DNA from: Gammaproteobacteria bacterium
GTDB lineage: Bacteria; Pseudomonadota; Gammaproteobacteria; Arenicellales; CAJQKF01
Assembly: GCA_030429665.1 (NCBI GenBank)
Contig: JAUIEZ010000004.1
Location: 3,967 to 67,966 of the forward strand
Direction: 5' to 3'
DNA: 64,000 nucleotides
Shown here: positions 1-64,000 of the stretch, piece by piece
How the letters are laid out: each line of letters opens with the position of its first letter
Position numbering within the stretch: position 1 is the stretch's first letter
Made by a program: the position numbers and the translations under genes
The notes under the pieces: model-generated
Told to the model about the DNA's origin: nothing
The model's input: only the letters and a program-made list of their open reading frames with translations
The model's database searches: none

Positions 1-1258
1 GCACCGGCAAGCCGAGCGTGTCCTTGATTTCCGGATGCAGGTCCACGCGATCGTTCTCGGTGGCGAAGTGCTCGCCGTAGGCGGATATGTTCGCGGTGTG
101 CCCGAAGGTGTCGGTCAGTGTTTCCAGCAGTTCGGCGCCGAACAGCGTGGGTCTCGCCAACCGTTGGCGATAAAGGTAGTAGGGGCCGAGCTCGGCGTTC
201 CTGAGCGCGATCACGTAACCGCCCGCGAAGCTTCGGGCGTCGTCATGGTCCCAGAAGTCCTGCACCTGGCCATTGATGTTGGGGCCCTTGTAACCGTCCA
301 CGCGATCGTCGAATACTGCGGTGACCTTGGCTTGCACGTGGGCGGAGAAGTAGCGTCCCACCAGGCCGGAGCTGTTGGCGAGCCCGTCGGGGTGATCGTG
401 GCGGGTCGACATCAGCAGCAGGCGCGGCGTTTCGATGGCATTGCCGCACAGCACGACGTTGCGTGCGTCCTGGTTGTGCAGCGCGCCGTCCGCGTCGAGA
501 TACTCGACCCCGGTGACGCGTCGCCCGTCGCGCGCCAGCAGGATGCGCACCGCGCTCGAGGCGATGCGCAGCTCGGCGCCGTGCGACGCGGCGTCGGCCA
601 GGTAGGTTTGCTGTGCGTTGCTGATCGCGCCGTGCATGCAACCGAACCAGCAGCCGCCGCAAAAGTTGCAGGGACCTCGCGCGCCGTCGGCCCGGGACAG
701 GATCGCCACGGGCGCATGGGCGGCATGCAGGCCCAGTCGATCGCAGCCTGCCTTGGCACGTTGCACCGCGCAGCTCATGGCGATCGGCGGGTTGGGGTAG
801 GGGGGTCTCGGCGGCTCGAAGGGGTTGTCCAGGGCGCCCGACACGCCCAGGCGCGATTCGACGCGGTCGTAATAGGGCGCGAGCTCGTCGTAGTCCAGCG
901 GCCAGTCGGCGGCCATCCCGAGCTGACTCCGCCGCTTCAGGTCCCCCGGGTGCATGCGCGGATAGAATCCCTCGTAATGCATGGTCGAACCGCCCACGCC
1001 CTTGAAGCGGCTGACCCGGAACCGCGGGTCGCAGTCCGCGTCATAGTGGACGCGGTCGGCGCCGTTGCTCGGCGGGAAGAAATCACGCAGGTGTTGTTCC
1101 CAGTCGTCCCGAATGGTGGGGATGTGCGACGGTCGCGTGGGTCGTCCCGACTCGAGAATCACCACCGATTGTCCTGCGGCGGCCAGGGTCGCGGCGACGA
1201 CCGAACCGCTGGCGCCCGAGCCCACCACGCACGTATCGACGGGTTTGACGGCGCTCAA
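1..1258 (-). CDS. GMC family FAD-dependent oxidoreductase, large subunit of a gluconate-2-dehydrogenase-like enzyme (3' end lies beyond the window)
   Basis: Not in the ORF track because it runs off the window. My minus-strand translation from TTG at 1258 reads (M)SAVKPVDTCVVGSGASGSVVAATLAAAGQSVVILESGR (GxGxxG FAD fold) and stays open to base 1. The TTG overlaps the TGA of the upstream small-subunit gene (TTGA). The 35..1300 + ORF is its antisense shadow. Confidence 0.8.
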   Translation of the reverse strand, partial: MSAVKPVDTCVVGSGASGSVVAATLAAAGQSVVILESGRPTRPSHIPTIRDDWEQHLRDFFPPSNGADRVHYDADCDPRFRVSRFKGVGGSTMHYEGFYPRMHPGDLKRRSQLGMAADWPLDYDELAPYYDRVESRLGVSGALDNPFEPPRPPYPNPPIAMSCAVQRAKAGCDRLGLHAAHAPVAILSRADGARGPCNFCGGCWFGCMHGAISNAQQTYLADAASHGAELRIASSAVRILLARDGRRVTGVEYLDADGALHNQDARNVVLCGNAIETPRLLLMSTRHDHPDGLANSSGLVGRYFSAHVQAKVTAVFDDRVDGYKGPNINGQVQDFWDHDDARSFAGGYVIALRNAELGPYYLYRQRLARPTLFGAELLETLTDTFGHTANISAYGEHFATENDRVDLHPEIKDTLGLPV

Positions 1259-1806
1259 GAGGCTTGTCCGGTGTTCGCCGCGCCGGCGCAGCGGGCATAG
1301 TCGGGATACCCCAGCGGCTGGGGTTTGCGATATCCCAGCGCGGCCCAGGAACCCGCGTCACCGAGGTAGAGCCGAACGGTGACGTGAAGTATCGACGCGA
1401 GTACTCTTGTCAGCGCGGGCTGCTCGGGGTCATCGAGCATGCGAAGCAAGGCGGCATCCCTGTCGGCGACAGGCAATTCCAGGAAGCGGGCGCGGCGCAT
1501 GATATCCACCAGGGTCCGTTGGTCTGCCGGCCGCCACCGGCGTTCCAGGTCGTCGATCAAGGATCGGTGTACGCCCAGCGCGACGGCGCCGGGATGCTCT
1601 CCCAGGGCGGGAACCATGCGGTCGCAAAGCTCGGTGACGACGGACTCCAGGGTATAGCCGTCCGCGCGCGACGGTCCCCACGATCCGATACCGCCGGCCG
1701 CCAGCGCGGCGCCGGCCAGCAATTGTCGTCGCCGCCGGGAAAAGAGAAGTCCGGCACCGGGAAGGCGCGACAGGTACGCGCGGATAGTTTTCTTCGGATC
1801 GTTCAA
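1255..1806 (-). CDS. gluconate 2-dehydrogenase subunit 3-like small subunit with a twin-arginine signal
   Basis: ORF 1255..1875 contains the Tat motif FSRRRRQLLAGAALAAGG. The track start (TTG 1875) overlaps the MFS gene and gives an over-long n-region. In-frame TTG at 1806 (LNDPKK...) is more plausible, but the start remains uncertain. Confidence 0.7.
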   Translation of the reverse strand: MNDPKKTIRAYLSRLPGAGLLFSRRRRQLLAGAALAAGGIGSWGPSRADGYTLESVVTELCDRMVPALGEHPGAVALGVHRSLIDDLERRWRPADQRTLVDIMRRARFLELPVADRDAALLRMLDDPEQPALTRVLASILHVTVRLYLGDAGSWAALGYRKPQPLGYPDYARCAGAANTGQAS

Positions 1807-1825
1807 GTCGTAGGCCCCTGGCCGA

Positions 1826-3037
1826 CTAGTCGTACCGATGGCCTGCGCGCAACCGGTGCAGCAGGTAGCCGGCAAGGGACAACGTCGCGCATGCGCTCAT
1901 GAACCCGATCATCGCGTAAGGCGTGCCGTTCTGCAACTCGCCAACCAACTGGCTGACGATAGCGGCAAGCAGCATTTGCATGAAACCGGATACCCCGGAA
2001 GCCGTGCCTGCCAGTGAGCGATCCACGCTCATGGCGCCGGCCATGGCATTGGGAATGCTCAGTCCATTGCCGAGCGCCGCCACCGACATGGGGGCGAACA
2101 GGGCGAGCGGCGTCCACGACCCGGCCGTCAGCCACACCAGGCAGGCCAGTATGGAAACCAGCGTCACCGTCGAGCCGAGGGTGACCAGTCGATGGATCCC
2201 CACCCGTCGCACCAGCCGCGCCGAGAGGAAGTTGCCGAACATGTACGATCCGGAAACGAGGATGAAATAAAGGCCGTACTCGGTCGCGCTTCGACCGAGG
2301 ATGTTCACCATGTAGTAGGGCGCTCCGGCGAGGAAGGAGAAGAAGGTGGCGATGGCGAAGGCGTTTTGCAGGCTGTACGACAGGAACAGCGGCCTGCGCA
2401 GCAGGCGAATCGCGCCCTCCACGAGGCCGATGCCGACGCCGCCTACATCGTGGGGCCGCGTTTCCACCAGTTGCCCGAGCGTCCAGGCGAACAGGACGGC
2501 GGCGAACAACGCCAACGCCACGAACACCGATCGCCACCCGATCGTGTCGACCAGCACGGCGCCGATGGTCGGCGCGATCATCGGCGCCACCACCATGGCC
2601 ATGGTCAGGTAGGCGATGGCGCGCGCGGCGCGGTCCGTGTCGAAAAGGTCGCGCAATATGGTCCGTGCCAGCACCATGCCGGACACGGAGCCGCCCGCCT
2701 GGAAAACCCTGGCGATGACCATGGTGTGAATACTCGGCGCCAGCATGGCGAAGACGCTGCCCGCCACGAACAGGGCCAGTCCTCCGATCAAGACGGGTCG
2801 TCGCCCGAAGCGGTCGGCCAGCGGGCCGTAGGCGAGCATGGCGAAGGCATTCGCAAGGATCGAAGCGGTCAGCGTGTACTGCGCTACGCCCGTGCTTACC
2901 GCGTAGTGTTGTTGTATCGCCGGGAGCGTGGGCAGGAAGATCTGCAGCGAGACGGGCGCCGCGGCGGTCAGCGCCACGAGCAGGAATAGCATCGATCTCG
3001 AGGGAGATCGAGGTTGATCGTCGGAGGACTGGTGCAA
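1826..3037 (-). CDS. MFS transporter, Bcr/CflA-type drug efflux family
   Basis: 403-aa ORF with 12-TM-like hydrophobic pattern and the MFS loop motif GPLADRFGRRPVL. Confidence 0.85.
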   Translation of the reverse strand: MHQSSDDQPRSPSRSMLFLLVALTAAAPVSLQIFLPTLPAIQQHYAVSTGVAQYTLTASILANAFAMLAYGPLADRFGRRPVLIGGLALFVAGSVFAMLAPSIHTMVIARVFQAGGSVSGMVLARTILRDLFDTDRAARAIAYLTMAMVVAPMIAPTIGAVLVDTIGWRSVFVALALFAAVLFAWTLGQLVETRPHDVGGVGIGLVEGAIRLLRRPLFLSYSLQNAFAIATFFSFLAGAPYYMVNILGRSATEYGLYFILVSGSYMFGNFLSARLVRRVGIHRLVTLGSTVTLVSILACLVWLTAGSWTPLALFAPMSVAALGNGLSIPNAMAGAMSVDRSLAGTASGVSGFMQMLLAAIVSQLVGELQNGTPYAMIGFMSACATLSLAGYLLHRLRAGHRYD

Positions 3038-3158
3038 ACTGTATGCCGGTGAGATGAGAATCGTCGAAGCGAGGAGAGGATGTTAGCCGATCATTGGCGC
3101 CGCACAAGCCCCGGCGAAGCGCGAGCCCGTGGAATTCACCGTTCCAGCACCTTCGCTG

Positions 3159-4346
3159 TCAGGCGACGCCGCTTTGTCTCAGGATGCCTCGGTAGATCTC
3201 GCGTTCGCCGATGACGCCCACCAGGCGGCCCTGTTCCGCCAGCATGACCAGGTGGCCGCAGGCCTCGCAATACTCGATCGCGGTTTTCATCAGCACGTCG
3301 GGGGAAAGCACGGGCACGCCCTCAAGGGGCTTGGGTACGTTGCCGTTGGCGGCGTCGAATGTCGTCACGGCAAGCGGGGCGCCGTCGCACGTCACCCGCT
3401 CGATGCCGCCGGCAAGGTCGAGCCTGGCGCGGTAGTTACCCTTGTCGTCGAGTACCAGCGAGTCGCCGTCGCGGGCGAGTTGCTCGATCGGCGTCATCAG
3501 CGACGCGCCGCGCAGCACGTTCAGCGGGTTCATATGGGCGACGAAGTCGGCCACGTACTGGTTGGCGGGCGAGAGGACGATGTCCTCGGGGGTGCCGAAC
3601 TGCACGATGCGGCCGCTCTCCATGATGGCGATGTGCGTGCCGATCTTGAGCGCCTCGTCGAGGTCGTGGCTGACGAACAGGATGGTCTTGTGCAGGCGGG
3701 TTTGCAGCGAAAGCAGCTCGTCCTGCAAGTGCGTCCGGATCAGCGGATCCAGCGCCGAGAACGGTTCGTCCATGAGCAGGATGTCGGCGTCGGTGGCGAA
3801 GGCGCGCGCCAGGCCCACGCGTTGCTGCATGCCCCCGGAGAGTTCGTGGGCATACTTGTCGCGCCACTGGTCGAGCCCCACCAGCTTGAGCTTCTCGTCC
3901 ACGACCTGCTGGCGTTCGCGGCGGTTCATGCCGCGCAGTTCGAGTCCCAGGCCGACGTTTTCCGACACCGTGCGCCAGGGCAGCAGGCCGAACTGCTGGA
4001 ACACCATGGCTACCCGGTTCATGCGCAGTCGACGCAGCGTGGTCGGGTCGCAGGAGGCCACGTCGACGAGCCGGTCGCCGTCGGACACCATGACCTCGCC
4101 GCGGGTTACCTTGTTCAATCCGTTGACCGCGCGCAGCAGCGTCGACTTGCCCGAGCCCGACAGTCCCATGAGCACGCAGATTTCGCCCGGCTCGACCTTG
4201 AGGTTGGCGCCGGCCACGCCGAGCACGATGCCGGTGGTTTCCAGGATCTGCTGGCGGTCGGCGCCGTCGTCGAGCATTCTGATCCCGGCCGCCGGGTTGT
4301 TGCCGAACAGGATGTCGACGTTCCTGAACTCGACCGCCGCGTTCAC
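3159..4346 (-). CDS. proV: glycine betaine/proline ABC transporter ATP-binding protein with C-terminal CBS domains
   Basis: Walker A GLSGSGKST, signature LSGGMQQRVGLARA, Walker B LLMDEPFSALD. The true start is GTG 4346 (VNAAVEFRNVDILFG...), overlapping the proW stop (GTGA). The track ORF 3159..4601 is over-extended. Confidence 0.9.
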   Translation of the reverse strand: MNAAVEFRNVDILFGNNPAAGIRMLDDGADRQQILETTGIVLGVAGANLKVEPGEICVLMGLSGSGKSTLLRAVNGLNKVTRGEVMVSDGDRLVDVASCDPTTLRRLRMNRVAMVFQQFGLLPWRTVSENVGLGLELRGMNRRERQQVVDEKLKLVGLDQWRDKYAHELSGGMQQRVGLARAFATDADILLMDEPFSALDPLIRTHLQDELLSLQTRLHKTILFVSHDLDEALKIGTHIAIMESGRIVQFGTPEDIVLSPANQYVADFVAHMNPLNVLRGASLMTPIEQLARDGDSLVLDDKGNYRARLDLAGGIERVTCDGAPLAVTTFDAANGNVPKPLEGVPVLSPDVLMKTAIEYCEACGHLVMLAEQGRLVGVIGEREIYRGILRQSGVA

Positions 4347-5200
4347 TTGCCGTCCTTGTTGTTGCGTCCGGCCTCGGGCTGCTTGCACACCCGGTCGAGC
4401 AGGATGGCGACGATCACGATGGCAAGCCCCGCCTCGAAGCCCTGGGCGATGTTCACGGTGTTGAGCGCCCGCAGCACCGGGATGCCGAGGCCGGGGGCAC
4501 CGACCATGGCGGCGATCACCACCATGGACAGCGACAGCATGATGCACTGGGTCACGCCCGCCATGATGGTCGGCATGGCATGCGGCAACTCGACTTTCCA
4601 AAGGAGTTGTCGGTGCGTGGCGCCGAACGACTCACCGGCCTCGCGCAGCGCCATCGGCACGCCCGAGACGCCGAGGTAGGTCAACCGGATCGGCGCGGGT
4701 ATCGCGAAGATCACGGTGGAGATGAGTCCCGGCACCAGGCCCAGCCCGAACATGATCATGGTGGGGATCAGGTAGACGAACGTCGGGATCGTCTGCATCA
4801 GGTCGAGCACCGGGCGAAGCGCCGAGTATAGCCAAGGCCGGTGCGCCGCCGCGATGCCGGTGGGCACGCCGATGACGATGCAGAAGACGGTCGAGAAGAT
4901 GACCAGGCCGAGGGTGTATATCGTCTCCTCCCAGTAGCCCAGGTTGATGACCAGGAGCAGCGTCAGGACGATCAGCCCCACCAGCTTCCACGAGCGGTGC
5001 AGGTACCATCCGATGCCGGCGAACACCGCCACCAGCACCAGCGCCGGCAACCACAGCATGGCTTCGATGAAGCCCTCGATGGCGGCGCCGAGGCCCTCGG
5101 AAAAGGCATCGAACAGCCACGCCATGTGGGTGAGCATCCAGTCGACGACGTCGGCGATCCAGCGACCGAGGGGGATCTTGTTGTCGGTGAGCCAATCCAT
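4343..5200 (-). CDS. proW: glycine betaine/proline ABC transporter permease
   Basis: 285-aa polytopic membrane ORF of the ProW/OpuAB type, lying between proX and proV. Confidence 0.9.
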   Translation of the reverse strand: MDWLTDNKIPLGRWIADVVDWMLTHMAWLFDAFSEGLGAAIEGFIEAMLWLPALVLVAVFAGIGWYLHRSWKLVGLIVLTLLLVINLGYWEETIYTLGLVIFSTVFCIVIGVPTGIAAAHRPWLYSALRPVLDLMQTIPTFVYLIPTMIMFGLGLVPGLISTVIFAIPAPIRLTYLGVSGVPMALREAGESFGATHRQLLWKVELPHAMPTIMAGVTQCIMLSLSMVVIAAMVGAPGLGIPVLRALNTVNIAQGFEAGLAIVIVAILLDRVCKQPEAGRNNKDGK

Positions 5201-5253
5201 TTAGGGCGGGGTTCCCGACCGCGACCCGGATCAGGGCGCGGGCGGGAAGGCGC

Positions 5254-6198
5254 TCACAGGCCCAGGTGCGACTTCACGGCGGCGAGTCCTTCTCCGCCGT
5301 CGAAGGTGGTCACGCCGGCCAGCCAGCCGTCGAGGACGTCCGGGTTTTTCTTCAGCCAATCGGCCGCGGCCTCGTTGGGGTCGGCGCCCTCGTCGAGGAT
5401 GGCGCCCATGATCTCGTTCTCCATGGCGAGGCTGAAGACGAGGTTTTGCAGCAGCTTGCCCACGTTGGGGCACGCCTCGCCGTACCCGGCGCGGGTATTC
5501 GTGAAAACCTCGGCGCCGCCGAAATTCGGCCCGAACCAGTCGTCGCCGCCGGCGAGGTAGGTGAGCTCGAAGTTGGCGTTCATCGGGTGCGGTTCCCAGC
5601 CGAGGAAGATCACCGGCTCGCCGCGGCGGTTGGCGCGCTGCACCTGGGCCAGCATGCCCTGCTCGCTGGACTCGACCACCTCGAAGCCCTCGAGCTCGAA
5701 GGCGTTTTGCGCGATCATGTCCTGGATCAGTCGATTGCCGTCGTTGCCCGGCTCGATACCGTAAATCTTGGCGTCGAGATCCTCGCGGATGCTGTTGATG
5801 TCGGCGAAATCGGCGACTCCCATCTCGGCGGCCTTGGCATTGGCGGCCAGCGTGTACTTGGCGCCGGTCAGATTGCGGGCGACGGTTTCCACCGTGCCTT
5901 TCTCCCGGTAGGGGGCGATGTCCGCCTCCATGGTGGGCATCCAGTTGCCGAGGAAGACGTCGATATCCTCATTCTCCAGGCTTGCGTAGGTCACCGGTAC
6001 GGACAACACGGTGGCGGAGGGCTCGTATCCCAGGCCTTCGAGCACCACCGAGGTGGCGGCGGTGGTGGCGGTGATGTCGGTCCAGCCCACATCGGAGAAA
6101 CGCACCTCCTTGCAGCTCTCCGGGTCCGCGGCCATCGACGCGCTTGCGGCCAGCACGAGGCCGGCGCCGGCGAGGGCGCTGAAAAACTTGCGTTGCAT
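5254..6198 (-). CDS. proX: glycine betaine ABC transporter substrate-binding protein
   Basis: Signal peptide MQRKFFSALAGAGLVLAASASMA, followed by the ProX/OpuAC-like motif VRFSDVGWTDITATTA. Confidence 0.9.
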   Translation of the reverse strand: MQRKFFSALAGAGLVLAASASMAADPESCKEVRFSDVGWTDITATTAATSVVLEGLGYEPSATVLSVPVTYASLENEDIDVFLGNWMPTMEADIAPYREKGTVETVARNLTGAKYTLAANAKAAEMGVADFADINSIREDLDAKIYGIEPGNDGNRLIQDMIAQNAFELEGFEVVESSEQGMLAQVQRANRRGEPVIFLGWEPHPMNANFELTYLAGGDDWFGPNFGGAEVFTNTRAGYGEACPNVGKLLQNLVFSLAMENEIMGAILDEGADPNEAAADWLKKNPDVLDGWLAGVTTFDGGEGLAAVKSHLGL

Positions 6199-6285
6199 GT
6201 TGCTCCTCCACGATTCTTTCGACGATTAGTCGACAGACTTTATCCCCCGGGAGGGGCAAAGGGCAAGTTGGCCGGGGCGGGAAGG

Positions 6286-6963
6286 TCAGCCGGTGGCGGC
6301 GACGAAAATGATCGAGACGGGCTTGCCGGTATCCGGATCGGGCGGTTCGTGCGTGGCGGTGAGCGCCATCGCGTGGTCGTCGAACAGGCGCCGCCAGCTC
6401 TCGAGGGTGCGGAAGTACCACGGCGCGGGATCGGTGAACTCGTCGGAAAAACCCTGCCAGGACCCGGCGTGCCAGCCGTCTTCGTAGGGCGCGTCGCCGC
6501 AGGCGGTCACCGGGTGCAGCGTCTGTACGATGAAGCACCCGCCGGCATCGACGAGCCGTCGCACCGCTCGAAACACGTCGCGGGTGGAGCGCTCGCCGAT
6601 CAGGGAGAAGTTGCACACGGCGGTGTCGAAGCGATCCTTGGCCGGCCAGGAACCCAGTTCGGCGTAGGACACGACGTCGAAACGTCCCCCCGCGCGTCGT
6701 GCGCTCCCGATCAGCGCTTCGGTAAAGTCGACGCCACGGGCGGCGATGCCGCGATCGGCGAGCGCGCGCACCAGCCAGCCCTCGCCGCAGCCGATGTCCA
6801 GTACCGTGGCCGGGTTGGTGTCGACGACGACATCGATGATGGCGCGGTCGGTTACCTGCCGCCGCGAAGCGATCCCGCCGCTGCGCACGGCGCGCGTCCA
6901 GGCCCCGGCGTTGGCGCGCCACGAGTCGGCGATGGCCCGCTCGCGGGCCTCGTCGCCGCTCAA
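6286..6963 (-). CDS. class I SAM-dependent methyltransferase
   Basis: SAM motif I VLDIGCGEGWL. 225 aa. Starts 13 nt downstream of the propeller gene. Confidence 0.8.
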   Translation of the reverse strand: MSGDEARERAIADSWRANAGAWTRAVRSGGIASRRQVTDRAIIDVVVDTNPATVLDIGCGEGWLVRALADRGIAARGVDFTEALIGSARRAGGRFDVVSYAELGSWPAKDRFDTAVCNFSLIGERSTRDVFRAVRRLVDAGGCFIVQTLHPVTACGDAPYEDGWHAGSWQGFSDEFTDPAPWYFRTLESWRRLFDDHAMALTATHEPPDPDTGKPVSIIFVAATG

Positions 6964-6976
6964 TGCCGGGGCGCCA

Positions 6977-7963
6977 TCACGGAATGTCGACCCGGGCGAG
7001 GAAGTTGGTGTCCTCGCCGAACCAGATCTCGCGCCTTTCCGGGTCGTAATGCATGTGGCGCACCGAGCCGCGCGCCTCGGGAATATCGGTTACGCTGGCG
7101 ACCTGCTTCGTCGACGTGTCGAAGCCCACCAGCCGGTTGGGCACGCCGCCCTCGGCGACCCACAGGATGCCCTCGTCATCCAGCGCCGTACCGTAGGGGC
7201 GCGCGGTCTCGCCGCCGGGCAGGAGCCATTCCTCGAAACCGCCGCCGACGGGATCGTATCGGCCCACGTGGCCGCCGGCGTAGTCGCCGTACCATACGGC
7301 ACCGTCGGGCGCGACCTCGAGTCGCCGCGGCCTCGCTTCGACGCGGGGCAACTCGACGGTGGAAAGGCTCATGTCGGCGGGATCAATCGTGGCTAGGTGG
7401 TGGGTGCCCAGCAGTGCGATCCAGGGCCGTCCGTCCGGTGCCATCGAGATACCGTAGGGTCGCGCGCGGTCGATGGGTACCTCCACCAGGTCGATTCGGC
7501 CGGAATCGCGGTGGAGTCGGCCGATGAAGTTGCCCCACTGGGTGGTAAACCAGATATGGCCGGCGTCGTCGAATACCAGCGTGTGCGGATCCTCGGCGGC
7601 GGGATTGGGCATTTCGTACTTCTCGACCTCCCCGGTGTCCGGATCGAGCCTGCCGATGTAGGGCCGGGTGTTCGCGGCGAACCACACCATGCCGTCATCG
7701 TCGACGATCAGGTTGTGCGGACCGGCGCCGTCGGCGAGATCGAACTTGTCGAACGATTCGCTGGCCGGATCGAATCGGGCCACGTAGCCGCCGGCCTGGC
7801 CGCAGAACCACACGTCGCCGTTCGGTGCGACGTACGGATCGCGCGGCCGGGAGTTCTCGTAGGGAACGCGCCATTCGTCGATGGCGGGGCCCTGCGCGGC
7901 AAGCGCGTTCAGGTTCGGCAATGTCAGGGCGACGGCCACGGCCGCCGCGGCGAGGTGTTTCAT
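6977..7963 (-). CDS. secreted Vgb (streptogramin lyase)-like beta-propeller repeat protein
   Basis: Repeated ~40-aa blades (PYGISMAPDGRPWIAL, PHNLIVDDDGMVWFA, PYGTALDDEGILWVAE). The likely start is MKHLAAAAVAVALTLPNLNALAAQ (signal peptide) at 7963 rather than the track start at 8011. Confidence 0.7.
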   Translation of the reverse strand: MKHLAAAAVAVALTLPNLNALAAQGPAIDEWRVPYENSRPRDPYVAPNGDVWFCGQAGGYVARFDPASESFDKFDLADGAGPHNLIVDDDGMVWFAANTRPYIGRLDPDTGEVEKYEMPNPAAEDPHTLVFDDAGHIWFTTQWGNFIGRLHRDSGRIDLVEVPIDRARPYGISMAPDGRPWIALLGTHHLATIDPADMSLSTVELPRVEARPRRLEVAPDGAVWYGDYAGGHVGRYDPVGGGFEEWLLPGGETARPYGTALDDEGILWVAEGGVPNRLVGFDTSTKQVASVTDIPEARGSVRHMHYDPERREIWFGEDTNFLARVDIP

Positions 7964-8073
7964 GGCTACGCTCCCGTCCCGTCGCGGGACCATGTTGCAC
8001 GAGGACCGCATCGTAGCAGCAGGTTGCCGGGGCGGTAAGTGACCGATTGGTCATCGCAAGCCGTTCTCGGCGA

Positions 8074-8460
8074 TCAGTCCTGTTCTTCCTCCGGCCCGCT
8101 CGAATCGCCGTCGAGCAACGATTTCAGGTTAGCGAACGGCTTGTGCTTGGTGCCGCCGCCGCGCGTGTTCCCGGATCCCGCCTGCGCGTCGAGCATGCGC
8201 CGATGCTCGTTGTCGTGGCAGTACACGCAAAGCAACTCCCAGTTGCTGCCGTCTTCCGGGTTGTTGTCGTGGTCATGGTCGCGGTGATGCACGGTGAGTT
8301 CGCGCACGTTCGAATGATCGAACTCGCGACCGCAGCGGCCGCACACCCACGGGTACATTTTCAGCGCGCGCTCGCGGTAACCCTGCTCCCGCAGCAGCCT
8401 GGCCTGCTGGGCGGCCGCGACGACCGCGTCGATGTCGCTCTTGCCGCGTTTGGCGGCCAC
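8074..8460 (-). CDS. yajD: YajD-family HNH endonuclease-fold protein
   Basis: REKALKMYPWVCGRCGREF...LTVHHRDHDHDNNPEDGSNWELLCVYCHDNEH closely matches the E. coli YajD pattern. GTG 8460 start is 5 nt after the upstream stop. Confidence 0.85.
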   Translation of the reverse strand: MAAKRGKSDIDAVVAAAQQARLLREQGYRERALKMYPWVCGRCGREFDHSNVRELTVHHRDHDHDNNPEDGSNWELLCVYCHDNEHRRMLDAQAGSGNTRGGGTKHKPFANLKSLLDGDSSGPEEEQD

Positions 8461-8464
8461 GGCG

Positions 8465-10456
8465 TCAGTTCTCCGCCTCGGCGCGCGCGAGGGTGACCAG
8501 CACGGCACCCTCGGCCACCTGGTCGCCGACCCGCGCGGCGATCTCCTCGATGACGCCGTCGCGCGGCGCGGCGAGGGTCTGTTCCATCTTCATGGCCTCC
8601 ATGACGACCAGCGCGTCGCCCGACGACACGGCGTCGCCGGCGGCGGCCAGCACGCTGATCACCTGGCCCGGCATGGGGGCGCGCACGACATCCTCGCCGG
8701 CGCCCTGCTCGTCGCTCTCGGCGAGATGGTCCGGGAGTTCGAAGCGCCAGGTTTCACCAAGCATGAACAGCGTCACGCTGGTCAGGTCGATGTACGCACC
8801 GGCCTCGATGACGTGATCGTCGATGGTGGTGCGCAGGCGGTGCGCGCCGACCCGCGACAGGCGCGCCGACACCGTGTGTTCGCCGCGGGACACCGTCACC
8901 GTGCCGTCGCCGCGGCTGGCAAGCTCGAGTTCCAGCGCCTGTCCGTCGCGGGTCAGGTGCACGTACTGGCGGGCGCTGGCGAAATGGCGCCAGCCCTTGA
9001 GTGTGTCGAACGGGTCGTCGCCGGCCGCCGGCGCGGCGAAACCGCCCGCGCACAAGGCGGCGATCACCACCGCCTCGAACGGCGCGTCGTCGGCTTGCAC
9101 CAACGATTTCAGGTCGCGTTCGATGAGGCCGGTATCGACGCGGCCGGCGCGAAAACCGGCGTGCCGCGACAGTCGCGCAAGAAATCCGGCGTTGGTCACG
9201 CAGCCGGCCACGTGGCACTCGGCCAGCGCCGCCGACAGGCGCGCGAGGGCCGCCTCGCGATCCGCGCCGTGAACGATGACCTTGGCGATCATCGGGTCGT
9301 AGAACGTCGTGATGGTGTCGCCGGCACGCACGCCGGAGTCGACGCGGGCGTTGGCCGTCGGCAGGTCGAGGTGGAGCAGGGTGCCGGTGGCCGGCAGGAA
9401 GCCGCGATCGGCGTCCTCGGCGTACAGGCGCGCCTCGAAGGCATGACCGTCGATGGCGAGCCGGTCCTGGGTCAGCGGCAAGGATTCGCCGGCCGCCACG
9501 CGCAGCTGCCATTCGACGAGGTCCAGGCCGGTGATCGCCTCGGTGACCGGGTGCTCCACCTGCAGTCGCGTGTTCATCTCCATGAAGTAGAAGCGTTCGG
9601 GGTGCAGCCCCTCGGAAGCGTCGGCGATGAACTCCACGGTGCCGGCGCCGCTGTAGTCCACGGCTCGCGCGGCGCGCACCGCCGCCTCGCCCATCGCGCG
9701 GCGCATTTCCGGTGACATGCCCGGGGCCGGCGCTTCCTCGATGACCTTCTGGTGGCGCCGCTGCAGCGAACAATCGCGCTCGAACAGGTAGACCGCGTTG
9801 CCGTGGGTGTCGCCGAACACCTGCACCTCGATATGGCGCGGCGTTGAGACGTACTTCTCGACCAGCACGCGGTCGTCGCCGAAGCTGGACGCGGCCTCGC
9901 GGCGCGCGCCGTCCAGCGCCGCGGCGAACTCCTTCGCCGTGTTGACCCGGCGCATGCCCTTGCCACCGCCCCCGGCACGCGCCTTGATTAGCACCGGGTA
10001 ACCGATCTCGCCGGCCCGGTCGGCGAGAAAACCCGCATCCTGTTCGTCGCCGTGATAGCCCGGCACCACCGGGACGCCGGCGTCCTCCATCAATCGCTTG
10101 GCAGCGTCCTTGAGTCCCATGGCGCGAATGGCGTGACCCGACGGGCCGATGAATGCAACGCCCGCCGCATCGCACGCGTCGACGAAAGCGGGGTTCTCGG
10201 AAAGGAAGCCGTAGCCGGGGTGAACGGCCTCGGCGCCGCTTGCCTTCACCGCGGCCATGATGCGTTCGACGTCGAGGTAGCTTTGCGTGGCCGCGGCGGG
10301 ACCGATGTGAAAGGCCTCGTCGGCCATCGCCACGTGCCACGCGTTCGCGTCCGCGTCGGAGTAGACCGCCACCGTGCGGATGCCCATGGCGCGCGCGGTG
10401 CGTATGACCCGGCAGGCGATCTCGCCGCGGTTGGCAATGAGTATCTTGTCGAACAT
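8465..10456 (-). CDS. biotin-dependent acyl-CoA carboxylase alpha subunit (biotin carboxylase + BCCP), methylcrotonyl-CoA carboxylase type
   Basis: MFDKILIANRGEIACRVIRTA N-terminus, ATP-grasp core, and C-terminal biotinylation motif EAMKME. Directly follows the carboxyltransferase gene. Confidence 0.85.
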   Translation of the reverse strand: MFDKILIANRGEIACRVIRTARAMGIRTVAVYSDADANAWHVAMADEAFHIGPAAATQSYLDVERIMAAVKASGAEAVHPGYGFLSENPAFVDACDAAGVAFIGPSGHAIRAMGLKDAAKRLMEDAGVPVVPGYHGDEQDAGFLADRAGEIGYPVLIKARAGGGGKGMRRVNTAKEFAAALDGARREAASSFGDDRVLVEKYVSTPRHIEVQVFGDTHGNAVYLFERDCSLQRRHQKVIEEAPAPGMSPEMRRAMGEAAVRAARAVDYSGAGTVEFIADASEGLHPERFYFMEMNTRLQVEHPVTEAITGLDLVEWQLRVAAGESLPLTQDRLAIDGHAFEARLYAEDADRGFLPATGTLLHLDLPTANARVDSGVRAGDTITTFYDPMIAKVIVHGADREAALARLSAALAECHVAGCVTNAGFLARLSRHAGFRAGRVDTGLIERDLKSLVQADDAPFEAVVIAALCAGGFAAPAAGDDPFDTLKGWRHFASARQYVHLTRDGQALELELASRGDGTVTVSRGEHTVSARLSRVGAHRLRTTIDDHVIEAGAYIDLTSVTLFMLGETWRFELPDHLAESDEQGAGEDVVRAPMPGQVISVLAAAGDAVSSGDALVVMEAMKMEQTLAAPRDGVIEEIAARVGDQVAEGAVLVTLARAEAEN

Positions 10457-10466
10457 CGGCGCTCCC

Positions 10467-12074
10467 CTACATGCGGAACACGCCGAAGCGCGTCGGTTCG
10501 ATGGGGGCGTTGAGGCTCGCCGACAGCGACAGGCCCAGCACGTCGCGGCTCTTGGCCGGGTCGACGATACCGTCGTCCCATAGCCGCGCGGAGGCGTACA
10601 ACGGATGCCCTTGGTGCTCGAACTGGTCGATGATCGGCTGCTTGAAGGCGCGCTCCTCGTCTTCGCTCCACGAGCCGCCCTTGCGCTCGATGCCGTCGCG
10701 GCGCACGGTCGCCAGCACGCTGGCGGCCTGCTCCCCGCCCATCACCGAGATGCGGCTGTTGGGCCAGGTCCACAAAAAGCGCGGGCCGTAGGCGCGCCCG
10801 CACATGCCGTAGTTGCCGGCGCCGAAACTGCCGCCGATGATCATGGTGATCTTGGGAACGTTCGCGGTCGCCACCGCGGTCACCAGCTTGGCGCCGTCCT
10901 TGGCGATGCCGCCGGCCTCGTACTTGCGGCCCACCATGAACCCGGTGATGTTCTGCAGGAACACCAGGGGCACGTTTCGCTGGCAGCACAGTTCCACGAA
11001 GTGCGCTCCCTTGAGCGCCGATTCCGAGAAAAGCACGCCGTTGTTGGCGACGATCCCCACGGGAATGCCATGGACGTGCGCGAAACCGCACACCAGCGTG
11101 GCGCCGTAGCGGGTCTTGAACTCGTCCAGTCGCGAGCCGTCCACCAGGCGCGCGATCACCTCGCGCACGTCGTAGGGCGTGCGTACGTCGGCGGGGATGA
11201 CGCCGGCCAGCTCCGCCGGGTCGTAGTGCGGTGCCTCGACCGCGGCGCGGACCACGGATTCCGGTTTCGCCGCGTTGAGGTTGGATATCACGCGCCGCGC
11301 CAGGGCGAGCGCGTGGGCGTCGTTTCGGGCGAAGTGATCGGCCACGCCCGACAGCCGCGTGTGTACGTCGGCGCCGCCGAGGTCCTCGGCGCTCACCACC
11401 TCGCCGGTCGCGGCCTTCACCAGCGGTGGACCGCCCAGGAAGATCGTCCCCTGTTCACGCACGATGATGGACTCGTCCGACATCGCCGGGACGTAGGCGC
11501 CCCCGGCCGTGCACGAGCCCATCACTACCGCCACCTGGGCAATGCCGCGAGCCGACATGTTGGCCTGGTTGTAGAAGATGCGGCCGAAGTGCTCGCGGTC
11601 CGGAAACACCTCGTCCTGGTTCGGCAGGTTGGCGCCGCCCGAGTCGACGAGGTAGATGCACGGCAGGCGGTTGGCCTCGGCGATCTCCTGGGCGCGCAGG
11701 TGCTTCTTCACCGTCATCGGGTAATAGGTGCCGCCCTTCACGGTGGCGTCGTTGCACACGATCATGCATTCGCGCCCGGACACCCGGCCGATGCCGGTGA
11801 CGATGCCGGCGCAGGGAGCGTCGCCGTCGTACATGTCGTGGGCTGCGAACAGGCCGATCTCGAGAAACGGGGAGCCGGCGTCGAGCAGCCGTGCCACCCG
11901 CTCGCGCGGCAGTATCTTGCCCCGGGCCACGTGCCGTTCTCGCGCCGCCTCGCCGCCGCCCGCGGCCGCCGCCTCCGCCGCGGCGCGCACCCGCGCCAGC
12001 GCCTCGTCCATGGCTCTCGCATTGGCCTTGAAGGCGTCCGACCGGACGTTGACCTGGGTTGGAATGACGCTCAT
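10467..12074 (-). CDS. acyl-CoA carboxylase carboxyltransferase (beta) subunit, methylcrotonyl-CoA carboxylase type
   Basis: 535-aa carboxyl transferase with [28 protein letters not shown] and [14 protein letters not shown] motifs. Confidence 0.85.
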
Positions 12075-12163
12075 GACTGGCAGGTTGTTCTGGCGTTCGA
12101 GAGTGGATCGATTCGCCGGTTATGGTACCCGGCTGCCGGACTCAGGTCGATGACTCCCGGCGA

Positions 12164-12964
12164 CTATGCCGACGGGGTCCGCGCTTCGTTCGGGTGCCGA
12201 GGCCAGGCCGAGGCGTCGATGGTGTCGCGGTAGGCGTGCCAGGTCGCATAGCCGATCACCGGAATCACGACCGCGAGCGCGAGGAACGCGGTGACGAAGC
12301 CGATCAGGAGCCCAAATACGATGATCCCGGCCCATACCGCCATGGTGCCCTTGTTGCGCAGGACCGCGTTCACGCTGGTGATCACCGCGGTGATCATGTC
12401 GACCTGCCGGTCCATGATCATGGGCAGAGAAAAGGCGGTGGCGCTGAAGATGATCAACGCGAAGATGGAGCCCACGGCCGAGCCGATAGCCAGGAACACC
12501 GCAACGTCCCCGAGACTGCCCGTGGCGATGGGAAAGAACACGTGCACCATGGACGCCGCGCGGGCCCACAGCAGCAGTACGATCATCAGCACCAGCCCCA
12601 TCAGCGCCTCGTTGGCGAGATTGCGGCGCCCCTCGAACAGGCAGTAGCCGAGCGCCGGCCGGCGCCCCTGCTCGAGCTGGCAGCTCACGCTGTACAGGGC
12701 CAGCGCAATCACCGGTCCGACGAAGATGAATCCCGACACCAGTCCGATGAGCACGAAGAAACCGCCAAAGGTCCAGGCCGCCCAGGCCAGCAGCCAGCTC
12801 AGCACGACCAGGGTGATTCCGAAGGTCAGCGATGCCGTTGGCGCGCGCAGGAAGTCGTCCCATCCCTGCCGAAGCCAGCCCAGCGGCGCCCGCGTTTCGA
12901 GTATGCGGCAGGGCGCCACGTAGGGGCGCGGCGCCTCTTCGTTTGCCTGTTTTTGTTCCGCCAC
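12164..12964 (-). CDS. DUF2189 integral membrane protein
   Basis: PLGWLRQGWDDFLRAPTASLTFG N-terminal signature followed by multiple TM helices. Confidence 0.7.
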   Translation of the reverse strand: MAEQKQANEEAPRPYVAPCRILETRAPLGWLRQGWDDFLRAPTASLTFGITLVVLSWLLAWAAWTFGGFFVLIGLVSGFIFVGPVIALALYSVSCQLEQGRRPALGYCLFEGRRNLANEALMGLVLMIVLLLWARAASMVHVFFPIATGSLGDVAVFLAIGSAVGSIFALIIFSATAFSLPMIMDRQVDMITAVITSVNAVLRNKGTMAVWAGIIVFGLLIGFVTAFLALAVVIPVIGYATWHAYRDTIDASAWPRHPNEARTPSA

Positions 12965-13174
12965 GGCTCCTGTGTCCGTTCGAATGGTTGTTGCGTTGCC
13001 ACTCCCGCGACGCGCCTGAGCGCGTCCGCGAGTCTCGCGCTCCCGTCGTCGAGTTCATGATGAATCGCCTGGTCTCATGTGCCCGCCGGCGGGTTCGGTC
13101 ATTATCGGCAAAGTATCGACGGTCGTTAAAGAGCCGATCGCCGACCGGATTGACCGGCGTCAAGTTTACCCTTC

Positions 13175-13927
13175 CTATACGGGAAACTTCTCCGACCGGG
13201 CACGCGCCTCGTCGGTGGAAAACGATTCGATCGTGATTTCCTCTTCGAGATCCAGCGCGCGGCCCAGGTCCCCGGACAGGCCGCGGGTCAGTAGGTGCTT
13301 CAAGTTGCCGGTCGAGAATCTCGATTTCCCGGCCACGCGCCCGGCGACATCCATGGCGCGATGCCTGATCTCCTCGACCGGCTCGACCCAGTTGACCAGG
13401 CCCATACCGTGCAGGTCGCGCGCCGACTGGCGCTCGCCGAGCACGAGAAGTTCCATCGCGCGCTGGTAGCCGATCGCTTGCGGCAGCAGGTGGGTGACGC
13501 CGCCGGTCACGAACTGTCCCCATTCCATCTCCGGGAAAAACGCCACGAGATCCTCCGACGCGACCACCATGTCGCAGTTCAGCATCCACTCGAAACCGCC
13601 GCCGACCGCGTAGCCCTGCACGGCGCCGACGACCAGCTTGTCCATGAACATCAGGTCGCGCGTGATTCTCTGTATGCTTTCGATGTGTCTGCGCGTTGCC
13701 GCCGGGTTCTCGGTTTGCTGACCGAACTCCTTCAGGTCGTCGCCGGCGCAAAATGCGCGGCCGGCGCCGCACAGCACGACGACATCGACTTCATCGTCGG
13801 ACGCCGCGCGTTGCAGCGCCTCGTGCAGTTCCATGCACAGACCCGTGGAAATGGCGTTGAGTCGTTCGGGCCGGTTCAACTCGACAATGCCGATTCGCTC
13901 GTGGCGTTCGAAGTTTACGGATGACAT
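13175..13927 (-). CDS. enoyl-CoA hydratase/isomerase (crotonase) family protein
   Basis: C-terminal part of track ORF 13175..15172. True ATG is at 13927 (MSSVNFERHERIGIVELNRPERLNA), with the crotonase motifs GAGRAFCAGDDL and VQGYAVGGGFE. The RBS GAGAGAGG lies in the end of the ligase gene. Confidence 0.85.
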   Translation of the reverse strand: MSSVNFERHERIGIVELNRPERLNAISTGLCMELHEALQRAASDDEVDVVVLCGAGRAFCAGDDLKEFGQQTENPAATRRHIESIQRITRDLMFMDKLVVGAVQGYAVGGGFEWMLNCDMVVASEDLVAFFPEMEWGQFVTGGVTHLLPQAIGYQRAMELLVLGERQSARDLHGMGLVNWVEPVEEIRHRAMDVAGRVAGKSRFSTGNLKHLLTRGLSGDLGRALDLEEEITIESFSTDEARARSEKFPV

Positions 13928-13929
13928 GT

Positions 13930-15249
13930 TCAACCTCTCTCGATGATCGACGTTTTCCCCTCGGTGCGCGGCAGCGTCTCGAAGGCCAGCATCTCGATGG
14001 CGGCCGACGCGCCGATGGCGCCGCGTATCGCGTTCTCCAGCGCCCGGGCAGCGCCATCCCACCGTTCGCGAGGCAGGTCCGCGGCCGCCTCCACCCGGAG
14101 CCGGATTCGCTCGTAGGGTCCGGGGCCGGCCAACACGATCCGGAAATGGCCCGAGGCGATGTCCGGGTGTTCCACGATGACTTTGTGGATCGCCGTCGGG
14201 AACACGTTGACGCCGCGCACATTGAACATGTCGTCGGTGCGGCCGGTGACGCGGAAACGAAACCCCGTTCTTCCGCAACGGCACGGTCCGGCGCCGGTCA
14301 CGGTGACCACGTCGCGGGTGCGATAGCGGATCAGCGGCTGGCACGCCTTCTCCAGGTGCGTGCAAACCAATTCGCCGGAGATGCCGTCCTCGATGCCGAG
14401 TCGCTCGCCCGTGCGTGGATCCAGGAGCTCGATGAACAGCGCGTCGCCGGCGATGCAATGCAGGTCGTTGGTCTCCTCGCACTGGCTGGCGATAATGCTC
14501 ATGACTTCGCTGAGTCCGAAGTTCGCGTTGCGCACCCTGAATCCCCACTTGTCCTCCATGGTATCGCGGAAGCGCTGGCTGTCGAGTCCCGCTTCGCCGC
14601 CGAACAGCGCCAGACGCAGCCCCAGTTGCCGGGGCTCGAGGTCGAACGCCTCGCGCAGCGTCTGCTCCAGCGTCGCCGGGTAGGACGGGGTGCAGGAAAT
14701 GGCCGTGACGCGCTGGTGTCTTATGGTTTCGATCAACCGGCGGGTTCCGCCGACGCCGTACGGGATCACCGCCGCCCCCGTGCCTTCCAACGACATGTGA
14801 TCCGTTACCCCGCCCGTCCAGAGCTGGTAGTTCAGGCAGTGCACGACGCGGTCGGACGGCCGAAGCCCCGCGGCGAAGAAGCCGCGGGCGCCAAGGCGGG
14901 CGATGACCTCGAGGTCGCGCCGGGTATTGGCGATCAGCAGTGCGCGGCCGGTCGTCCCGGACGTGTGATGAATACGGTTGACGTCCTCGGGCGGACAAGC
15001 CACGTAGTTTCCGAGCGGCGGCTCTGTCTCCTGGGACTTTCGCAGCTCTTCCTTGTCCGTCAGCGGCAGCGCGCGGATATCGTCCAGGGTCGGCGTCGTC
15101 CCGGTGGCGCCGGCGAACTTTTCCCGGTAAAACGGCGATCGAGAAATGACGTAATCCCACTGTTGCCGCCATTTTTCCTCTTGCAGCACCGACAGGTCGC
15201 GCATCGACAGCGTCTCGATCTGCGGATGCAGCAGGTTTCGCGAATTCAC
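13930..15249 (-). CDS. phenylacetate-CoA ligase (PaaK)-like adenylate-forming enzyme
   Basis: HPQIETLSMRDLSVLQEEKWRQQWDYVISRSPFYREKF aligns with the PaaK N-terminus, and the AMP motif HHTSGTTGRALL is present. The probable start is GTG 15249, preceded by GGGAGA. The track start at 15330 is longer. Confidence 0.8.
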   Translation of the reverse strand: MNSRNLLHPQIETLSMRDLSVLQEEKWRQQWDYVISRSPFYREKFAGATGTTPTLDDIRALPLTDKEELRKSQETEPPLGNYVACPPEDVNRIHHTSGTTGRALLIANTRRDLEVIARLGARGFFAAGLRPSDRVVHCLNYQLWTGGVTDHMSLEGTGAAVIPYGVGGTRRLIETIRHQRVTAISCTPSYPATLEQTLREAFDLEPRQLGLRLALFGGEAGLDSQRFRDTMEDKWGFRVRNANFGLSEVMSIIASQCEETNDLHCIAGDALFIELLDPRTGERLGIEDGISGELVCTHLEKACQPLIRYRTRDVVTVTGAGPCRCGRTGFRFRVTGRTDDMFNVRGVNVFPTAIHKVIVEHPDIASGHFRIVLAGPGPYERIRLRVEAAADLPRERWDGAARALENAIRGAIGASAAIEMLAFETLPRTEGKTSIIERG

Positions 15250-15339
15250 AGGATGTCTCCCGCCGGCGCCCGGCAATGATTCGGTTGCGGACCCACGTTC
15301 ATTGTTCGTGACGGATCGATGTAGCGTCAACGCGACCGT

Positions 15340-17016
15340 TCACTGCGCCGACACCCGGGGGGCGGGCTGATGCCGGCCGAACTTGACCGAGACTTCAGAC
15401 TGCCATTCGTTGACCAGCTCGATTTCCCAGTTCAGGTATTTCATCATGGCATCCTCGATCCGGGGCATCTCGAACGGGTCGAAGAAACGTTCGAGTTCCC
15501 AGTCCACGAACGCCTTGACCAGCGACTCCTTGCCGGCGGTCGCATTCCTGAACGCCTCGGTAAGCCAGGACGTCTCGCAGTAAATTTTCTCGGCGCCGAG
15601 CGACAGTTGCCTGCCCGAGCGTGCCCACGCGTCGTTACCGCCATCGAGCACGCGAACTGAATGACCCAGGTGCCCGAGATCGGCCGCGGCCGCCGCGCTC
15701 ATCGCGGCGTTCCTTGCGGCGAGAACGATGTGCCGGCCGTTCTCGCGGATCTTCCGCCAGTGACCGGAAAGCTCTCGGCGCGGGCAGAATCCGGCGCCGG
15801 GTACGTGCCCGGCGAGGTATTCGTGGCTTTGGGACACGTCGACAACCGTCGCCTGGCCGCGTTTGAGCATGTCGTCGAGCTGGTCGGCGCCGATCCAGTC
15901 CGCGGTGGTATCGCATGCCCTGCCCGCCATAGCAGGTGACACCGCGGAGCGGGTGAGCGGGCTCGGCATGTGCACGTAGGTGTCCCGCCATCCCATTTGC
16001 CGGAGCCAGCCGGCCGTCATGTGCGCGCGCGCGAAATCATCGTCGATGAGAACGACGCGCGCCCCTCGAACGGCAATGAACTCGTCGGTGGCCTGGACAA
16101 GCTGCCCCGCGGCGACGGGAATGCCCGTGGCAAGCGTTTCAGAGTCGTTCGATCGATCGCGAAGATCGAACAGGTAGAGTGTGCGTCGATCCCGTTGCTC
16201 GACGAGCGTGCGAAGTTCCTCGAGATCGATCTCGTCGATTGCCTGTCCGCGTATTCTCGATTCCACGTCGCCGGGAATCTTTGCCGGGATATCGTCCCGC
16301 GACCATCCGCCGCCAGCCGCGCCCGGGCCGTGCTCGAGTTCGTATCCCGACAAGTGCCAGCCCATCGTACCGTTGCGAAGGACCGACACCGGGTTGCCGT
16401 ACCCGGCGTTGATCAAGCCTTGCGCGGCGATGATCCCGCGGGTTCGCCCGCCGCAGTGTACGACGACGGGCATGTCCGGGTCCGTCGCGACGTACGGCAG
16501 CGCGCGATACAGTTCGCCGCCGGGCACGTGGACGGCGCCGGGCACATGGGCAAACAGGTGCTCGCGCAGGGGACGGCAGTCGACGACCACGCCTTTCCAA
16601 TTCCCCTGTAGCCGCTCGTGAAGCCAGTCTGCTTCGACGTTCGGCGTCCGGTAGGCATGCTCGACGTACTCGCCGAACGCCTTGCTTTCCGCGTTGACGT
16701 CCTGAAACGTAGGCAGCCCGCGCGCCTTCCAGGCCGTCACCCCGCCATTGAGTATCCTGACGTCGCTATAGTCCGCGCGTTGCAGTCGCGACCGCGCTCG
16801 CTCACCAGACTCATCGTCCCCGGCGATGACGACGATGGGAACGGACCGGCGTGGGAGTCTGACCGGCGCCTCGATGTCGAGACGATCATGGGGAATGTTT
16901 ACCGAGGCGAACAACTGGTCGCGAATGAATTCTTCCTGGAACCTGACGTCCACGACCGCGATCTCGCCGTCCGCCGCGAGTATCGTCGTCAGCTCGTCAA
17001 CCTCGATGTGGTGCAT
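15340..17016 (-). CDS. four-domain rhodanese-like sulfurtransferase with a C-terminal extension
   Basis: ATG 17016 (MHHIEVDEL...) is preceded by AAGGAAAG. Active-site loops by domain: D1 VIAGDDESGERA (no Cys), D2 VVHCGGRTRG (catalytic Cys), D3 LIDDDFARAH (no Cys), D4 VLAARNAAMS (no Cys). A ~70-aa tail has no recognisable family. Confidence 0.8.
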   Translation of the reverse strand: MHHIEVDELTTILAADGEIAVVDVRFQEEFIRDQLFASVNIPHDRLDIEAPVRLPRRSVPIVVIAGDDESGERARSRLQRADYSDVRILNGGVTAWKARGLPTFQDVNAESKAFGEYVEHAYRTPNVEADWLHERLQGNWKGVVVDCRPLREHLFAHVPGAVHVPGGELYRALPYVATDPDMPVVVHCGGRTRGIIAAQGLINAGYGNPVSVLRNGTMGWHLSGYELEHGPGAAGGGWSRDDIPAKIPGDVESRIRGQAIDEIDLEELRTLVEQRDRRTLYLFDLRDRSNDSETLATGIPVAAGQLVQATDEFIAVRGARVVLIDDDFARAHMTAGWLRQMGWRDTYVHMPSPLTRSAVSPAMAGRACDTTADWIGADQLDDMLKRGQATVVDVSQSHEYLAGHVPGAGFCPRRELSGHWRKIRENGRHIVLAARNAAMSAAAAADLGHLGHSVRVLDGGNDAWARSGRQLSLGAEKIYCETSWLTEAFRNATAGKESLVKAFVDWELERFFDPFEMPRIEDAMMKYLNWEIELVNEWQSEVSVKFGRHQPAPRVSAQ

Positions 17017-17060
17017 GGTCTTTCCTTTTGTTCTCTCTGGTTTGGCTGCCCATGACAAAA

Positions 17061-17075
17061 GCAACGTTCGTGCCA
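17061..17075 (-). promoter_or_regulatory. sigma-54 -24/-12 promoter (P1) for the rhodanese-ligase-hydratase operon
   Basis: Minus strand reads TGGCACGAACGTTGC (TGGCAC-N5-TTGC). Ends 44 nt upstream of ATG 17016. Confidence 0.8.
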
Positions 17076-17225
17076 AGGCATTTCGCCGTGCCACGTCGAT
17101 GCACGACACGGCGTGGCGAACCGGGATTGGCGATCCGTGCATCTCTCCCGGTTCGGCGCGGCCGGCCGGTGCGGGTGCCTGGCCGGCGCCCGGTTGTAAA
17201 TCCTTCGAGACAGTCGTCAAGATCT

Positions 17226-19076
17226 TTAACGTTCGTCTGCGTAATAGTTTTCGACACCGCCACGGTCGGCCGCGATGCCGCGTTCGAGCACCAGGTTATG
17301 CTTGCGGATCTTCGCGTACAGCGTCGGACGGGTGACGCCGAGCACCGCGGAGGTTCGCGTAATGTTGTAGTTGAACGTGTCCAACGCGGTAACCAGCGCT
17401 CGTTTCTCCGCCTGCGCCAATGAAAGAACGTCGTTCGATTCGCCCGATTGCGGCGCGACGGCCGGCGTCTTGATCGCCTCCAGGTCGAATCGCCGGATTC
17501 GGTCATCCGTCGCGAGGTGCACGGCGCGCTCGATGTTGTTCTCGAGTTGTCGCACGTTGCCCGGCCAGTCGAAATCGACAAGCTGGCGCATGGCCTCGTT
17601 CTCTATGCGAAACACGTCCTTGCCAAGTGCGCTGGCGCATTTTCTGAGGAACGTCGTCGCGAGTTGCGGAATGTCCTCCTTTCGGTTTCGCAACGCGGGC
17701 AGCTCGATCTCTATGACGTGTATGCGGTAGTACAGGTCTTCGCGAAACCGGTTCGTCTTCACCATCTCGAACAGATTGCGGTTGCTCGCGGAGATCACGC
17801 GCACATCGACATCGATCGGCCGACTGTCTCCAACACGGACTACCTGGCGTTCCTGCAGCACGCGGAGCAGCTTCGCCTGCACGTCGAACGGCAGCTCGGA
17901 GATCTCGTCGAGAAAGATCGTTCCGCCGGAGGCGAGTTCGAATTTCCCCGGACGGCCGTTCTTCACCGCGCCGGTAAAACTGCCGGGCGCGTAGCCGAAC
18001 AACTCACTCTCGATCAGTTCGCGCGGCAGCGCGGCGCAGTTCAGCGCGACAAACGGTCCGCTGTCGCGCTTGCTCTCGTTGTGTATGGCTTGCGCGAAGA
18101 CTTCCTTGCCGGTGCCGCTCTCACCGCTGAGCAGCACGGTCGCGCTCCCGGTAGCGGTCTGCCTGGCCAGCTTGACGCACGCCTGGAACGCCGGCGCTTC
18201 TCCGACGAGATCGTCGAACGTGTAGCGTGCGTGGTTCCCCGCGATCTTGTGCGCGATCCGGTGCATGCTTCGGATCTCCCTGAAGGTGTTCACTACCGAC
18301 TGGACGACGCCGTACTGGTCCTTGATCGGCACGGCGGTGTCGATCAGGTGAACCTTGCGGGTGCTCGTCGAGCGGATGGTTTCCCGATCGACGAAACCCA
18401 CGCCGGTTTCGAAAATGCGAACGATCGAAGGCTCGTACTCGAGCACGTCCTCGAGCCGCCTGCCGATGGCGTCTCTGGGGATCACGCTCAGAATTCGGCC
18501 CGCGGGCACGTTCATGAATCGGACCACGTGACTCCTGTCCAGCACGATCAGACCGTCGCTGATGTTTTCGATGATCGCCTGCTGTTCGGACACGATCTGG
18601 GCCAGCTTGTCGCGAGACGCGGCGAGCGCGTTGTGCATGCTGAAGGCTTCCGCAGCCAGGCGGAGCGCGAGCGCGAGGGTGGCGGAACTCGTCGCCGGCG
18701 CGGCGATGCCGGCGACGACGGCGCAGGCGCCGTCCCGGCCGGCCCGTATAGGCACGGCGATCAGCCCGGGCGGCAATCCAGTCCGATTGCGGGGGGCGAA
18801 TGCGCCCTCCTGTGCGTCGCCGCTTTCGATTGCCCGGGTTACCGGATTCGGCGAGTCGGCGTCGGCGCGGAAAGAGAAGCCGATGCCGATGCCCAGTTGA
18901 TCGAGAAAGCGCTCGCTTGCCCCGGTCCGCGGAATCACCGAAACCCGCGCATGCCCGTCACACACGAACACGCCAACGCGATCGCTTTGCGCGAGGTACT
19001 CGAGCGCCACGCCGACGATGGCGTCCAGGCTCTCGCGAAACTCTTCCATCGATCCGGACAATGCATCGTCGTTCAT
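17226..19076 (-). CDS. sigma-54-dependent Fis-family transcriptional activator (GAF-like N-domain + PAS + AAA+ + HTH; AcoR-like architecture)
   Basis: Walker A GESGTGKE, sigma-54 contact loop GYAPGSFTGA, WPGNVRQLEN, and C-terminal HTH RTSAVLGVTRPTLYAKIRKH. ATG 19076 has GGAGG 7 nt upstream. The track start at 19103 is an alternative. Confidence 0.9.
   Translation of the reverse strand: MNDDALSGSMEEFRESLDAIVGVALEYLAQSDRVGVFVCDGHARVSVIPRTGASERFLDQLGIGIGFSFRADADSPNPVTRAIESGDAQEGAFAPRNRTGLPPGLIAVPIRAGRDGACAVVAGIAAPATSSATLALALRLAAEAFSMHNALAASRDKLAQIVSEQQAIIENISDGLIVLDRSHVVRFMNVPAGRILSVIPRDAIGRRLEDVLEYEPSIVRIFETGVGFVDRETIRSTSTRKVHLIDTAVPIKDQYGVVQSVVNTFREIRSMHRIAHKIAGNHARYTFDDLVGEAPAFQACVKLARQTATGSATVLLSGESGTGKEVFAQAIHNESKRDSGPFVALNCAALPRELIESELFGYAPGSFTGAVKNGRPGKFELASGGTIFLDEISELPFDVQAKLLRVLQERQVVRVGDSRPIDVDVRVISASNRNLFEMVKTNRFREDLYYRIHVIEIELPALRNRKEDIPQLATTFLRKCASALGKDVFRIENEAMRQLVDFDWPGNVRQLENNIERAVHLATDDRIRRFDLEAIKTPAVAPQSGESNDVLSLAQAEKRALVTALDTFNYNITRTSAVLGVTRPTLYAKIRKHNLVLERGIAADRGGVENYYADER
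17228..17245. promoter_or_regulatory. candidate enhancer (UAS) site upstream of P1
   Basis: AACGTT-N6-CGTAAT, ~155-170 nt upstream of the -24 element. Overlaps the stop codon of the regulator gene. Confidence 0.3.
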
Positions 19077-19124
19077 CACTTGACCTCCCGGATTATCGGA
19101 CATGATTCACGCCACCGCGTCCGC

Positions 19125-20414
19125 TTACGACCGGTACACGACTTCGGGCAGCCACAGCGCGATCTGCGGCCAGAGAATCAACAATGCGAGCATCACGACC
19201 ATCGGCGCAAGGAACGGAAGCACGCCGACGATCACGTCGTTGATCGAGCCGCGACGCCTGACACCCTGAACGACGTAGAGATTCATTCCGACCGGCGGCG
19301 TGATCAGCGCCGTCTCGAGCAGCACGATCAGGAGGATTCCGAACCAGACCGGGTCGTACCCGGATGCCGTGACGATCGGAACGACGATCGGCGCGGTAAT
19401 GATCATCATGGAGATCGCCTCCATGAAACATCCGAGAACAAGGTAGAGCAAGATCACGGCGAGCAGCGTTTGAAAGGGCGAAAGATCCAGCGCTGCGATG
19501 AAATTCATCAGGGTGCTGGAGAATCCGGTGACTCCCAGCACGAAGTTGAGGTACTGCGATGCGAGCACGATGAGCATGATCATGCCCGTCGTCCTCATGG
19601 TGCCCCGAATCGCCTCGGCGAGCATGGGGCGGGTCAACCGGCGTGTCGAGGCTGCCAGGGCGAGGGACGCGCACACGCCCACCGACGCGGCCTCCGTGGG
19701 AGTGGCGATGCCGAGATAGATCGGGCCGATGACGCAGGCGAAGACGAGCAGCGGCGGCACCAGGTCGGGCAGCACCGCGACTCGCTCGCGCCAGCTACAC
19801 GCCACCGGCTGACCCCTGACCGACGGAAAAAGCAGCGCCGCGACGAGTATGGTGGAAATGAACAGGCTTGCCAGCATCAGTCCCGGCAGGAATCCGGCAA
19901 TGTACAACTCGGGAACGGACGTGCTCGTAATCAGGCCGAAGATGATCAGGTTGATGGACGGCGGAATCAGTATTCCCAATGTTCCGCCCGCCGCGATGCT
20001 GCCGAGAAACAACGGCTCGTGGTAGCCGCGCTTGTGGATTTCTGGCAGGGCGACGGTGGAAATGGTCGCCGCGGTCGCGAGGCTGGAACCGGACGTCGCG
20101 GCAAACACCGCCGAGGCGCCGATGTTGGAATGCATCAGTCCGCCGGGAAGCCACGACAGCCATTGCGCGATACCGTCGTACATGCGCGTCGCTATGCCGG
20201 CGCGCACCATGATCTCGCCAAGCAGCACGAACAGCGGCACGGCGACGAGAAGAAATTCCGTGCTGGTCTGCCAGAGAATCTCACCCATCGCCAGGTGAAG
20301 CGGCATTGGCGAGTAGGTTGCGCCAAGCCAGGTGGCGACTATCCAGATGGCGGACGCGACCGGAATGGAAAGTCCGATCAGCACGATGAGCAGCAGCGCC
20401 GTGTAGCCGATCAT
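19125..20414 (-). CDS. dctM: TRAP transporter large permease
   Basis: True start is ATG 20414 (MIGYTALLLIVLIG...), overlapping the dctQ stop (ATGA). The track ORF 19125..20942 is over-extended. Confidence 0.9.
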   Translation of the reverse strand: MIGYTALLLIVLIGLSIPVASAIWIVATWLGATYSPMPLHLAMGEILWQTSTEFLLVAVPLFVLLGEIMVRAGIATRMYDGIAQWLSWLPGGLMHSNIGASAVFAATSGSSLATAATISTVALPEIHKRGYHEPLFLGSIAAGGTLGILIPPSINLIIFGLITSTSVPELYIAGFLPGLMLASLFISTILVAALLFPSVRGQPVACSWRERVAVLPDLVPPLLVFACVIGPIYLGIATPTEAASVGVCASLALAASTRRLTRPMLAEAIRGTMRTTGMIMLIVLASQYLNFVLGVTGFSSTLMNFIAALDLSPFQTLLAVILLYLVLGCFMEAISMMIITAPIVVPIVTASGYDPVWFGILLIVLLETALITPPVGMNLYVVQGVRRRGSINDVIVGVLPFLAPMVVMLALLILWPQIALWLPEVVYRS

Positions 20415-20998
20415 CGCGATTGCTCGCCGGTGACCCTGGCCATCGGCGCCGCCGGGTATTCGCTCGCGTCGCGGACTTCCTCGGACAGGGATGGTATGCC
20501 GATCTCGTCGATGACTCCCTGCCAGTCGCGCCGTCTCAATCGCGATAGCGAATGGACGAGGACGACGACGATCGTGACGTTCAACACGGCCAGGCCGACG
20601 ACCCACAAGCCCTGGGGAATGACTTGCGGAATCTGCATGGGGGTGTTTGATCGCGCGCCCTGGATCCAGCTCTCGCGCAGCACGGACCAGCCGCGCTCGA
20701 GCATGAAGGCGGCGAGCACCGCCAGGGACAGGATGGCGAGCACGTCCAGGGTAGCGGTAACCGGTCGGGGCAGTCTGGCGGCGAGCAGGTCGAGCCTGAC
20801 ATTGGCGCGGTCGATGACCACCTGGGAGAACGCCCAGGACGTGGCCACGGCGAAGCCGTACGTGGAAACCAGGTCGGCGTCGGGAATGACGACGCCGAAC
20901 AACTTGCGCAGGAAGACGTCCAGCGTGACCAGGATCGCGCATGCGATCAAGGTATAGCCTCCCGCCATTACGCCAGTATCGATAACTTTTCGAAGCAT
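20411..20998 (-). CDS. dctQ: TRAP transporter small permease
   Basis: 195-aa ORF with four TM helices between dctP and dctM. Confidence 0.85.
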   Translation of the reverse strand: MLRKVIDTGVMAGGYTLIACAILVTLDVFLRKLFGVVIPDADLVSTYGFAVATSWAFSQVVIDRANVRLDLLAARLPRPVTATLDVLAILSLAVLAAFMLERGWSVLRESWIQGARSNTPMQIPQVIPQGLWVVGLAVLNVTIVVVLVHSLSRLRRRDWQGVIDEIGIPSLSEEVRDASEYPAAPMARVTGEQSR

Positions 20999-21058
20999 TG
21001 ACGATCGACTCGTTCGGAACGAATAGTACCGGATGAACGGCGGGAGGCGGCTAAGAGT

Positions 21059-22108
21059 TCACTGCTCGATGGCGAGGCTGAGCTTCTTGCCTACCGTTTC
21101 GTTCCACGGGCCTGCACAATCGGCGCCGCAACGGTCGATCCAGCTTTTCAACACACTCGACCCGAGCAGTCGATTGCGCAGTTCGATGTCCTCGGCCGAC
21201 GGCAGCACCAGGGAGATGCCCGCGGGCTCGCCGAGCGGGCAGGGGCCGGACGTGTTGCAGGCGACCCCGGTTTCTTCGTCGTTGCGCGTACCCTCCCACA
21301 TCCGCGTTTCGAGTTCGGCGAACTCGGTCTCGAGGAAATCCTGTGTTGCGCTGGGCAGGCGGTTCCAGGTGTCCAGGTTCATCGCCGCGAAGGATTCCCC
21401 CCAGCCGACGCGCAGGCCGTACATGTGCTTCGCCACCTGGCCGATCTTCGCGTTGTATGCCGGCATTACCCCGGTCACCACGCAATCGACGACGCCCTTC
21501 TCCAGGGCCGGCACCATCTCAGCAAACGCCACGGTGACGCCGCTGGCGCCGGCGCCCTCGACGAGGTCGCTCAGCGACGTGCTGTAGGTGCGGACTTTCT
21601 TGCCCTTGATGTCCGCGAGGCTGTTGATCGGCTCGCGGCAAAAGAACATGTTGCTGGAGTAGGCGTACATCATGAGAAGCTTTGCATTGAACGACTTCTC
21701 GAATTCGGTCGCGATGATCGACCGATATGTCCGCGACAGTTCCCAGGTGGTGTCCACGTCCTGGCTCAAGGACGAAAGTGCCGCACCTTCGATGACGGGA
21801 TTGTCGCCGGCCACGTAACCGATCGCGCCGAAGGCGACGTCGAAGACGCCGAGTTTCAACAGTCTCATCACCTCGAAACCTTTCAGGCCCACGGTGTCGA
21901 CCGGCGAGATCTGTCCGGTGATCATGCCGTTCGATGCCGAGGGCAGGTCTTCCTGCCAAAATTTCGATTCGAAGTTCTTGTAGGGCGACAGGCCCGCCCA
22001 CGAACCGACGACCTTGAAATTGGTCGGCTCCAGACTCTCGGCGACGGCCGGGGCCGGCGCGGTCGCCAATGCGGCCGCGATAGCGACGAATGCCAGTTTC
22101 GAATTCAC
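21059..22108 (-). CDS. dctP: TRAP transporter substrate-binding protein (DctP family)
   Basis: DctP-like ORF. The preferred start is GTG 22108 (VNSKLAFVAIAAALATAPAPAVA signal peptide), preceded by GGAGGAG. The track start is ATG 22132. Confidence 0.9.
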   Translation of the reverse strand: MNSKLAFVAIAAALATAPAPAVAESLEPTNFKVVGSWAGLSPYKNFESKFWQEDLPSASNGMITGQISPVDTVGLKGFEVMRLLKLGVFDVAFGAIGYVAGDNPVIEGAALSSLSQDVDTTWELSRTYRSIIATEFEKSFNAKLLMMYAYSSNMFFCREPINSLADIKGKKVRTYSTSLSDLVEGAGASGVTVAFAEMVPALEKGVVDCVVTGVMPAYNAKIGQVAKHMYGLRVGWGESFAAMNLDTWNRLPSATQDFLETEFAELETRMWEGTRNDEETGVACNTSGPCPLGEPAGISLVLPSAEDIELRNRLLGSSVLKSWIDRCGADCAGPWNETVGKKLSLAIEQ

Positions 22109-22229
22109 GTTGTTCTCCTCCACTTCGATCATCCGCTAGCGGATATGGGTTGTACTGTTGGACCCGCGAACGTCGCGGCTACCTGTTTCGGGTCACCGGT
22201 TCGTCGATCGCGATCAGGGGACTGGACGC

Positions 22230-22244
22230 GCAACTATCGTGCCA
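22230..22244 (-). promoter_or_regulatory. sigma-54 -24/-12 promoter (P2) for dctPQM (and possibly the regulator gene)
   Basis: Minus strand reads TGGCACGATAGTTGC, about 120 nt upstream of the dctP start. Confidence 0.8.
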
Positions 22245-22342
22245 AGCCGATGATTACGTACAACGTTGCCCATTCCGCGGGCGCAGTCGGGGAAAAGTTC
22301 TGCCCGAGGGGTGTTCCGGTATTGATGTATAGAAATTTTACT

Positions 22343-22363
22343 AACGTAATATATATAAACGTT
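22343..22363. promoter_or_regulatory. candidate enhancer (UAS) site upstream of P2, inside an AT-rich block
   Basis: AACGTAAT-ATATATA-AACGTT, ~100-120 nt upstream of the -24 element. A second ATTACG-TAC-AACGTT pair lies at 22253-22267. Confidence 0.3.
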
Positions 22364-22408
22364 CAAATTATTGTCGATCGGAAAAATACCCGAGCCGGTG
22401 CTACGGCT

Positions 22409-23797
22409 TTACGCGGACAAGCGTTCTGGCAGCCATTTCGCTACGTTGGAGACGTCTTGAATCCGTTCGAACGTCATGACCGTCTCGAGAAATCGGTCGA
22501 TAGCGGACCCGTCGAGCGCCCGCCGCCCGTGGCGATAGCAGTCCCGGACCTTGGCCCGGAATTCGGCGTCGCCCAGTGGGTCCCGCAGCGAACCCGGCAC
22601 CCGATCGACCTGGGCACGGATCGTGGAGCCGTCGCGAAGTCCGAGTTCCACCCGCGCCGGTCCGAGGAAGCCGGTCCAGGTGTCCTCCACCTCGACTTCG
22701 ACCCGACGGGCGAGGGCGCCGACCATCGGATCGAGGACCGCATCCGGCCGAACGTCTGCGAGCGTCATCCGGCCCCGGATGATCGCGCAGGCCACCGCGT
22801 ATTTAACGCTGAACAGGCCCGCGACCGATGGATCGTTTCGCGGTTCGAAGTCGCCGCCGATCGTGTCGTTCATATAGGCGGACACGGTGACCCGGGCGGA
22901 GGCGATATCGTCAGCCGATACGCCCGACGACTCGCGCAGTCGCAGCGCCGCAGCAATGGGTGTGTAGTTGCACAGGCAGTTTGGGTACTTCTTGACGGCA
23001 ATCGAGGTATTTTCGAATCGCTCGCCGTACTCGGACAAGACCGCGTCCTCGTCAAAGCGATCGTAGATCGCGAAATATCCCGCATGGCCGGTAAGAAACC
23101 CGCTCGCGCCGGAAACGCCGGATGCTGCGAGCAGCACGGCCGACGCGGCGTTTCTCGCGGCGAATGCCGACTGGTACCGCTTGGAGTGGCTCTTTTCGAT
23201 GATCGGTTGCTTGGTGCCCGAGGTCAGGCAGAGCGCCAGGGCGAGGGCATTGGCGAGATCCCGGTGATCGAACCCGAGAACGAGTCCACCGGCAAGCGTC
23301 GCGCCGAACACACCGTGAATCGAGGTGTCGAACCACTGTGTGGAGCGACTGCTAGCCAGCGACAGCCGGCAGGACAGGTCGTCGCCGGCGGCGATGGCGA
23401 GCAACACCCGTTCGCCGCTCGCCCGGGCGCGCTCGGCCAGCGCCAGAACCACGGGAACCGTCACGATATCCGGGTGAATCAAGGCATCGTGATGTACGGT
23501 GTCGAAGTCGAGGGCAGCGGCATCGAGGCCGTTGAGAAACGCGGCGCACTCCGGCGACAATCGTTCGCGGCCGGCCCAGTAGCTCGCCTCGCCCCGATCC
23601 GCGCCGTCGAGGTACATTCTCCGGACGCCTTTGTCCTCCATGGTCGTGGCGCCCGCCCAGGCGACGGCCAGCGTGTCCAGCAGACTCCGCCGGCTCGCCG
23701 CGACGGCCGCCGCGGGCAGGTCCTCGAACCGCAAAGCCGCGGCGCGATCGACGAGCAGGTTTTCGACGGCGCCCGGCGCCGTCTTTGTCTGGTTCAT
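22409..23797 (-). CDS. MmgE/PrpD family protein
   Basis: True ATG is at 23797 (MNQTKTAPGAVENLLVDRAAALRFEDLPAAAV...), preceded by AAGGGAG. PrpD-like length and pattern. The track ORF is over-extended to 23980. Confidence 0.85.
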   Translation of the reverse strand: MNQTKTAPGAVENLLVDRAAALRFEDLPAAAVAASRRSLLDTLAVAWAGATTMEDKGVRRMYLDGADRGEASYWAGRERLSPECAAFLNGLDAAALDFDTVHHDALIHPDIVTVPVVLALAERARASGERVLLAIAAGDDLSCRLSLASSRSTQWFDTSIHGVFGATLAGGLVLGFDHRDLANALALALCLTSGTKQPIIEKSHSKRYQSAFAARNAASAVLLAASGVSGASGFLTGHAGYFAIYDRFDEDAVLSEYGERFENTSIAVKKYPNCLCNYTPIAAALRLRESSGVSADDIASARVTVSAYMNDTIGGDFEPRNDPSVAGLFSVKYAVACAIIRGRMTLADVRPDAVLDPMVGALARRVEVEVEDTWTGFLGPARVELGLRDGSTIRAQVDRVPGSLRDPLGDAEFRAKVRDCYRHGRRALDGSAIDRFLETVMTFERIQDVSNVAKWLPERLSA

Positions 23798-23841
23798 GTT
23801 CGGGCTCCCTTTCGCGCTGGTGGGCATTACCGGATCAAGTA

Positions 23842-23856
23842 GCAAGCGACGTGCCA
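23842..23856 (-). promoter_or_regulatory. sigma-54 -24/-12 promoter (P3) for the MmgE/PrpD gene
   Basis: Minus strand reads TGGCACGTCGCTTGC. Ends 44 nt upstream of ATG 23797. Confidence 0.8.
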
Positions 23857-23955
23857 CGGGAGCCGCGGATGACGCACGCCCGGTAGTCGGACGAACCGTG
23901 ACCGCTTCATCGACGTGACGGCCGGGCGTTATCGGTCGTCTCGGAGAAAGGCGAC

Positions 23956-23971
23956 TGGCACGGGACTTGCA
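23956..23971 (+). promoter_or_regulatory. sigma-54 -24/-12 promoter (P4) for the aminotransferase-GST unit
   Basis: Plus strand reads TGGCACGGGACTTGCA. Ends 55 nt upstream of ATG 24027. Confidence 0.8.
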
Positions 23972-24026
23972 AGATGCCAATAAACTGATTGCCCGCGCGC
24001 CGGGCCATCGGAACTAAGGTGGCTGA

Positions 24027-25337
24027 ATGTCCGAATCAACGCGTACCCGTATAGATGAAGAACTTCGACAGGCCAGCGAACGTTACGCCGCCGCCAGGCC
24101 GAGGAGTCGGGAGCGCCACGACGACGCGGCGCGAGTCATGCCGGGCGGCAATACGCGAACCGTGTTGTTCTTCTCGCCGTTCCCGTTCATCGTCACGCGC
24201 GGTGAAGGCGCGTACCTGTGGGACCTGGACGGTCATCGCTACACGGATTTTCTCGGCGAGTACACGGCCGGCCTGTTCGGCCATTCGGATCCGGCGATCG
24301 ACGAGGCGATCCGCCGCGCCCTGGACGACGGCATCGTGCTTGGGGCGCACAACGAGGTCGAGTCGCGCCTCGCCGGAGAAATACTGAGGCGCTTCTCTTC
24401 CATGGAAAGAGTCCGCTTCACGAACTCGGGCACCGAGGCCAATCTCATGGCGCTGGGTATCGCGCGACTTGCGACCGGTCGACGCCGGGTCATGGTGTTC
24501 AACGGCGCTTACCACGGCGGCGTGCTGTATTTTGGCGACAGCGCGCGAACCGTCAACGTGCCGATCGACGTCGTGCACGGAGAGTACAACGATGCCGCGG
24601 GTGCGCAGGAGTTGATTCGACGCCATGGCGACGAGATCGCGGCCGTTCTCGTCGAGCCGATGCTTGGTGCGGGCGGCGCGATACCGGCAAACCGAGAATT
24701 CCTGATCGCGTTGCGCGAGTCGACGCATGAGCACGGTTGCCTGCTGATATTCGACGAGGTGATGACTTCCCGCACCGGCGCCGCCGGCGCGCAAGGCTAT
24801 TACAACGTGCGCCCGGACATGACCACCCTGGGAAAATACCTGGGAGGCGGCCTTTCGTTCGGAGCTTTCGGCGGCCGGGCGGACGTCATGGATCACTTCG
24901 ATCCGCGTCGCGCGGACGCAGTGCCGCACGCGGGGACGTTCAACAACAACACGCTATCGATGTGCGCGGGACTGGCGGGTATCACGCAGGTCTACACCCC
25001 GGAGCGGGCGCTTGCGCACTTTGGCAAGGGGGAAGCGTTTCGCGAAGCGTTGAACGCGTTGTTTCGGGAGCGGGGCGTGCCGATGCAATTTACCGGACTG
25101 GGATCGATCATGAATTTTCATCCGCAGTCGTCGCCGATACGATGCCCTCGCGATATCGACGTCTCGCGGGCGTCGATCAGGGATCTGTATTTTTTCTTCA
25201 TGCTGGAGAACGGCGCGTACCTCGCGCGACGCGGGTTGATTAGCCTGTCGCTGGCGCTCGGCCAGCACGACCTCGACGCGTTCGTGTACCAGACCCGGCG
25301 ATTCATCGATCGCTTCGGCGACCTGCTCGACGCGTGA
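24027..25337 (+). CDS. class-III (glutamate-1-semialdehyde aminomutase-like) PLP aminotransferase
   Basis: MPGGNTRT...RGEGAYLWDLDGHRYTDFLGEYTAGLFGH...FTNSGTEANLMAL...LIFDEVMTSR pattern. RBS AAGGTGG. Confidence 0.85.
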   Translation: MSESTRTRIDEELRQASERYAAARPRSRERHDDAARVMPGGNTRTVLFFSPFPFIVTRGEGAYLWDLDGHRYTDFLGEYTAGLFGHSDPAIDEAIRRALDDGIVLGAHNEVESRLAGEILRRFSSMERVRFTNSGTEANLMALGIARLATGRRRVMVFNGAYHGGVLYFGDSARTVNVPIDVVHGEYNDAAGAQELIRRHGDEIAAVLVEPMLGAGGAIPANREFLIALRESTHEHGCLLIFDEVMTSRTGAAGAQGYYNVRPDMTTLGKYLGGGLSFGAFGGRADVMDHFDPRRADAVPHAGTFNNNTLSMCAGLAGITQVYTPERALAHFGKGEAFREALNALFRERGVPMQFTGLGSIMNFHPQSSPIRCPRDIDVSRASIRDLYFFFMLENGAYLARRGLISLSLALGQHDLDAFVYQTRRFIDRFGDLLDA

Positions 25338-25374
25338 CATTCATTGCGACACGAAAACGGAGGAGAGAGACGAC

Positions 25375-26016
25375 ATGATAACCATTTGGGGCCGGCAGAA
25401 TTCGAGCAACGTCCGCAAAGTGCTGTGGTGTTGCGCCGAGCTGGATATCCCGTTCGAGAGAAAGGACGTCGGCGGTGGCTTCGGCGGCCTGCATGACACC
25501 CACTACGCGCGATTGAATCCCAATGCGAAGATTCCCACGATCGAGGACGGCGACTTCGTACTCTGGGAATCCAACGCCATCGTCAGGTACCTTGCATCGC
25601 GTTACGGTGCGGGCACCCTGTGGCCGGTCGATCCGATCGTTCGGGCCGATGCCGATCGATGGATGGACTGGCAGATAACGACCATCCGTCCGCCGATCAT
25701 CGACATGGTACTGGCCTGGTTGAACGACTGTTCCCGCTATCCCGAATCGAACTTTCGCGCGATGGAAAAACCGCTGAGAACGTTGGACGCGGCGCTTTCC
25801 GATCGCGCGTTCGTCGCCGGGGACGACTTCACGATGGGGGATATACCGCTCGGACTGATCGCCTACTGGTGGTACGGCTTCGACATCGATCACTACGACA
25901 CCCCCAACGTCCGCTCATGGTATGACCGGCTCTGCGAGCGTCCCGGGTACGTCGAACACGTGCTGGAGAAGCCGTTTGGTCCGGCTAGTGATCACGAAGA
26001 CTACGATTGCGCATGA
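25375..26016 (+). CDS. glutathione S-transferase family protein
   Basis: MITIWGRQNSSNVRKVLW...KIPTIEDGDFVLWESNAIVRYL thioredoxin-like GST N-domain. RBS GGAGGAGAG. Confidence 0.85.
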   Translation: MITIWGRQNSSNVRKVLWCCAELDIPFERKDVGGGFGGLHDTHYARLNPNAKIPTIEDGDFVLWESNAIVRYLASRYGAGTLWPVDPIVRADADRWMDWQITTIRPPIIDMVLAWLNDCSRYPESNFRAMEKPLRTLDAALSDRAFVAGDDFTMGDIPLGLIAYWWYGFDIDHYDTPNVRSWYDRLCERPGYVEHVLEKPFGPASDHEDYDCA

Positions 26017-26045
26017 ATCCGCGCGTTACGGAAATCCGGGTCGAA

Positions 26046-26062
26046 AACGTTACCGGCGTAAC
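26046..26062. promoter_or_regulatory. candidate enhancer (UAS) site upstream of P5
   Basis: AACGTT-ACCGG-CGTAAC, which contains the perfect inverted repeat GTTAC-CGGC-GTAAC. Lies ~120-135 nt upstream of the -24 element, and TACGTTAC follows at 26070-26077. Confidence 0.3.
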
Positions 26063-26181
26063 AATTCTTTACGTTACGACGCTTTACGGTTGACAAGATC
26101 GCAGCGTATTGCGCCGGATCCTGCAACGGCGAATAGTCGCTTCGCTCGCCATTGCGCGACGGCACGGCGCCATTCGAGTTC

Positions 26182-26197
26182 TGGCATGCTTTTTGCG
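26182..26197 (+). promoter_or_regulatory. sigma-54 -24/-12 promoter (P5) for the second dctPQM and the IlvD/Edd dehydratase
   Basis: Plus strand reads TGGCATGCTTTTTGCG (GG and GC correctly spaced, one mismatch to TGGCAC). Ends 58 nt upstream of ATG 26256. Confidence 0.7.
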
Positions 26198-26255
26198 CTC
26201 CTCTGGATTCAGCCGGCACTGCCTGTCCGGCTCGAACACAATAGAGGAGGATACG

Positions 26256-27263
26256 ATGCCAGTAAGCAATCCACGTCGCGGACACATCCACCACTCCACG
26301 CTGCTCGTCACGACAGCCGTAATGCTCGCCATATCCGGAACGGTCCGCGCCGAAACCGTTTTGCGCGTGGGACAACCCACCACGCCGGAGTCGGGATACG
26401 GCGTGTTCGCCGAATCCTGGGCGGAGAAAGTCGACGACTACACCGACGGCGAAGTGGTCATCAAGCCATATCACAACGGCCAGCTGGGCGACGAGAAGGC
26501 CCTGGTCGAGGCGATGCGCCTGGGAACCGTCGAAGGCGGCATCGTCACCACGGACGTTCTGATCAACCACGTTCCGGAGTTTGCCGCACTCAGTTTGCCT
26601 TTCGCATTCAAGAGTTACGACGACGCGCATGAATTTCTCGCCGGCGACGCAGGTGCGTTGCTGCTCGGGCGGATGGGAGACGTCGGCCTCAAGGGGTTCG
26701 CGTTCGCCGACGTCAGCTTTCGCTCGATCGGCAACAACATTCGCCCGATCAACACGCCCGAGGATATGCGCGGCATGAAGCTTCGCGTCATCCAGTCGCC
26801 CATTCCGGTCGCCGTCATGAACGCCCTCGGGGCGCAACCAACCCCGATCGCCTGGGGCGAGACGATTCCCGCCCTGAAGCAAGGGATCGTGGATGGGCTC
26901 GCAACGGGTAACGCCTACTATTACATCGGCCGCGTCTACGATTACACCAGGTACTTCACGTTCACCAATCACGCGTATTCCGCCATGGTCGCGGTGCTTT
27001 CCAGGACGAGCTGGGATGCGTTGACCCCACAACAGCAGGATTCCGTGGCGCGTGCCGCCGCGGAAGCCGCGCCGATTGCCAACGCGGTGGTGGCGGACGT
27101 GGAACGTACCATGGTTCCGGAGATCACCGCGGCTGGCACCGAGGTCAACCGGCTTGCCGATGCCGCGCCGTTTCGCGAGGCGGTGTTGCCGCTTTGGGAC
27201 GATCAGGCCGATAAGGTGGGCGATAAGCTGATGACGATGCTGCGCAGCCACGCCGGCATGTAA
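26256..27263 (+). CDS. dctP: TRAP transporter substrate-binding protein (DctP family), second copy
   Basis: ATG 26256 is preceded by GAGGAGGA. Signal-like LLVTTAVMLAISGTVRA, then a DctP-like body. The track ORF start at 26109 is over-extended. Confidence 0.9.
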   Translation: MPVSNPRRGHIHHSTLLVTTAVMLAISGTVRAETVLRVGQPTTPESGYGVFAESWAEKVDDYTDGEVVIKPYHNGQLGDEKALVEAMRLGTVEGGIVTTDVLINHVPEFAALSLPFAFKSYDDAHEFLAGDAGALLLGRMGDVGLKGFAFADVSFRSIGNNIRPINTPEDMRGMKLRVIQSPIPVAVMNALGAQPTPIAWGETIPALKQGIVDGLATGNAYYYIGRVYDYTRYFTFTNHAYSAMVAVLSRTSWDALTPQQQDSVARAAAEAAPIANAVVADVERTMVPEITAAGTEVNRLADAAPFREAVLPLWDDQADKVGDKLMTMLRSHAGM

Positions 27264-27319
27264 ATTCGTTCTTCGCGTCCCACCGATTCCACCGTGCAGT
27301 GTAGCGCGTCGATTCCCGT

Positions 27320-27351
27320 AATCGCTCCGATCGCGCGCGATCGGAGCGATT
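27320..27351. repeat. perfect 32-nt palindrome / intercistronic stem-loop between dctP and dctQ
   Basis: AATCGCTCCGATCGCG|CGCGATCGGAGCGATT. The two 16-nt arms are exact reverse complements. Confidence 0.9.
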
Positions 27352-27366
27352 CTTCGCGATATACCC

Positions 27367-27840
27367 ATGGTTCAGCGGGTCAATAAACTGCTCGAGAACG
27401 TCGGGATCATTCTGGCCGGCAGCATGATCGCCGTGTTGTTCTTCCAGGTCTGCAGCCGTTACCTCGCCGGGTACTCGCCGGTGTGGGCGTCGGAGATTGC
27501 CCAGGCGCAGTTCGTCTGGGTGTGTTTCATCGGGTTCGCCATCGCCCTCGAGCGCGGCCAACACGTTTCCCTCGAGTACCTGCTGGAGCGGCTTCCTTCG
27601 CGTGCGCGGCTCGTGCTGGCGATACTTGCAGAGCTGTCGATGCTGTCGTTCGCGGTGACGATGTGCTACGGCGGGCTGGTGCTCGTCGATCGTCTGAAGG
27701 ATTCGGTGACGTCGGGCCTCGGCATCTCGGTGGCCTGGGTCTACGCCGCACCGGTAGCCGCCGGCGCCGTCATGACGCTGGTGTCGACGATGCGACTGGC
27801 CGCCCTCGCTAGACAGCGAATCGTAGGCGGCCATCCATGA
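27367..27840 (+). CDS. dctQ: TRAP transporter small permease, second copy
   Basis: 157-aa 4-TM ORF. Its stop overlaps the dctM start (ATGA). Confidence 0.85.
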   Translation: MVQRVNKLLENVGIILAGSMIAVLFFQVCSRYLAGYSPVWASEIAQAQFVWVCFIGFAIALERGQHVSLEYLLERLPSRARLVLAILAELSMLSFAVTMCYGGLVLVDRLKDSVTSGLGISVAWVYAAPVAAGAVMTLVSTMRLAALARQRIVGGHP

Positions 27841-29117
27841 ACGAATCCGCCTGGCTTCTGCTTCTCGTGTTCGTCGGCGCACTCGGCATCGGCGCGCCCA
27901 TAGCGCTCGCCATCGCCGGTGCCTGCATGGTGTTTCTCCTGGCGAACGGCCTGCCATTGTTCCTGGTGGCGCATCACATGGTCACCGCGGTCGATTCCTT
28001 CACGTTGATCGCGGTGCCCGGATTCCTGCTCGTCGGCACGCTCATGTCGCGTGCCGGGATGATCGAAAGGCTGGTCGAGTTCAGCATGGCGCTGGTCGGC
28101 TGGCTCGCCGGAGGCCTGTCGCTCGTTACCATCACCGCGTCCATGATTTTCGCCGGGATCTCGGGTTCCGCGGTGGCTGACACTGCCGCCGTGGGTGCTT
28201 CGACCATACCCGCGCTCAAGCGAAACCGCTATGCGCCGGACTACGTCGCTGCACTGGTGGCGGCCGGCGGTTCGATCGGTATCATCATCCCGCCAAGCAT
28301 ACCGATGATCATCTACGGCGTATCGACCAACACGTCGATTCCGAAGCTGTTCGTCGCGGGCTACCTTCCCGGTCTGCTGCTGGGGATGGCTTTCATGGTG
28401 TACGCCTACTTTGTCGCCCGGCGCAAGGGATACGGAGAACAGGTTCGGTTCTCGGTTCCCGCCTTGTCGACCTCGTTCAGAAAAGCGTTCTGGGCGTTGC
28501 TCGCGCCGATCATCATCGTCGGCGGTATCGTGTTCGGAATCATGACGCCGACCGAATCGGGAATCGTCGGCGTCGCCTACGTGCTCGCCATCGGATTGTT
28601 CGTTCATCGAAGCCTTGATTTTCGAGACCTCGTGGACTCGTTCGTTGAGGCCATCACGTTGAGCGGTGTCGTGATGATGGTCGTGGCAACCTCGGGCCTG
28701 CTCGCCTGGATTCTCGCCAGGGAGGGCATTCCCGAGCAGATGGTCGAGTTGATCCTCGGCGGCCTGACCGATGAGATCGTCATCCTCCTGGTTATCAACG
28801 TGACGCTCCTGGTGCTCGGCGCGTTCATGGACACCATCGCGATCATGCTGATCCTCCTGCCCGTGTTGACGCCTATCGGGGTTGCGCTCGGTCTGGATCC
28901 GGTGCATTTCGGCGTCATCGTCGTGTTCAACCTCGCCATCGGCATGCTGACGCCGCCGCTCGGTTACTGCCTGTTCGTATCCAGCACCATCTCCAACGTG
29001 AACCTGGGAAGAGCGAGTCTCAGGGTCCTGCCGTTCGTCGCGATTTCCCTGGCCGTGCTGCTGCTGGTGACGTTCTGGCCGGCTATTACGCTGGGGTTGG
29101 CGAACAACGTGCGTTAA
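27837..29117 (+). CDS. dctM: TRAP transporter large permease, second copy
   Basis: 426-aa polytopic DctM-like ORF. Confidence 0.9.
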   Translation: MNESAWLLLLVFVGALGIGAPIALAIAGACMVFLLANGLPLFLVAHHMVTAVDSFTLIAVPGFLLVGTLMSRAGMIERLVEFSMALVGWLAGGLSLVTITASMIFAGISGSAVADTAAVGASTIPALKRNRYAPDYVAALVAAGGSIGIIIPPSIPMIIYGVSTNTSIPKLFVAGYLPGLLLGMAFMVYAYFVARRKGYGEQVRFSVPALSTSFRKAFWALLAPIIIVGGIVFGIMTPTESGIVGVAYVLAIGLFVHRSLDFRDLVDSFVEAITLSGVVMMVVATSGLLAWILAREGIPEQMVELILGGLTDEIVILLVINVTLLVLGAFMDTIAIMLILLPVLTPIGVALGLDPVHFGVIVVFNLAIGMLTPPLGYCLFVSSTISNVNLGRASLRVLPFVAISLAVLLLVTFWPAITLGLANNVR

Positions 29118-29232
29118 AGTCGCCCGGCCGGCGGACCGGCATCCGGTTGACGATCCACGCGGTGGTTTGGTGCGATGCCGGGGCCCCGCGTCGTGGCATG
29201 CACCAGGACAACCAGAGAAGACTACGCACACG

Positions 29233-30957
29233 ATGACCAATACAGACGATCGCGGCATGCGCCGCGGGCTCACGCGCTACGGCGATGCCGGATTTTCCCT
29301 GTTTCTGCGCAAGGCCTTCATCAAGGCCATGGGTTACTCCGACGACGCTCTCGAACGACCGGTCGTCGGTGTCGTCGACACCGGCAGCGGCTACAACGCC
29401 TGTCATCGCAATGCGTCCGAGCTCGTCGACGCCATCAAGCGTGGCGTCATGCTTGCCGGGGGGTTGCCGGTCGAGTTCCCCACCGTTTCCATTCACGAGT
29501 CCTTCGCCCATCCGACCTCCATGTTTCTGCGCAACCTGATGGCGATGGACACGGAAGAGATGATCCGCGCCCAGCCCATGGACGCCGTGGTCATGATCGG
29601 CGGCTGCGACAAGACCGTGCCCGCCCAGCTCATGGGTGCCGCCAGCGCCGGCGTGCCCGCCATCTCGGTGGTTACCGGACCCATGATGACCGGGAGCTAC
29701 CGGGGTGAACGCCTCGGCGCGTGTACCGACTGCCGGCGGTTCTGGGGCATGCATCGCGCCGGCGAGCTGGAGGAAGGCGAGATCGACGCGGTAGGCGATC
29801 GCCTCTGCCCCACGGCCGGCACCTGCATGGTCATGGGCACCGCGAGCACGATGGCGTGCATGACCGAGGCGCTTGGAATGATGCTTCCCGGCGGCGCCTG
29901 CATACCCGCGGTGGCCGCCGACCGGACACGCCATGCGGAGGCGGCCGGCCGGCGTGCCGTGGCCATGGCGGAGGAACGCCTGGTGCCGGATAGAATCATG
30001 ACGCCGGCCGCCTTCACCAATGCGTTTCGCGTGCTCATGGCCATTGGCGGATCCACCAACGCCCTCGTGCACATGACCGCGGTGGCGGGCCGGCTGGGCA
30101 TCGCCGTCGATCTCGCGGCGCTGGACCGGCTGGGTCGCGAAACGCCCGTGCTCGTCGATCTCAAGCCGAGCGGCAGTCACTACATGGAAGATCTGCACGA
30201 CGCCGGCGGCATGATCGCCGTGCTGCGCGAGTTGTCGCCCCTGCTCAACCTGGACTGCCTTACCGTGACCGGCCGCAGCCTGGGTGAGAACCTAGACGCC
30301 GCCGCGCCTTCCTGGTCGCAGTCCGTGGTCCGCCCGTGTAGCGATCCGCTCTACCCGGAGGGCGGCCTCGCCGTCCTCTCCGGCAACCTCGCTCCCGGCG
30401 GTGCGGTCGTCAAGCACAGCGCCGCCTCGCCGGAACTGTTGAATCATCGCGGTCGCGCGGTGGTATTCGATTCCCTCGACGACCTCGCGCGGCGCATTGA
30501 CGATCCCGGCCTCGACGTGAACCCCGACGACGTGCTGGTGCTTCGCAATGCCGGTTCGAAGGGTGCGCCCGGTATGCCCGAGGCGGGATACATCCCCATA
30601 CCGGCCAAGCTTGCGCGGCAGGGCGTGAAGGACATGGTGCGAGTTTCCGATGCACGGATGAGCGGGACGGCGTTCGGCACCATCGTTTTGCACGTCACGC
30701 CGGAATCCGCGGTAGGCGGACCGTTGGCGAGAGTGCGCAACGGGGACACGATACACCTTGATGTCGCCGCTCGCCGCATCGCACTCGAGGTCGGCGAAGC
30801 AGAACTTGCCCGGCGCGTGCCGAGTCCGCCGCCATCGCACGCCGGCGCCGAACGCGGCTACCTGAGACTATTTCTCGACCACGTCACCGGGCCCGATGTC
30901 GGCGCGGACTTCGATTTTCTGGCGCCGCCTCTCTCGGGTCGCGTGACGCCGGGTTGA
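29233..30957 (+). CDS. IlvD/Edd family dehydratase (sugar-acid / dihydroxy-acid dehydratase type)
   Basis: True ATG is at 29233 (MTNTDDRGMRRGLTRYGDAGF...). Motifs include CDKTVPAQLMG, PTAGTCMVMGTASTM and GGSTNALVH. Confidence 0.85.
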   Translation: MTNTDDRGMRRGLTRYGDAGFSLFLRKAFIKAMGYSDDALERPVVGVVDTGSGYNACHRNASELVDAIKRGVMLAGGLPVEFPTVSIHESFAHPTSMFLRNLMAMDTEEMIRAQPMDAVVMIGGCDKTVPAQLMGAASAGVPAISVVTGPMMTGSYRGERLGACTDCRRFWGMHRAGELEEGEIDAVGDRLCPTAGTCMVMGTASTMACMTEALGMMLPGGACIPAVAADRTRHAEAAGRRAVAMAEERLVPDRIMTPAAFTNAFRVLMAIGGSTNALVHMTAVAGRLGIAVDLAALDRLGRETPVLVDLKPSGSHYMEDLHDAGGMIAVLRELSPLLNLDCLTVTGRSLGENLDAAAPSWSQSVVRPCSDPLYPEGGLAVLSGNLAPGGAVVKHSAASPELLNHRGRAVVFDSLDDLARRIDDPGLDVNPDDVLVLRNAGSKGAPGMPEAGYIPIPAKLARQGVKDMVRVSDARMSGTAFGTIVLHVTPESAVGGPLARVRNGDTIHLDVAARRIALEVGEAELARRVPSPPPSHAGAERGYLRLFLDHVTGPDVGADFDFLAPPLSGRVTPG

Positions 30958-31036
30958 ATGCCGGCGCGCTCAAGGGTGCTGTTCCCGCCACGTCATTCCC
31001 GGCAGTCGCCGAACCCCGTCAAAGACTACCGCGCCG

Positions 31037-32074
31037 CTAGCGTTCCGGCGCCAGCGACCGGGTCATTTCTCCCGCCGGGATTTCCTTGCACCCGCTGGCG
31101 TTCTGGCCGGACCAGAGCGGGGAGAAGTCTCCTGATCCCGCGCTTTCCGCCTTTGCACGCAGCGGCATGACGCCGGCAAGGGCCAGCGGGAACGCGGGTG
31201 CCGAATCGCTGATCGGTCCCAGTTCCCGGATGATGCGGTTCACGATACTGCGTGCGGGCCGACCGGTGAACACGTTGGTCAGTGCGGTGTGCTTCGCCGA
31301 CTCGCTTTTCAGGGCCGCGCGGTGTATCGCGGTCGTGTTCGTTTCCGTGCAGAGCAGGTACGCCGTGCCGACCTGCGTGCCGGAAGCGCCCATCGCCATG
31401 GCGGCTGCGACGCCTGTCGAATCCGCAATGCCACCCGCCGCGATGACGGGGCACGTCACCGACGAAACGATTTGCGGCAAAAGGGCGAACGTTCCGACCT
31501 GGGTACTCGGATCGTCGGTGAGGAACATGCCGCGGTGACCGCCGGCTTCGACGCCCTGGGCGATAACGGCGTCGGCGCCGTTTGCCTCCAGCCAGCGCGC
31601 CTCCTCGACGGTGGTCGCGGACGACAGGATTGTCGCGCCCCACGATTTCACCCTGGTCACGAGTTCCGGCGAGGGCAAGCCGAAATGAAAGCTGACCACC
31701 GGCGGTTCGAACGCCTCCAGTATGTCGGCGGTATGCGAATCGAACGGCGCGCGCCCGGGACCGGCGGGCGCGTCGTCGAGCTCGATACCGAACTCCCTGT
31801 AATAGGGCGACAACGCCGCGCGCCACGCGGCCTCGCGCGCCGGGTCGACCACGGGCGGCGAGTGGCAAAAGAAGTTGACGTTGAACGGCTTGTCGGTCTG
31901 CGCGCGAATCGTTTCCAGCTCGCTACGCAAGTCGTCGGGTCCCAGCATGGCGCAGGGCAAGGAACCCAGGCCGCCGGCGTTGGAGACGGCGATCGCCAGG
32001 GCGCTGCCCTGCACGCCGGCCATGGGCGCCTGGATGACGGGAAGTTCTATCCCCAAGAGTTCCTGGATATTCAT
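31037..32074 (-). CDS. nitronate monooxygenase (NMO / 2-nitropropane dioxygenase family)
   Basis: ATG 32074 (MNIQELLGIELPVIQAPMAGVQGSALA) and the FMN-binding pattern PVIAAGGIAD. Confidence 0.85.
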   Translation of the reverse strand: MNIQELLGIELPVIQAPMAGVQGSALAIAVSNAGGLGSLPCAMLGPDDLRSELETIRAQTDKPFNVNFFCHSPPVVDPAREAAWRAALSPYYREFGIELDDAPAGPGRAPFDSHTADILEAFEPPVVSFHFGLPSPELVTRVKSWGATILSSATTVEEARWLEANGADAVIAQGVEAGGHRGMFLTDDPSTQVGTFALLPQIVSSVTCPVIAAGGIADSTGVAAAMAMGASGTQVGTAYLLCTETNTTAIHRAALKSESAKHTALTNVFTGRPARSIVNRIIRELGPISDSAPAFPLALAGVMPLRAKAESAGSGDFSPLWSGQNASGCKEIPAGEMTRSLAPER

Positions 32075-32195
32075 GACTGCTTCCCTCGAGACGATGTATC
32101 CGAAGTCACAGCACGCAACGGTCAAAGCCGGCGTGCGATGCACACCCGTTTTTCACGCGTCGGCCGGGCGGGTTCGATCCCGGCGCAGCCGCCGC

Positions 32196-32837
32196 TCAGG
32201 CGCCGCGATGCCCGCCGGCATCGAACGCCAGGCGTAGTCCCAGGCCCACCAGGACGGTTCCGACCAGGCGTTGTTGCCAGGCGACGAAGGCCGGTTTCTG
32301 CGACAACCAATCGCCGAGCCAACCCGATAGCAGTGCCACGGTTCCATTGACCAGAAATCCGCAGGTCTTCATGGTCAGGCCGAGCACCACGAACTGCAGT
32401 TCCACCGAGCCCGACGCAGGGGCGACGAACTGCGGCAGCAGCGCCAGCATGAACACCAGCACCTTGGGATTGAGCAGGTTGTTCCAGAACCCCTGCCTGA
32501 ACGCCTCGAACGCACTACCTGACACCCGTCCGGGGCCGGGCGCATGACGGGTTGAAGAGAGCAGGAATGCCAGGCCGATGTACACCAGGTAGCCGGCACC
32601 GAGCCATCTCAGTGCCTCGTAGGCAAAGGGAGACGCCTGGAAAACGCCCGCCAGTCCGAGTGCCAGCGCGGGGATCTGAATCACGCCGGCGGCAGTGAAT
32701 CCCAGTACGCACGCCAGTGCGGCCCGGCGACCCTGGCCGGCACCCCGGGCGACAACCAGCATCATGTCGGGACCGGGCATCATCTGCATGGCGAGTACGG
32801 CAGCGACGAACGCCAGCCATATCGATAGTTCAGGCAT
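32196..32837 (-). CDS. LysE/RhtB family amino-acid exporter
   Basis: 213-aa 6-TM ORF with the LysE-type N-terminus MQMMPGPDMMLVVARG. Confidence 0.85.
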   Translation of the reverse strand: MPELSIWLAFVAAVLAMQMMPGPDMMLVVARGAGQGRRAALACVLGFTAAGVIQIPALALGLAGVFQASPFAYEALRWLGAGYLVYIGLAFLLSSTRHAPGPGRVSGSAFEAFRQGFWNNLLNPKVLVFMLALLPQFVAPASGSVELQFVVLGLTMKTCGFLVNGTVALLSGWLGDWLSQKPAFVAWQQRLVGTVLVGLGLRLAFDAGGHRGA

Positions 32838-32892
32838 GATGTCACCTCTGTTTCAGCGCGCCGCGACCGGTGTGGGCGACGCTGGTAACGGT

Positions 32893-33597
32893 TTACACGG
32901 AACGGGTGATTCCTCCGTCCACCCGTATATTCTGCCCGGTAATGTATCCGGCATTGTCGGACGCCAGGAACGCGACCACGCCCGCGATCTCCTCGGCGGT
33001 GCCATAGCGTTGCATCGGTATCCGGTCACGAAATTCCCGCCGCTCGGGCAAGCTGTCGATGAAGCCGGGGAGCACGTTGTTCATGCGGATGTTCTGCGCG
33101 GCATAGCGGTCCGAAAAAAGCTTCGAATACGCGGCGAGACCGGCCCGGAACACGCCGGACGTCGGAAAGGTCGGGTCGGGCTCGAATACGGCGAAGGTCG
33201 ATATGTTGACGATCACGCCCGCACCCTGGCGCTCCATGATCGGCGTCACCAGTCGAGTCGCTCGCGCCACGCAGAGGAAATACACCTCCATGCCGAGGTG
33301 CCAGTCCTCGTCCGACAGTTCCAGCAGCGGTCCCTTCGGTCCATGACCGGCGCTGTTGACGAGAACGTCGATGCGTCCCCAGGTTTCGACCGTCTTGTCC
33401 ACGAGCCGGGCGAGATCGTCGTTCGAGCGGTTCGAGCCGGTCACGCCGATGCCGCCAAGCTCCCGCGCCAGCGCCTCGCCCTTGCCGGAGGACGACAGGA
33501 TGGCGATCCGGTAGCCCTCGGCGGCAAGTTTCTTCGCGGCGGCCGCGCCCATTCCGCTGCCGCCGGCCGTGATCACTGCCACTTTCTCATTCGCCAT
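32893..33597 (-). CDS. SDR family oxidoreductase
   Basis: TAGGSGMG cofactor motif, NSAG, and a short-chain dehydrogenase C-terminal pattern. Confidence 0.85.
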   Translation of the reverse strand: MANEKVAVITAGGSGMGAAAAKKLAAEGYRIAILSSSGKGEALARELGGIGVTGSNRSNDDLARLVDKTVETWGRIDVLVNSAGHGPKGPLLELSDEDWHLGMEVYFLCVARATRLVTPIMERQGAGVIVNISTFAVFEPDPTFPTSGVFRAGLAAYSKLFSDRYAAQNIRMNNVLPGFIDSLPERREFRDRIPMQRYGTAEEIAGVVAFLASDNAGYITGQNIRVDGGITRSV

Positions 33598-33745
33598 CGT
33601 GTAACTCCAGTGTTGTTTGCCAGTCGCGTATGCCCGTTAGCTGGGTGTCGGAACCAGTTCCAATGTGCCTGAGGATTCGGGAATCAGGTTTCAGTGTTAA
33701 CTTCCACGCCCTGACTCGTGAGGCGAACTTGTCTGAACGGCAGCA

Positions 33746-34150
33746 TCAGTCGCCGTCGACCTGCCTTTGGTAGTCCGTCGCGTTGAAGTGGCCGGCTGAC
33801 TCCGCCACCAGGCCGTCGTCCGAAAATCGCCAATACTCCCAGCCGCTGATCTTTACCCGGTTTCCCGTGCCGCCGGTTCCGCAATGGGTGCCTTCGAGCG
33901 TCCAGCGGTAGACGGCATGGGTGCCGGACGTTCTGATGTCGTCCATCTTGACGACGAGATCCGGAAATTCGTCGTAAAACGCCTGCGCCATGGCCGCGAT
34001 CTCGCCGCGACCGCGGCTGGGTTTGCCGCCGTTGATCACGATGCGGCCTTCTTCGGCGTAGAAGGACGCCACGGCTGTCGCATCGTGGGAGCACCAGGCG
34101 GCGGTGTAGTCGCGTCCGAAATTCGTTGCCTGATCGGGTGCCATGTGCAT
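33746..34150 (-). CDS. SnoaL-like / NTF2-fold protein (ester-cyclase type)
   Basis: ATG 34150 (MHMAPDQATNFGRDYTAAW...) is preceded by GGGAGA. 134 aa with an NTF2-like pattern. The track ORF is over-extended to 34390. Confidence 0.75.
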   Translation of the reverse strand: MHMAPDQATNFGRDYTAAWCSHDATAVASFYAEEGRIVINGGKPSRGRGEIAAMAQAFYDEFPDLVVKMDDIRTSGTHAVYRWTLEGTHCGTGGTGNRVKISGWEYWRFSDDGLVAESAGHFNATDYQRQVDGD

Positions 34151-34601
34151 CGTCGGTCTCCCGCCTGTCGGCTTGGTTGTCTTTCTTGGAGGCTCCTGCC
34201 GTTGGTCGATATTAACGCGTTTGCGTTGCGCATGCCTGTCACGAGAACTCGCGGTCCCCCGCGCGCCGTATGTCGCCGGCCGGCGGCTCAAACTGATTTT
34301 CGACGTTCGTCGTCGGCTTGCCGACCGGCGCCAGGTATTGAATCGAGGCATTGGAAGCCACAGAGCGCGCCGCGCTGTCGGCCGCATCATTCGCCTGTCG
34401 GGTGAAGTGGCCAGGTTGTCAGAACTTCCCGGTAAGTGCCCCGGATATTCTGCGGATCGGTGTCGGCGACACGACGCGCTGGCCTCGCAATTCTGATATA
34501 TGGAAACTCAAGGTTGAATGATCCGTCGGGCGCCTCGTGTCAGGCGGTTTATCATCAGGCCCCATTTGAAAAGTCGAAAATTTTCAGGAGGACTCTGGAT
34601 C

Positions 34602-35579
34602 GTGAAATTCAAACTGCTGGGTCGAACGGGCATTTCGGTCTCGGAACTCTGCTTCGGTACCATGTCCTTCGGCGGTGACGCCGACGAGGCGGAATCGGCG
34701 CGGCTGTACGCCGCTGCGCGGGAGGCGGGAATCAACTTTTTCGACTGTGCCAACGGCTACGGCAAGGGCGCGGCGGAGCGTATTCTCGGCAAGTTGATGG
34801 CGCCCGAGCGCGATCAACTCGTCATCACGTCGAAGTGTGCGGTGCCGACGGGCGACGATGTCAATGACCGGGGCACCAACCGGCGCCATATGCGCAAGGC
34901 CGTGGAGGACAGCCTCCGGCGGTTGGGGACGGACCGTCTCGACATCCTCATCCTGCATCGCTGGGACGCAAACACGCCGCTCGAGGAAACGTTGAGAGGG
35001 CTGGAGGACCTGGTGCGCGACGGCAAGGTCATCTACACCGGGGCGAGCAACTTCGCCGCCTGGCAGGTGATGAAGGCGCTCGGGGTGTCGGCCCGGGAAC
35101 AGTGGACGCGTTTCGAGGTCGTGCAGCCCATGTACAGTCTCGTCAAGCGGCAGGTGGAAGCGGAGATCCTGCCGATGGCCGCGTCGGAGTCGCTGGGCGT
35201 GATGACCTACGGGCCCGTCGGCGGCGGGCTGTTGAGCGGCAAGTACGGGTCCGGCGTACGGCCGTCGTCGGGTCGATTGATCGACAATGCGGAGTACAAG
35301 GCGCGCTACGACGAACAGTGGGTGTTCGAGACGGCCGGGCGTTTCACGTCGTTTGCCGGTGAGCGCGGCGTACATCCGGTTACCCTGGCCGTGGCGTGGG
35401 CGAAGGCGCATCCGGCCGTGACCTGCCCGATCATCGGCGCGCGCAACGTCGAACAACTTCGACCGTCGCTGGCTGCCGCGGAGTTCGCCATGGACGACGA
35501 GATGCGTCGCGAGGTCTCGGCACTGTCCCGCGAGCCGGCCCCCGCAACCGACCGGCTCGAGGAACGATTGGCGTCGTAG
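34602..35579 (+). CDS. aldo/keto reductase
   Basis: GTG 34602 is preceded by AGGAGGA. VKFKLLGRTGISVSELCFGTMSFGG...INFFDCANGYGKGAAERILG is a typical AKR N-terminus. Confidence 0.85.
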   Translation: MKFKLLGRTGISVSELCFGTMSFGGDADEAESARLYAAAREAGINFFDCANGYGKGAAERILGKLMAPERDQLVITSKCAVPTGDDVNDRGTNRRHMRKAVEDSLRRLGTDRLDILILHRWDANTPLEETLRGLEDLVRDGKVIYTGASNFAAWQVMKALGVSAREQWTRFEVVQPMYSLVKRQVEAEILPMAASESLGVMTYGPVGGGLLSGKYGSGVRPSSGRLIDNAEYKARYDEQWVFETAGRFTSFAGERGVHPVTLAVAWAKAHPAVTCPIIGARNVEQLRPSLAAAEFAMDDEMRREVSALSREPAPATDRLEERLAS

Positions 35580-35720
35580 ACGGACACGCGCTCAGTCGTG
35601 AGCCGTGTGGTCAAAACCGGTCGGAATGCGTTTTGCGAATTCCCCCGGCGGCCGCGCCGGCCAAAGGGTCGGGCTTCCGGCGTCGTTGACGATGGCTGCG
35701 GCGCCTGGCTTAACGGGCTA

Positions 35721-36257
35721 TCAATCGTCGCTGGGCGGCGCGAGCCGGGCGCAGGTGACAATGAGCTTCGAAACGTACGTGGAAGCGCCACGCGGCTGCA
35801 GAGCGTCGCCGGCCTGGAGCACGGCGGCGATTCGTGCCTTCAGGTTCTTTCGGTGGGATTCGGTCGGGTAAGACGTCACGCCGGTCAATTCGCGGACGTC
35901 TTCGGATACGGTCGGGTCCGGTGGGAACGCGAGCTCGCTTTCGTCCACCTGCTCCAGCAGTTGAAGCGCGCGTTCAAGGTCGGCGACGAGGGAAGAGTGT
36001 GCCATCTCGTTCTCCTGGGTTGTCCCGGGCATGATAGACCATCCGTTCCGTGCGCGGGTAGTCGGGAGGGCGGCGGGGAAGCAAACGGTCGGTGTTGGTC
36101 GTTGCCCCGGCGTTGCATCGCGGAACGGGCATTCGTCTCCCGGATAGTATCGGCCGGAACGATAGTCGGCGCGCACCACCAGCCGTCCCCGCGAGTCCGT
36201 TACCTCGACATCGAGGGAACTGTCCGGATCATGGCGGATTACGATACGGTTCCCCAT
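35721..36257 (-). CDS. hypothetical protein (178-aa ORF; possibly only a 94-aa product from internal ATG 36005)
   Basis: This is the only plausible ORF in the 35.58-36.46 kb gap. The internal ATG at 36005 has AGGAGA 5 nt upstream. I recognise no family. Confidence 0.3.
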   Translation of the reverse strand: MGNRIVIRHDPDSSLDVEVTDSRGRLVVRADYRSGRYYPGDECPFRDATPGQRPTPTVCFPAALPTTRARNGWSIMPGTTQENEMAHSSLVADLERALQLLEQVDESELAFPPDPTVSEDVRELTGVTSYPTESHRKNLKARIAAVLQAGDALQPRGASTYVSKLIVTCARLAPPSDD

Positions 36258-36461
36258 GGGGTGGCGTGAAACGTGGGAACGGGCGCCGCGGTACTCCGCC
36301 GACAGCAGGTCCTCGGTCAGCCCGTGCAGCGGCGCGAAATTACCGTCGGCGCCGGCGACCTCCCTGTTCTCGTCCGACGCCAGTCCGGTCGGTGCGAGAG
36401 CGAAACGGGCCGCGCGCCGCAGCTTCCGGTCGCGTTCCTAGTCGAACTCGATCGCGACGAC

Positions 36462-39400
36462 TCAGCCGCCGCCCGCCTTTCGGGCAGGCTCCGATCGTGC
36501 CGATGAGGTGTCGACCGCCAGCCATTGCAACAGCTTGGAGAAGAGAGTGTCGGGGTCTACCGGCTTGGAGACGAAGTCGTTCATCCCCGCGGCAAGGCAG
36601 ACGCGCCGGTCTTCCTCGAAGGCGTTGGCGGTCAGCGCCAGGATAGGTACGCCGGTGTAATCGGGCAGCTTGCGAATCTCCCGGGTCGCTTCGAGACCGT
36701 CCATGTCCGGCATTTGCACGTCCATCAAGACAAGTTCGAATCGCTCCCGCTCGGCCAGCGCCACGGCTTCCCGTCCGTTGGTCGCCGGCGTCGCCTGCAA
36801 TCCGGCGCTCTCCAGCAGCTCCAGGGCGACCTCTCGGCTGACATCGTCGTCCTCGACCAGCAACAGGCGCGCATTGCCGTGCTGTCCGGCGAGCAATTCG
36901 GCGACGTCGCCGCCGGTGGTCCGTGGTTTTCCAGCCTGTGCGTCGTCCGATCGCTCCAGGCGCGCGGTGAATCGAAACGTGCTGCCCTTTCCGGGCTCGC
37001 TCTCGGCGCTGACGTCGCCGCCCATCAGCCTTGCCAGGCGTGCGGTGATGACCAGTCCCAGGCCGGTGCCGCCATAGCGCCTCGTGGTGGTGGCGTCGGC
37101 CTGCTGGAACGCCTTGAACAGCGTCGACAGGGTCTCAGGGGGTATGCCGATGCCGGTGTCGGCGACCTCGAAGGAAACGAGCATGCCGGCATCGTCCTCT
37201 TCCACGACACTGGCGCGCAACGAGATCGAACCGGCATCGGTGAATTTCACCGCGTTGCCGGCAAGGTTCAGCATCGCCTGGCGCAGGCGCGTGGGATCGC
37301 CTCGCACCGGGCTCTCGAGCCCGGACAGGCTGACGGCAACCGTCAGTCCCTTCTTGCGCGCGAGATCCTCGACCAGGGTGCGTATCTCCTCGACGATGTC
37401 GACGACGTGGAAATCCTCCTGCTCCAGGGTCAGTTTTCCGGCCTCGATCTTGGACAGGTCGAGAATGTCGTCGATGATGTGCATCAGGTGCGCGGCGGCG
37501 GTATCGATCTGCCGCAGGCGCGATACCTGCTCGTGGTCGCGAATATCACGACGCAGCAAGTGAGTCAGGCCGACGATGGCATTCATCGGTGTGCGGATTT
37601 CGTGGCTCATGTTGGCGAGAAATTCGCTCTTCGCCCGATTGGCGGCTTCGGCGCGGGCGCTGGCCTCGGCCAACTGTCGCGTACGCTCCACCACCAGTTC
37701 CTCCAGGTGGTATCGGTGCCGGTCAAGTTCCTCGCCGACGCGTTTTTTCTCGGTGATGTCCTCCTTGGCGGCCACGTAGTGGGTAATGCGGCCGTCACGT
37801 TGACGCATGGGCGAGACGAGGGCGAACTCGACGTACTCGGTACCGTCCTTGCGCCGATTGCGAAACTCTCCTTTCCACGGAAGTCCGCGGCTGAGGGCGT
37901 CCCACATGGACTCGTAGCTCCCGCGCGGCGTGCGCCCGGAAGCCAGGAATCGCGGGTTGCGCCCGATAGCCTCCGCGCGGGAATACCCGGTCACGCGTTC
38001 GAATGCCTCGTTGACGTACTCGATTTCGCCGTCGAGGTTGGTAATCACGATGCTCTCCGAACTCTGTTCGACGGCCTGGGACAGCTTGTGCAGTTCGGTC
38101 TCGGATCGCAGCCGTTGCATGGTGCGCCAGATTTCGTTCGCCACGAGTTGCAGTGTTTCCAAGTCGATCGCGCCGTAGCGATCCGTTCGACCGGCAACGC
38201 CGGCGAGCATGACGACGCGCGTGTTCTCCACCACCGGTATGATGACGACGTTCTCGAGCATGCCCGCGGCATGGCATATGCGAAGCCCGGCCGCATCGAG
38301 CCTGTCGTCGACGATGGGTTCGCGCCGCCGTACCGCGTCGCCGAATATGCCGGCCTCGGCGACGGCACACACGGCAGGGTCCATGTCGCCGTCGGGCACG
38401 TCGTTCGGGGCGTCGCCCGACCACGTCAACAACTCGATGTGTTGCTCTTCCTCGTCGACGCGGTGCAGGAAGGATACGGGGCTTCGGGTCAGTGTTTTCG
38501 CAAGCGACAATGCTCGCTGCACGTAGGTTTGTTCGTCACTGACTTCGGCGGCGCGCGGCAGGGCCAGCAGTCCTTCGGCACGCTGCGCCTGCAGCATTCG
38601 GGTCTCCTCTGCGGCGACGCGATCGGTGACATCCGCCATGTAGCCTTCGAGATGAGCGGGCGTGTCGTCGGACTCGGCCACCGCGGCGCCCTTTTCCCAG
38701 ATCCAGCGCTGCGTGCCGTCGGCCGTGATCAGTCGGTAGGTGACTTCGAAAAAGCCTTCGCGTTCGAGTGCGGCCTGGATAGCGCTCGCCACCCGCTGCC
38801 TGTCGTCGTCGTGAATTAGCGAGAGATAGTCGACACGCCGATCCAGGTACGCCGCGGCCGGATAACCGGTGAGTTGCTCGATGCCGTCACTGAGAAACTC
38901 GAGCGTGTAGTGTCCTTCGTAGCGGCTGCGATAGACGGCGCCGGGCAGGTTACTGATCAGGGTCGACAGTTGACGCTCGCGGTCGGCGAGCGCCTGCTCG
39001 GCGAGGCGCCGCTCGGTCACGTCGCGCGAGAGCGCGATGAATCGCCTTGGTCGTTCCTGGCCGGCGCCCTTGCGTGCCACCGACAATTCGAACCAGCGTT
39101 CGCCGGGCGGCAGTTCGAGGCGATACTGGTGGCCGTGGCATTCCCCGTGGACGTCGGCCTCGGCGAGCGCGCGGAGTATCGTTTCGTTCACGTCGGCCGG
39201 CAAGAGGTCGGCTATTCGATGCCCGACGATGGTATCGGGTGTCGCCGCCAGTAGTTCCGGGCGCCGCGTGTGAAACCTGAAAATGCGGCCCTCGGCGTCG
39301 ACGTCGAACATGAGGTCGGGTATGGCGTTGATGGTGGCCCGCAACTCGTCTCGGGAAGTTCTCAGCTCCCGCTCGGCCTTGATTCTCTCGGTGACGTCGA

Positions 39401-40820
39401 AAAACGCGCCGAGGAGGTTCTCGCCATCGTCCACCACCGACGCGACCGTGTCGATCACGCGTCCGTCTCGGCAGGTGACCCGGGTGTGTATCGGGCCGAT
39501 AACGCGGGTGCCGTCCTTTGATCTTCTGACCGCGGACATCCAGGTCGATCGGGCCGCTCTACGCTGCCGCGTGTCGGGATAGGCGAGCTTCCACCAGTGC
39601 TCCACCGTCGGGACGTCGGAACTCGAGTAGCCGAATGTCTTCTCGAAGCTCGCGTTGATATCGAGCAGGTTGCCGTCGCGGTCAAGGTAGAAAAGCGGCA
39701 CCGGCGCCACGTTGAACAGCTTGCGAAATCGCGCGTCGCTCTCGTGCAGATCCTCGCTCAGGCTCAACAGCGCGCGCCGCGCCTTGTTGGCGGATTCGAG
39801 CAGCCGGTCCGCCTCGCGCCTCGCGGATTCGGCCGCTTCCTCGGCCAGCTTGGAGCGCGTGATGTCGGTGTTCGTTCCGGTCATTCGCAGCGGTCGGCCG
39901 CGCTCGTCGCGCTCCACCACGCGGCCCACAGACATGATCCAGGTCCAGCCGCCGCCAGGCCGGGCCTGCCGGTACTCGACGTTATAATTGTCCGACTTAC
40001 CATCCAGGTAGTCGTTGAACGCGGTCAGGACGCTGTCGCGATCCTCCTCGTGAATCCGCGCGGACCAGGTCTGAAGAGTTTCCTGGAAATCGGCGCGTTC
40101 CTCGCCGATCAGTCTCATGTACTGCGCGTTGACCATTGCGCGGCCCGTGGGAATGTCCAGGTCGTACAGGCCCTGGCCGGCCGAGTCCGTCGCCAGGCGT
40201 AGCCGTTCCTCGTTGGTGCGCAGTGCCTGGCTATCGCGTTCGCTGCGCAAGCGGTTGCGCAGCAGCGCGGCGACCAGCGCAACCGCAAGCGGATACACCA
40301 GCATCACCGGCAGCGTGATCTGCTCGAGAACGCCGAGGGCGATCTCGAGCGGCAGGGTGAACATCAAGGCCAGCATGACGACATGGACCGTCACGCCGAA
40401 CGCGTAACACTCACCCAGGCTCATGTCGGCGAGATGGCGGTGACGTCTCATGCGCCAGGCCAGGCCGATCGCCGAGCAGCCGACGATCACGAGAATCCCG
40501 GTGACCACGCCGCCCCCGCCGAGGTACATGCGCGTCGCGGCCGTGACCGCGACGGCGACGACGGTCGGCACCACACCGAAGAAAAGGCCCGAGATGGCCA
40601 GCACCACCGAGCGTGTATCGAAAACGATGCCCGGCTGGTATTCCCAGGCGTTGAACATGGTCACCATCCCGATCAGCCCCACGATCAGGCCGATTCCCGA
40701 TAGCACCACGATTCGGTTACCGAAGCTGCGGCCGAAGGCCAGCAGGTCGACCACGACCACCATGAACAACAGCAGCCCGGCATTTTGCAGCAACGCGTTG
40801 AACAGGGTGTCGCTGATCAC
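36462..40820 (-). CDS. hybrid sensor histidine kinase: 5TMR-LYT-type membrane module, multiple PAS/PAC and GAF domains, HisKA, HATPase_c, receiver
   Basis: GTG 40820 ([24 protein letters not shown]...) overlaps the upstream stop (GTGA). H-box [19 protein letters not shown], ATPase G-boxes DTGIGI and GGTGLGL, receiver [13 protein letters not shown]...[13 protein letters not shown]. The track ORF is over-extended to 41279. Confidence 0.85.
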
Positions 40821-43738
40821 GGCGCGATTTCCGCGGATTGATATCGTGCCGGCTGGTCGAGCCGCGCCAGCAGAAGGTTCACCTCCTGCTTGAGGTCCAT
40901 GATGCGTTCTTCGCGCTCGAGGGTTATTTCGTACCAGCGCCTGAGCTCGTCGAGCTGCTCCTTTTCGCGTGCCTCGGTGCTGCGCCACTCGGTCACGTCC
41001 TGGACCGTTCCTACAAGGCGTGATCCATCGGCATCGTCGCGGACGGCGCCTCGGCAGTGGACGCGCCGTCCAGCGCTTGCCGTGCGGTACTCGATTTCCC
41101 CGCCTTGAGCCGCGTCGGCGAGCCCGTCGAGCCACTCGGTGAGAGCGCGGCGGTCCTCCGGGTGGACCAGCTCGACGAAAGCGCCGCGGGTTCCGGCGAA
41201 GTTTTTTTCGTCGGTTCCATGAATTCTCAACGCCTCGGAGGACGCATGGAAGGTGGCCGATTCCGCATCGATGTGCCACGTTCCCACGTGCGCGATGCGC
41301 TGTGAGGTTTCCAGGATGCGCGCCTGTTCGCGAAGCTTCTGCTCGATCGCCTTGCGCTCGGTGATGTCCGAATGCGTGCCGACCATGCGCAAGGGCCTGC
41401 CCGATTCGTCCCGGACGATTACCTTGCCACGGTCGAGTATCCAGACGTACTCGCCGGAGGCGCCGCGCATGCGGTACTCACTGACGAAGTATTCCGATTC
41501 GCCGCGCAGGTGAGCGTCGACGTCCGCCTCGACGCGCGGCAGGTCGTCGGGGTGCACGCGCTCGCGCCATTCGCTGCGTTTCGTGCCGACATCGCTCTCT
41601 CCATAACCGAGCATGTGTTTCCAGAGGCTGGAAAAGTACACTTCGTCGGTGTCGATCCGACGGTCCCACACGCCTTCGGCACTGCCTTCCAGGGCGGACC
41701 CCCAACGCTCCTCGCTTTCGCGCAGCACCTTCAACGTGGCCAGGTAGTCGAGCGCGGCGCCCAGGTCATCGGCCATCACCGTCATGAGTTCCCGCTCCTC
41801 GGAATTGAATCCGTCGGGAGCGGTCGAGTACACGTTGATCGACGCCACGACGCGTCCACGCTCGTGAATCGGCAGCGCGGCGCTGACACGCCAGTTCGGC
41901 CCACCGACGTCGCCGCCCGGCGAATCCGACCAGACCGCGCGATCCTCGCGCACGCAGGTCGCGGTCGGGCCGCGTCCGCGGGTTCCGCCCGGGTTCAGGG
42001 AAATGTCCAGGTTCCCCGCGTACTGGTCCGCACCGGCGCCGTGGGCCGCGACAGGCAGGATGCGGTCACCCTTGCGATCGATGACCCCAACCCACGCCAT
42101 GGCCATGCCGCCGGTTTCAACCAGTGCCCTGCACGTCTCGGCAAACAGCGTGTCACGGTTGCGGCTGCGAATGATGGCCTGGTTGCAGTCACCCAGCGCC
42201 AAATGGAGCCTTGCGCGTCGTTCGATGCTTGCCTGGTCGTCGTGACGTCGTGAGATGTCCCTGATGAACGCCTGTCGGTATTGACGGCCTTCGATGCCAA
42301 GTGTTCGCAGGCTGACTTCCACCGGAAAGGCACTGCCGTCGCGGCGTCGGTGACGGGATTCGAACAGGGCGTCCTCGGGCTCGCCCGCCCGGTGCCACCA
42401 TGACTCCGAGTTGTCCTGTCGGTCCGAAGCGATCAGGTCCTGTATCGTCATTCGCTGGAGTTCTTCGAGCGAATAGCCGTATTCCTGGCGGGCTGCCTCG
42501 TTGGCGTCGACGATTCGGTCTTCTTCGTCGATCAACAGGATGATGTCCCGCGCCTTCTGCACCAGCGTGTCGTAGTGCCGTACCAGCGCAACGCGCTCCT
42601 CGCGTTGATGGTCGATCAGCTGCATCAGCTGCAAACGACGACGCTGGGTGAGCAGTAAGCCGCCCGCCAGCGGCAGGATCAGCGCAACGGCCACTGCGCC
42701 GGAGATCCAGGACAGGTTTCGCCCCAGCTTCGAATCGAGTAGTTCCTTGTCGACTTGCAGCGAGAAGTGCCAGTCGCCAGGGCCGCGCAACGGCCGCACC
42801 ACGGAGACGACGCGCCGACCGGTGTCGTCGACGCCTTGCAACGGATCGTCGAACTCATTCCGCGAAGACAGTGCGAGCGCTTCCGGCGTCGGCGATTCCG
42901 CGATCGATGTGCGCGTGCCGTCGAGGTAGGCGATCGTTTCGCCGTCGCGCCTGAACACCCGGGTGCGGGCCCCTTCGCCGTACGCCGCCTGCGCTTCCGC
43001 TGCCAGCCGCGAGACCGTGCGGAGCGGCACGCTCAAGATCACCACGCCGCGCGATCCCACCGGCGCGGCGAAATCGACGTCCGTGCCGTGTGTCGACATG
43101 TGCACGGCCTGCTCGAACAGCGCCCGCGCGACCGCGGTCTCGCCGGCATAGGCGCCGGGGGCGCCGTCCGAGGCCCACGCGATTCGTGAATCGGGGGCAA
43201 CGAGTCGCAGGCGCTCGAAGTTCGTGGCCAGCGGCGCAACGGCGCGCGCCGCCGCCTCGAGATCGCCCGGCGTATCGGCGGAGTCGATGGATGCCAGTGC
43301 GACCTCGGCCAGCATGCTCGCTTCGCGTCGACGAGACGCCAGCCATGTCTCGACGTCGAGCGCTTCACGCTGCGCCACCGCCGAAAGCTGCGCCAGGGCC
43401 TGGCTGTTGTCCGCATCGACCACGGCCCGCGCGCGAAGGTATCCCACCGACACGATCACGACGACGAAGACAATCACGGTGAACTGGACGATTCGCTCGA
43501 AAACAGCATCGCCGCCGACGCGGCGCAATCCGGCGGCGTGATCCGCCCCGAATCGGCGAAGTACCAGGTAGAGCAGTAGGGAAGTGATCCCGACGAAGCC
43601 CAATCCCTTGAAAACGCTAATCATTGCGGCCGATTTCGCATCGTCCGCAAGCAGCAGCAGCGCGTCGGACAGCAGGATCCACAGCGCGCCCGCGGCGGCA
43701 TAGAGGACCACCACGGTTGCGATGTCACCCGTGGCCAT
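40817..43738 (-). CDS. membrane-anchored multi-PAS/GAF sensor protein with no recognisable output domain
   Basis: Hydrophobic helices flank a ~260-aa extracytoplasmic segment, followed by PAS-GAF-PAS-PAS. It ends in the coiled-coil-like [38 protein letters not shown]. No H-box, ATPase, GGDEF, EAL or HD motif was seen. The start is uncertain (ATG 43738, GTG 43792 or track 43873). Confidence 0.7.
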
Positions 43739-44008
43739 CGAGGCGGTACTCGGCGATTCGTGCCCGTTCAATGCGTTTTCGGTTGGACTCACGAGCCGGT
43801 CTGTCGTCACATGGCAACAGGGTGCCATCGCCGCTGCCGGCCGGCACCCGGGATCGGTGGAGCGGTTGCGCACCCGGGAGAAACCGCAGCCGCACCCTCG
43901 TCCACCTTCGTGGCATTTTATCGGTAAGGTGAATTATCGGCGCGTTACGGAGAAACATTAGCCTCCGTCAACGGCCGGTCGCGATCGCGCCGCCGCGAAT
44001 CCGGCCGT

Positions 44009-45775
44009 TCAGGCCGGTGCCAGGGGGGCGAGGAGAGCCGCTGCGCCGACCGCCACCAGCACCACCCGCCAACCCGACGGAAGCCGTCGGATAACGCCGG
44101 CTGACACCAGTGCGAGACCGATGGCGACCTTCAGGAAGGCGACGATGGCCGCCAGCGGCGAGTGCTCGAGGGCGATCAGGTTCGGATTGGCCACCATGGC
44201 GATCGGAATCAGGTACAGCCCGAGTCCCAGGCCCATCGCCCTGACTGAAACCTTCAGCCAGTTCTCGTCGACCATGCCGGCGGCGATGAACACGGCGCCG
44301 CAAACCGGCGGCGTGATGGTGGACAGCAGCGCGTACCAGAAGATGAACAGGTGCGCGTCGAGCTGCGGCAGGCCAAGCGCCTGCAGGGCGGGTCCGGCCA
44401 CGGCCACGCAGATGACGTAGGCGGCCGTAGTGGGTACCTCCATGCCCAGCACCAGGCAGGCCAACGCGGTCAGGATCAGCGCCGGCCACAGCATGTTCCC
44501 CGAGGCGGAAATGATCAGCGAGGTTATTTTCACCCCCAGCCCGGTCAGGCCGAGAACGCCGATGACGATACCCGCGCAGAGGATGATCGACGCGATCACC
44601 GCGATCTGCCTGCCGCTGGTGATGCAGGCGTCCTCGAGTCGCGACAGCGTGCGCGGGATGGAGAACCTGAGGTCCGCGTCCAGCAGCAGTAGCAGGAATC
44701 CGCAGAGAATGGCGATGCAGGCCGCGTACTGTGGCGTGTAGCCGCCGAGCAACATGCGCTCGAGGAGCACCGCAAACGGCACGGCAAAGAAGCCGGCGGT
44801 TATCAGGACGGTTCGACTGGCGGGGCGGTCCGCCTCGCTGATGCCGCGCAGCGCGTGGCGCGTGGCGAAACCGTTGATGCCGAACCAGACGGTGACGAAG
44901 TACAGCAGCGCCGGCAGCAGCGCCGCGGCCATGATGCCGGTATACGGCACCCCCGTCAGCTCCACCATGACGAAGGCCCCGGCGCCCATCAGCGGCGGCA
45001 TGATCTGGCCGCCGGACGAGGCCACGGCCTCGACCGCGCCGGCGAGGCTGCGCGGGTAACCGAGCCGCGTCATCGCGGGCAGCGTAATGGCGCCGGTGGA
45101 AGCCACGTTGGCCGACGCCGAGCCGGAAATCGAGCCGAAAAGCGCCGACGCGAGTACCGATACCTTTGCCGCGCCGCCTTTCAGGCGTCCGGCCGCGGCC
45201 ATGGCCAGGTTCATGAACCCCTGGCCCGCCTCGCCGGCATTGAGTACCGCGCCGAAGATGACGAAGATGGCGACGATGTTCACCGAGACGCCGGTGAGCT
45301 TGCCCCAGATGCCGCCCTCGGCGATGGTCAGGGTGCCCAGGAAGCTGGCCAGCGGCAGGCCGGGGTGACCGAATTCGCCGGGCAGGTGCTGGCCGAACAC
45401 GCCGTAGGCGAGCGCGATCAACGCCACCAGCGGCAGCGGCCAGCTGATGGCGCGTCGTGCCATCTCCAGGACGATCGCCAGCAGCGCCACCGCGATCGCG
45501 ATCTGTACCGGTCCGTCGAGGAACCCGTACTGATCGAGCAAGCGTTCGTGATCGAGCGCGATGTAGAGGCTGCAGGCGACGCCCACGCCCGACAGCAGCA
45601 GCCCTGTCCGACGCGCGGCGACTCCCCGCGCGGTGAATACGAAAATCCAGGGCAGGGCGAGCGCCATGTGCAGGGGCCGCGTCACCAGGTTGGGCACCAG
45701 TCCGCTGAAAATCAGCCCGATGTGAAAAGCGATGGAAAGCGCACCGAGCGCTATCCAGACGGCACGGTTGGTCAC
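44009..45775 (-). CDS. TAXI-type TRAP transporter fused permease
   Basis: 588-aa polytopic ORF with fused DctQ/DctM-like organisation. Downstream of the TAXI binding-protein gene. Confidence 0.85.
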   Translation of the reverse strand: MTNRAVWIALGALSIAFHIGLIFSGLVPNLVTRPLHMALALPWIFVFTARGVAARRTGLLLSGVGVACSLYIALDHERLLDQYGFLDGPVQIAIAVALLAIVLEMARRAISWPLPLVALIALAYGVFGQHLPGEFGHPGLPLASFLGTLTIAEGGIWGKLTGVSVNIVAIFVIFGAVLNAGEAGQGFMNLAMAAAGRLKGGAAKVSVLASALFGSISGSASANVASTGAITLPAMTRLGYPRSLAGAVEAVASSGGQIMPPLMGAGAFVMVELTGVPYTGIMAAALLPALLYFVTVWFGINGFATRHALRGISEADRPASRTVLITAGFFAVPFAVLLERMLLGGYTPQYAACIAILCGFLLLLLDADLRFSIPRTLSRLEDACITSGRQIAVIASIILCAGIVIGVLGLTGLGVKITSLIISASGNMLWPALILTALACLVLGMEVPTTAAYVICVAVAGPALQALGLPQLDAHLFIFWYALLSTITPPVCGAVFIAAGMVDENWLKVSVRAMGLGLGLYLIPIAMVANPNLIALEHSPLAAIVAFLKVAIGLALVSAGVIRRLPSGWRVVLVAVGAAALLAPLAPA

Positions 45776-45862
45776 GCGCTTCCTCGTCGCCGGACGTTCA
45801 GGATGCGTAAGGATGAAATCGACCGCGACCGGCGCCCGTGGGGACGCCGGTCGCGCGCGAGC

Positions 45863-46813
45863 CTAGCCGCCCTGCGGCGCGTTCATGCCCGCTTCTTCGT
45901 AGTATCGCAGGGCGCCGGGATGGATCTTGCCCTCGATGTTGGAGAGCAGTTCGGCGGACACGCCCTTCCACCACGCGGCGTCGGCACCCATGGTTTCTTT
46001 CTGCCCCCAGTAGGTTTTCGTCAGTTGGTAGGCGGTCTCTTCGTCCATGTCCGTGGTGGTGTAGACGACCACCGGCAGGGAGGTGGTCACCACGTCCGCG
46101 TCGACGCCGGCGTAGGTGCCCGCGGGGATTACCAGGCGCGTGCGCTTGGTTTCGGCAACCTGATCGTCGGTCAACGAAATCAGAGAAATGCCGGTGCCGG
46201 CGGCCGCCTCGATGACATTGGGCGCCGGGTAGGAACCGGCGGTGACGAAGCCGTCGATCTGCTTGTTCTTCATTGCCGGAACGGCGTTGTCCAGCTCCAC
46301 GTCGGCGAGTTCCACCTTTCCTTCCAGGCCGAACAGCTTCAGGTACTTCTCGCCCTCGCGCGCGCCGAAGGATCCCTTGCCCAGCAAAATGGTCTTGCCC
46401 TCCAGGTCGGCGAAGTTCTCCACGCCGCTGTCGTCCCGTACCACGAAGTGCATGGTCAGCGAGGGAATCGGGAACAACGCGCGGATTTCGTCGAACTTCG
46501 GGTTGCCCTTGCCCTCGAACATCGCCTTGCCCTGCTGGGCGAGACGTACGAGCGCAGGCGGCGTGGTGAACACGTAGTTGCCGCTGCGCGCCGCCGCCTC
46601 CATGACGTTCTGTACCGAGCCCTGGCTTTCCTCCACGGTGACGATGATGTCGCCGCCGGTACCGCGTTTGATGGCCTCCGCCACCTGGACGCCCATCTGG
46701 TAATACGACGACGCCGAGGAGGCGCTCTTGTAGGTGACGCGGGTTTCAGCCTGGACGAGGCCCGCCAGCGAGGCGAGGGCGAGCGCGAGGGTAAGCCGTT
46801 TGAGCATGGACAT
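45863..46813 (-). CDS. TAXI family TRAP transporter solute-binding protein
   Basis: Signal peptide MSMLKRLTLALALASLAGLVQA and TAXI-like body (SYYQMGVQVAEAI, GSVQNV, IHPGALRYYEE). Confidence 0.85.
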   Translation of the reverse strand: MSMLKRLTLALALASLAGLVQAETRVTYKSASSASSYYQMGVQVAEAIKRGTGGDIIVTVEESQGSVQNVMEAAARSGNYVFTTPPALVRLAQQGKAMFEGKGNPKFDEIRALFPIPSLTMHFVVRDDSGVENFADLEGKTILLGKGSFGAREGEKYLKLFGLEGKVELADVELDNAVPAMKNKQIDGFVTAGSYPAPNVIEAAAGTGISLISLTDDQVAETKRTRLVIPAGTYAGVDADVVTTSLPVVVYTTTDMDEETAYQLTKTYWGQKETMGADAAWWKGVSAELLSNIEGKIHPGALRYYEEAGMNAPQGG

Positions 46814-47013
46814 GGATGACCTCCGATCGAAACGTGGTAGGGGATGTGCGGCGCGGCCGCGAATTCTATCTGTTGCGCGGCGCCGGCTGGAACGATCTGG
46901 AGGGCCGGGCGCCGCTTGACGAGTGGCCGATTTTACAGGAGTCGACGGCCGGCCCGCGCGCCGGGCGCGTTCGTCATTCGAAATCCTCGAGCGGGCGCGC
47001 TCACCGTACCCGG

Positions 47014-47586
47014 CTATCCGAACAGCGCCTCGAGATCCACGTCGGCAGTTTCGGATTCGTCGAACTCGAGAAGCTTCGCCTGCCGGAATCCGAACTGGCG
47101 GGCGACGATCACGTCGGGGAATTGCTCGATGCGCACGTTGTTCTCGTTGACGCTGGCGTTGTACGTCTCGCGCCGGTCGGCAATCTGGTCCTCTAGGGAG
47201 CTGATGCGCGATTGCAGCTGCTGGAACGAGGCGTCCGCTTTCAGGTCGGGATAAGCCTCGGCGACCGCGAACAGCCCGCCGAGGCCGGCGCGCAGCGCCC
47301 CTTCGGCGACGCCCAGCGCGGCGACGTCGCCCGCGTCCCGGGCCCGCGACACCGCCGTGCGCGCGCGCATCACCTTTTCCAGCGTCTCCTGCTCGTACTG
47401 CATGTACTGCTTGCAGGTTTCCACCAGCTTGGGCAGTTCATCGTGGCGCTGCTTGAGCAGCACGTCGATGTTCGACCACGTCTTGTCCACCGCGTGCTTG
47501 AGCTTCACCAGGGCGTTGTATATGACGATGCCGTAGAGCACCGCCACCACGATGAGCGCGAGGATGACGATCAGGGCGATTTCCAT
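47014..47586 (-). CDS. LemA family protein
   Basis: N-terminal TM helix, then YNALVKLKHAVDKTWSNIDVLLKQRHDELPKLVE and the AEAYPDLKA motif. Confidence 0.85.
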   Translation of the reverse strand: MEIALIVILALIVVAVLYGIVIYNALVKLKHAVDKTWSNIDVLLKQRHDELPKLVETCKQYMQYEQETLEKVMRARTAVSRARDAGDVAALGVAEGALRAGLGGLFAVAEAYPDLKADASFQQLQSRISSLEDQIADRRETYNASVNENNVRIEQFPDVIVARQFGFRQAKLLEFDESETADVDLEALFG

Positions 47587-47741
47587 GGACGCGTTCCGAA
47601 GTTGCGCGGGAGGTCAATCCGGCGGCAACCGGGACGGCCGCGTCCGGCCCGGTTGCCGAGGCGCCCATTGTACGGGTTTTTCACCTGCCGAAAGCCGATA
47701 CGGCAAGATCGGTCAGGTCCGCCGGCCGCACCCGTGAAACA

Positions 47742-48647
47742 ATGGCGTGCATGCGGGATATCGTCACGGAAAGCTACCATCGCCGGATCGCCCGGGTGCT
47801 CGAGTTCATCGCCGCGCACCCCGACGGACCCCTGGACCTCGCCACGCTGTCCCGCGTGGCATGCTTTTCGCCTGCGCACTTTCATCGGATTTTTCGCGCC
47901 ATTACCGGGCTGCCGCTCGGCGAGACGGTCCAGAGGGTGCGCATGGAGTCGGCCGCGCTTGCGCTGCGCGAGAGCGACGAATCCGTCGTCGGCGTGGCGC
48001 TGGCCAACGGCTACGAATCGGCCGAGGCGTTTTCCCGCGCGTTTCGTCGCGTCTTTGGCGTGTCGCCCTCGGTGTACCGCCGCGGGCGCGGCGTATCGTC
48101 CAACCTGATCGCCGGCAGCCGCGTGTGTTTCGATGCCGCTCGCCGCGAAATCTACCTGCTCGACCTCGAGGAATCCGCCGCCATGAACGTCACCATCGAA
48201 CATCGTCCCGAAACGAAGTATGCCCGCGTGCGCCACGTCGGTCCCTACGGCGAGGTTGGCCGCGCCTTGAAGGTCTTGATGCGGTGGGCGGCGGAACGGG
48301 GCATCCCGGACATCACCTCGAAGTGGTTTACCCAGTCCTACGACGACCCCAGCAGCGTGCCCATGCAAGCGCTTCGCTCCGACGCCTGCCTCGTCCTCAC
48401 CGAAGACGCCGAAGGCGAGGGCGACGTGGTCGTCGAGACGCGGCCCGCGCGGCGCTACGCCGTCTACCTGCACGAGGGCTCCTACCGTGGCATCTCGGAA
48501 GCCTACCAGCGCCTGTTCGGCGGCTGGCTTCCCGAAAGCGGCGAAGAACTCGCCGACGCACCCTGCATGGAGGAGTATCTCGACGACCCGCGGGTGACGC
48601 CGGAGGCCGGGTTGCGCACGCACCTTTGCCTGCCGTTGGCGGATTGA
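47742..48647 (+). CDS. AraC family transcriptional regulator with GyrI-like effector-binding domain
   Basis: AraC HTH (FSPAHFHRIFRAITGLP...GYESAEAFSRAFRRVFGVSPSVYR) followed by a GyrI-like C-terminal half. Confidence 0.85.
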   Translation: MACMRDIVTESYHRRIARVLEFIAAHPDGPLDLATLSRVACFSPAHFHRIFRAITGLPLGETVQRVRMESAALALRESDESVVGVALANGYESAEAFSRAFRRVFGVSPSVYRRGRGVSSNLIAGSRVCFDAARREIYLLDLEESAAMNVTIEHRPETKYARVRHVGPYGEVGRALKVLMRWAAERGIPDITSKWFTQSYDDPSSVPMQALRSDACLVLTEDAEGEGDVVVETRPARRYAVYLHEGSYRGISEAYQRLFGGWLPESGEELADAPCMEEYLDDPRVTPEAGLRTHLCLPLAD

Positions 48648-48712
48648 ACGGCGGGAGTCGGGCGCCGTCGTGCAAGCGTGCCGGCTGCGGCGATAGAGGA
48701 CGTGGTTCTACT

Positions 48713-50059
48713 TCACCTGCGGTTGCCCAATGCGCGCACGATGCGCGGGTAGTACGCCATCAGCGTCGCCGCCCGCAGCACCATGAACGCCATCAGCCCC
48801 AGCCACAGCCCGTGGTTGCCGAGAAAAGCCACCGTCCACTGCATGACGGCGAGGTAGCCCAGCGTCGAGACGAGCATGGCGTTTCGCATCTCGGCGGTGC
48901 GGCTGGTGCCGATGAAGATGCCGTCCAACTGGAAACTCCACACCGACACGAGCGGTGAGATCGCCAGCCACGGCAGGTATGCGAGGGCATCGGCGCGTAC
49001 GCCGGGCAGATCGGAAAACAGGGCGATGAGCGTCTCGCCGAAGGTCCAGTAGACGATGCCCACCAGGACGCTCGTGCCCACTGCCCATTGTGTCGTTCGC
49101 ACGACGGCGAGGCGGAATCGCTCCCGTTCGCGGGCGCCATAGGCGCTGCCGCCGAGCGCCTCGACCGCGTGGGCGAAGCCGTCGAGGCCAAAGGAGGCAA
49201 TATTCTGGAAGTTCATCAGCACCGCGTTGGCGGCCAGCACGGCCTCGCCCAGGCGGGCGCCGAGCGCGGTGAAGTACGAGAACGAGAATACCAGGCACAG
49301 CGTGCGCACGAAGATGTCCGCGTTGGCACGCATCAGCACCAGCAGCGCCGCGGGATCGAGCAGGCGCGCGCGTTCCACGGGAAAACCGCCGATAAGCCGC
49401 CGCAGCAGGAATATCCCGGTGATGGCGGCAGCGTATTCGGCAATCAGCGACGCGGCGGCCGCGCCGGCGATGCCGAAGCCCAGCACCGGCACGAACAAGA
49501 GATCGAGGGCGACGTTGGTGAAGTTGAGCACCAGTTGCAGCACGAGCGCCGAACGGGTGTCGTGCATGCCGATCAACACGCCGGTCAGGGCATACACCGT
49601 CAATACCGCCGGCGCGCTCCAGATGCGTATCAGCACGTATTGCGACGCCAGTGCTTCGACCTCGACGCTGGACTCGAGCAGGGTGAAGGCGAGGCGGTCC
49701 AGCGGACGCTGCAGCAACACCACGATCAACCCGAATGCCACGGCGAGCAGTAACGCCCGCATCATGGTGTCGTGAATACCGTGGTGGTCGTTACGGCCGT
49801 AGTCCCGTGCCACGAAACCGGTGGTGCCCATGCGCAGGAAGCCGAAGCCCCAGTACAGGAAGCTGAACACGAGGGCGCCGAGCGCGATCGCGCCGAGAAA
49901 ATGCGGTCCGTCCAGGTGGCCCATGACCGCCGTGTCGACGGCGCCGACCAGGGGCACCGAGATGTTGGAAAGGATGATGGGGCCGGCGAGTCGCCAGACG
50001 TTGGCATGGGTGACGTCGTTGCTGGACGGCATCAACGGGGCTCCCGCTGTCGTGGGCAA
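48713..50059 (-). CDS. MATE family efflux transporter
   Basis: 448-aa 12-TM ORF with the MATE-type N-terminus WRLAGPIILSNISVPLVGAVDTAVMGHL. Confidence 0.85.
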   Translation of the reverse strand: MPTTAGAPLMPSSNDVTHANVWRLAGPIILSNISVPLVGAVDTAVMGHLDGPHFLGAIALGALVFSFLYWGFGFLRMGTTGFVARDYGRNDHHGIHDTMMRALLLAVAFGLIVVLLQRPLDRLAFTLLESSVEVEALASQYVLIRIWSAPAVLTVYALTGVLIGMHDTRSALVLQLVLNFTNVALDLLFVPVLGFGIAGAAAASLIAEYAAAITGIFLLRRLIGGFPVERARLLDPAALLVLMRANADIFVRTLCLVFSFSYFTALGARLGEAVLAANAVLMNFQNIASFGLDGFAHAVEALGGSAYGARERERFRLAVVRTTQWAVGTSVLVGIVYWTFGETLIALFSDLPGVRADALAYLPWLAISPLVSVWSFQLDGIFIGTSRTAEMRNAMLVSTLGYLAVMQWTVAFLGNHGLWLGLMAFMVLRAATLMAYYPRIVRALGNRR

Positions 50060-50211
50060 GATGAGGGCTTGTTGCCGGTCGCGATGCCGGCTGCCGGCGA
50101 CACCGGCGGCCCGGTATAATAGCGCCTGCGCAGGTCGCCGTGGGGAGTGTCGAATGGCACTCGTGTCGCTCCCCTCACCGTCCCGTTACCCGCCAATTCG
50201 CCGGTATCTTC

Positions 50212-52083
50212 GTGTTGCAAAGACTCTTTGCGTGGCTGGAGGGGCTGTCCGATCCGTTCCCCGAGGCGCTGCCCGGGAAACCGCCGGTCACCCTGCCGGG
50301 CTTCGTCATTCATTATTCCAGGCCGTTCTGGCCGCTGCTGCTGGCCGCGTCGGTCCTTTCCGCGGTGGTCGCCATCCTGGAGGTCTGGTTGTTCTCCTTC
50401 GTCGGCAACCTGGTGGACTGGCTGGCAAGCGCCGATCGCGCGACGTTCTGGTCCGATCACGCGTTGGAGTTGACCGGCATGGGATTGCTGGTGCTGGTGT
50501 TCCTGCCCCTTCTCAAGCTGTTCTACGAGTCGATTCATCACCAGGGGCTGCTCGGCAACTTCGCCATGCGTATCCGCTGGCAGGCGCACCGCTACCTGCT
50601 GCGCCAGAGCGTGGCCTTCTACCAGGACGACTTCGCCGGTCGCGTGGCCACCAAGGTAATGCAAACTGCACTGGGTATCCGCGACACGGTGATGCGGGCG
50701 ACAGAGGTTCTGCTGTACGTGGGCGTCTACTTTACCGCCGCGGTGTTCCTGTTCGCGGCCAGCGACCTTCGGCTTACCGCGCCGATGATCGCCTGGTTTG
50801 TCGGATACCTGCTGACCTTGCGCTACTTCGTGCCGCGCCTGCGCGACATCTCCCGCGAGCAGGCCGAGGTGCGATCGGTCGTCACCGGCCGCGTGGTAGA
50901 CAGCTACACCAACATCGCCACGGTGAAGATGTTCGCCCACACCGAGTACGAGGATGCCTACGCCCGCGAGGGCATGGACGCTTTCCTGGACAACGTGTAC
51001 CGGCAGATGCGCATGGTCACGAAACTGACCATGACGTTGAACGTCATGAACAGCCTGTTGTTGTTCTCGGTGGCGGGCACCGCGATCTGGTTGTGGCAGG
51101 TTGGCGCGGTAACCATCGGGGCGATCGCCTTCGCGGTGGGACTGGTCCTGAGATTGCAGGGCATGTCGCAGTGGATCCTGTGGGAGGTGGCGGGGCTGTT
51201 CGAGAACATTGGCGTGGTGCAGGACGGTATCGATACCATCGCCCGCGATCGCGCCGTGGTCGACGCGCCCGGCGCGAGAACCCTCGAGGTGAACCGCGGT
51301 GACATCGAGTTCCGGGACATTCATTTCAACTACGGCAAGCACCGGGGCGACATCGGCCGCGGGGTGATCGACGGCCTGTCGCTGTCCGTGGCGCCCGGGG
51401 AGAAGGTGGGTATCGTCGGACGGTCGGGCGCGGGCAAGTCGACCATCGTCAGCCTGCTCCTTCGCTTTCACGATCTCGAGAGCGGACGGATTCTCATCGA
51501 CGAGCAGGACATCGCCGACGTCACGCAGGAAAGCCTGCGGGCGAAGATCGGCATGGTCACCCAGGACACCTCGCTGCTGCACCGCTCCGTGTTCGAGAAC
51601 ATCGCCTATGGGCGCAACGACTGCAGTCGCGAGCAGGTGGAGACGGCGGCGCGCCGCGCGCACGCCCACGAGTTCATCCTCGGACTCGCCGACTCCCGGG
51701 GCCGGCACGGTTACGAGGCGCACGTCGGCGAGCGCGGGGTCAAGCTTTCCGGCGGCCAGCGCCAGCGTATCGCCATCGCCCGGGTGCTGCTCAAGGACGC
51801 GCCCATCCTGGTGCTCGACGAGGCGACCAGCGCGCTCGACTCGGAGGTGGAGGCGGCGATACAAGAGAGTCTCTACAGCCTGATGTCGGGCAAGACGGTG
51901 ATCGCCATCGCCCACCGTCTGTCCACCATCGCCGCCATGGACAGGCTGGTCGTCATGGATCGTGGCGCCATCGTGGAGCAGGGTACGCACCGCTCGCTAC
52001 TGGCCGCCGGCGGGCTTTATGCGAGCCTCTGGGCGCGCCAGTCCGGCGGATTCATCGCACAAGACGCGGCGGTCAACGGGTAG
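50212..52083 (+). CDS. ABC exporter, fused transmembrane and ATP-binding domains
   Basis: Six-TM N-half, Walker A GRSGAGKST, signature LSGGQRQRIAIAR, Walker B ILVLDEATSALD. The probable start is GTG 50212 (VLQRLFAWLEGLSDPFP). The track start is 50140. Confidence 0.85.
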   Translation: MLQRLFAWLEGLSDPFPEALPGKPPVTLPGFVIHYSRPFWPLLLAASVLSAVVAILEVWLFSFVGNLVDWLASADRATFWSDHALELTGMGLLVLVFLPLLKLFYESIHHQGLLGNFAMRIRWQAHRYLLRQSVAFYQDDFAGRVATKVMQTALGIRDTVMRATEVLLYVGVYFTAAVFLFAASDLRLTAPMIAWFVGYLLTLRYFVPRLRDISREQAEVRSVVTGRVVDSYTNIATVKMFAHTEYEDAYAREGMDAFLDNVYRQMRMVTKLTMTLNVMNSLLLFSVAGTAIWLWQVGAVTIGAIAFAVGLVLRLQGMSQWILWEVAGLFENIGVVQDGIDTIARDRAVVDAPGARTLEVNRGDIEFRDIHFNYGKHRGDIGRGVIDGLSLSVAPGEKVGIVGRSGAGKSTIVSLLLRFHDLESGRILIDEQDIADVTQESLRAKIGMVTQDTSLLHRSVFENIAYGRNDCSREQVETAARRAHAHEFILGLADSRGRHGYEAHVGERGVKLSGGQRQRIAIARVLLKDAPILVLDEATSALDSEVEAAIQESLYSLMSGKTVIAIAHRLSTIAAMDRLVVMDRGAIVEQGTHRSLLAAGGLYASLWARQSGGFIAQDAAVNG

Positions 52084-52209
52084 CGGCACGACAAATGTCG
52101 CGGGTGGGATGATCGTTGGTGTAGCGACAAACGAATACACGACCGGTAAGGTTATAATCGGCAGTTGATTCAACGCGCCACCCGGTCGCCGACGCCGGAC
52201 GAAAACCGC

Positions 52210-53193
52210 ATGCGAAAAACCATACCGATCGTCGCGAGTCTGTTCGCCGCCGCTGCCGGCGCCGACGGTGCGCTCAACGAAGGGCTGAACATCACCAACC
52301 GCAATCCCTTCCTGGGGCTGTACGGCGTCTCTTCCCAGCAGCCGTCGGTGATGCCCTCGGACGGGGCGTACCACGGGGACGTCCAAGTCGAGATCTACAA
52401 CAGTTTCACCGGCGACGATGGTGACGGAGACTCCATTTTCATCGACGGCGAGAGCACCTACGCGACGTTCAACCTGCGGCGCGGTTTCGGCAATGGCTGG
52501 GCCGGGGGCCTGGAGATTCCGGTAGTGCATCACGACGGCGGCTTCCTGGACGGCATCGTCGAGGACTGGCACGATCTCGTGGGCCTTGACGCGTCCAGCC
52601 GCGAGAGCTTTCCAAGGGACCAGCTCGCCTACCGCTACCTGCGTGGGGGCACCACCCGCGCCGAGGTGGACGAATCGCTCACCGGCATCGGCGACGTTCG
52701 TATGCACCTGGGCAAGCGGCTGTTGCAAGACGGTGAGCGCACCGCCTCGGCATGGTTGCAGCTCAAGCTTCCCACCGGCGAGGCCGAGGACCTGACCGGC
52801 AGTGGCGCCGTCGACGTCGCCGCGCGTATCCAGGGTAGTACCCGCGCAGGGCGTTACACCACGTTCTACGGCGGGGTCGGCGTGGCCTATCTCGGCGAGG
52901 GCGACCTGTTGCCCGAGATGCAGGAAGACTGGGCCGGCAGCCTGACGCTCGGGCTGTCGTGGCAGCGCTGGTCGAAGGTCGCGCTCAAGCTGCAAGTCGA
53001 CGCCCAGAGCGCGTTGTACGACGACACCACGCTGCGCCAGATTGGTGACACCGCCGCCCAGCTCAGCATCGGCGGCAGCTTCTTCGTCGGCAAACGTACT
53101 ATCCTGGACGTCGCCGTCGTCGAGAACGAGTGGAAGGGCGCGGCGTCGCCGGATGTCGGCTTTCATTTCCGGCTGCGCCGGGTTATCGAATAG
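52210..53193 (+). CDS. putative outer-membrane protein, DUF3187-like
   Basis: ATG 52210 with signal peptide MRKTIPIVASLFAAAAGA. Alternating beta-strand-like pattern. The family assignment is from memory only. Confidence 0.5.
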   Translation: MRKTIPIVASLFAAAAGADGALNEGLNITNRNPFLGLYGVSSQQPSVMPSDGAYHGDVQVEIYNSFTGDDGDGDSIFIDGESTYATFNLRRGFGNGWAGGLEIPVVHHDGGFLDGIVEDWHDLVGLDASSRESFPRDQLAYRYLRGGTTRAEVDESLTGIGDVRMHLGKRLLQDGERTASAWLQLKLPTGEAEDLTGSGAVDVAARIQGSTRAGRYTTFYGGVGVAYLGEGDLLPEMQEDWAGSLTLGLSWQRWSKVALKLQVDAQSALYDDTTLRQIGDTAAQLSIGGSFFVGKRTILDVAVVENEWKGAASPDVGFHFRLRRVIE

Positions 53194-53265
53194 GACGCCA
53201 CCGGTATCACGCAGGGGACGCCGCTCGATACTGCTCCCGGTCTGTGCGTGAGCGACCGCCGGGCG

Positions 53266-55950
53266 CTAGATCAGGTGCCGCCTCACCTGCACCACGCTCA
53301 TGTCATCGCCGCCGCGCGCCACGCGGAATCCGAGCCGTTCGGTGAGCGCCAGCATCTTGCGGTTGGTAGCCAGCACCTCGCCCTCCATGATGTCGATGCC
53401 GCGGTCGCGCGCCACGGCCATCAGGCGGCGCATCAACTGCTGCCCGATTCCCTGGCGCTGGTGTTCGTCGGACACCGTCAGGGCGAATTCGCACGACGCC
53501 TTGTCCGGGTTGGTGACATAGCGCGCCACGCCGAGCATTTCGGCCGCGTCGCTCCCGTCGTCGACCACCGCCACCAGCGCCATTTCGCGGTCGTAGTCGA
53601 TCTGCGTGAAGCGCGCCAGCATCAACGGCGTCAACTTTTCGAGTTTTTGCATGAATCGAAAATAACGGCTCTCTTCGGAGAGGTTTTCGACGAACGCCTT
53701 CTCGATTTCCGCGTCCTCGGGGCGGATGGGACGGATCACGACCTCGGTACCGTTCGGAAGCTGCCAGTTTCCGACCAGCTCGGTGGGGTAGGGATGGATG
53801 GCCATGTGGCCATAGCGATCGATGTTGTTCGATGGCGGCGCCACGACCACGCGGGCGTCCACGGCGATCACGCCGTCTTCGTCGACCAGCAGCGGGTTGA
53901 TGTCCAGTTCCAGGATCTCGGGCAAGGCGCAAGCCATCTCCGAGACACGCTGCAGGACGTTCAGCAGCGCCTCGTGGTCGGCGCGCGGCAGGTTGCGGAA
54001 ACGGTCGAGGAATCGCGCCATGCGCGTGGCGCCGATCAATTCGCGACCCAGGTATTCGTTGAGCGGCGGTAACGCGACCTGGTTGTCGGCAAACACTTCA
54101 ACCGCGGTACCGCCGGCGCCGAAGCTGATTACCGGTCCGAACACCGCGTCGCGCGTGATGCCTACCATGATCTCGCGCGCGTTGGGCCGTTCCATCATCG
54201 GTTCGATGGTCACGCCGATGATCCGGGCGTTCGGCGCCACGCGAGCGACCGAATCCATCATCTCCCGGTAGGCCGTGCGTACCGTGCGAGGCTCGCGGAT
54301 GTTGAGCCGGACCCCGCCGACGTCCGACTTGTGGGTGATGTCCGGCGAATTGATTTTCATCGCCACCGGCAGACCCAGCGTTTCCGCGGCGACCAGCGCG
54401 TCGGCAGCCGAGTTCACCGTCATCGAGGGCGCGGTGGGAATGTGAAACGCGTTCAGGATCGCGCGCGATTCCGGCGAACTGAGAAGCTCGCGCCGCTCAC
54501 CGATGGCATTCTCGATGATCAATTGCGCACCTTCCACGTCGGGCTCGCGATGCGTCGACAACGGTCCCGGCGCCTGCAGCAGCGCCGCCTGGTTTCGCCG
54601 GTAGCTGGCCAGGTAGCCGAACGCGTTCACGCCTGCCTCGGGACTGCGGAAGTTGGGTATGCCGGCGGCCGAGAACAGGCGCCGGCCCTGCGCCACCAGC
54701 GACTCGCCCATCCAGCACGCGAGCACCGGCTTGGCGTGTTTCTTCGAAGCCTCGATCACCGCTTCGGCGCACGCCGTGGGGTTGGTCATCGCCTGCGGCG
54801 TCAGCAGCACCAGCAGGCCGTCCACGCCGTGGTCCGAGAGAATGATGTCGGCGGCGGCGCCGTAGCGCGCGGGGTCGGCGTCGCCGAGGATGTCCACCGG
54901 ATCGCTGTGCGACCAGAACGGCGGCAACACCTTGCCGAGCGCCGCGATACTGGCTTCAGACAGCTCGGCCAGGGGCACGTTGAGATCGCTGGCGCGGTCG
55001 GCGGCCATCACGCCGGGTCCGCCGCCGTTGGTGACGATCGCCAGGCGCGGTCCCTCCACGCGCGTCCCCGAGGCGAGAATGGTCGCCGCGCTCAGCAGCT
55101 CGCCCACCGAGTGAACGCGAACCGCGCCGGCGCGGTGGATCGCGGCGTCGAACACCCGGTCGGAGCCGACCAGGGCCCCGGTATGGGATACGGCCGCCCG
55201 CGTTCCGATGTCGCTGCGGCCGGACTTCACCACGATGACGGGTTTCAATCGAGCCGCCACGCGCAGGCCGGACAGGAAGCTTCGCGCATCGGTAATGCCT
55301 TCGACGTAGAGAAGGATGCTGCGGGTCTGATGATCCACGGCAAGGTAATCGAGCACCTGGCCGAAACCGATGTCCGCGGTGGCGCCCAGGGAGGCGACCG
55401 CGGAGAAGCCGAAACCTTCGTGGTCCGCCCAGTCCAGGAGCGCCGTGCAGAACGCGCCGGATTGCGCTACCAGGGCGACGTGTCCGTCGCGCGCGCCGCT
55501 ACGGGCGAAGGTGGCGTTCAGACCGATTCCCGGCCGCATGATGCCCAGGCAATTCGGGCCAACCAGCGGAATGCCATGGGTGCGCGCGATATCGACGATC
55601 TCGCGCTGGCGAGCGACACCCGCCTTGCCGGTCTCGCCGAATCCCGCCGAAAGCACCAGTGCCGCCTGTACGCCGTGCTCGCCGGCCTCGCGCATGACGC
55701 CGGCGATATGCCTGGCGGGTATGGCGATGACGGCCAGGTCGACGGGGCGGTCGATGGCGCTGATCGAGCGGAAGGCCGGCAGGCCCTGGACGGTATCATG
55801 GGCAGGATTGACCGGGTAGATGGCCCCCTTGAACCCGCCTTGAACGAGGTTGTACAGCACCTGGTGGCCCACGCTGCCCTCGCGCTCGCTGGCGCCGATC
55901 ACGGCGATGGAGGAAGGCTCGAAGACTTTGTTGAGAAAATGGCCTTGCAT
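53266..55950 (-). CDS. Pat-type protein lysine acetyltransferase (acetyl-CoA synthetase (ADP-forming)-like domains + C-terminal GNAT)
   Basis: 894 aa. N-terminus FEPSSIAVIGASEREGSVGHQVL (CoA-binding), ATP-grasp middle, and C-terminal GNAT motif HQRQGIGQQLMRRL. Confidence 0.85.
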   Translation of the reverse strand: MQGHFLNKVFEPSSIAVIGASEREGSVGHQVLYNLVQGGFKGAIYPVNPAHDTVQGLPAFRSISAIDRPVDLAVIAIPARHIAGVMREAGEHGVQAALVLSAGFGETGKAGVARQREIVDIARTHGIPLVGPNCLGIMRPGIGLNATFARSGARDGHVALVAQSGAFCTALLDWADHEGFGFSAVASLGATADIGFGQVLDYLAVDHQTRSILLYVEGITDARSFLSGLRVAARLKPVIVVKSGRSDIGTRAAVSHTGALVGSDRVFDAAIHRAGAVRVHSVGELLSAATILASGTRVEGPRLAIVTNGGGPGVMAADRASDLNVPLAELSEASIAALGKVLPPFWSHSDPVDILGDADPARYGAAADIILSDHGVDGLLVLLTPQAMTNPTACAEAVIEASKKHAKPVLACWMGESLVAQGRRLFSAAGIPNFRSPEAGVNAFGYLASYRRNQAALLQAPGPLSTHREPDVEGAQLIIENAIGERRELLSSPESRAILNAFHIPTAPSMTVNSAADALVAAETLGLPVAMKINSPDITHKSDVGGVRLNIREPRTVRTAYREMMDSVARVAPNARIIGVTIEPMMERPNAREIMVGITRDAVFGPVISFGAGGTAVEVFADNQVALPPLNEYLGRELIGATRMARFLDRFRNLPRADHEALLNVLQRVSEMACALPEILELDINPLLVDEDGVIAVDARVVVAPPSNNIDRYGHMAIHPYPTELVGNWQLPNGTEVVIRPIRPEDAEIEKAFVENLSEESRYFRFMQKLEKLTPLMLARFTQIDYDREMALVAVVDDGSDAAEMLGVARYVTNPDKASCEFALTVSDEHQRQGIGQQLMRRLMAVARDRGIDIMEGEVLATNRKMLALTERLGFRVARGGDDMSVVQVRRHLI

Positions 55951-56092
55951 GAGGATTCGGTCCGGGGCAGATGGGCGCGCGGCTCAACCGGCGCGCGGGT
56001 ATCGAAGGTGCACATGATATGAGCACAACCATGCGTTATGTTGCGCTGCATCAAATTTCGAATCAAGTGTTTCGGCTATATTTTCAATCGTC

Positions 56093-57016
56093 ATGACTAT
56101 CGCAATCATCTCGCATCCCGACTGCGGAGCGCACCAGGCCGGTACGCACCACCCGGAAGACCCGCTACGATTGTCCTTCATCAACGATCGCCTGATCGCC
56201 TCCGGCCTGTCCATGGCCGTGCAGGAATTCGACGCACCCGAGGCGACCCGGGAGCAGATCCTGCGCGTCCACGATGCCGCCTATTTCGACGCGCTGCTGG
56301 CCAAGGTTCCGGCCAACGGTCTTATTTGGGTGGACGAGGATACCGCTATGAACCCGGGAACGGGTCAAGCCATGCTGCGGGCCGCCGGTGCCGGCGTACT
56401 GGGGGTGGATTTGGTCATGGAAGGGCGCGCCCGGCAAGTCTTCTGCGCCGTGCGCCCGCCCGGGCACCACGCGGGCCGGGCGCGCGCCATGGGGTTCTGC
56501 TTCCTGAACAACGTGGCTATTGCCGCCTACCACGCCATCGAGGCCCATGGCCTCTCGCGGATCGCCATAGCAGACTTCGACGTCCACCACGGCAACGGCA
56601 CCGACGAAATCGTTGGCGGCGACCCGCGCATCCTGTTCCTGTCCACCTTCGAACATCCGTCCTATCCGCACAGCGGTTTCGGCGCCTGTGCCGACAACGT
56701 GATCAACGTGCCGTTGCCCGCCGGTACCACGGGGAGTGAATTCCGCGACGCGGTGCGCGAACGATGGCTGGGCGCGCTCGATGACTTCGCGCCCCAGTTG
56801 ATCCTGGTGTCGGCGGGTTTCGACGGTCACCAGGCCGACATCATGGCGAATTTCAACCTGCGCGACGAAGACTACGGGTGGGTGACCCGGGAACTCATGG
56901 CGGTTGCCCATCGCCACAGCGCCGGCCGCATCGTTTCGATGCTCGAAGGGGGCTACCACCTGCGTGCCCTGGCTGGTTCGGTCGAGGCACACATCCGCGC
57001 TTTCCTGGAGTACTGA
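56093..57016 (+). CDS. histone deacetylase-family (Zn-dependent) deacetylase / amidohydrolase
   Basis: Catalytic motifs RPPGHHA, DFDVHHGNGT, SAGFDGH and EGGY. Confidence 0.9.
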   Translation: MTIAIISHPDCGAHQAGTHHPEDPLRLSFINDRLIASGLSMAVQEFDAPEATREQILRVHDAAYFDALLAKVPANGLIWVDEDTAMNPGTGQAMLRAAGAGVLGVDLVMEGRARQVFCAVRPPGHHAGRARAMGFCFLNNVAIAAYHAIEAHGLSRIAIADFDVHHGNGTDEIVGGDPRILFLSTFEHPSYPHSGFGACADNVINVPLPAGTTGSEFRDAVRERWLGALDDFAPQLILVSAGFDGHQADIMANFNLRDEDYGWVTRELMAVAHRHSAGRIVSMLEGGYHLRALAGSVEAHIRAFLEY

Positions 57017-57131
57017 CCCTCCAGGTTGCCGGCGCCGGTCACGGTGCCGCGGAACACATCGCCTGACGTTTTCTTGCTTGTGCGTGCGCTTTCAGGCATT
57101 CTTCGGAAAATACGCATAAGTACGACACGTC

Positions 57132-57839
57132 ATGCAGGATTTTGCACAGTCTTTCTATCTTGCCTTCCAGCTGGTCGCCTCGGCCAATCCCGACCTCGTC
57201 GAGATCGTCCTGCTTTCCCTCAAGGTGAGCCTGTCGGCGGTTTTCCTGTCCGTTCTCATCGGACTGCCGCTCGGCGCGGCGATCGGCGTGGCGCGCTTTC
57301 CCGGTCGCAACGCGGTCATCGTTCTCGTGAATTCCCTCATGGGACTGCCGCCGGTGGTCGTGGGCCTGCTGGTCTACCTGGCGCTGTCCAACGCCGGTCC
57401 GTTCGGCTGGATGCGGCTGCTGTATTCGCCGGCGGCCATGATCATTGCCCAGACGGTATTGATCACGCCGATCGTCGCGGCGTTGACGCGCGAGATCGTC
57501 GAGCAACTGAACGACGAATACGCCGAGTACTTTCGCTCCCTGTGCCTGCCGAGGCACCGCGCGCTGGCGGCCTACCTGTGGGATGCGCGATTCAACCTGC
57601 TTACCGTGGGGCTGGCGGGATTCGGTCGCGCGGTGGCGGAGGTCGGCGCGGTGATTGTGGTGGGGGGCAATATCGATCACCTGACCCGGGTGATGACCAC
57701 CGCCATTGCGCTGGAGACCTCCAAGGGCGATCTCGCCCTGGCCCTGGCGCTGGGACTGGTATTGATGGTGATCGCGTTGTCGGTCAATGCCCTGGTCATG
57801 ATGATGCGCGGCACGGCGACGCGCACTGCCTATGCGTGA
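57132..57839 (+). CDS. tupB: tungstate-type ABC transporter permease
   Basis: 235-aa 5-6 TM ABC permease, co-linear with a TupC-like ATPase and a TupA-like binding protein. Confidence 0.75.
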   Translation: MQDFAQSFYLAFQLVASANPDLVEIVLLSLKVSLSAVFLSVLIGLPLGAAIGVARFPGRNAVIVLVNSLMGLPPVVVGLLVYLALSNAGPFGWMRLLYSPAAMIIAQTVLITPIVAALTREIVEQLNDEYAEYFRSLCLPRHRALAAYLWDARFNLLTVGLAGFGRAVAEVGAVIVVGGNIDHLTRVMTTAIALETSKGDLALALALGLVLMVIALSVNALVMMMRGTATRTAYA

Positions 57840-57850
57840 CCGGGCGTTCC

Positions 57851-58564
57851 ATGGCGAACCTGTTGCCTTTGGTCGTCCGGGATCTCGGCTACGCGGTGCG
57901 AGATACCGTGCTGCTGCGGGACGTGAACTTCACGGTGAAAAGCCCGGGCGTCACCGTGGTGATGGGACCCAACGGCGCCGGCAAGAGCCTGCTGCTGCGC
58001 CTGCTGCACGGATTGCTGGCGCCTTCCCGCGGCAGCGTGACCTGGGGAGGCGCGCCGCCGGACGACGCGGTGCGCCGGCGTCAGGCGATGATGGCGCAGC
58101 GGCCCGTCCTCTTGCGACGCTCGGTGCGTGCGAACATGGATTTCGTATTGTCCCTTCGCGAGATCGAAGACCGGCGCGGCACGTGCGACGCCCTCCTCGA
58201 ACGGGTCGGCCTGTTGCCGTTCGCCGCGCGTCCGGCGCGGCGCCTGTCGGGTGGCGAGCAACAACGCCTGGCGCTGGCGCGCGCGCTGGCGCAAGGTCCG
58301 GAGGTGCTGTTCATGGATGAGCCCGCATCGAGCCTGGATCCGGCCTCGACCGCGACCATAGAGTCGGTGGTGCGCGAGCTCAAGCACGCGGGGACCAAGG
58401 TCGTGCTGGTGACCCACGACGCGGCCCAGGCGCGGCGCCTCGCCGAGGACGTCGTATTCCTCCATCGCGGCACATTGACGGAGCAGGCGTCCGCGGAACG
58501 GTTTTTCGAGCGTCCCTCGAGTGAGGCGGCGCGGCAGTACCTGGCCGGAGGGCTTGTTATCTAG
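57851..58564 (+). CDS. tupC: tungstate-type ABC transporter ATP-binding protein
   Basis: ATG 57851 (MANLLPLVVRDLGY...) lies inside track ORF 57026..58564. Walker A GPNGAGKS, signature LSGGEQQRLALARA, Walker B LFMDEPASSLD. Confidence 0.8.
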   Translation: MANLLPLVVRDLGYAVRDTVLLRDVNFTVKSPGVTVVMGPNGAGKSLLLRLLHGLLAPSRGSVTWGGAPPDDAVRRRQAMMAQRPVLLRRSVRANMDFVLSLREIEDRRGTCDALLERVGLLPFAARPARRLSGGEQQRLALARALAQGPEVLFMDEPASSLDPASTATIESVVRELKHAGTKVVLVTHDAAQARRLAEDVVFLHRGTLTEQASAERFFERPSSEAARQYLAGGLVI

Positions 58565-58641
58565 CGGGCCGCCGAAGCGGTTTTCAATGTGTCGGCCTTT
58601 GGGTCGGCGCCGTTTTTTTAACCTATCGGGAGGAAACGTTC

Positions 58642-59478
58642 GTGTTGAGGAGAAAAGCAGGGAAACTGGTTTGGGGTGCGGCCGCCGCGTTCGCCCTCGG
58701 TGGTGTGCTGGTCGGCGTTGCGCACGCGCAGGACGAATCGATCATCGTGCAGTCCACCACGTCCACGGCCAATTCCGGCCTGTACGACCATCTGCTGCCG
58801 ATATTCGAGGAGAAGACCGGTATCAAGGTAAACGTCGTCGCGGTGGGCACCGGTCAGGCGATCAAGAACGCGTCCAACGGCGACGGCGACGTGCTGCTGG
58901 TGCACGCCAAGCCCGCCGAGGAGAAATTCGTTGCCGACGGCTTCGGCGTCGAGCGCTTCGATGTCATGTACAACGACTTCATATTCGTTGGCCCGCCGGC
59001 GGATCCGGCTGGCGTGAAGGATGCCGGCAGCGTTTCCGAGGCACTGGAGAAGATCGCCGGCGCCGAGGCGCCGTTCGCCTCGCGCGGCGACGATTCGGGC
59101 ACCCATAAAAAGGAGATAAGCCTGTGGAAAACCGCTGGTATCGACCCGACCGAGGCGAGCGGAAGCTGGTATCGCGAGACCGGTTCGGGCATGGGCGCGA
59201 CGCTCAACGCGGCGGTGGGCATGGGTGCCTACGCCATGACCGATCGCGGTACCTGGATCAGCTTCAAGAACAAGGGTGACTACGAGATCGTGCTCGAGGG
59301 TCACGACAACCTGTTCAACCAGTACGGCGTTATTCTCGTCAATCCCGAAAAGCATCCTCACGTCAAGGCCGAGGCCGGACAGTCGTTTATCGACTGGATT
59401 CTCGGCGACGAGGGACAAGACGCCATTGCCGACTACAAGCTGGACGGACAGCAACTGTTCTTTCCCAACGCCAAGTAG
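58642..59478 (+). CDS. tupA: tungstate ABC transporter substrate-binding protein
   Basis: GTG 58642 is preceded by GGGAGGAA. Signal peptide, then the TupA hallmarks TTSTANSGL, VAVGTGQAIK, YNDFIFVGP and SRGDDSGTHKKE. Confidence 0.85.
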   Translation: MLRRKAGKLVWGAAAAFALGGVLVGVAHAQDESIIVQSTTSTANSGLYDHLLPIFEEKTGIKVNVVAVGTGQAIKNASNGDGDVLLVHAKPAEEKFVADGFGVERFDVMYNDFIFVGPPADPAGVKDAGSVSEALEKIAGAEAPFASRGDDSGTHKKEISLWKTAGIDPTEASGSWYRETGSGMGATLNAAVGMGAYAMTDRGTWISFKNKGDYEIVLEGHDNLFNQYGVILVNPEKHPHVKAEAGQSFIDWILGDEGQDAIADYKLDGQQLFFPNAK

Positions 59479-59485
59479 CCGACCG

Positions 59486-59506
59486 ATCCGCCCTTTTCGG
59501 GCGGAT
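59486..59506. terminator. stem-loop between convergent tupA and the regulator gene (possible bidirectional terminator)
   Basis: ATCCGCCC-TTTTC-GGGCGGAT, an 8-bp perfect stem 8 nt after the tupA stop. A T7 run follows at ~59545 after a second, weaker hairpin. Confidence 0.5.
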
Positions 59507-59564
59507 AAACTGCGTTTGCCACACGCCATGGACGGCGGGCTTTTTTTCGTGGCAAGCGAAGCGT

Positions 59565-60449
59565 TCAGCCGTTGAAGTGGACGCTGCCCAGTCCCTTTAC
59601 GTCGTAGCCCTCCAGTGACGCGGCGTGCTCGCGAAACGCCGGCGACTCGCAGAAACGAAGGAAGGTCTGGAAGGGTGGGTCGAACCATGCGCGGCGGTCC
59701 ACCAGCAGGTCGAAACGCTCGCGCATCAACGGCACGAAACCGAGCCGGTAACGCCGTGCCAGGGTTGCCAGGCCGAGCGCCGCGTCGGCGGCGCCTTCCA
59801 GTACCGCGGTGGCGGCATCGGTCTCGGTATGGGCGGTTCCCGAGAAGTCGATCTCGTCTGCGGCGATTCCGGCCGTCTCCAGCAATTGCAACAACAGGAT
59901 CTGGCTGCCGGCCTGTGCCTGGCGCGGCACGACCCGTCGCCCGCGCAAATCCTCGATGCCGCGAATTTCACTGTCCGGGTCGGCGCCGACGATCAATCCG
60001 CGGTCGCGCCAGCAGAACTCCACCAGTACCACCGGTTGGCCGGCGAAGTGGCGCGCCACCGTGTCCACGTTCCAGTTCCCGGTGGCGCGATCGAACAGGT
60101 GGATTCCCGCTGCCAGGCCGTCGCCGGCACGGAACCGGTTGAGCCCGTCGAGACTGCCGTCGAAAAAACTCGCCAGGCCGCAGCCGGATGCCTTGAGCGC
60201 CCAGTCCAGTAGCGGATCGTGACTGCCCAGCATCACCTCCGGCCGGTGGGTGTCGGCGGGCGCCGCCAGGCCGTTGCCGTGTCTCGCCAGCCAGGCGTCT
60301 ACCTCGCGCTTGGGAAACAACAGCTTGCCGGTGGCGCGGGTGCAGGGGATGTCGCCGGAGGACGCCAGGTCGTATACCTTGCGTTCCTTGATGCGCAACA
60401 GCACCGCCAGCTCGCGGGTGGTCAGGTATTCGGCCTCGGTTCGCTCCAT
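59565..60449 (-). CDS. transcriptional regulator: excisionase/MerR-type HTH fused to a periplasmic-binding-protein-like (molybdate/tungstate-type) domain
   Basis: ATG 60449 (MERTEAEYLTTRELAVLLRIKERKVYDLASSGDIPCTRATGKLLFPKREVDAWL), then a PBP-like domain. The track ORF is over-extended to 60710. Confidence 0.75.
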   Translation of the reverse strand: MERTEAEYLTTRELAVLLRIKERKVYDLASSGDIPCTRATGKLLFPKREVDAWLARHGNGLAAPADTHRPEVMLGSHDPLLDWALKASGCGLASFFDGSLDGLNRFRAGDGLAAGIHLFDRATGNWNVDTVARHFAGQPVVLVEFCWRDRGLIVGADPDSEIRGIEDLRGRRVVPRQAQAGSQILLLQLLETAGIAADEIDFSGTAHTETDAATAVLEGAADAALGLATLARRYRLGFVPLMRERFDLLVDRRAWFDPPFQTFLRFCESPAFREHAASLEGYDVKGLGSVHFNG

Positions 60450-60499
60450 GGGGGAATCATAACCCGACGCGGTTCGGTTCGGCGGGCGCATTGTCGCAC

Positions 60500-60961
60500 T
60501 CAACGCGGGGTGTCGCTCTCGCCGATGTCCTCGTTCCAGAGGTGAGGTTTCGCCGCGATGAACCGGGACATCAGGTCGACGCACTCCTCGCTGTCGATCA
60601 CCTCGACGTCGACACCGCGTTCGCGCAAGTACCGCTCCGGTCCCTGGAAGGTACGATTCTCGCCGACGACCACGCGCGGAATGCGATAGAGCAGGATCGC
60701 GCCGCTGCACATGTCGCAGGGCGACAGCGTGGAGTAGAGAACCGATCGCCGGTAGGTGTCGGCATCGAGGCGGCCGGCGTTCTCCAGGCAGTCCATTTCC
60801 GCGTGCAGCACCGCGCTTGAGCGCTGCACGCGACGGTTGTGGCCGCGCCCGACGATTACACCGTCCACGACGAGCACCGAGCCGATGGGAATGCCGCCCT
60901 CGTCCAGGCCGACCCGGGCCTCGTCGATGGCTGCCCGCATGAAGTTGTCCATGTAGTGCAC
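60500..60961 (-). CDS. zinc-dependent nucleoside/cytosine deaminase (FCY1-like, CMP/dCMP deaminase fold)
   Basis: HAEMDCLENAG and SPCDMCSGAIL zinc motifs. 153 aa. Confidence 0.85.
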   Translation of the reverse strand: MHYMDNFMRAAIDEARVGLDEGGIPIGSVLVVDGVIVGRGHNRRVQRSSAVLHAEMDCLENAGRLDADTYRRSVLYSTLSPCDMCSGAILLYRIPRVVVGENRTFQGPERYLRERGVDVEVIDSEECVDLMSRFIAAKPHLWNEDIGESDTPR

Positions 60962-61093
60962 GCTCCCGGTTGCCGATTGTGGTTACCGCAAGTCTAATGC
61001 GCGCGCGCCGTCGAGGCGACCCGATGTCGGGACGCTGGGCAAGCCTTCGCGTCGGCGTGTATAGTCGCCCCTGCTTTCAATCCACTGCCGCCG

Positions 61094-61945
61094 ATGACCG
61101 AGAACACCCATCGCAAGCTCGTCTGCGTATCAGGACTGCCGCGAGCCGGATCGACGCTGCTGTGCCAGCTCCTCGCCCAGCATCCGGCAATATACAGCCC
61201 CGGACACAGCTCGCCGCTCGCCTCGCTGCTCAATGACATCCGCCACCGCGTGAGCGACAACGACTTCTTCCTGTCCCAGCTCGACGTGGATTTCGACCGC
61301 AGTTACGGCCAGCTCGTCGCCGCCTATCGCGGCTTCATAGACGGCTGGTTCTCGCCCGCGCAAGGCGCGGGCGTGGTGGTCGACAAGAACCGCGGCTGGC
61401 TGGCGATGGTGGAGACGCTGGAGGTGCTGCACCCGAACTTCATGATCCTGGTATGCGTGCGCGACCTGGCGCAAATCCTCGGTTCCATCGAGGCGCAGCA
61501 CGACCGCACGAGGCTCATCGATTTCCCCGACCACATCGACGCGCACAATCCCTTCGTTCGCGCCGATCGGCTGTTCGGCCGCGGCGGCATCGTGGGCGGG
61601 CCGCTGTCGTCGATCGAGTACGCGAGGCAGATCAAGAATCCCGCCATACAGGACCGCATTCTCTACGTGCCGTTCGAATACCTGGTCGACAACGTCGTGC
61701 AGGCCATGCGGGAGATCTACGCCAAGCTCGGCGTCGAGCCGTTAGACGTCGATCCGTCGAACCTGAAGGTCACGCCCCACGAAAGCGACAGTTACTACCG
61801 CTTCAAGTATCGCCACAAGACCTATCCCGCGCTGCAAAAACCCGAGGTGCACGGGGTCATGCCCGGCATCGCCCAGTCGCTGCGAAACAGGTTCAAGTGG
61901 TACTACCAGGCCTTCTATCCCGAGAAGGCGGCCGACGCCAACTAG
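61094..61945 (+). CDS. sulfotransferase family protein
   Basis: N-terminal PAPS 5'-phosphosulfate-binding-loop-like motif VCVSGLPRAGSTLL. 283 aa. The family call rests on this motif only. Confidence 0.65.
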   Translation: MTENTHRKLVCVSGLPRAGSTLLCQLLAQHPAIYSPGHSSPLASLLNDIRHRVSDNDFFLSQLDVDFDRSYGQLVAAYRGFIDGWFSPAQGAGVVVDKNRGWLAMVETLEVLHPNFMILVCVRDLAQILGSIEAQHDRTRLIDFPDHIDAHNPFVRADRLFGRGGIVGGPLSSIEYARQIKNPAIQDRILYVPFEYLVDNVVQAMREIYAKLGVEPLDVDPSNLKVTPHESDSYYRFKYRHKTYPALQKPEVHGVMPGIAQSLRNRFKWYYQAFYPEKAADAN

Positions 61946-62634
61946 AAAATCCTGAATACCGGCTTGGGCACCACGCCGGCGAAGTCGACGAAGTTCACGA
62001 CGAAGTGGGCGAGGGCGATCGGCAGCAGACGTCGCGTGCGCAGGTAGACGATCATGAAGACCGCGCCGATGACCGAGGCGACCACCACCACGTGCAATCC
62101 CAGGCTCCAGTGGATGAGGCCGAAGAGTATCGCGGACACCACGACGATCACGGTGGGGCTGCGGGTGTAACGCGACAGCACGCGGTAAGCCGCGGCGCGA
62201 AATACCAGTTCCTCGACGAAACCTACCAGCAACAGGCCGACCGTGAGGTCGATCCAGTTCCAGGCCGCGCTGGTGATGGCCGGCATGCCGCCGAGCGGTG
62301 AATAACCCGGCATGCCGCCGAGCAGAACGTAACCGTTCTGGTCGATCAGCGTACCGGCGATCGCCGCAACGGCGAATGCGACGATCGCGCGAGCGGTGTC
62401 GTCGCTGCCAAGTCCGAGTTCGTCGCGGCTGGCGCGATCGCTGGCGATCAGCCACCAGGCCAGTGCCAGCGGCAATGCCTTCACGCCCAGGTAATCGATC
62501 GCCAACCACCATCGCCAATCGTCAACGTAGATGCTGGCGAAGTCGTTGAGGTAGAAAGGCGCTGCCAGCAACGCGAACAGCGGCAGCGTGAAACCCGTGC
62601 GCGGATTGCCGGCCGACTGTCGGAGCGCGGTCAC
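61942..62634 (-). CDS. CPBP family intramembrane glutamic endopeptidase (CAAX protease/Abi family)
   Basis: Motifs EELVFRAAAY, FGLIHW and HFVVNF in a multi-TM ORF. Confidence 0.8.
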   Translation of the reverse strand: MTALRQSAGNPRTGFTLPLFALLAAPFYLNDFASIYVDDWRWWLAIDYLGVKALPLALAWWLIASDRASRDELGLGSDDTARAIVAFAVAAIAGTLIDQNGYVLLGGMPGYSPLGGMPAITSAAWNWIDLTVGLLLVGFVEELVFRAAAYRVLSRYTRSPTVIVVVSAILFGLIHWSLGLHVVVVASVIGAVFMIVYLRTRRLLPIALAHFVVNFVDFAGVVPKPVFRIF

Positions 62635-62937
62635 TGCGTCCGGTTCGCCGGGATCTCGAGAAGCGGGAACGCGACGCGAGCGGCAAGATCGACTTCAACA
62701 GACGTGTGCATGCGACACCGTCCTTTCGCGTCCCCGTGACAGTTAACGCGAGTGTACCCCCAATTTCCCGACTCGTATGCGGCGGCACTGTCGTTCACGT
62801 CCTCACGATCACGATCTCGGCGGTAGATCCACCGGAACGTCACCACTCGTCCGCAACGGAGCCCTCGTCACCGTCCGCGGCACGTTCCGAAGCCATTCGT
62901 GCCGCCTCCGCCGAAAGATATCGGGCACCGCGCGCTT

Positions 62938-64000
62938 CTATGCCTTCGCCAGCCGGATCGTCCAGTTTTCGTCGTCGACCCCTCGCTCGCTCGAGAACTC
63001 CCCGGCGAAATCGCTACCGCCCCATTCCGCGGCCAGCGTTTCGCCCATCAGGTAGTCGCGGTACGTGTCGAGCGCCTGCCGTACGCGGCCGTCGCCCTCC
63101 ACGCGCAGCACGATGCGGTCCGAGACCTCGAGCCCGGCCTGCTTGCGCGCGTCCTGCACGGTGCGCACGAGTTCGCGGGCAATGCCTTCGACCCGTAGCG
63201 CCTCGTCGAGCTGGGTGTCGAGGCCGACCAGGTAGCCGCCTTCCTCGGCGCAGGCGAAGCCCTCGGCGGACTCGGTTTCCACCAGCACGTCGTCGGCGGC
63301 GAAGGCGAGCAGCCGCCCGTCCACTTCGACCTCGAAGGTCTCGCCCGCGGCGTGAGCGCGCACCAGGGCGGCGCCGTCGCAGCTCGCCAGCGCCTCGCGG
63401 ATGGCCGGCACCAGCTTGCCGTAGCGCTTGCCGAGTTCGGGCAGCTTGGGCTTGATGCGGTAGCGCACCAGTTCGGTGTCGGCGGCCAGGAACTCGATCG
63501 TCTTGACGTTCAGTTCGTCGAGCACCTGGGCCTCGTGGCGCGCCAGCGCGTCGCGCGCCCGCTCGTCCGGCACGCGCACCAGCATGCGCGACAACGGCTG
63601 GCGCACTCGCACGCGACTGGCCTCGCGGGCCGCGCGGCCCAGGCCGACCACGCGCTGGACCACGTCGAAATCGAGTACCAGTTCGTCGTCGATCAGCGCC
63701 GGGTCGGCTTCGGGCCATGGCGTCATGTGCACCGACAGCGGCGCCGAGCCATCGACGCCGCGCACCAGGTTCTGATACACGTCCTCGGCGAGAAACGGCA
63801 TGAACGGCGCTATCAGGCGATGCGCGGTGTCGAGGCACTCGTAGAGCGTGAGATAGGCGGCCTGCTTGTCGTCTCCGGCTTCCGCCTTCCAGAAGCGGCG
63901 GCGGTTGCGGCGCACGTACCAGTTGGAGAGCTGGTCGACGAACGATTCGATGGCGCGCCCCGCGCCCTGGGCGTCGTAGTGGTCCATCGCCTCGGTGACC
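62938..64000 (-). CDS. ileS: isoleucine--tRNA ligase, type 2 (eukaryote-like) C-terminal part; the 5' end lies beyond the window
   Basis: WYVRRNRRRFWKAEAGDDKQAAYLTLYECL...APFMPFLAEDVYQNL anticodon-binding region, with a long C-terminal extension lacking the type-1 Zn-finger Cys pairs. The frame stays open through base 64000 (VTEAMDHYD...). Confidence 0.85.
   Translation of the reverse strand, partial: VTEAMDHYDAQGAGRAIESFVDQLSNWYVRRNRRRFWKAEAGDDKQAAYLTLYECLDTAHRLIAPFMPFLAEDVYQNLVRGVDGSAPLSVHMTPWPEADPALIDDELVLDFDVVQRVVGLGRAAREASRVRVRQPLSRMLVRVPDERARDALARHEAQVLDELNVKTIEFLAADTELVRYRIKPKLPELGKRYGKLVPAIREALASCDGAALVRAHAAGETFEVEVDGRLLAFAADDVLVETESAEGFACAEEGGYLVGLDTQLDEALRVEGIARELVRTVQDARKQAGLEVSDRIVLRVEGDGRVRQALDTYRDYLMGETLAAEWGGSDFAGEFSSERGVDDENWTIRLAKA

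Follow-up and report, generated by a model that had tools for sequence, protein, structure and literature searches.

A sigma-54-dependent gene cluster for the probable import and degradation of small organic acids in a gammaproteobacterium

The 14 genes at positions 13175–30957 of the window (the whole stretch of DNA analysed, 64 kb) form a genuine gene cluster that probably imports and degrades small organic acids, arranged in five units that each have a TGGCAC-N5-TTGC promoter upstream, with the promoters probably under one regulator. Judging by what neighbours their homologues in other bacteria, the substrates may be sulfur-bearing and beta-amino acids, and the reading that we tentatively prefer is of a mosaic sigma-54 regulon whose left arm would handle sulfur-substituted C3/C4 carboxylates. 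Gene calls came from GC3-guided ORF calling together with Pfam and NCBIfam; the assignment of genes to families, the promoters, the conservation and the neighbourhood statistics are shown directly, and it is the substrates and reactions, all of them, that we infer. These calls recover every gene of the original prediction, at the coordinates stated there, and its view that the set fits no known pathway is borne out. No enzyme of the island passes the NCBIfam threshold of any specific, characterised function; the IlvD/Edd protein alone exceeds a cut-off, that of a broad subfamily. The features are as follows, with L002, L003 and L004 denoting the three orthologous loci.

13175–13927, minus strand: crotonase/enoyl-CoA hydratase, 250 aa (Pfam ECH_1, E 3e-47)
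13930–15249, minus strand: PaaK-family acyl-CoA ligase, 439 aa (Pfam AMP-binding and AMP-binding_C_2)
15340–17016, minus strand: PA2603-type multi-domain rhodanese, 558 aa (Pfam Rhodanese in three stretches; 1YT8, E 3e-80 over residues 10–508)
17061–17075, minus strand: promoter P_rhod, TGGCACGAACGTTGC, rhodanese ATG 44 nt downstream; conserved in L002, L003 and L004
17226–19103, minus strand: sigma-54 enhancer-binding activator (Pfam Sigma54_activat 2e-69, PAS_4, HTH_8)
19125–22132, minus strand: TRAP transporter 1, with dctM1 (19125–20414), dctQ1 (20411–20998) and dctP1 (21059–22132) (Pfam DctP, weak at 88 bits, DctQ and DctM)
22230–22244, minus strand: promoter P_dctP1, TGGCACGATAGTTGC, dctP1 97 nt downstream; conserved in L002, L003 and L004
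22409–23797, minus strand: MmgE/PrpD-family protein, 462 aa (Pfam MmgE_PrpD_N/C)
23842–23856, minus strand: promoter P_mmgE, TGGCACGTCGCTTGC, MmgE/PrpD ATG 44 nt downstream; conserved in L002, L003 and L004
23956–23970, plus strand: promoter P_bTA, TGGCACGGGACTTGC, aminotransferase ATG 56 nt downstream; conserved in L002, L003 and L004
24027–25337, plus strand: VpAT/MesAT-type beta-amino-acid transaminase (class III), 436 aa (4AO9, E 3e-135; 2YKU, 9e-129)
25375–26016, plus strand: cytosolic GST, 213 aa (Pfam GST_N/GST_C)
26182–26196, plus strand: promoter P_dctP2, TGGCATGCTTTTTGC, one mismatch, dctP2 59 nt downstream
26256–29117, plus strand: TRAP transporter 2, with dctP2 (26256–27263), dctQ2 (27367–27840) and dctM2 (27837–29117) (Pfam)
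29233–30957, plus strand: IlvD/Edd-family dehydratase, 574 aa (NF004784, score 846 against a cut-off of 539)

Four exact matches to TGGCAC-N5-TTGC occur in the 64-kb window against 0.12 expected, a count reached in 0 of 100 shuffles, and they lie within 7 kb; the fifth site, one mismatch away from the motif, lies 2.2 kb beyond (9.1 kb in total), and its orthologues in L002–L004 read TGGCAC. All five are within the island and correctly oriented, with a start codon 44–97 nt downstream and with P_bTA and P_mmgE divergent, and the remainder of the window holds no further such site. Promoter positions are kept in the three orthologous loci, and for most of the promoters the flanking intergenic DNA has diverged. 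The activator gene, the only one of its kind in the window, lies mid-island, 21 nt after dctM1, and is apparently transcribed from one of the island's own promoters; its product, whose start is uncertain (19103 or about 19076), has an N-terminal domain of no recognised family followed by PAS, AAA+ (GSFTGA loop) and HTH_8 domains. Five conserved promoters and a sole activator thus uphold the coherent sigma-54 unit first proposed. A common promoter class does not prove a common activator for all five, for which putative upstream activator sites are only suggestive; at the divergent P_mmgE/P_bTA region no convincing shared site was found.

Gene neighbourhoods show that the set is conserved together: the full complement, promoters included, was found again in three related metagenomic genomes at 70–90% protein identity, in the same order save for one inserted kinase gene. 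It is restricted to relatives at this distance, and the results do not establish one substrate for the whole set. Farther relatives keep sub-modules only, namely ligase–crotonase–activator, MmgE with rhodanese and ligase (together in 5–9 distant loci), and DctP1 with MmgE. DctP1 itself has top PDB matches (2PFY/2PFZ) at only 2e-15, and on Tistrella pTM2 the gene for a 39%-identical homologue lies immediately upstream of an MmgE/PrpD gene, in one operon. The modules differ in distribution, and their best homologues lie in different classes of Proteobacteria. One possible, if rather doubtful, explanation is that unrelated sugar-acid, beta-amino-acid, dicarboxylate and short-acid CoA modules are adjacent by chance, share no substrate and are all sigma-54-dependent, possibly through activators encoded elsewhere, the three-genome conservation reflecting shared descent only. 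Both the confinement of the full set to close relatives and the scattered ancestry of its modules would fit, as would the want of a convincing common activator site at P_mmgE/P_bTA and the similarity of TRAP2 and IlvD/Edd to ordinary sugar-acid systems. The top PDB matches of DctP2 (4P47, 4NQ8, 4PF8, 4X8R, 4N8Y and 4P9K) are, we assume, TRAP proteins that bind sugar acids or pantoate, and the dehydratase falls in the sugar-acid branch of its family (8EJ0, 2e-168; L-arabinonate dehydratase 5J84/9EVV, 2e-160), scoring 700 against a cut-off of 882 on the L-arabinonate dehydratase model. From these matches the unit looks like a sugar-acid module; its contexts in other genomes are variable and no sulfur link was detected in them. 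Chance adjacency is nevertheless hard to reconcile with the crowding of all five motifs into 9.1 kb of the window, with a single mid-island activator apparently served by one of them, with the retention of every promoter and, bar the kinase gene, of gene order in three diverged genomes, or with the long-range recurrence of MmgE with rhodanese and ligase and of DctP1 with MmgE.

The aminotransferase had been described as a GSA-aminomutase-like class-III enzyme; the class stands, and the GSA-aminomutase label is rejected, the best such enzyme matching at 9e-65 against 3e-135 for a beta-transaminase. Aligned from end to end, the protein shares about 53% identity with the Variovorax beta-phenylalanine aminotransferase, and its R44, V46, E78 and Y79 align with R41, V43, E75 and Y76 of VpAT, the described signature (PMC9850050), so that all four signature residues are kept. 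PDB matches and this alignment narrow the amino or oxo acid foreseen earlier to a beta-amino acid. The co-transcribed GST reaches no NCBIfam cut-off and is closest in the PDB to bacterial GSTs of unstated function (6NV6 and 4IEL). Contexts of this unit elsewhere are variable, with no sulfur link detected in gene neighbourhoods; the earlier suggestion of sulfur chemistry draws real support from the neighbourhoods of the rhodanese and MmgE/PrpD families. A regulon for beta-amino-acid catabolism, with no sulfur chemistry and with rhodanese and GST as accessory or stress proteins, would import aromatic (beta-phenylalanine) or aliphatic (3-aminobutyrate, beta-leucine) substrates by TRAP, transaminate them to unstable 3-oxo acids, trap these as CoA esters with the PaaK-family ligase and pass them to the crotonase and host beta-oxidation. 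The likeness to the Variovorax enzyme speaks for this route, as do the ligase's place in the aryl-acetate (PaaK) family and the Leu/Ile/Val-type binding proteins, of a family that also binds aromatic acids, which adjoin the ligase cassette in some genomes. We consider it unlikely, since transaminase homologues at 50–55% identity show no conserved association with ligase, crotonase, GST or IlvD/Edd genes, a thiolase, a ring-processing gene and a 3-hydroxyacyl-CoA dehydrogenase are all missing from the island, the crotonase is nearest to short-chain enzymes, and the MmgE/PrpD protein, the IlvD/Edd protein and the translationally tight rhodanese–ligase–crotonase operon are left unaccounted for.

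Ligase, crotonase and activator together are an old, widespread and uncharacterised cassette that forms the core of the island. The ligase, given as 439 aa in the source (an alternative 424-aa start at 15204 is possible), reaches 251 on the PaaK model TIGR02155, whose cut-off is 646, and matches PaaK (2Y27, 5e-65) and 2-hydroxyisobutyryl-CoA ligase (6HDW, 2e-49). Over 2000 homologues fall at E<1e-80, and many of these share 60–69% identity with it. The crotonase, encoded by the last gene of the rhodanese–ligase–hydratase operon, reaches no NCBIfam cut-off; both catalytic Glu motifs (GGGFE and FPEMEWG) can be read in its sequence, and its top PDB match is 5ZAI, 3-hydroxypropionyl-CoA dehydratase. 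Its orthologues at 60–72% identity always lie downstream of a ligase gene, and a ligase (58–69%) followed directly by such a crotonase recurs at six loci, in Variovorax paradoxus VAI-C, Caballeronia NK8, Tistrella mobilis, Mesorhizobium and two metagenome contigs, with a more distant seventh in Rhodobacteraceae M382 (49% and 40%, respectively). A sigma-54 activator 51–57% identical to the island's, PAS domain included, lies near the pair in five of the seven loci (Variovorax, Caballeronia, Tistrella and others), and TGGCAC-N5-TTGC also stands upstream of the Variovorax cassette operon. Elsewhere the cassette is headed by a hotdog (FlK-family) thioesterase, found upstream of the pair in five of the seven loci, whereas in the island the PA2603-type rhodanese takes the thioesterase's place. 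Sulfur genes are absent from most occurrences of the cassette in other genomes, and its native substrate therefore need not contain sulfur. FlK belongs to the fluoroacetyl-CoA thioesterase family, and the cassette elsewhere also accompanies a HAD protein with an FDYFGTL or FDFWGTL N-terminus and without the phosphatases' second Asp, which we take to be the L-2-haloacid dehalogenase pattern; the GST N-terminus is presumably similar to that of E. coli GstB, a bromoacetate-conjugating enzyme. On these one could build a route that detoxifies or uses short-chain acids which are halogenated or otherwise activated at the beta or alpha position (halo-propionates, halo-acrylates, haloacetates); activation with CoA, elimination or hydrolysis of the crotonase type and conjugation to glutathione would then follow the model of the 4-chlorobenzoate ligase–dehalogenase–thioesterase pathway. 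This is very improbable here: the thioesterase and HAD genes are both absent from the 64-kb window, the family names derive from type members only, and none of the rhodanese, MmgE/PrpD, transaminase and IlvD/Edd genes is accounted for.

Of the four rhodanese domains originally described, three are scored by Pfam and the fourth (about residues 265–360) is degenerate, recognisable solely from the full-length 1YT8 match. The protein has a C-terminal tail of about 80 aa, and on sequence reading only domain 2 retains the active-site Cys loop (HCGGRTRG). Each of the seven annotated contexts of its homologues that were inspected encodes organosulfur enzymes, either thiol dioxygenases or desulfonating oxygenases: a cysteine-dioxygenase-type gene adjoins the rhodanese gene in four, and the remainder have LLM/SfnB, TauD, or LLM with TauE. 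PA2602, a 3-mercaptopropionate dioxygenase, and PA2603 apparently form a single transcription unit (PMC12947264), and the mercaptosuccinate dioxygenase gene clusters with a rhodanese gene (PMC5373536). A search of the island and the rest of the 64-kb window gave no hit to a desulfonating oxygenase, a thiol dioxygenase, a sulfite exporter or a sulfite dehydrogenase.

The MmgE/PrpD gene, with a hairpin 3' of its stop codon, is probably monocistronic. On the PrpD model, whose cut-off is 950, its product reaches 42, and it has only three homologues at 70% identity or above, the next being at 43%. The sulfur link would come from relatives about 40% identical, frequent neighbours of which are TauD, LLM or SfnB oxygenases, TauE and PA2603-type rhodanese. 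Among the 79 more distant loci, with homologues at 33–43%, tblastn places TauD-family genes in about 28, LLM monooxygenases in about 12 and the rhodanese in 9, and TauE, SfnB-like and flavin reductase genes are also present; in the 68 loci for which ORF calling retrieved the MmgE gene, TauD directly adjoins it in 17, and TauD, LLM or rhodanese occurs anywhere in the locus in 31. TauD-family and NtaA-family oxygenases also have non-sulfur substrates. In a neighbour-joining tree the island's clade is sister to an LLM-associated clade; the TauD-associated homologues form one clade and so represent few independent events. Asp157 aligns to the Tyr of the relatives' YTSxH motif, and the island's clade does not have this Tyr, which is present in the TauD/LLM-neighbouring homologues. 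YxeK of B. subtilis is, we assume, an LLM-class enzyme. In the yxe operon for S-(2-succino)cysteine this monooxygenase is paired with YxeQ, of unknown function (PMC9706529) and a homologue of MmgE/PrpD-family proteins (PMC8752978), and a succinate backbone is common to all known substrates of the family (PMC12290011). That the best solved relative of the protein is the iminodisuccinate (IDS) epimerase (4e-34), that NtaA/DmoA-family monooxygenases adjoin the homologues at about 40%, and that one TauD-family neighbour weakly matches ScoE, whose substrate is an N-carboxymethyl beta-amino acid, might point to catabolism of an N-substituted aspartate or an aminopolycarboxylate (iminodisuccinate-like, opine-like), in which MmgE/PrpD would act as epimerase or lyase and the amino group would be taken off by the transaminase, but this is the least probable account of all, for the island has no C–N lyase (fumarase/aspartase class) or monooxygenase, Asp stands in place of the epimerase Tyr, and the rhodanese, TauE and SfnB associations favour sulfur over nitrogen.

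In the mosaic regulon that we prefer, one PAS-containing activator would run all five units. In the cassette at its core the ligase would join a short, free carboxylic acid to CoA as the ester, and the crotonase would add or eliminate a group at the beta-carbon. Within the island's lineage the PA2603-type rhodanese would have replaced the usual leading hotdog thioesterase, and four added units (TRAP1 with the activator; MmgE/PrpD; beta-transaminase with GST; TRAP2 with IlvD/Edd) would have gained the same promoter type. On the left arm TRAP1 may take up a sulfur-substituted succinate- or propionate-like acid, such as mercaptosuccinate, an S-(2-succino) adduct or 3-mercaptopropionate; MmgE/PrpD would remove a proton beside the carboxylate of a succinate-type backbone, leading to isomerisation or elimination of the substituent; a C3 acid would pass as its CoA ester to a 3-hydroxyacyl-CoA through ligase and crotonase; and the sole active rhodanese domain would accept the released sulfur, be it sulfide, persulfide or sulfite. 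The right arm might feed the same pool: its beta-transaminase would yield a 3-oxo acid from a beta-amino acid, and TRAP2 would import a 2,3-dihydroxy (sugar) acid for dehydration by IlvD/Edd. A mosaic of this kind, serving several related acids, fits the island no worse than a single pathway dedicated to a single compound.

Judged from its genes and promoters, the island at 13175-30957 is a sigma-54 catabolic regulon equipped with TRAP uptake. Because the G+C content of the window is 62-69%, raw lists of open reading frames are full of shadow frames; genes were chosen by their third-position G+C and confirmed with Pfam and NCBIfam. The resulting gene list and limits agree exactly with those of the original prediction:

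13175-23797, minus strand: genes for a crotonase, a PaaK-family ligase, a multi-domain rhodanese, a sigma-54 activator (PAS, AAA+ and HTH_8 domains), DctM, DctQ and DctP (TRAP1), and an MmgE/PrpD protein
24027-30957, plus strand: genes for a class-III aminotransferase, a GST, DctP, DctQ and DctM (TRAP2), and an IlvD/Edd dehydratase

Four exact copies of the motif TGGCAC-N5-TTGC are present where 0.12 would be expected, and a fifth site carries one mismatch. All five sites, which are of the GG-N10-GC promoter type, lie within the island in the correct orientation, with the first gene of a unit 44-97 nt downstream (P_rhod, P_dctP1, P_mmgE, P_bTA and P_dctP2, each named for that gene), and all five are kept in the three orthologous loci from related genomes, where the sequence surrounding most of them has diverged. 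The activator has the features of an enhancer-binding protein, with Sigma54_activat (PF00158, 2e-69) and HTH_8 (1e-9) domains by Pfam and a GSFTGA loop in its sequence, and no second sigma-54 activator was found elsewhere in the window. Its gene starts 21 nt after dctM1 and is therefore probably transcribed from P_dctP1. Both TRAP systems are of the DctP type, each with a complete set of adjacent P, Q and M genes by Pfam. Short repeats of the TTGACG/TTTACG type are located 5' of P_dctP2 (window ~26060-26110) and 5' of P_rhod (17160-17190), and are kept at the same places in four genomes (the window and the orthologous loci L002-L004) within surrounding DNA that has diverged. These repeats are candidate binding sites for the activator, a suggestive but not a convincing case; in the promoter-region alignment the conserved blocks upstream of P_dctP1 are weaker than those at P_rhod and P_dctP2, and the divergent P_mmgE/P_bTA region has no clear counterpart. 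Terminator-like hairpins were no more frequent than in shuffled sequence.

In public data the window proteins are represented by one 86-kb NCBI contig only, and just three MmgE/PrpD relatives of at least 70% identity were present among the clusters searched, the next being 43% identical. The contigs of these three relatives agree with the window in gene content and gene order, at 70-90% protein identity, as far as the contigs reach. All 14 of the 14 island genes are present on a 468-kb ENA scaffold (L002), and the island is incomplete at one or both ends on a Logan contig (L003) and in a MAG labelled Gammaproteobacteria (L004). A histidine-kinase gene is inserted between ilvD/edd and dctM2 in L002 (3374-4618), which also has, at 6107 on its minus strand, an additional TGGCAT-N5-TTGC motif. 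The flanks are common to the window and its relatives, with methylcrotonyl-CoA carboxylase genes on one side and an NMO-family gene on the other, so that the island is a stable feature of this lineage, not a recent insertion. These liu carboxylase genes are a flank and lie outside the unit. Bordering the island, the window has a DUF2189 membrane-protein gene (12164-12964) that separates the crotonase gene from those for methylcrotonyl-CoA carboxylase; at the same position in L002 (20600-20848) there is no DUF2189 gene and the carboxyltransferase comes directly. The NMO gene (nitronate monooxygenase/FMN oxidoreductase; window 31037-32077, minus strand; L002 434-1474) is convergent to ilvD/edd in both, and no sigma-54 promoter was found for it. 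A megablast comparison of the island with plasmids returned a match to the IlvD/Edd gene alone.

Beyond the island, at 44009-46813 on the minus strand, the window has a TAXI-type TRAP system, its third, with a fused DctQM permease (588 aa) and an NMT1_3 binding protein. Two long open reading frames of 1605 and 1018 aa in different frames, overlapping at 40817-41279, occupy 36462-43873 on the minus strand; together their products contain numerous PAS and GAF domains along with a 5TMR-LYT membrane module, a histidine kinase and a receiver domain, and they are either a single frameshifted gene exceeding 2400 aa or two sensor genes side by side. At 53266-55950 (minus strand) CoA-binding, ATP-grasp and GNAT acetyltransferase domains are fused in a protein of 894 aa, which has what we take to be the architecture of Pat-type protein lysine acetyltransferases.

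The NCBIfam cut-off for a specific function was reached by no island enzyme, and the earlier exclusion of the liu/atu, paa, prp, ectoine, sulfo-ED and sugar-acid routes stands. The interpretation first placed on these genes holds in part: the cluster is real, co-regulated by design and matched by no known pathway, and the hint of sulfur chemistry is strengthened, but a single common substrate is not upheld. The reading we tentatively prefer, while holding it at less than even confidence, is that the island is a mosaic regulon around a cassette of PaaK-family ligase, crotonase and PAS sigma-54 activator, the left arm (crotonase through MmgE/PrpD) serving sulfur-substituted C3/C4 acids and the other units having been recruited. 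In this lineage the cassette would have gained a rhodanese and come together with a TRAP/MmgE pair for such acids, and a beta-amino-acid unit and a dihydroxy-acid unit would have been recruited to the same control. An unrelated patchwork of genes, which we consider possible although rather unlikely, has against it the promoter type and gene order kept among the relatives. The contexts of DctP2 and IlvD/Edd homologues are variable and uninformative.

The class-III aminotransferase is, as judged from its sequence, a beta-transaminase of the VpAT/MesAT clade. This assignment is made because its matches to the Variovorax beta-phenylalanine aminotransferase 4AO9 (E 3e-135, 455 bits) and the Mesorhizobium beta-transaminase 2YKU (E 9e-129), full length at ~53% identity, are stronger than its best GSA aminomutase match (E 9e-65, 223 bits), because it scored 289.5 against a cut-off of 527.3 with the HemL model (glutamate-1-semialdehyde 2,1-aminomutase, TIGR00713), and because four signature residues are kept, R44, V46, E78 and Y79 corresponding to VpAT R41, V43, E75 and Y76. 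In that clade R41 binds the substrate carboxylate, V43 and Y76 bind the substrate ring and E75 positions the Arg (PMC9850050). The catalytic Lys is conserved in TTLGKY in the alignment. VpAT and MesAT, which share the identity, the carboxylate-binding Arg and the V/E/Y signature, have no known physiological pathway, whereas the island gene is paired with a GST gene under a sigma-54 promoter. In Skermanella, Paraburkholderia and Sinorhizobium the neighbours of homologues with 50-55% identity are assorted transporters, an amidase or peptidases, and a GST, TRAP or IlvD/Edd gene was alongside in none of those inspected. The GST resembles bacterial GSTs of unknown role, and presumably E. coli GstB as well.

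As for the remainder of the right arm, the best solved relatives of DctP2 are 4P47, 4NQ8, 4PF8, 4X8R, 4N8Y and 4P9K, which we take to bind sugar acids or pantoate, and the IlvD/Edd dehydratase is closest to the aldonate dehydratases 8EJ0 and 5J84, scoring 846 against a cut-off of 539 with the broad subfamily model NF004784 and 700 against 882, below cut-off, with the specific L-arabinonate model. DctP2 and the dehydratase fall in the same branches as the sugar-acid TRAP and IlvD/Edd systems (L-arabinonate dehydratase 5J84, 8EJ0); in contrast to those systems, the island encodes neither an aldolase nor a kinase or dehydrogenase for a 2-keto-3-deoxy acid, and its TRAP2-IlvD/Edd module stands under a sigma-54 promoter type shared with unrelated enzymes. 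No sulfur link was found for any of the right-arm genes (transaminase, GST, TRAP2 and IlvD/Edd). A sulfur-free beta-amino-acid pathway, in which the transaminase would take part, is an unlikely account of the whole island.

Central to the preferred mosaic regulon is the cassette. The ligase scored 251.5 against a cut-off of 646.3 with the PaaK model (phenylacetate-CoA ligase, TIGR02155), its membership being at the family level only; its closest match after PaaK is a ligase for the small acid 2-hydroxyisobutyrate, and more than 2000 homologues were found at E<1e-80, many of them 60-69% identical. The crotonase (ECH_1, 3e-47) has both hydratase Glu residues, in GGGFE and FPEMEWG, as in enoyl-CoA hydratases, and is closest to 3-hydroxypropionyl-CoA dehydratase. 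Its gene directly follows the ligase gene in each of the seven contexts that were examined (V. paradoxus VAI-C, Caballeronia NK8, Rhodobacteraceae M382, Tistrella mobilis, Mesorhizobium sp. and two metagenome contigs), with a crotonase identity of 60-72% in six and 40% in Rhodobacteraceae M382. A PAS sigma-54 activator with 51-57% identity to that of the window is encoded no more than a few genes from the pair in five of the seven, the similarity extending over the PAS domain, which usually varies, and a hotdog (FlK-family) thioesterase is encoded upstream of the ligase in five of the seven. The accompanying transporter varies, being of the TRAP or the Leu/Ile/Val-type ABC class, and the Variovorax cassette operon likewise carries a TGGCAC-N5-TTGC. 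In Tistrella and in the locus L108 the TRAP systems that go with the cassette are not orthologues of TRAP1 or TRAP2 (DctP ~32%, DctM 41%). The ligase-crotonase-activator cassette is old and widespread, and a literature search returned no paper describing a ligase-crotonase-sigma-54 cassette. In the window lineage the rhodanese occupies the thioesterase position, and neither an FlK-type thioesterase nor a HAD gene was found in the window.

By its logic the cassette would turn an acid into a CoA ester, pass this through a crotonase step and release the product by thioester hydrolysis, which suggests that the substrate is a short unsaturated or beta-substituted acid. The 4-chlorobenzoate pathway consists of a ligase, a crotonase-family dehalogenase and a hotdog thioesterase, and AcuN/AcuK convert acrylate to 3-hydroxypropionate. 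The thioesterase-ligase-crotonase order of the cassette shares with these the formation of a CoA ester, crotonase chemistry at the beta-carbon and release; it differs in that the ligase is PaaK-type, the window has no thioesterase and the crotonase carries the hydratase Glu pair rather than dehalogenase residues. Halo-acid detoxification, to which the 4-chlorobenzoate likeness might point, is highly improbable.

In V. paradoxus VAI-C (L087, 15947-20579) genes for MaoC, an acyl-CoA dehydrogenase, a CoA transferase and an MmgE/PrpD protein lie directly downstream of the orthologous activator, and this gene composition is that of itaconate/methylsuccinate clusters (PMC12290011). An annotated dimethylsulfoniopropionate lyase gene adjoins the orthologous activator, in convergent orientation, in Caballeronia sp. 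NK8 (L088, 15775-16377). HAD genes accompany the cassette in Variovorax (L087, 12089-12775) and Mesorhizobium (L106, 12261-12947); their products start FDYFGTL or FDFWGTL and lack the second Asp of HAD phosphatases, features that we take to be typical of L-2-haloacid dehalogenases.

The window rhodanese, which heads the operon with the ligase and crotonase, matches 1YT8, a Pseudomonas aeruginosa multi-domain thiosulfate sulfurtransferase that is presumably PA2603, over residues 10-508 (E 3e-80). Pfam gives a score to three of its domains, the fourth being degenerate, and a tail of ~80 aa matches nothing; the catalytic Cys loop is in domain 2 only (HCGGRTRG), and the full-length match and this CxxxxxR loop make the protein PA2603-type. 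Homologues of 33-37% identity were found in 140 plasmid or chromid records, and in seven of seven annotated contexts inspected organosulfur enzymes lie beside the rhodanese homologue: LLM monooxygenases and SfnB in Caballeronia, TauD in Azospirillum, LLM and a TauE sulfite exporter in Shinella, and an adjoining cysteine-dioxygenase-type gene in Ralstonia, a Comamonadaceae strain, Paraburkholderia sprentiae and Sodalis. The literature agrees with these neighbourhoods, in that PA2602 (3-mercaptopropionate dioxygenase) and PA2603 are apparently one transcription unit (PMC12947264) and in V. paradoxus B4 and in Advenella the mercaptosuccinate dioxygenase has a rhodanese gene in its cluster (PMC5373536). 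The window shares with these pairs the multi-domain type of rhodanese, which in the pairs is in an operon with enzymes for a small thiol-bearing carboxylate (PMC12947264, PMC5373536). In contrast, the window rhodanese is followed by a CoA ligase and a crotonase with no dioxygenase, tblastn with the Ralstonia dioxygenase having found no cysteine-dioxygenase-type gene in the window; the window route would be oxygen-independent and CoA-dependent, and under the control of sigma-54 rather than LysR.

A block that joins an acyl-CoA-dehydrogenase-fold protein, a ligase of the PaaK family and a rhodanese of the PA2603 type recurs in four of the more distant loci, L014, L026, L046 and L050 (e.g. L026 12697-17490), the ligases being just 33-38% identical to that of the window. 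A flavin reductase lies between the dehydrogenase-fold protein and the ligase in L014, L026 and L046, and the dehydrogenase-fold protein of these three may therefore be a two-component monooxygenase. The rhodanese ORF of L014 was not called, yet tblastn gave rhodanese similarity at 16994-18421.

The MmgE/PrpD protein is a member of its family in the general sense (PF03972 3e-47, PF19305 8e-23; carboxylate-binding residues H108, K206 and K269 invariant in alignment A1), scored 42.3 against a cut-off of 950 with the PrpD model (2-methylcitrate dehydratase, NF042438), and has iminodisuccinate epimerase as its best solved relative. Characterised members all act on a succinate backbone, taking the C2 proton, and two epimerases of the family (methylsuccinate isomerase, IDS epimerase) use His and Tyr as two bases, the catalytic Tyr lying four residues before the His in YxxxH (PMC12290011). 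In an alignment with ~40% homologues, most of which have YTSxH, the window clade has DTSIH or DTSVH, with Asp157 at the Tyr position; the match to Tyr148/His152 was made by motif spacing rather than by aligning the P. aeruginosa enzyme itself. As read from this alignment, Asp157 argues against a two-base epimerase and would allow a lyase or another one-base reaction. Aminopolycarboxylate catabolism, with the iminodisuccinate epimerase likeness on one side and Asp157 on the other, has very little probability.

A neighbourhood census of MmgE/PrpD homologues covered 80 loci, the close relative L004 and 79 at 33-43% identity; tblastn with marker proteins detected TauD-family dioxygenases in ~28 of the 79, LLM monooxygenases in ~12 and PA2603-type rhodaneses in 9, with TauE, SfnB-like proteins and flavin reductases in several. 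Among the 68 loci whose MmgE gene was recovered by ORF calling, TauD is the immediate neighbour in 17, and TauD, LLM or rhodanese occurs anywhere in the locus in 31. With NCBIfam models the neighbours scored 450.3 against 279.7 for NtaA/DmoA, above the cut-off, 416.5 against 430.9 for SfnB, just under it, and 277 against 313 for taurine dioxygenase, near it. The gene order of L005 is SfnB, flavin reductase, LLM, SDR, MmgE and acyl-CoA dehydrogenase, and in L041 three TauD genes, a TauE gene, a crotonase gene and a gene for a 52%-identical beta-transaminase surround MmgE. With the model for 3-sulfinopropanoyl-CoA desulfinase (cut-off 600), acyl-CoA dehydrogenase-like neighbours in distant loci scored 97 and 160, and their identification as this enzyme is rejected. 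A neighbour-joining tree, without support values, places the window clade as sister to an LLM-associated clade; the TauD-linked loci are one clade and thus represent few independent events, and enzymes of the TauD and NtaA families act on non-sulfur substrates too. In Tistrella an MmgE/PrpD gene comes directly after a 39% DctP1 homologue. A literature search found no paper linking MmgE/PrpD with sulfonates.

In B. subtilis the yxe operon, which serves the use of S-(2-succino)cysteine, encodes the monooxygenase YxeK alongside YxeQ, of unknown function (PMC9706529), and YxeQ is a homologue of MmgE/PrpD-family proteins (PMC8752978). This operon (YxeK, YxeL, YxeMNO, YxeP and YxeQ) scavenges sulfur from a 2-thio-substituted succinate (PMC9706529, PMC8752978), and, as in yxe, proteobacterial relatives of the window MmgE/PrpD protein adjoin LLM monooxygenases. 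The window itself differs, with no homologue of YxeK, YxeL or YxeP and no ABC transporter: of a yxe-type locus, taken as three or more among the five components (PMC9706529), it has a YxeQ-family protein only, and that protein is not especially close to the B. subtilis one (7BRA, E 3e-22). LLM queries gave no monooxygenase match in the window, and Pfam found no acetyltransferase, deacetylase or ABC genes in the island. The itaconate/methylsuccinate clusters (P. aeruginosa PA0878-PA0886; C. necator) likewise combine TRAP, MmgE/PrpD and CoA-ester enzymes for a substituted succinate (PMC12290011), whereas the window lacks their CoA transferase, MaoC hydratase, lyase and acyl-CoA dehydrogenase, and the second catalytic base of the isomerase, the Tyr of YTSxH, is replaced by Asp157.

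A more specific form of the mosaic reading, which we regard as doubtful, is that the rhodanese-ligase-crotonase operon and the TRAP1-linked MmgE/PrpD variant with Asp for Tyr carry out oxygen-independent C-S cleavage, and that the branch of YxeQ counterparts works on sulfur-substituted succinates. Candidate substrates would be thiol and thioether succinates and propionates (mercaptosuccinate, S-(2-succino) adducts, 3-mercaptopropionate), cleaved by a beta-carbon elimination in which the rhodanese would accept the sulfur, and the whole proteobacterial MmgE/PrpD branch would handle sulfur-substituted succinates alongside TauD, LLM and SfnB oxygenases. The sulfur reading is weakened by the finding of no genes for sulfite handling or for C-S oxygenases in the window, and by the cassette being usually without sulfur genes.

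The main interest of the island lies in the link, across genomes, of an orphan MmgE/PrpD branch with PA2603-type rhodaneses and with organosulfur enzymes, and in the uncharacterised, widespread cassette of thioesterase, PaaK-family ligase, crotonase and PAS sigma-54 activator that is now defined, whatever its substrate. With the right arm, a class of beta-transaminases that has uses in biotechnology is for the first time seen in a regulated genomic context, which may help to find their natural substrates. If the sulfur reading is true, the orphan MmgE/PrpD branch and the long-unexplained YxeQ would acquire a testable role, and the island would represent a CoA-dependent, oxygen-independent alternative to the thiol dioxygenases for thiol acids, 3-mercaptopropionate and mercaptosuccinate among them.
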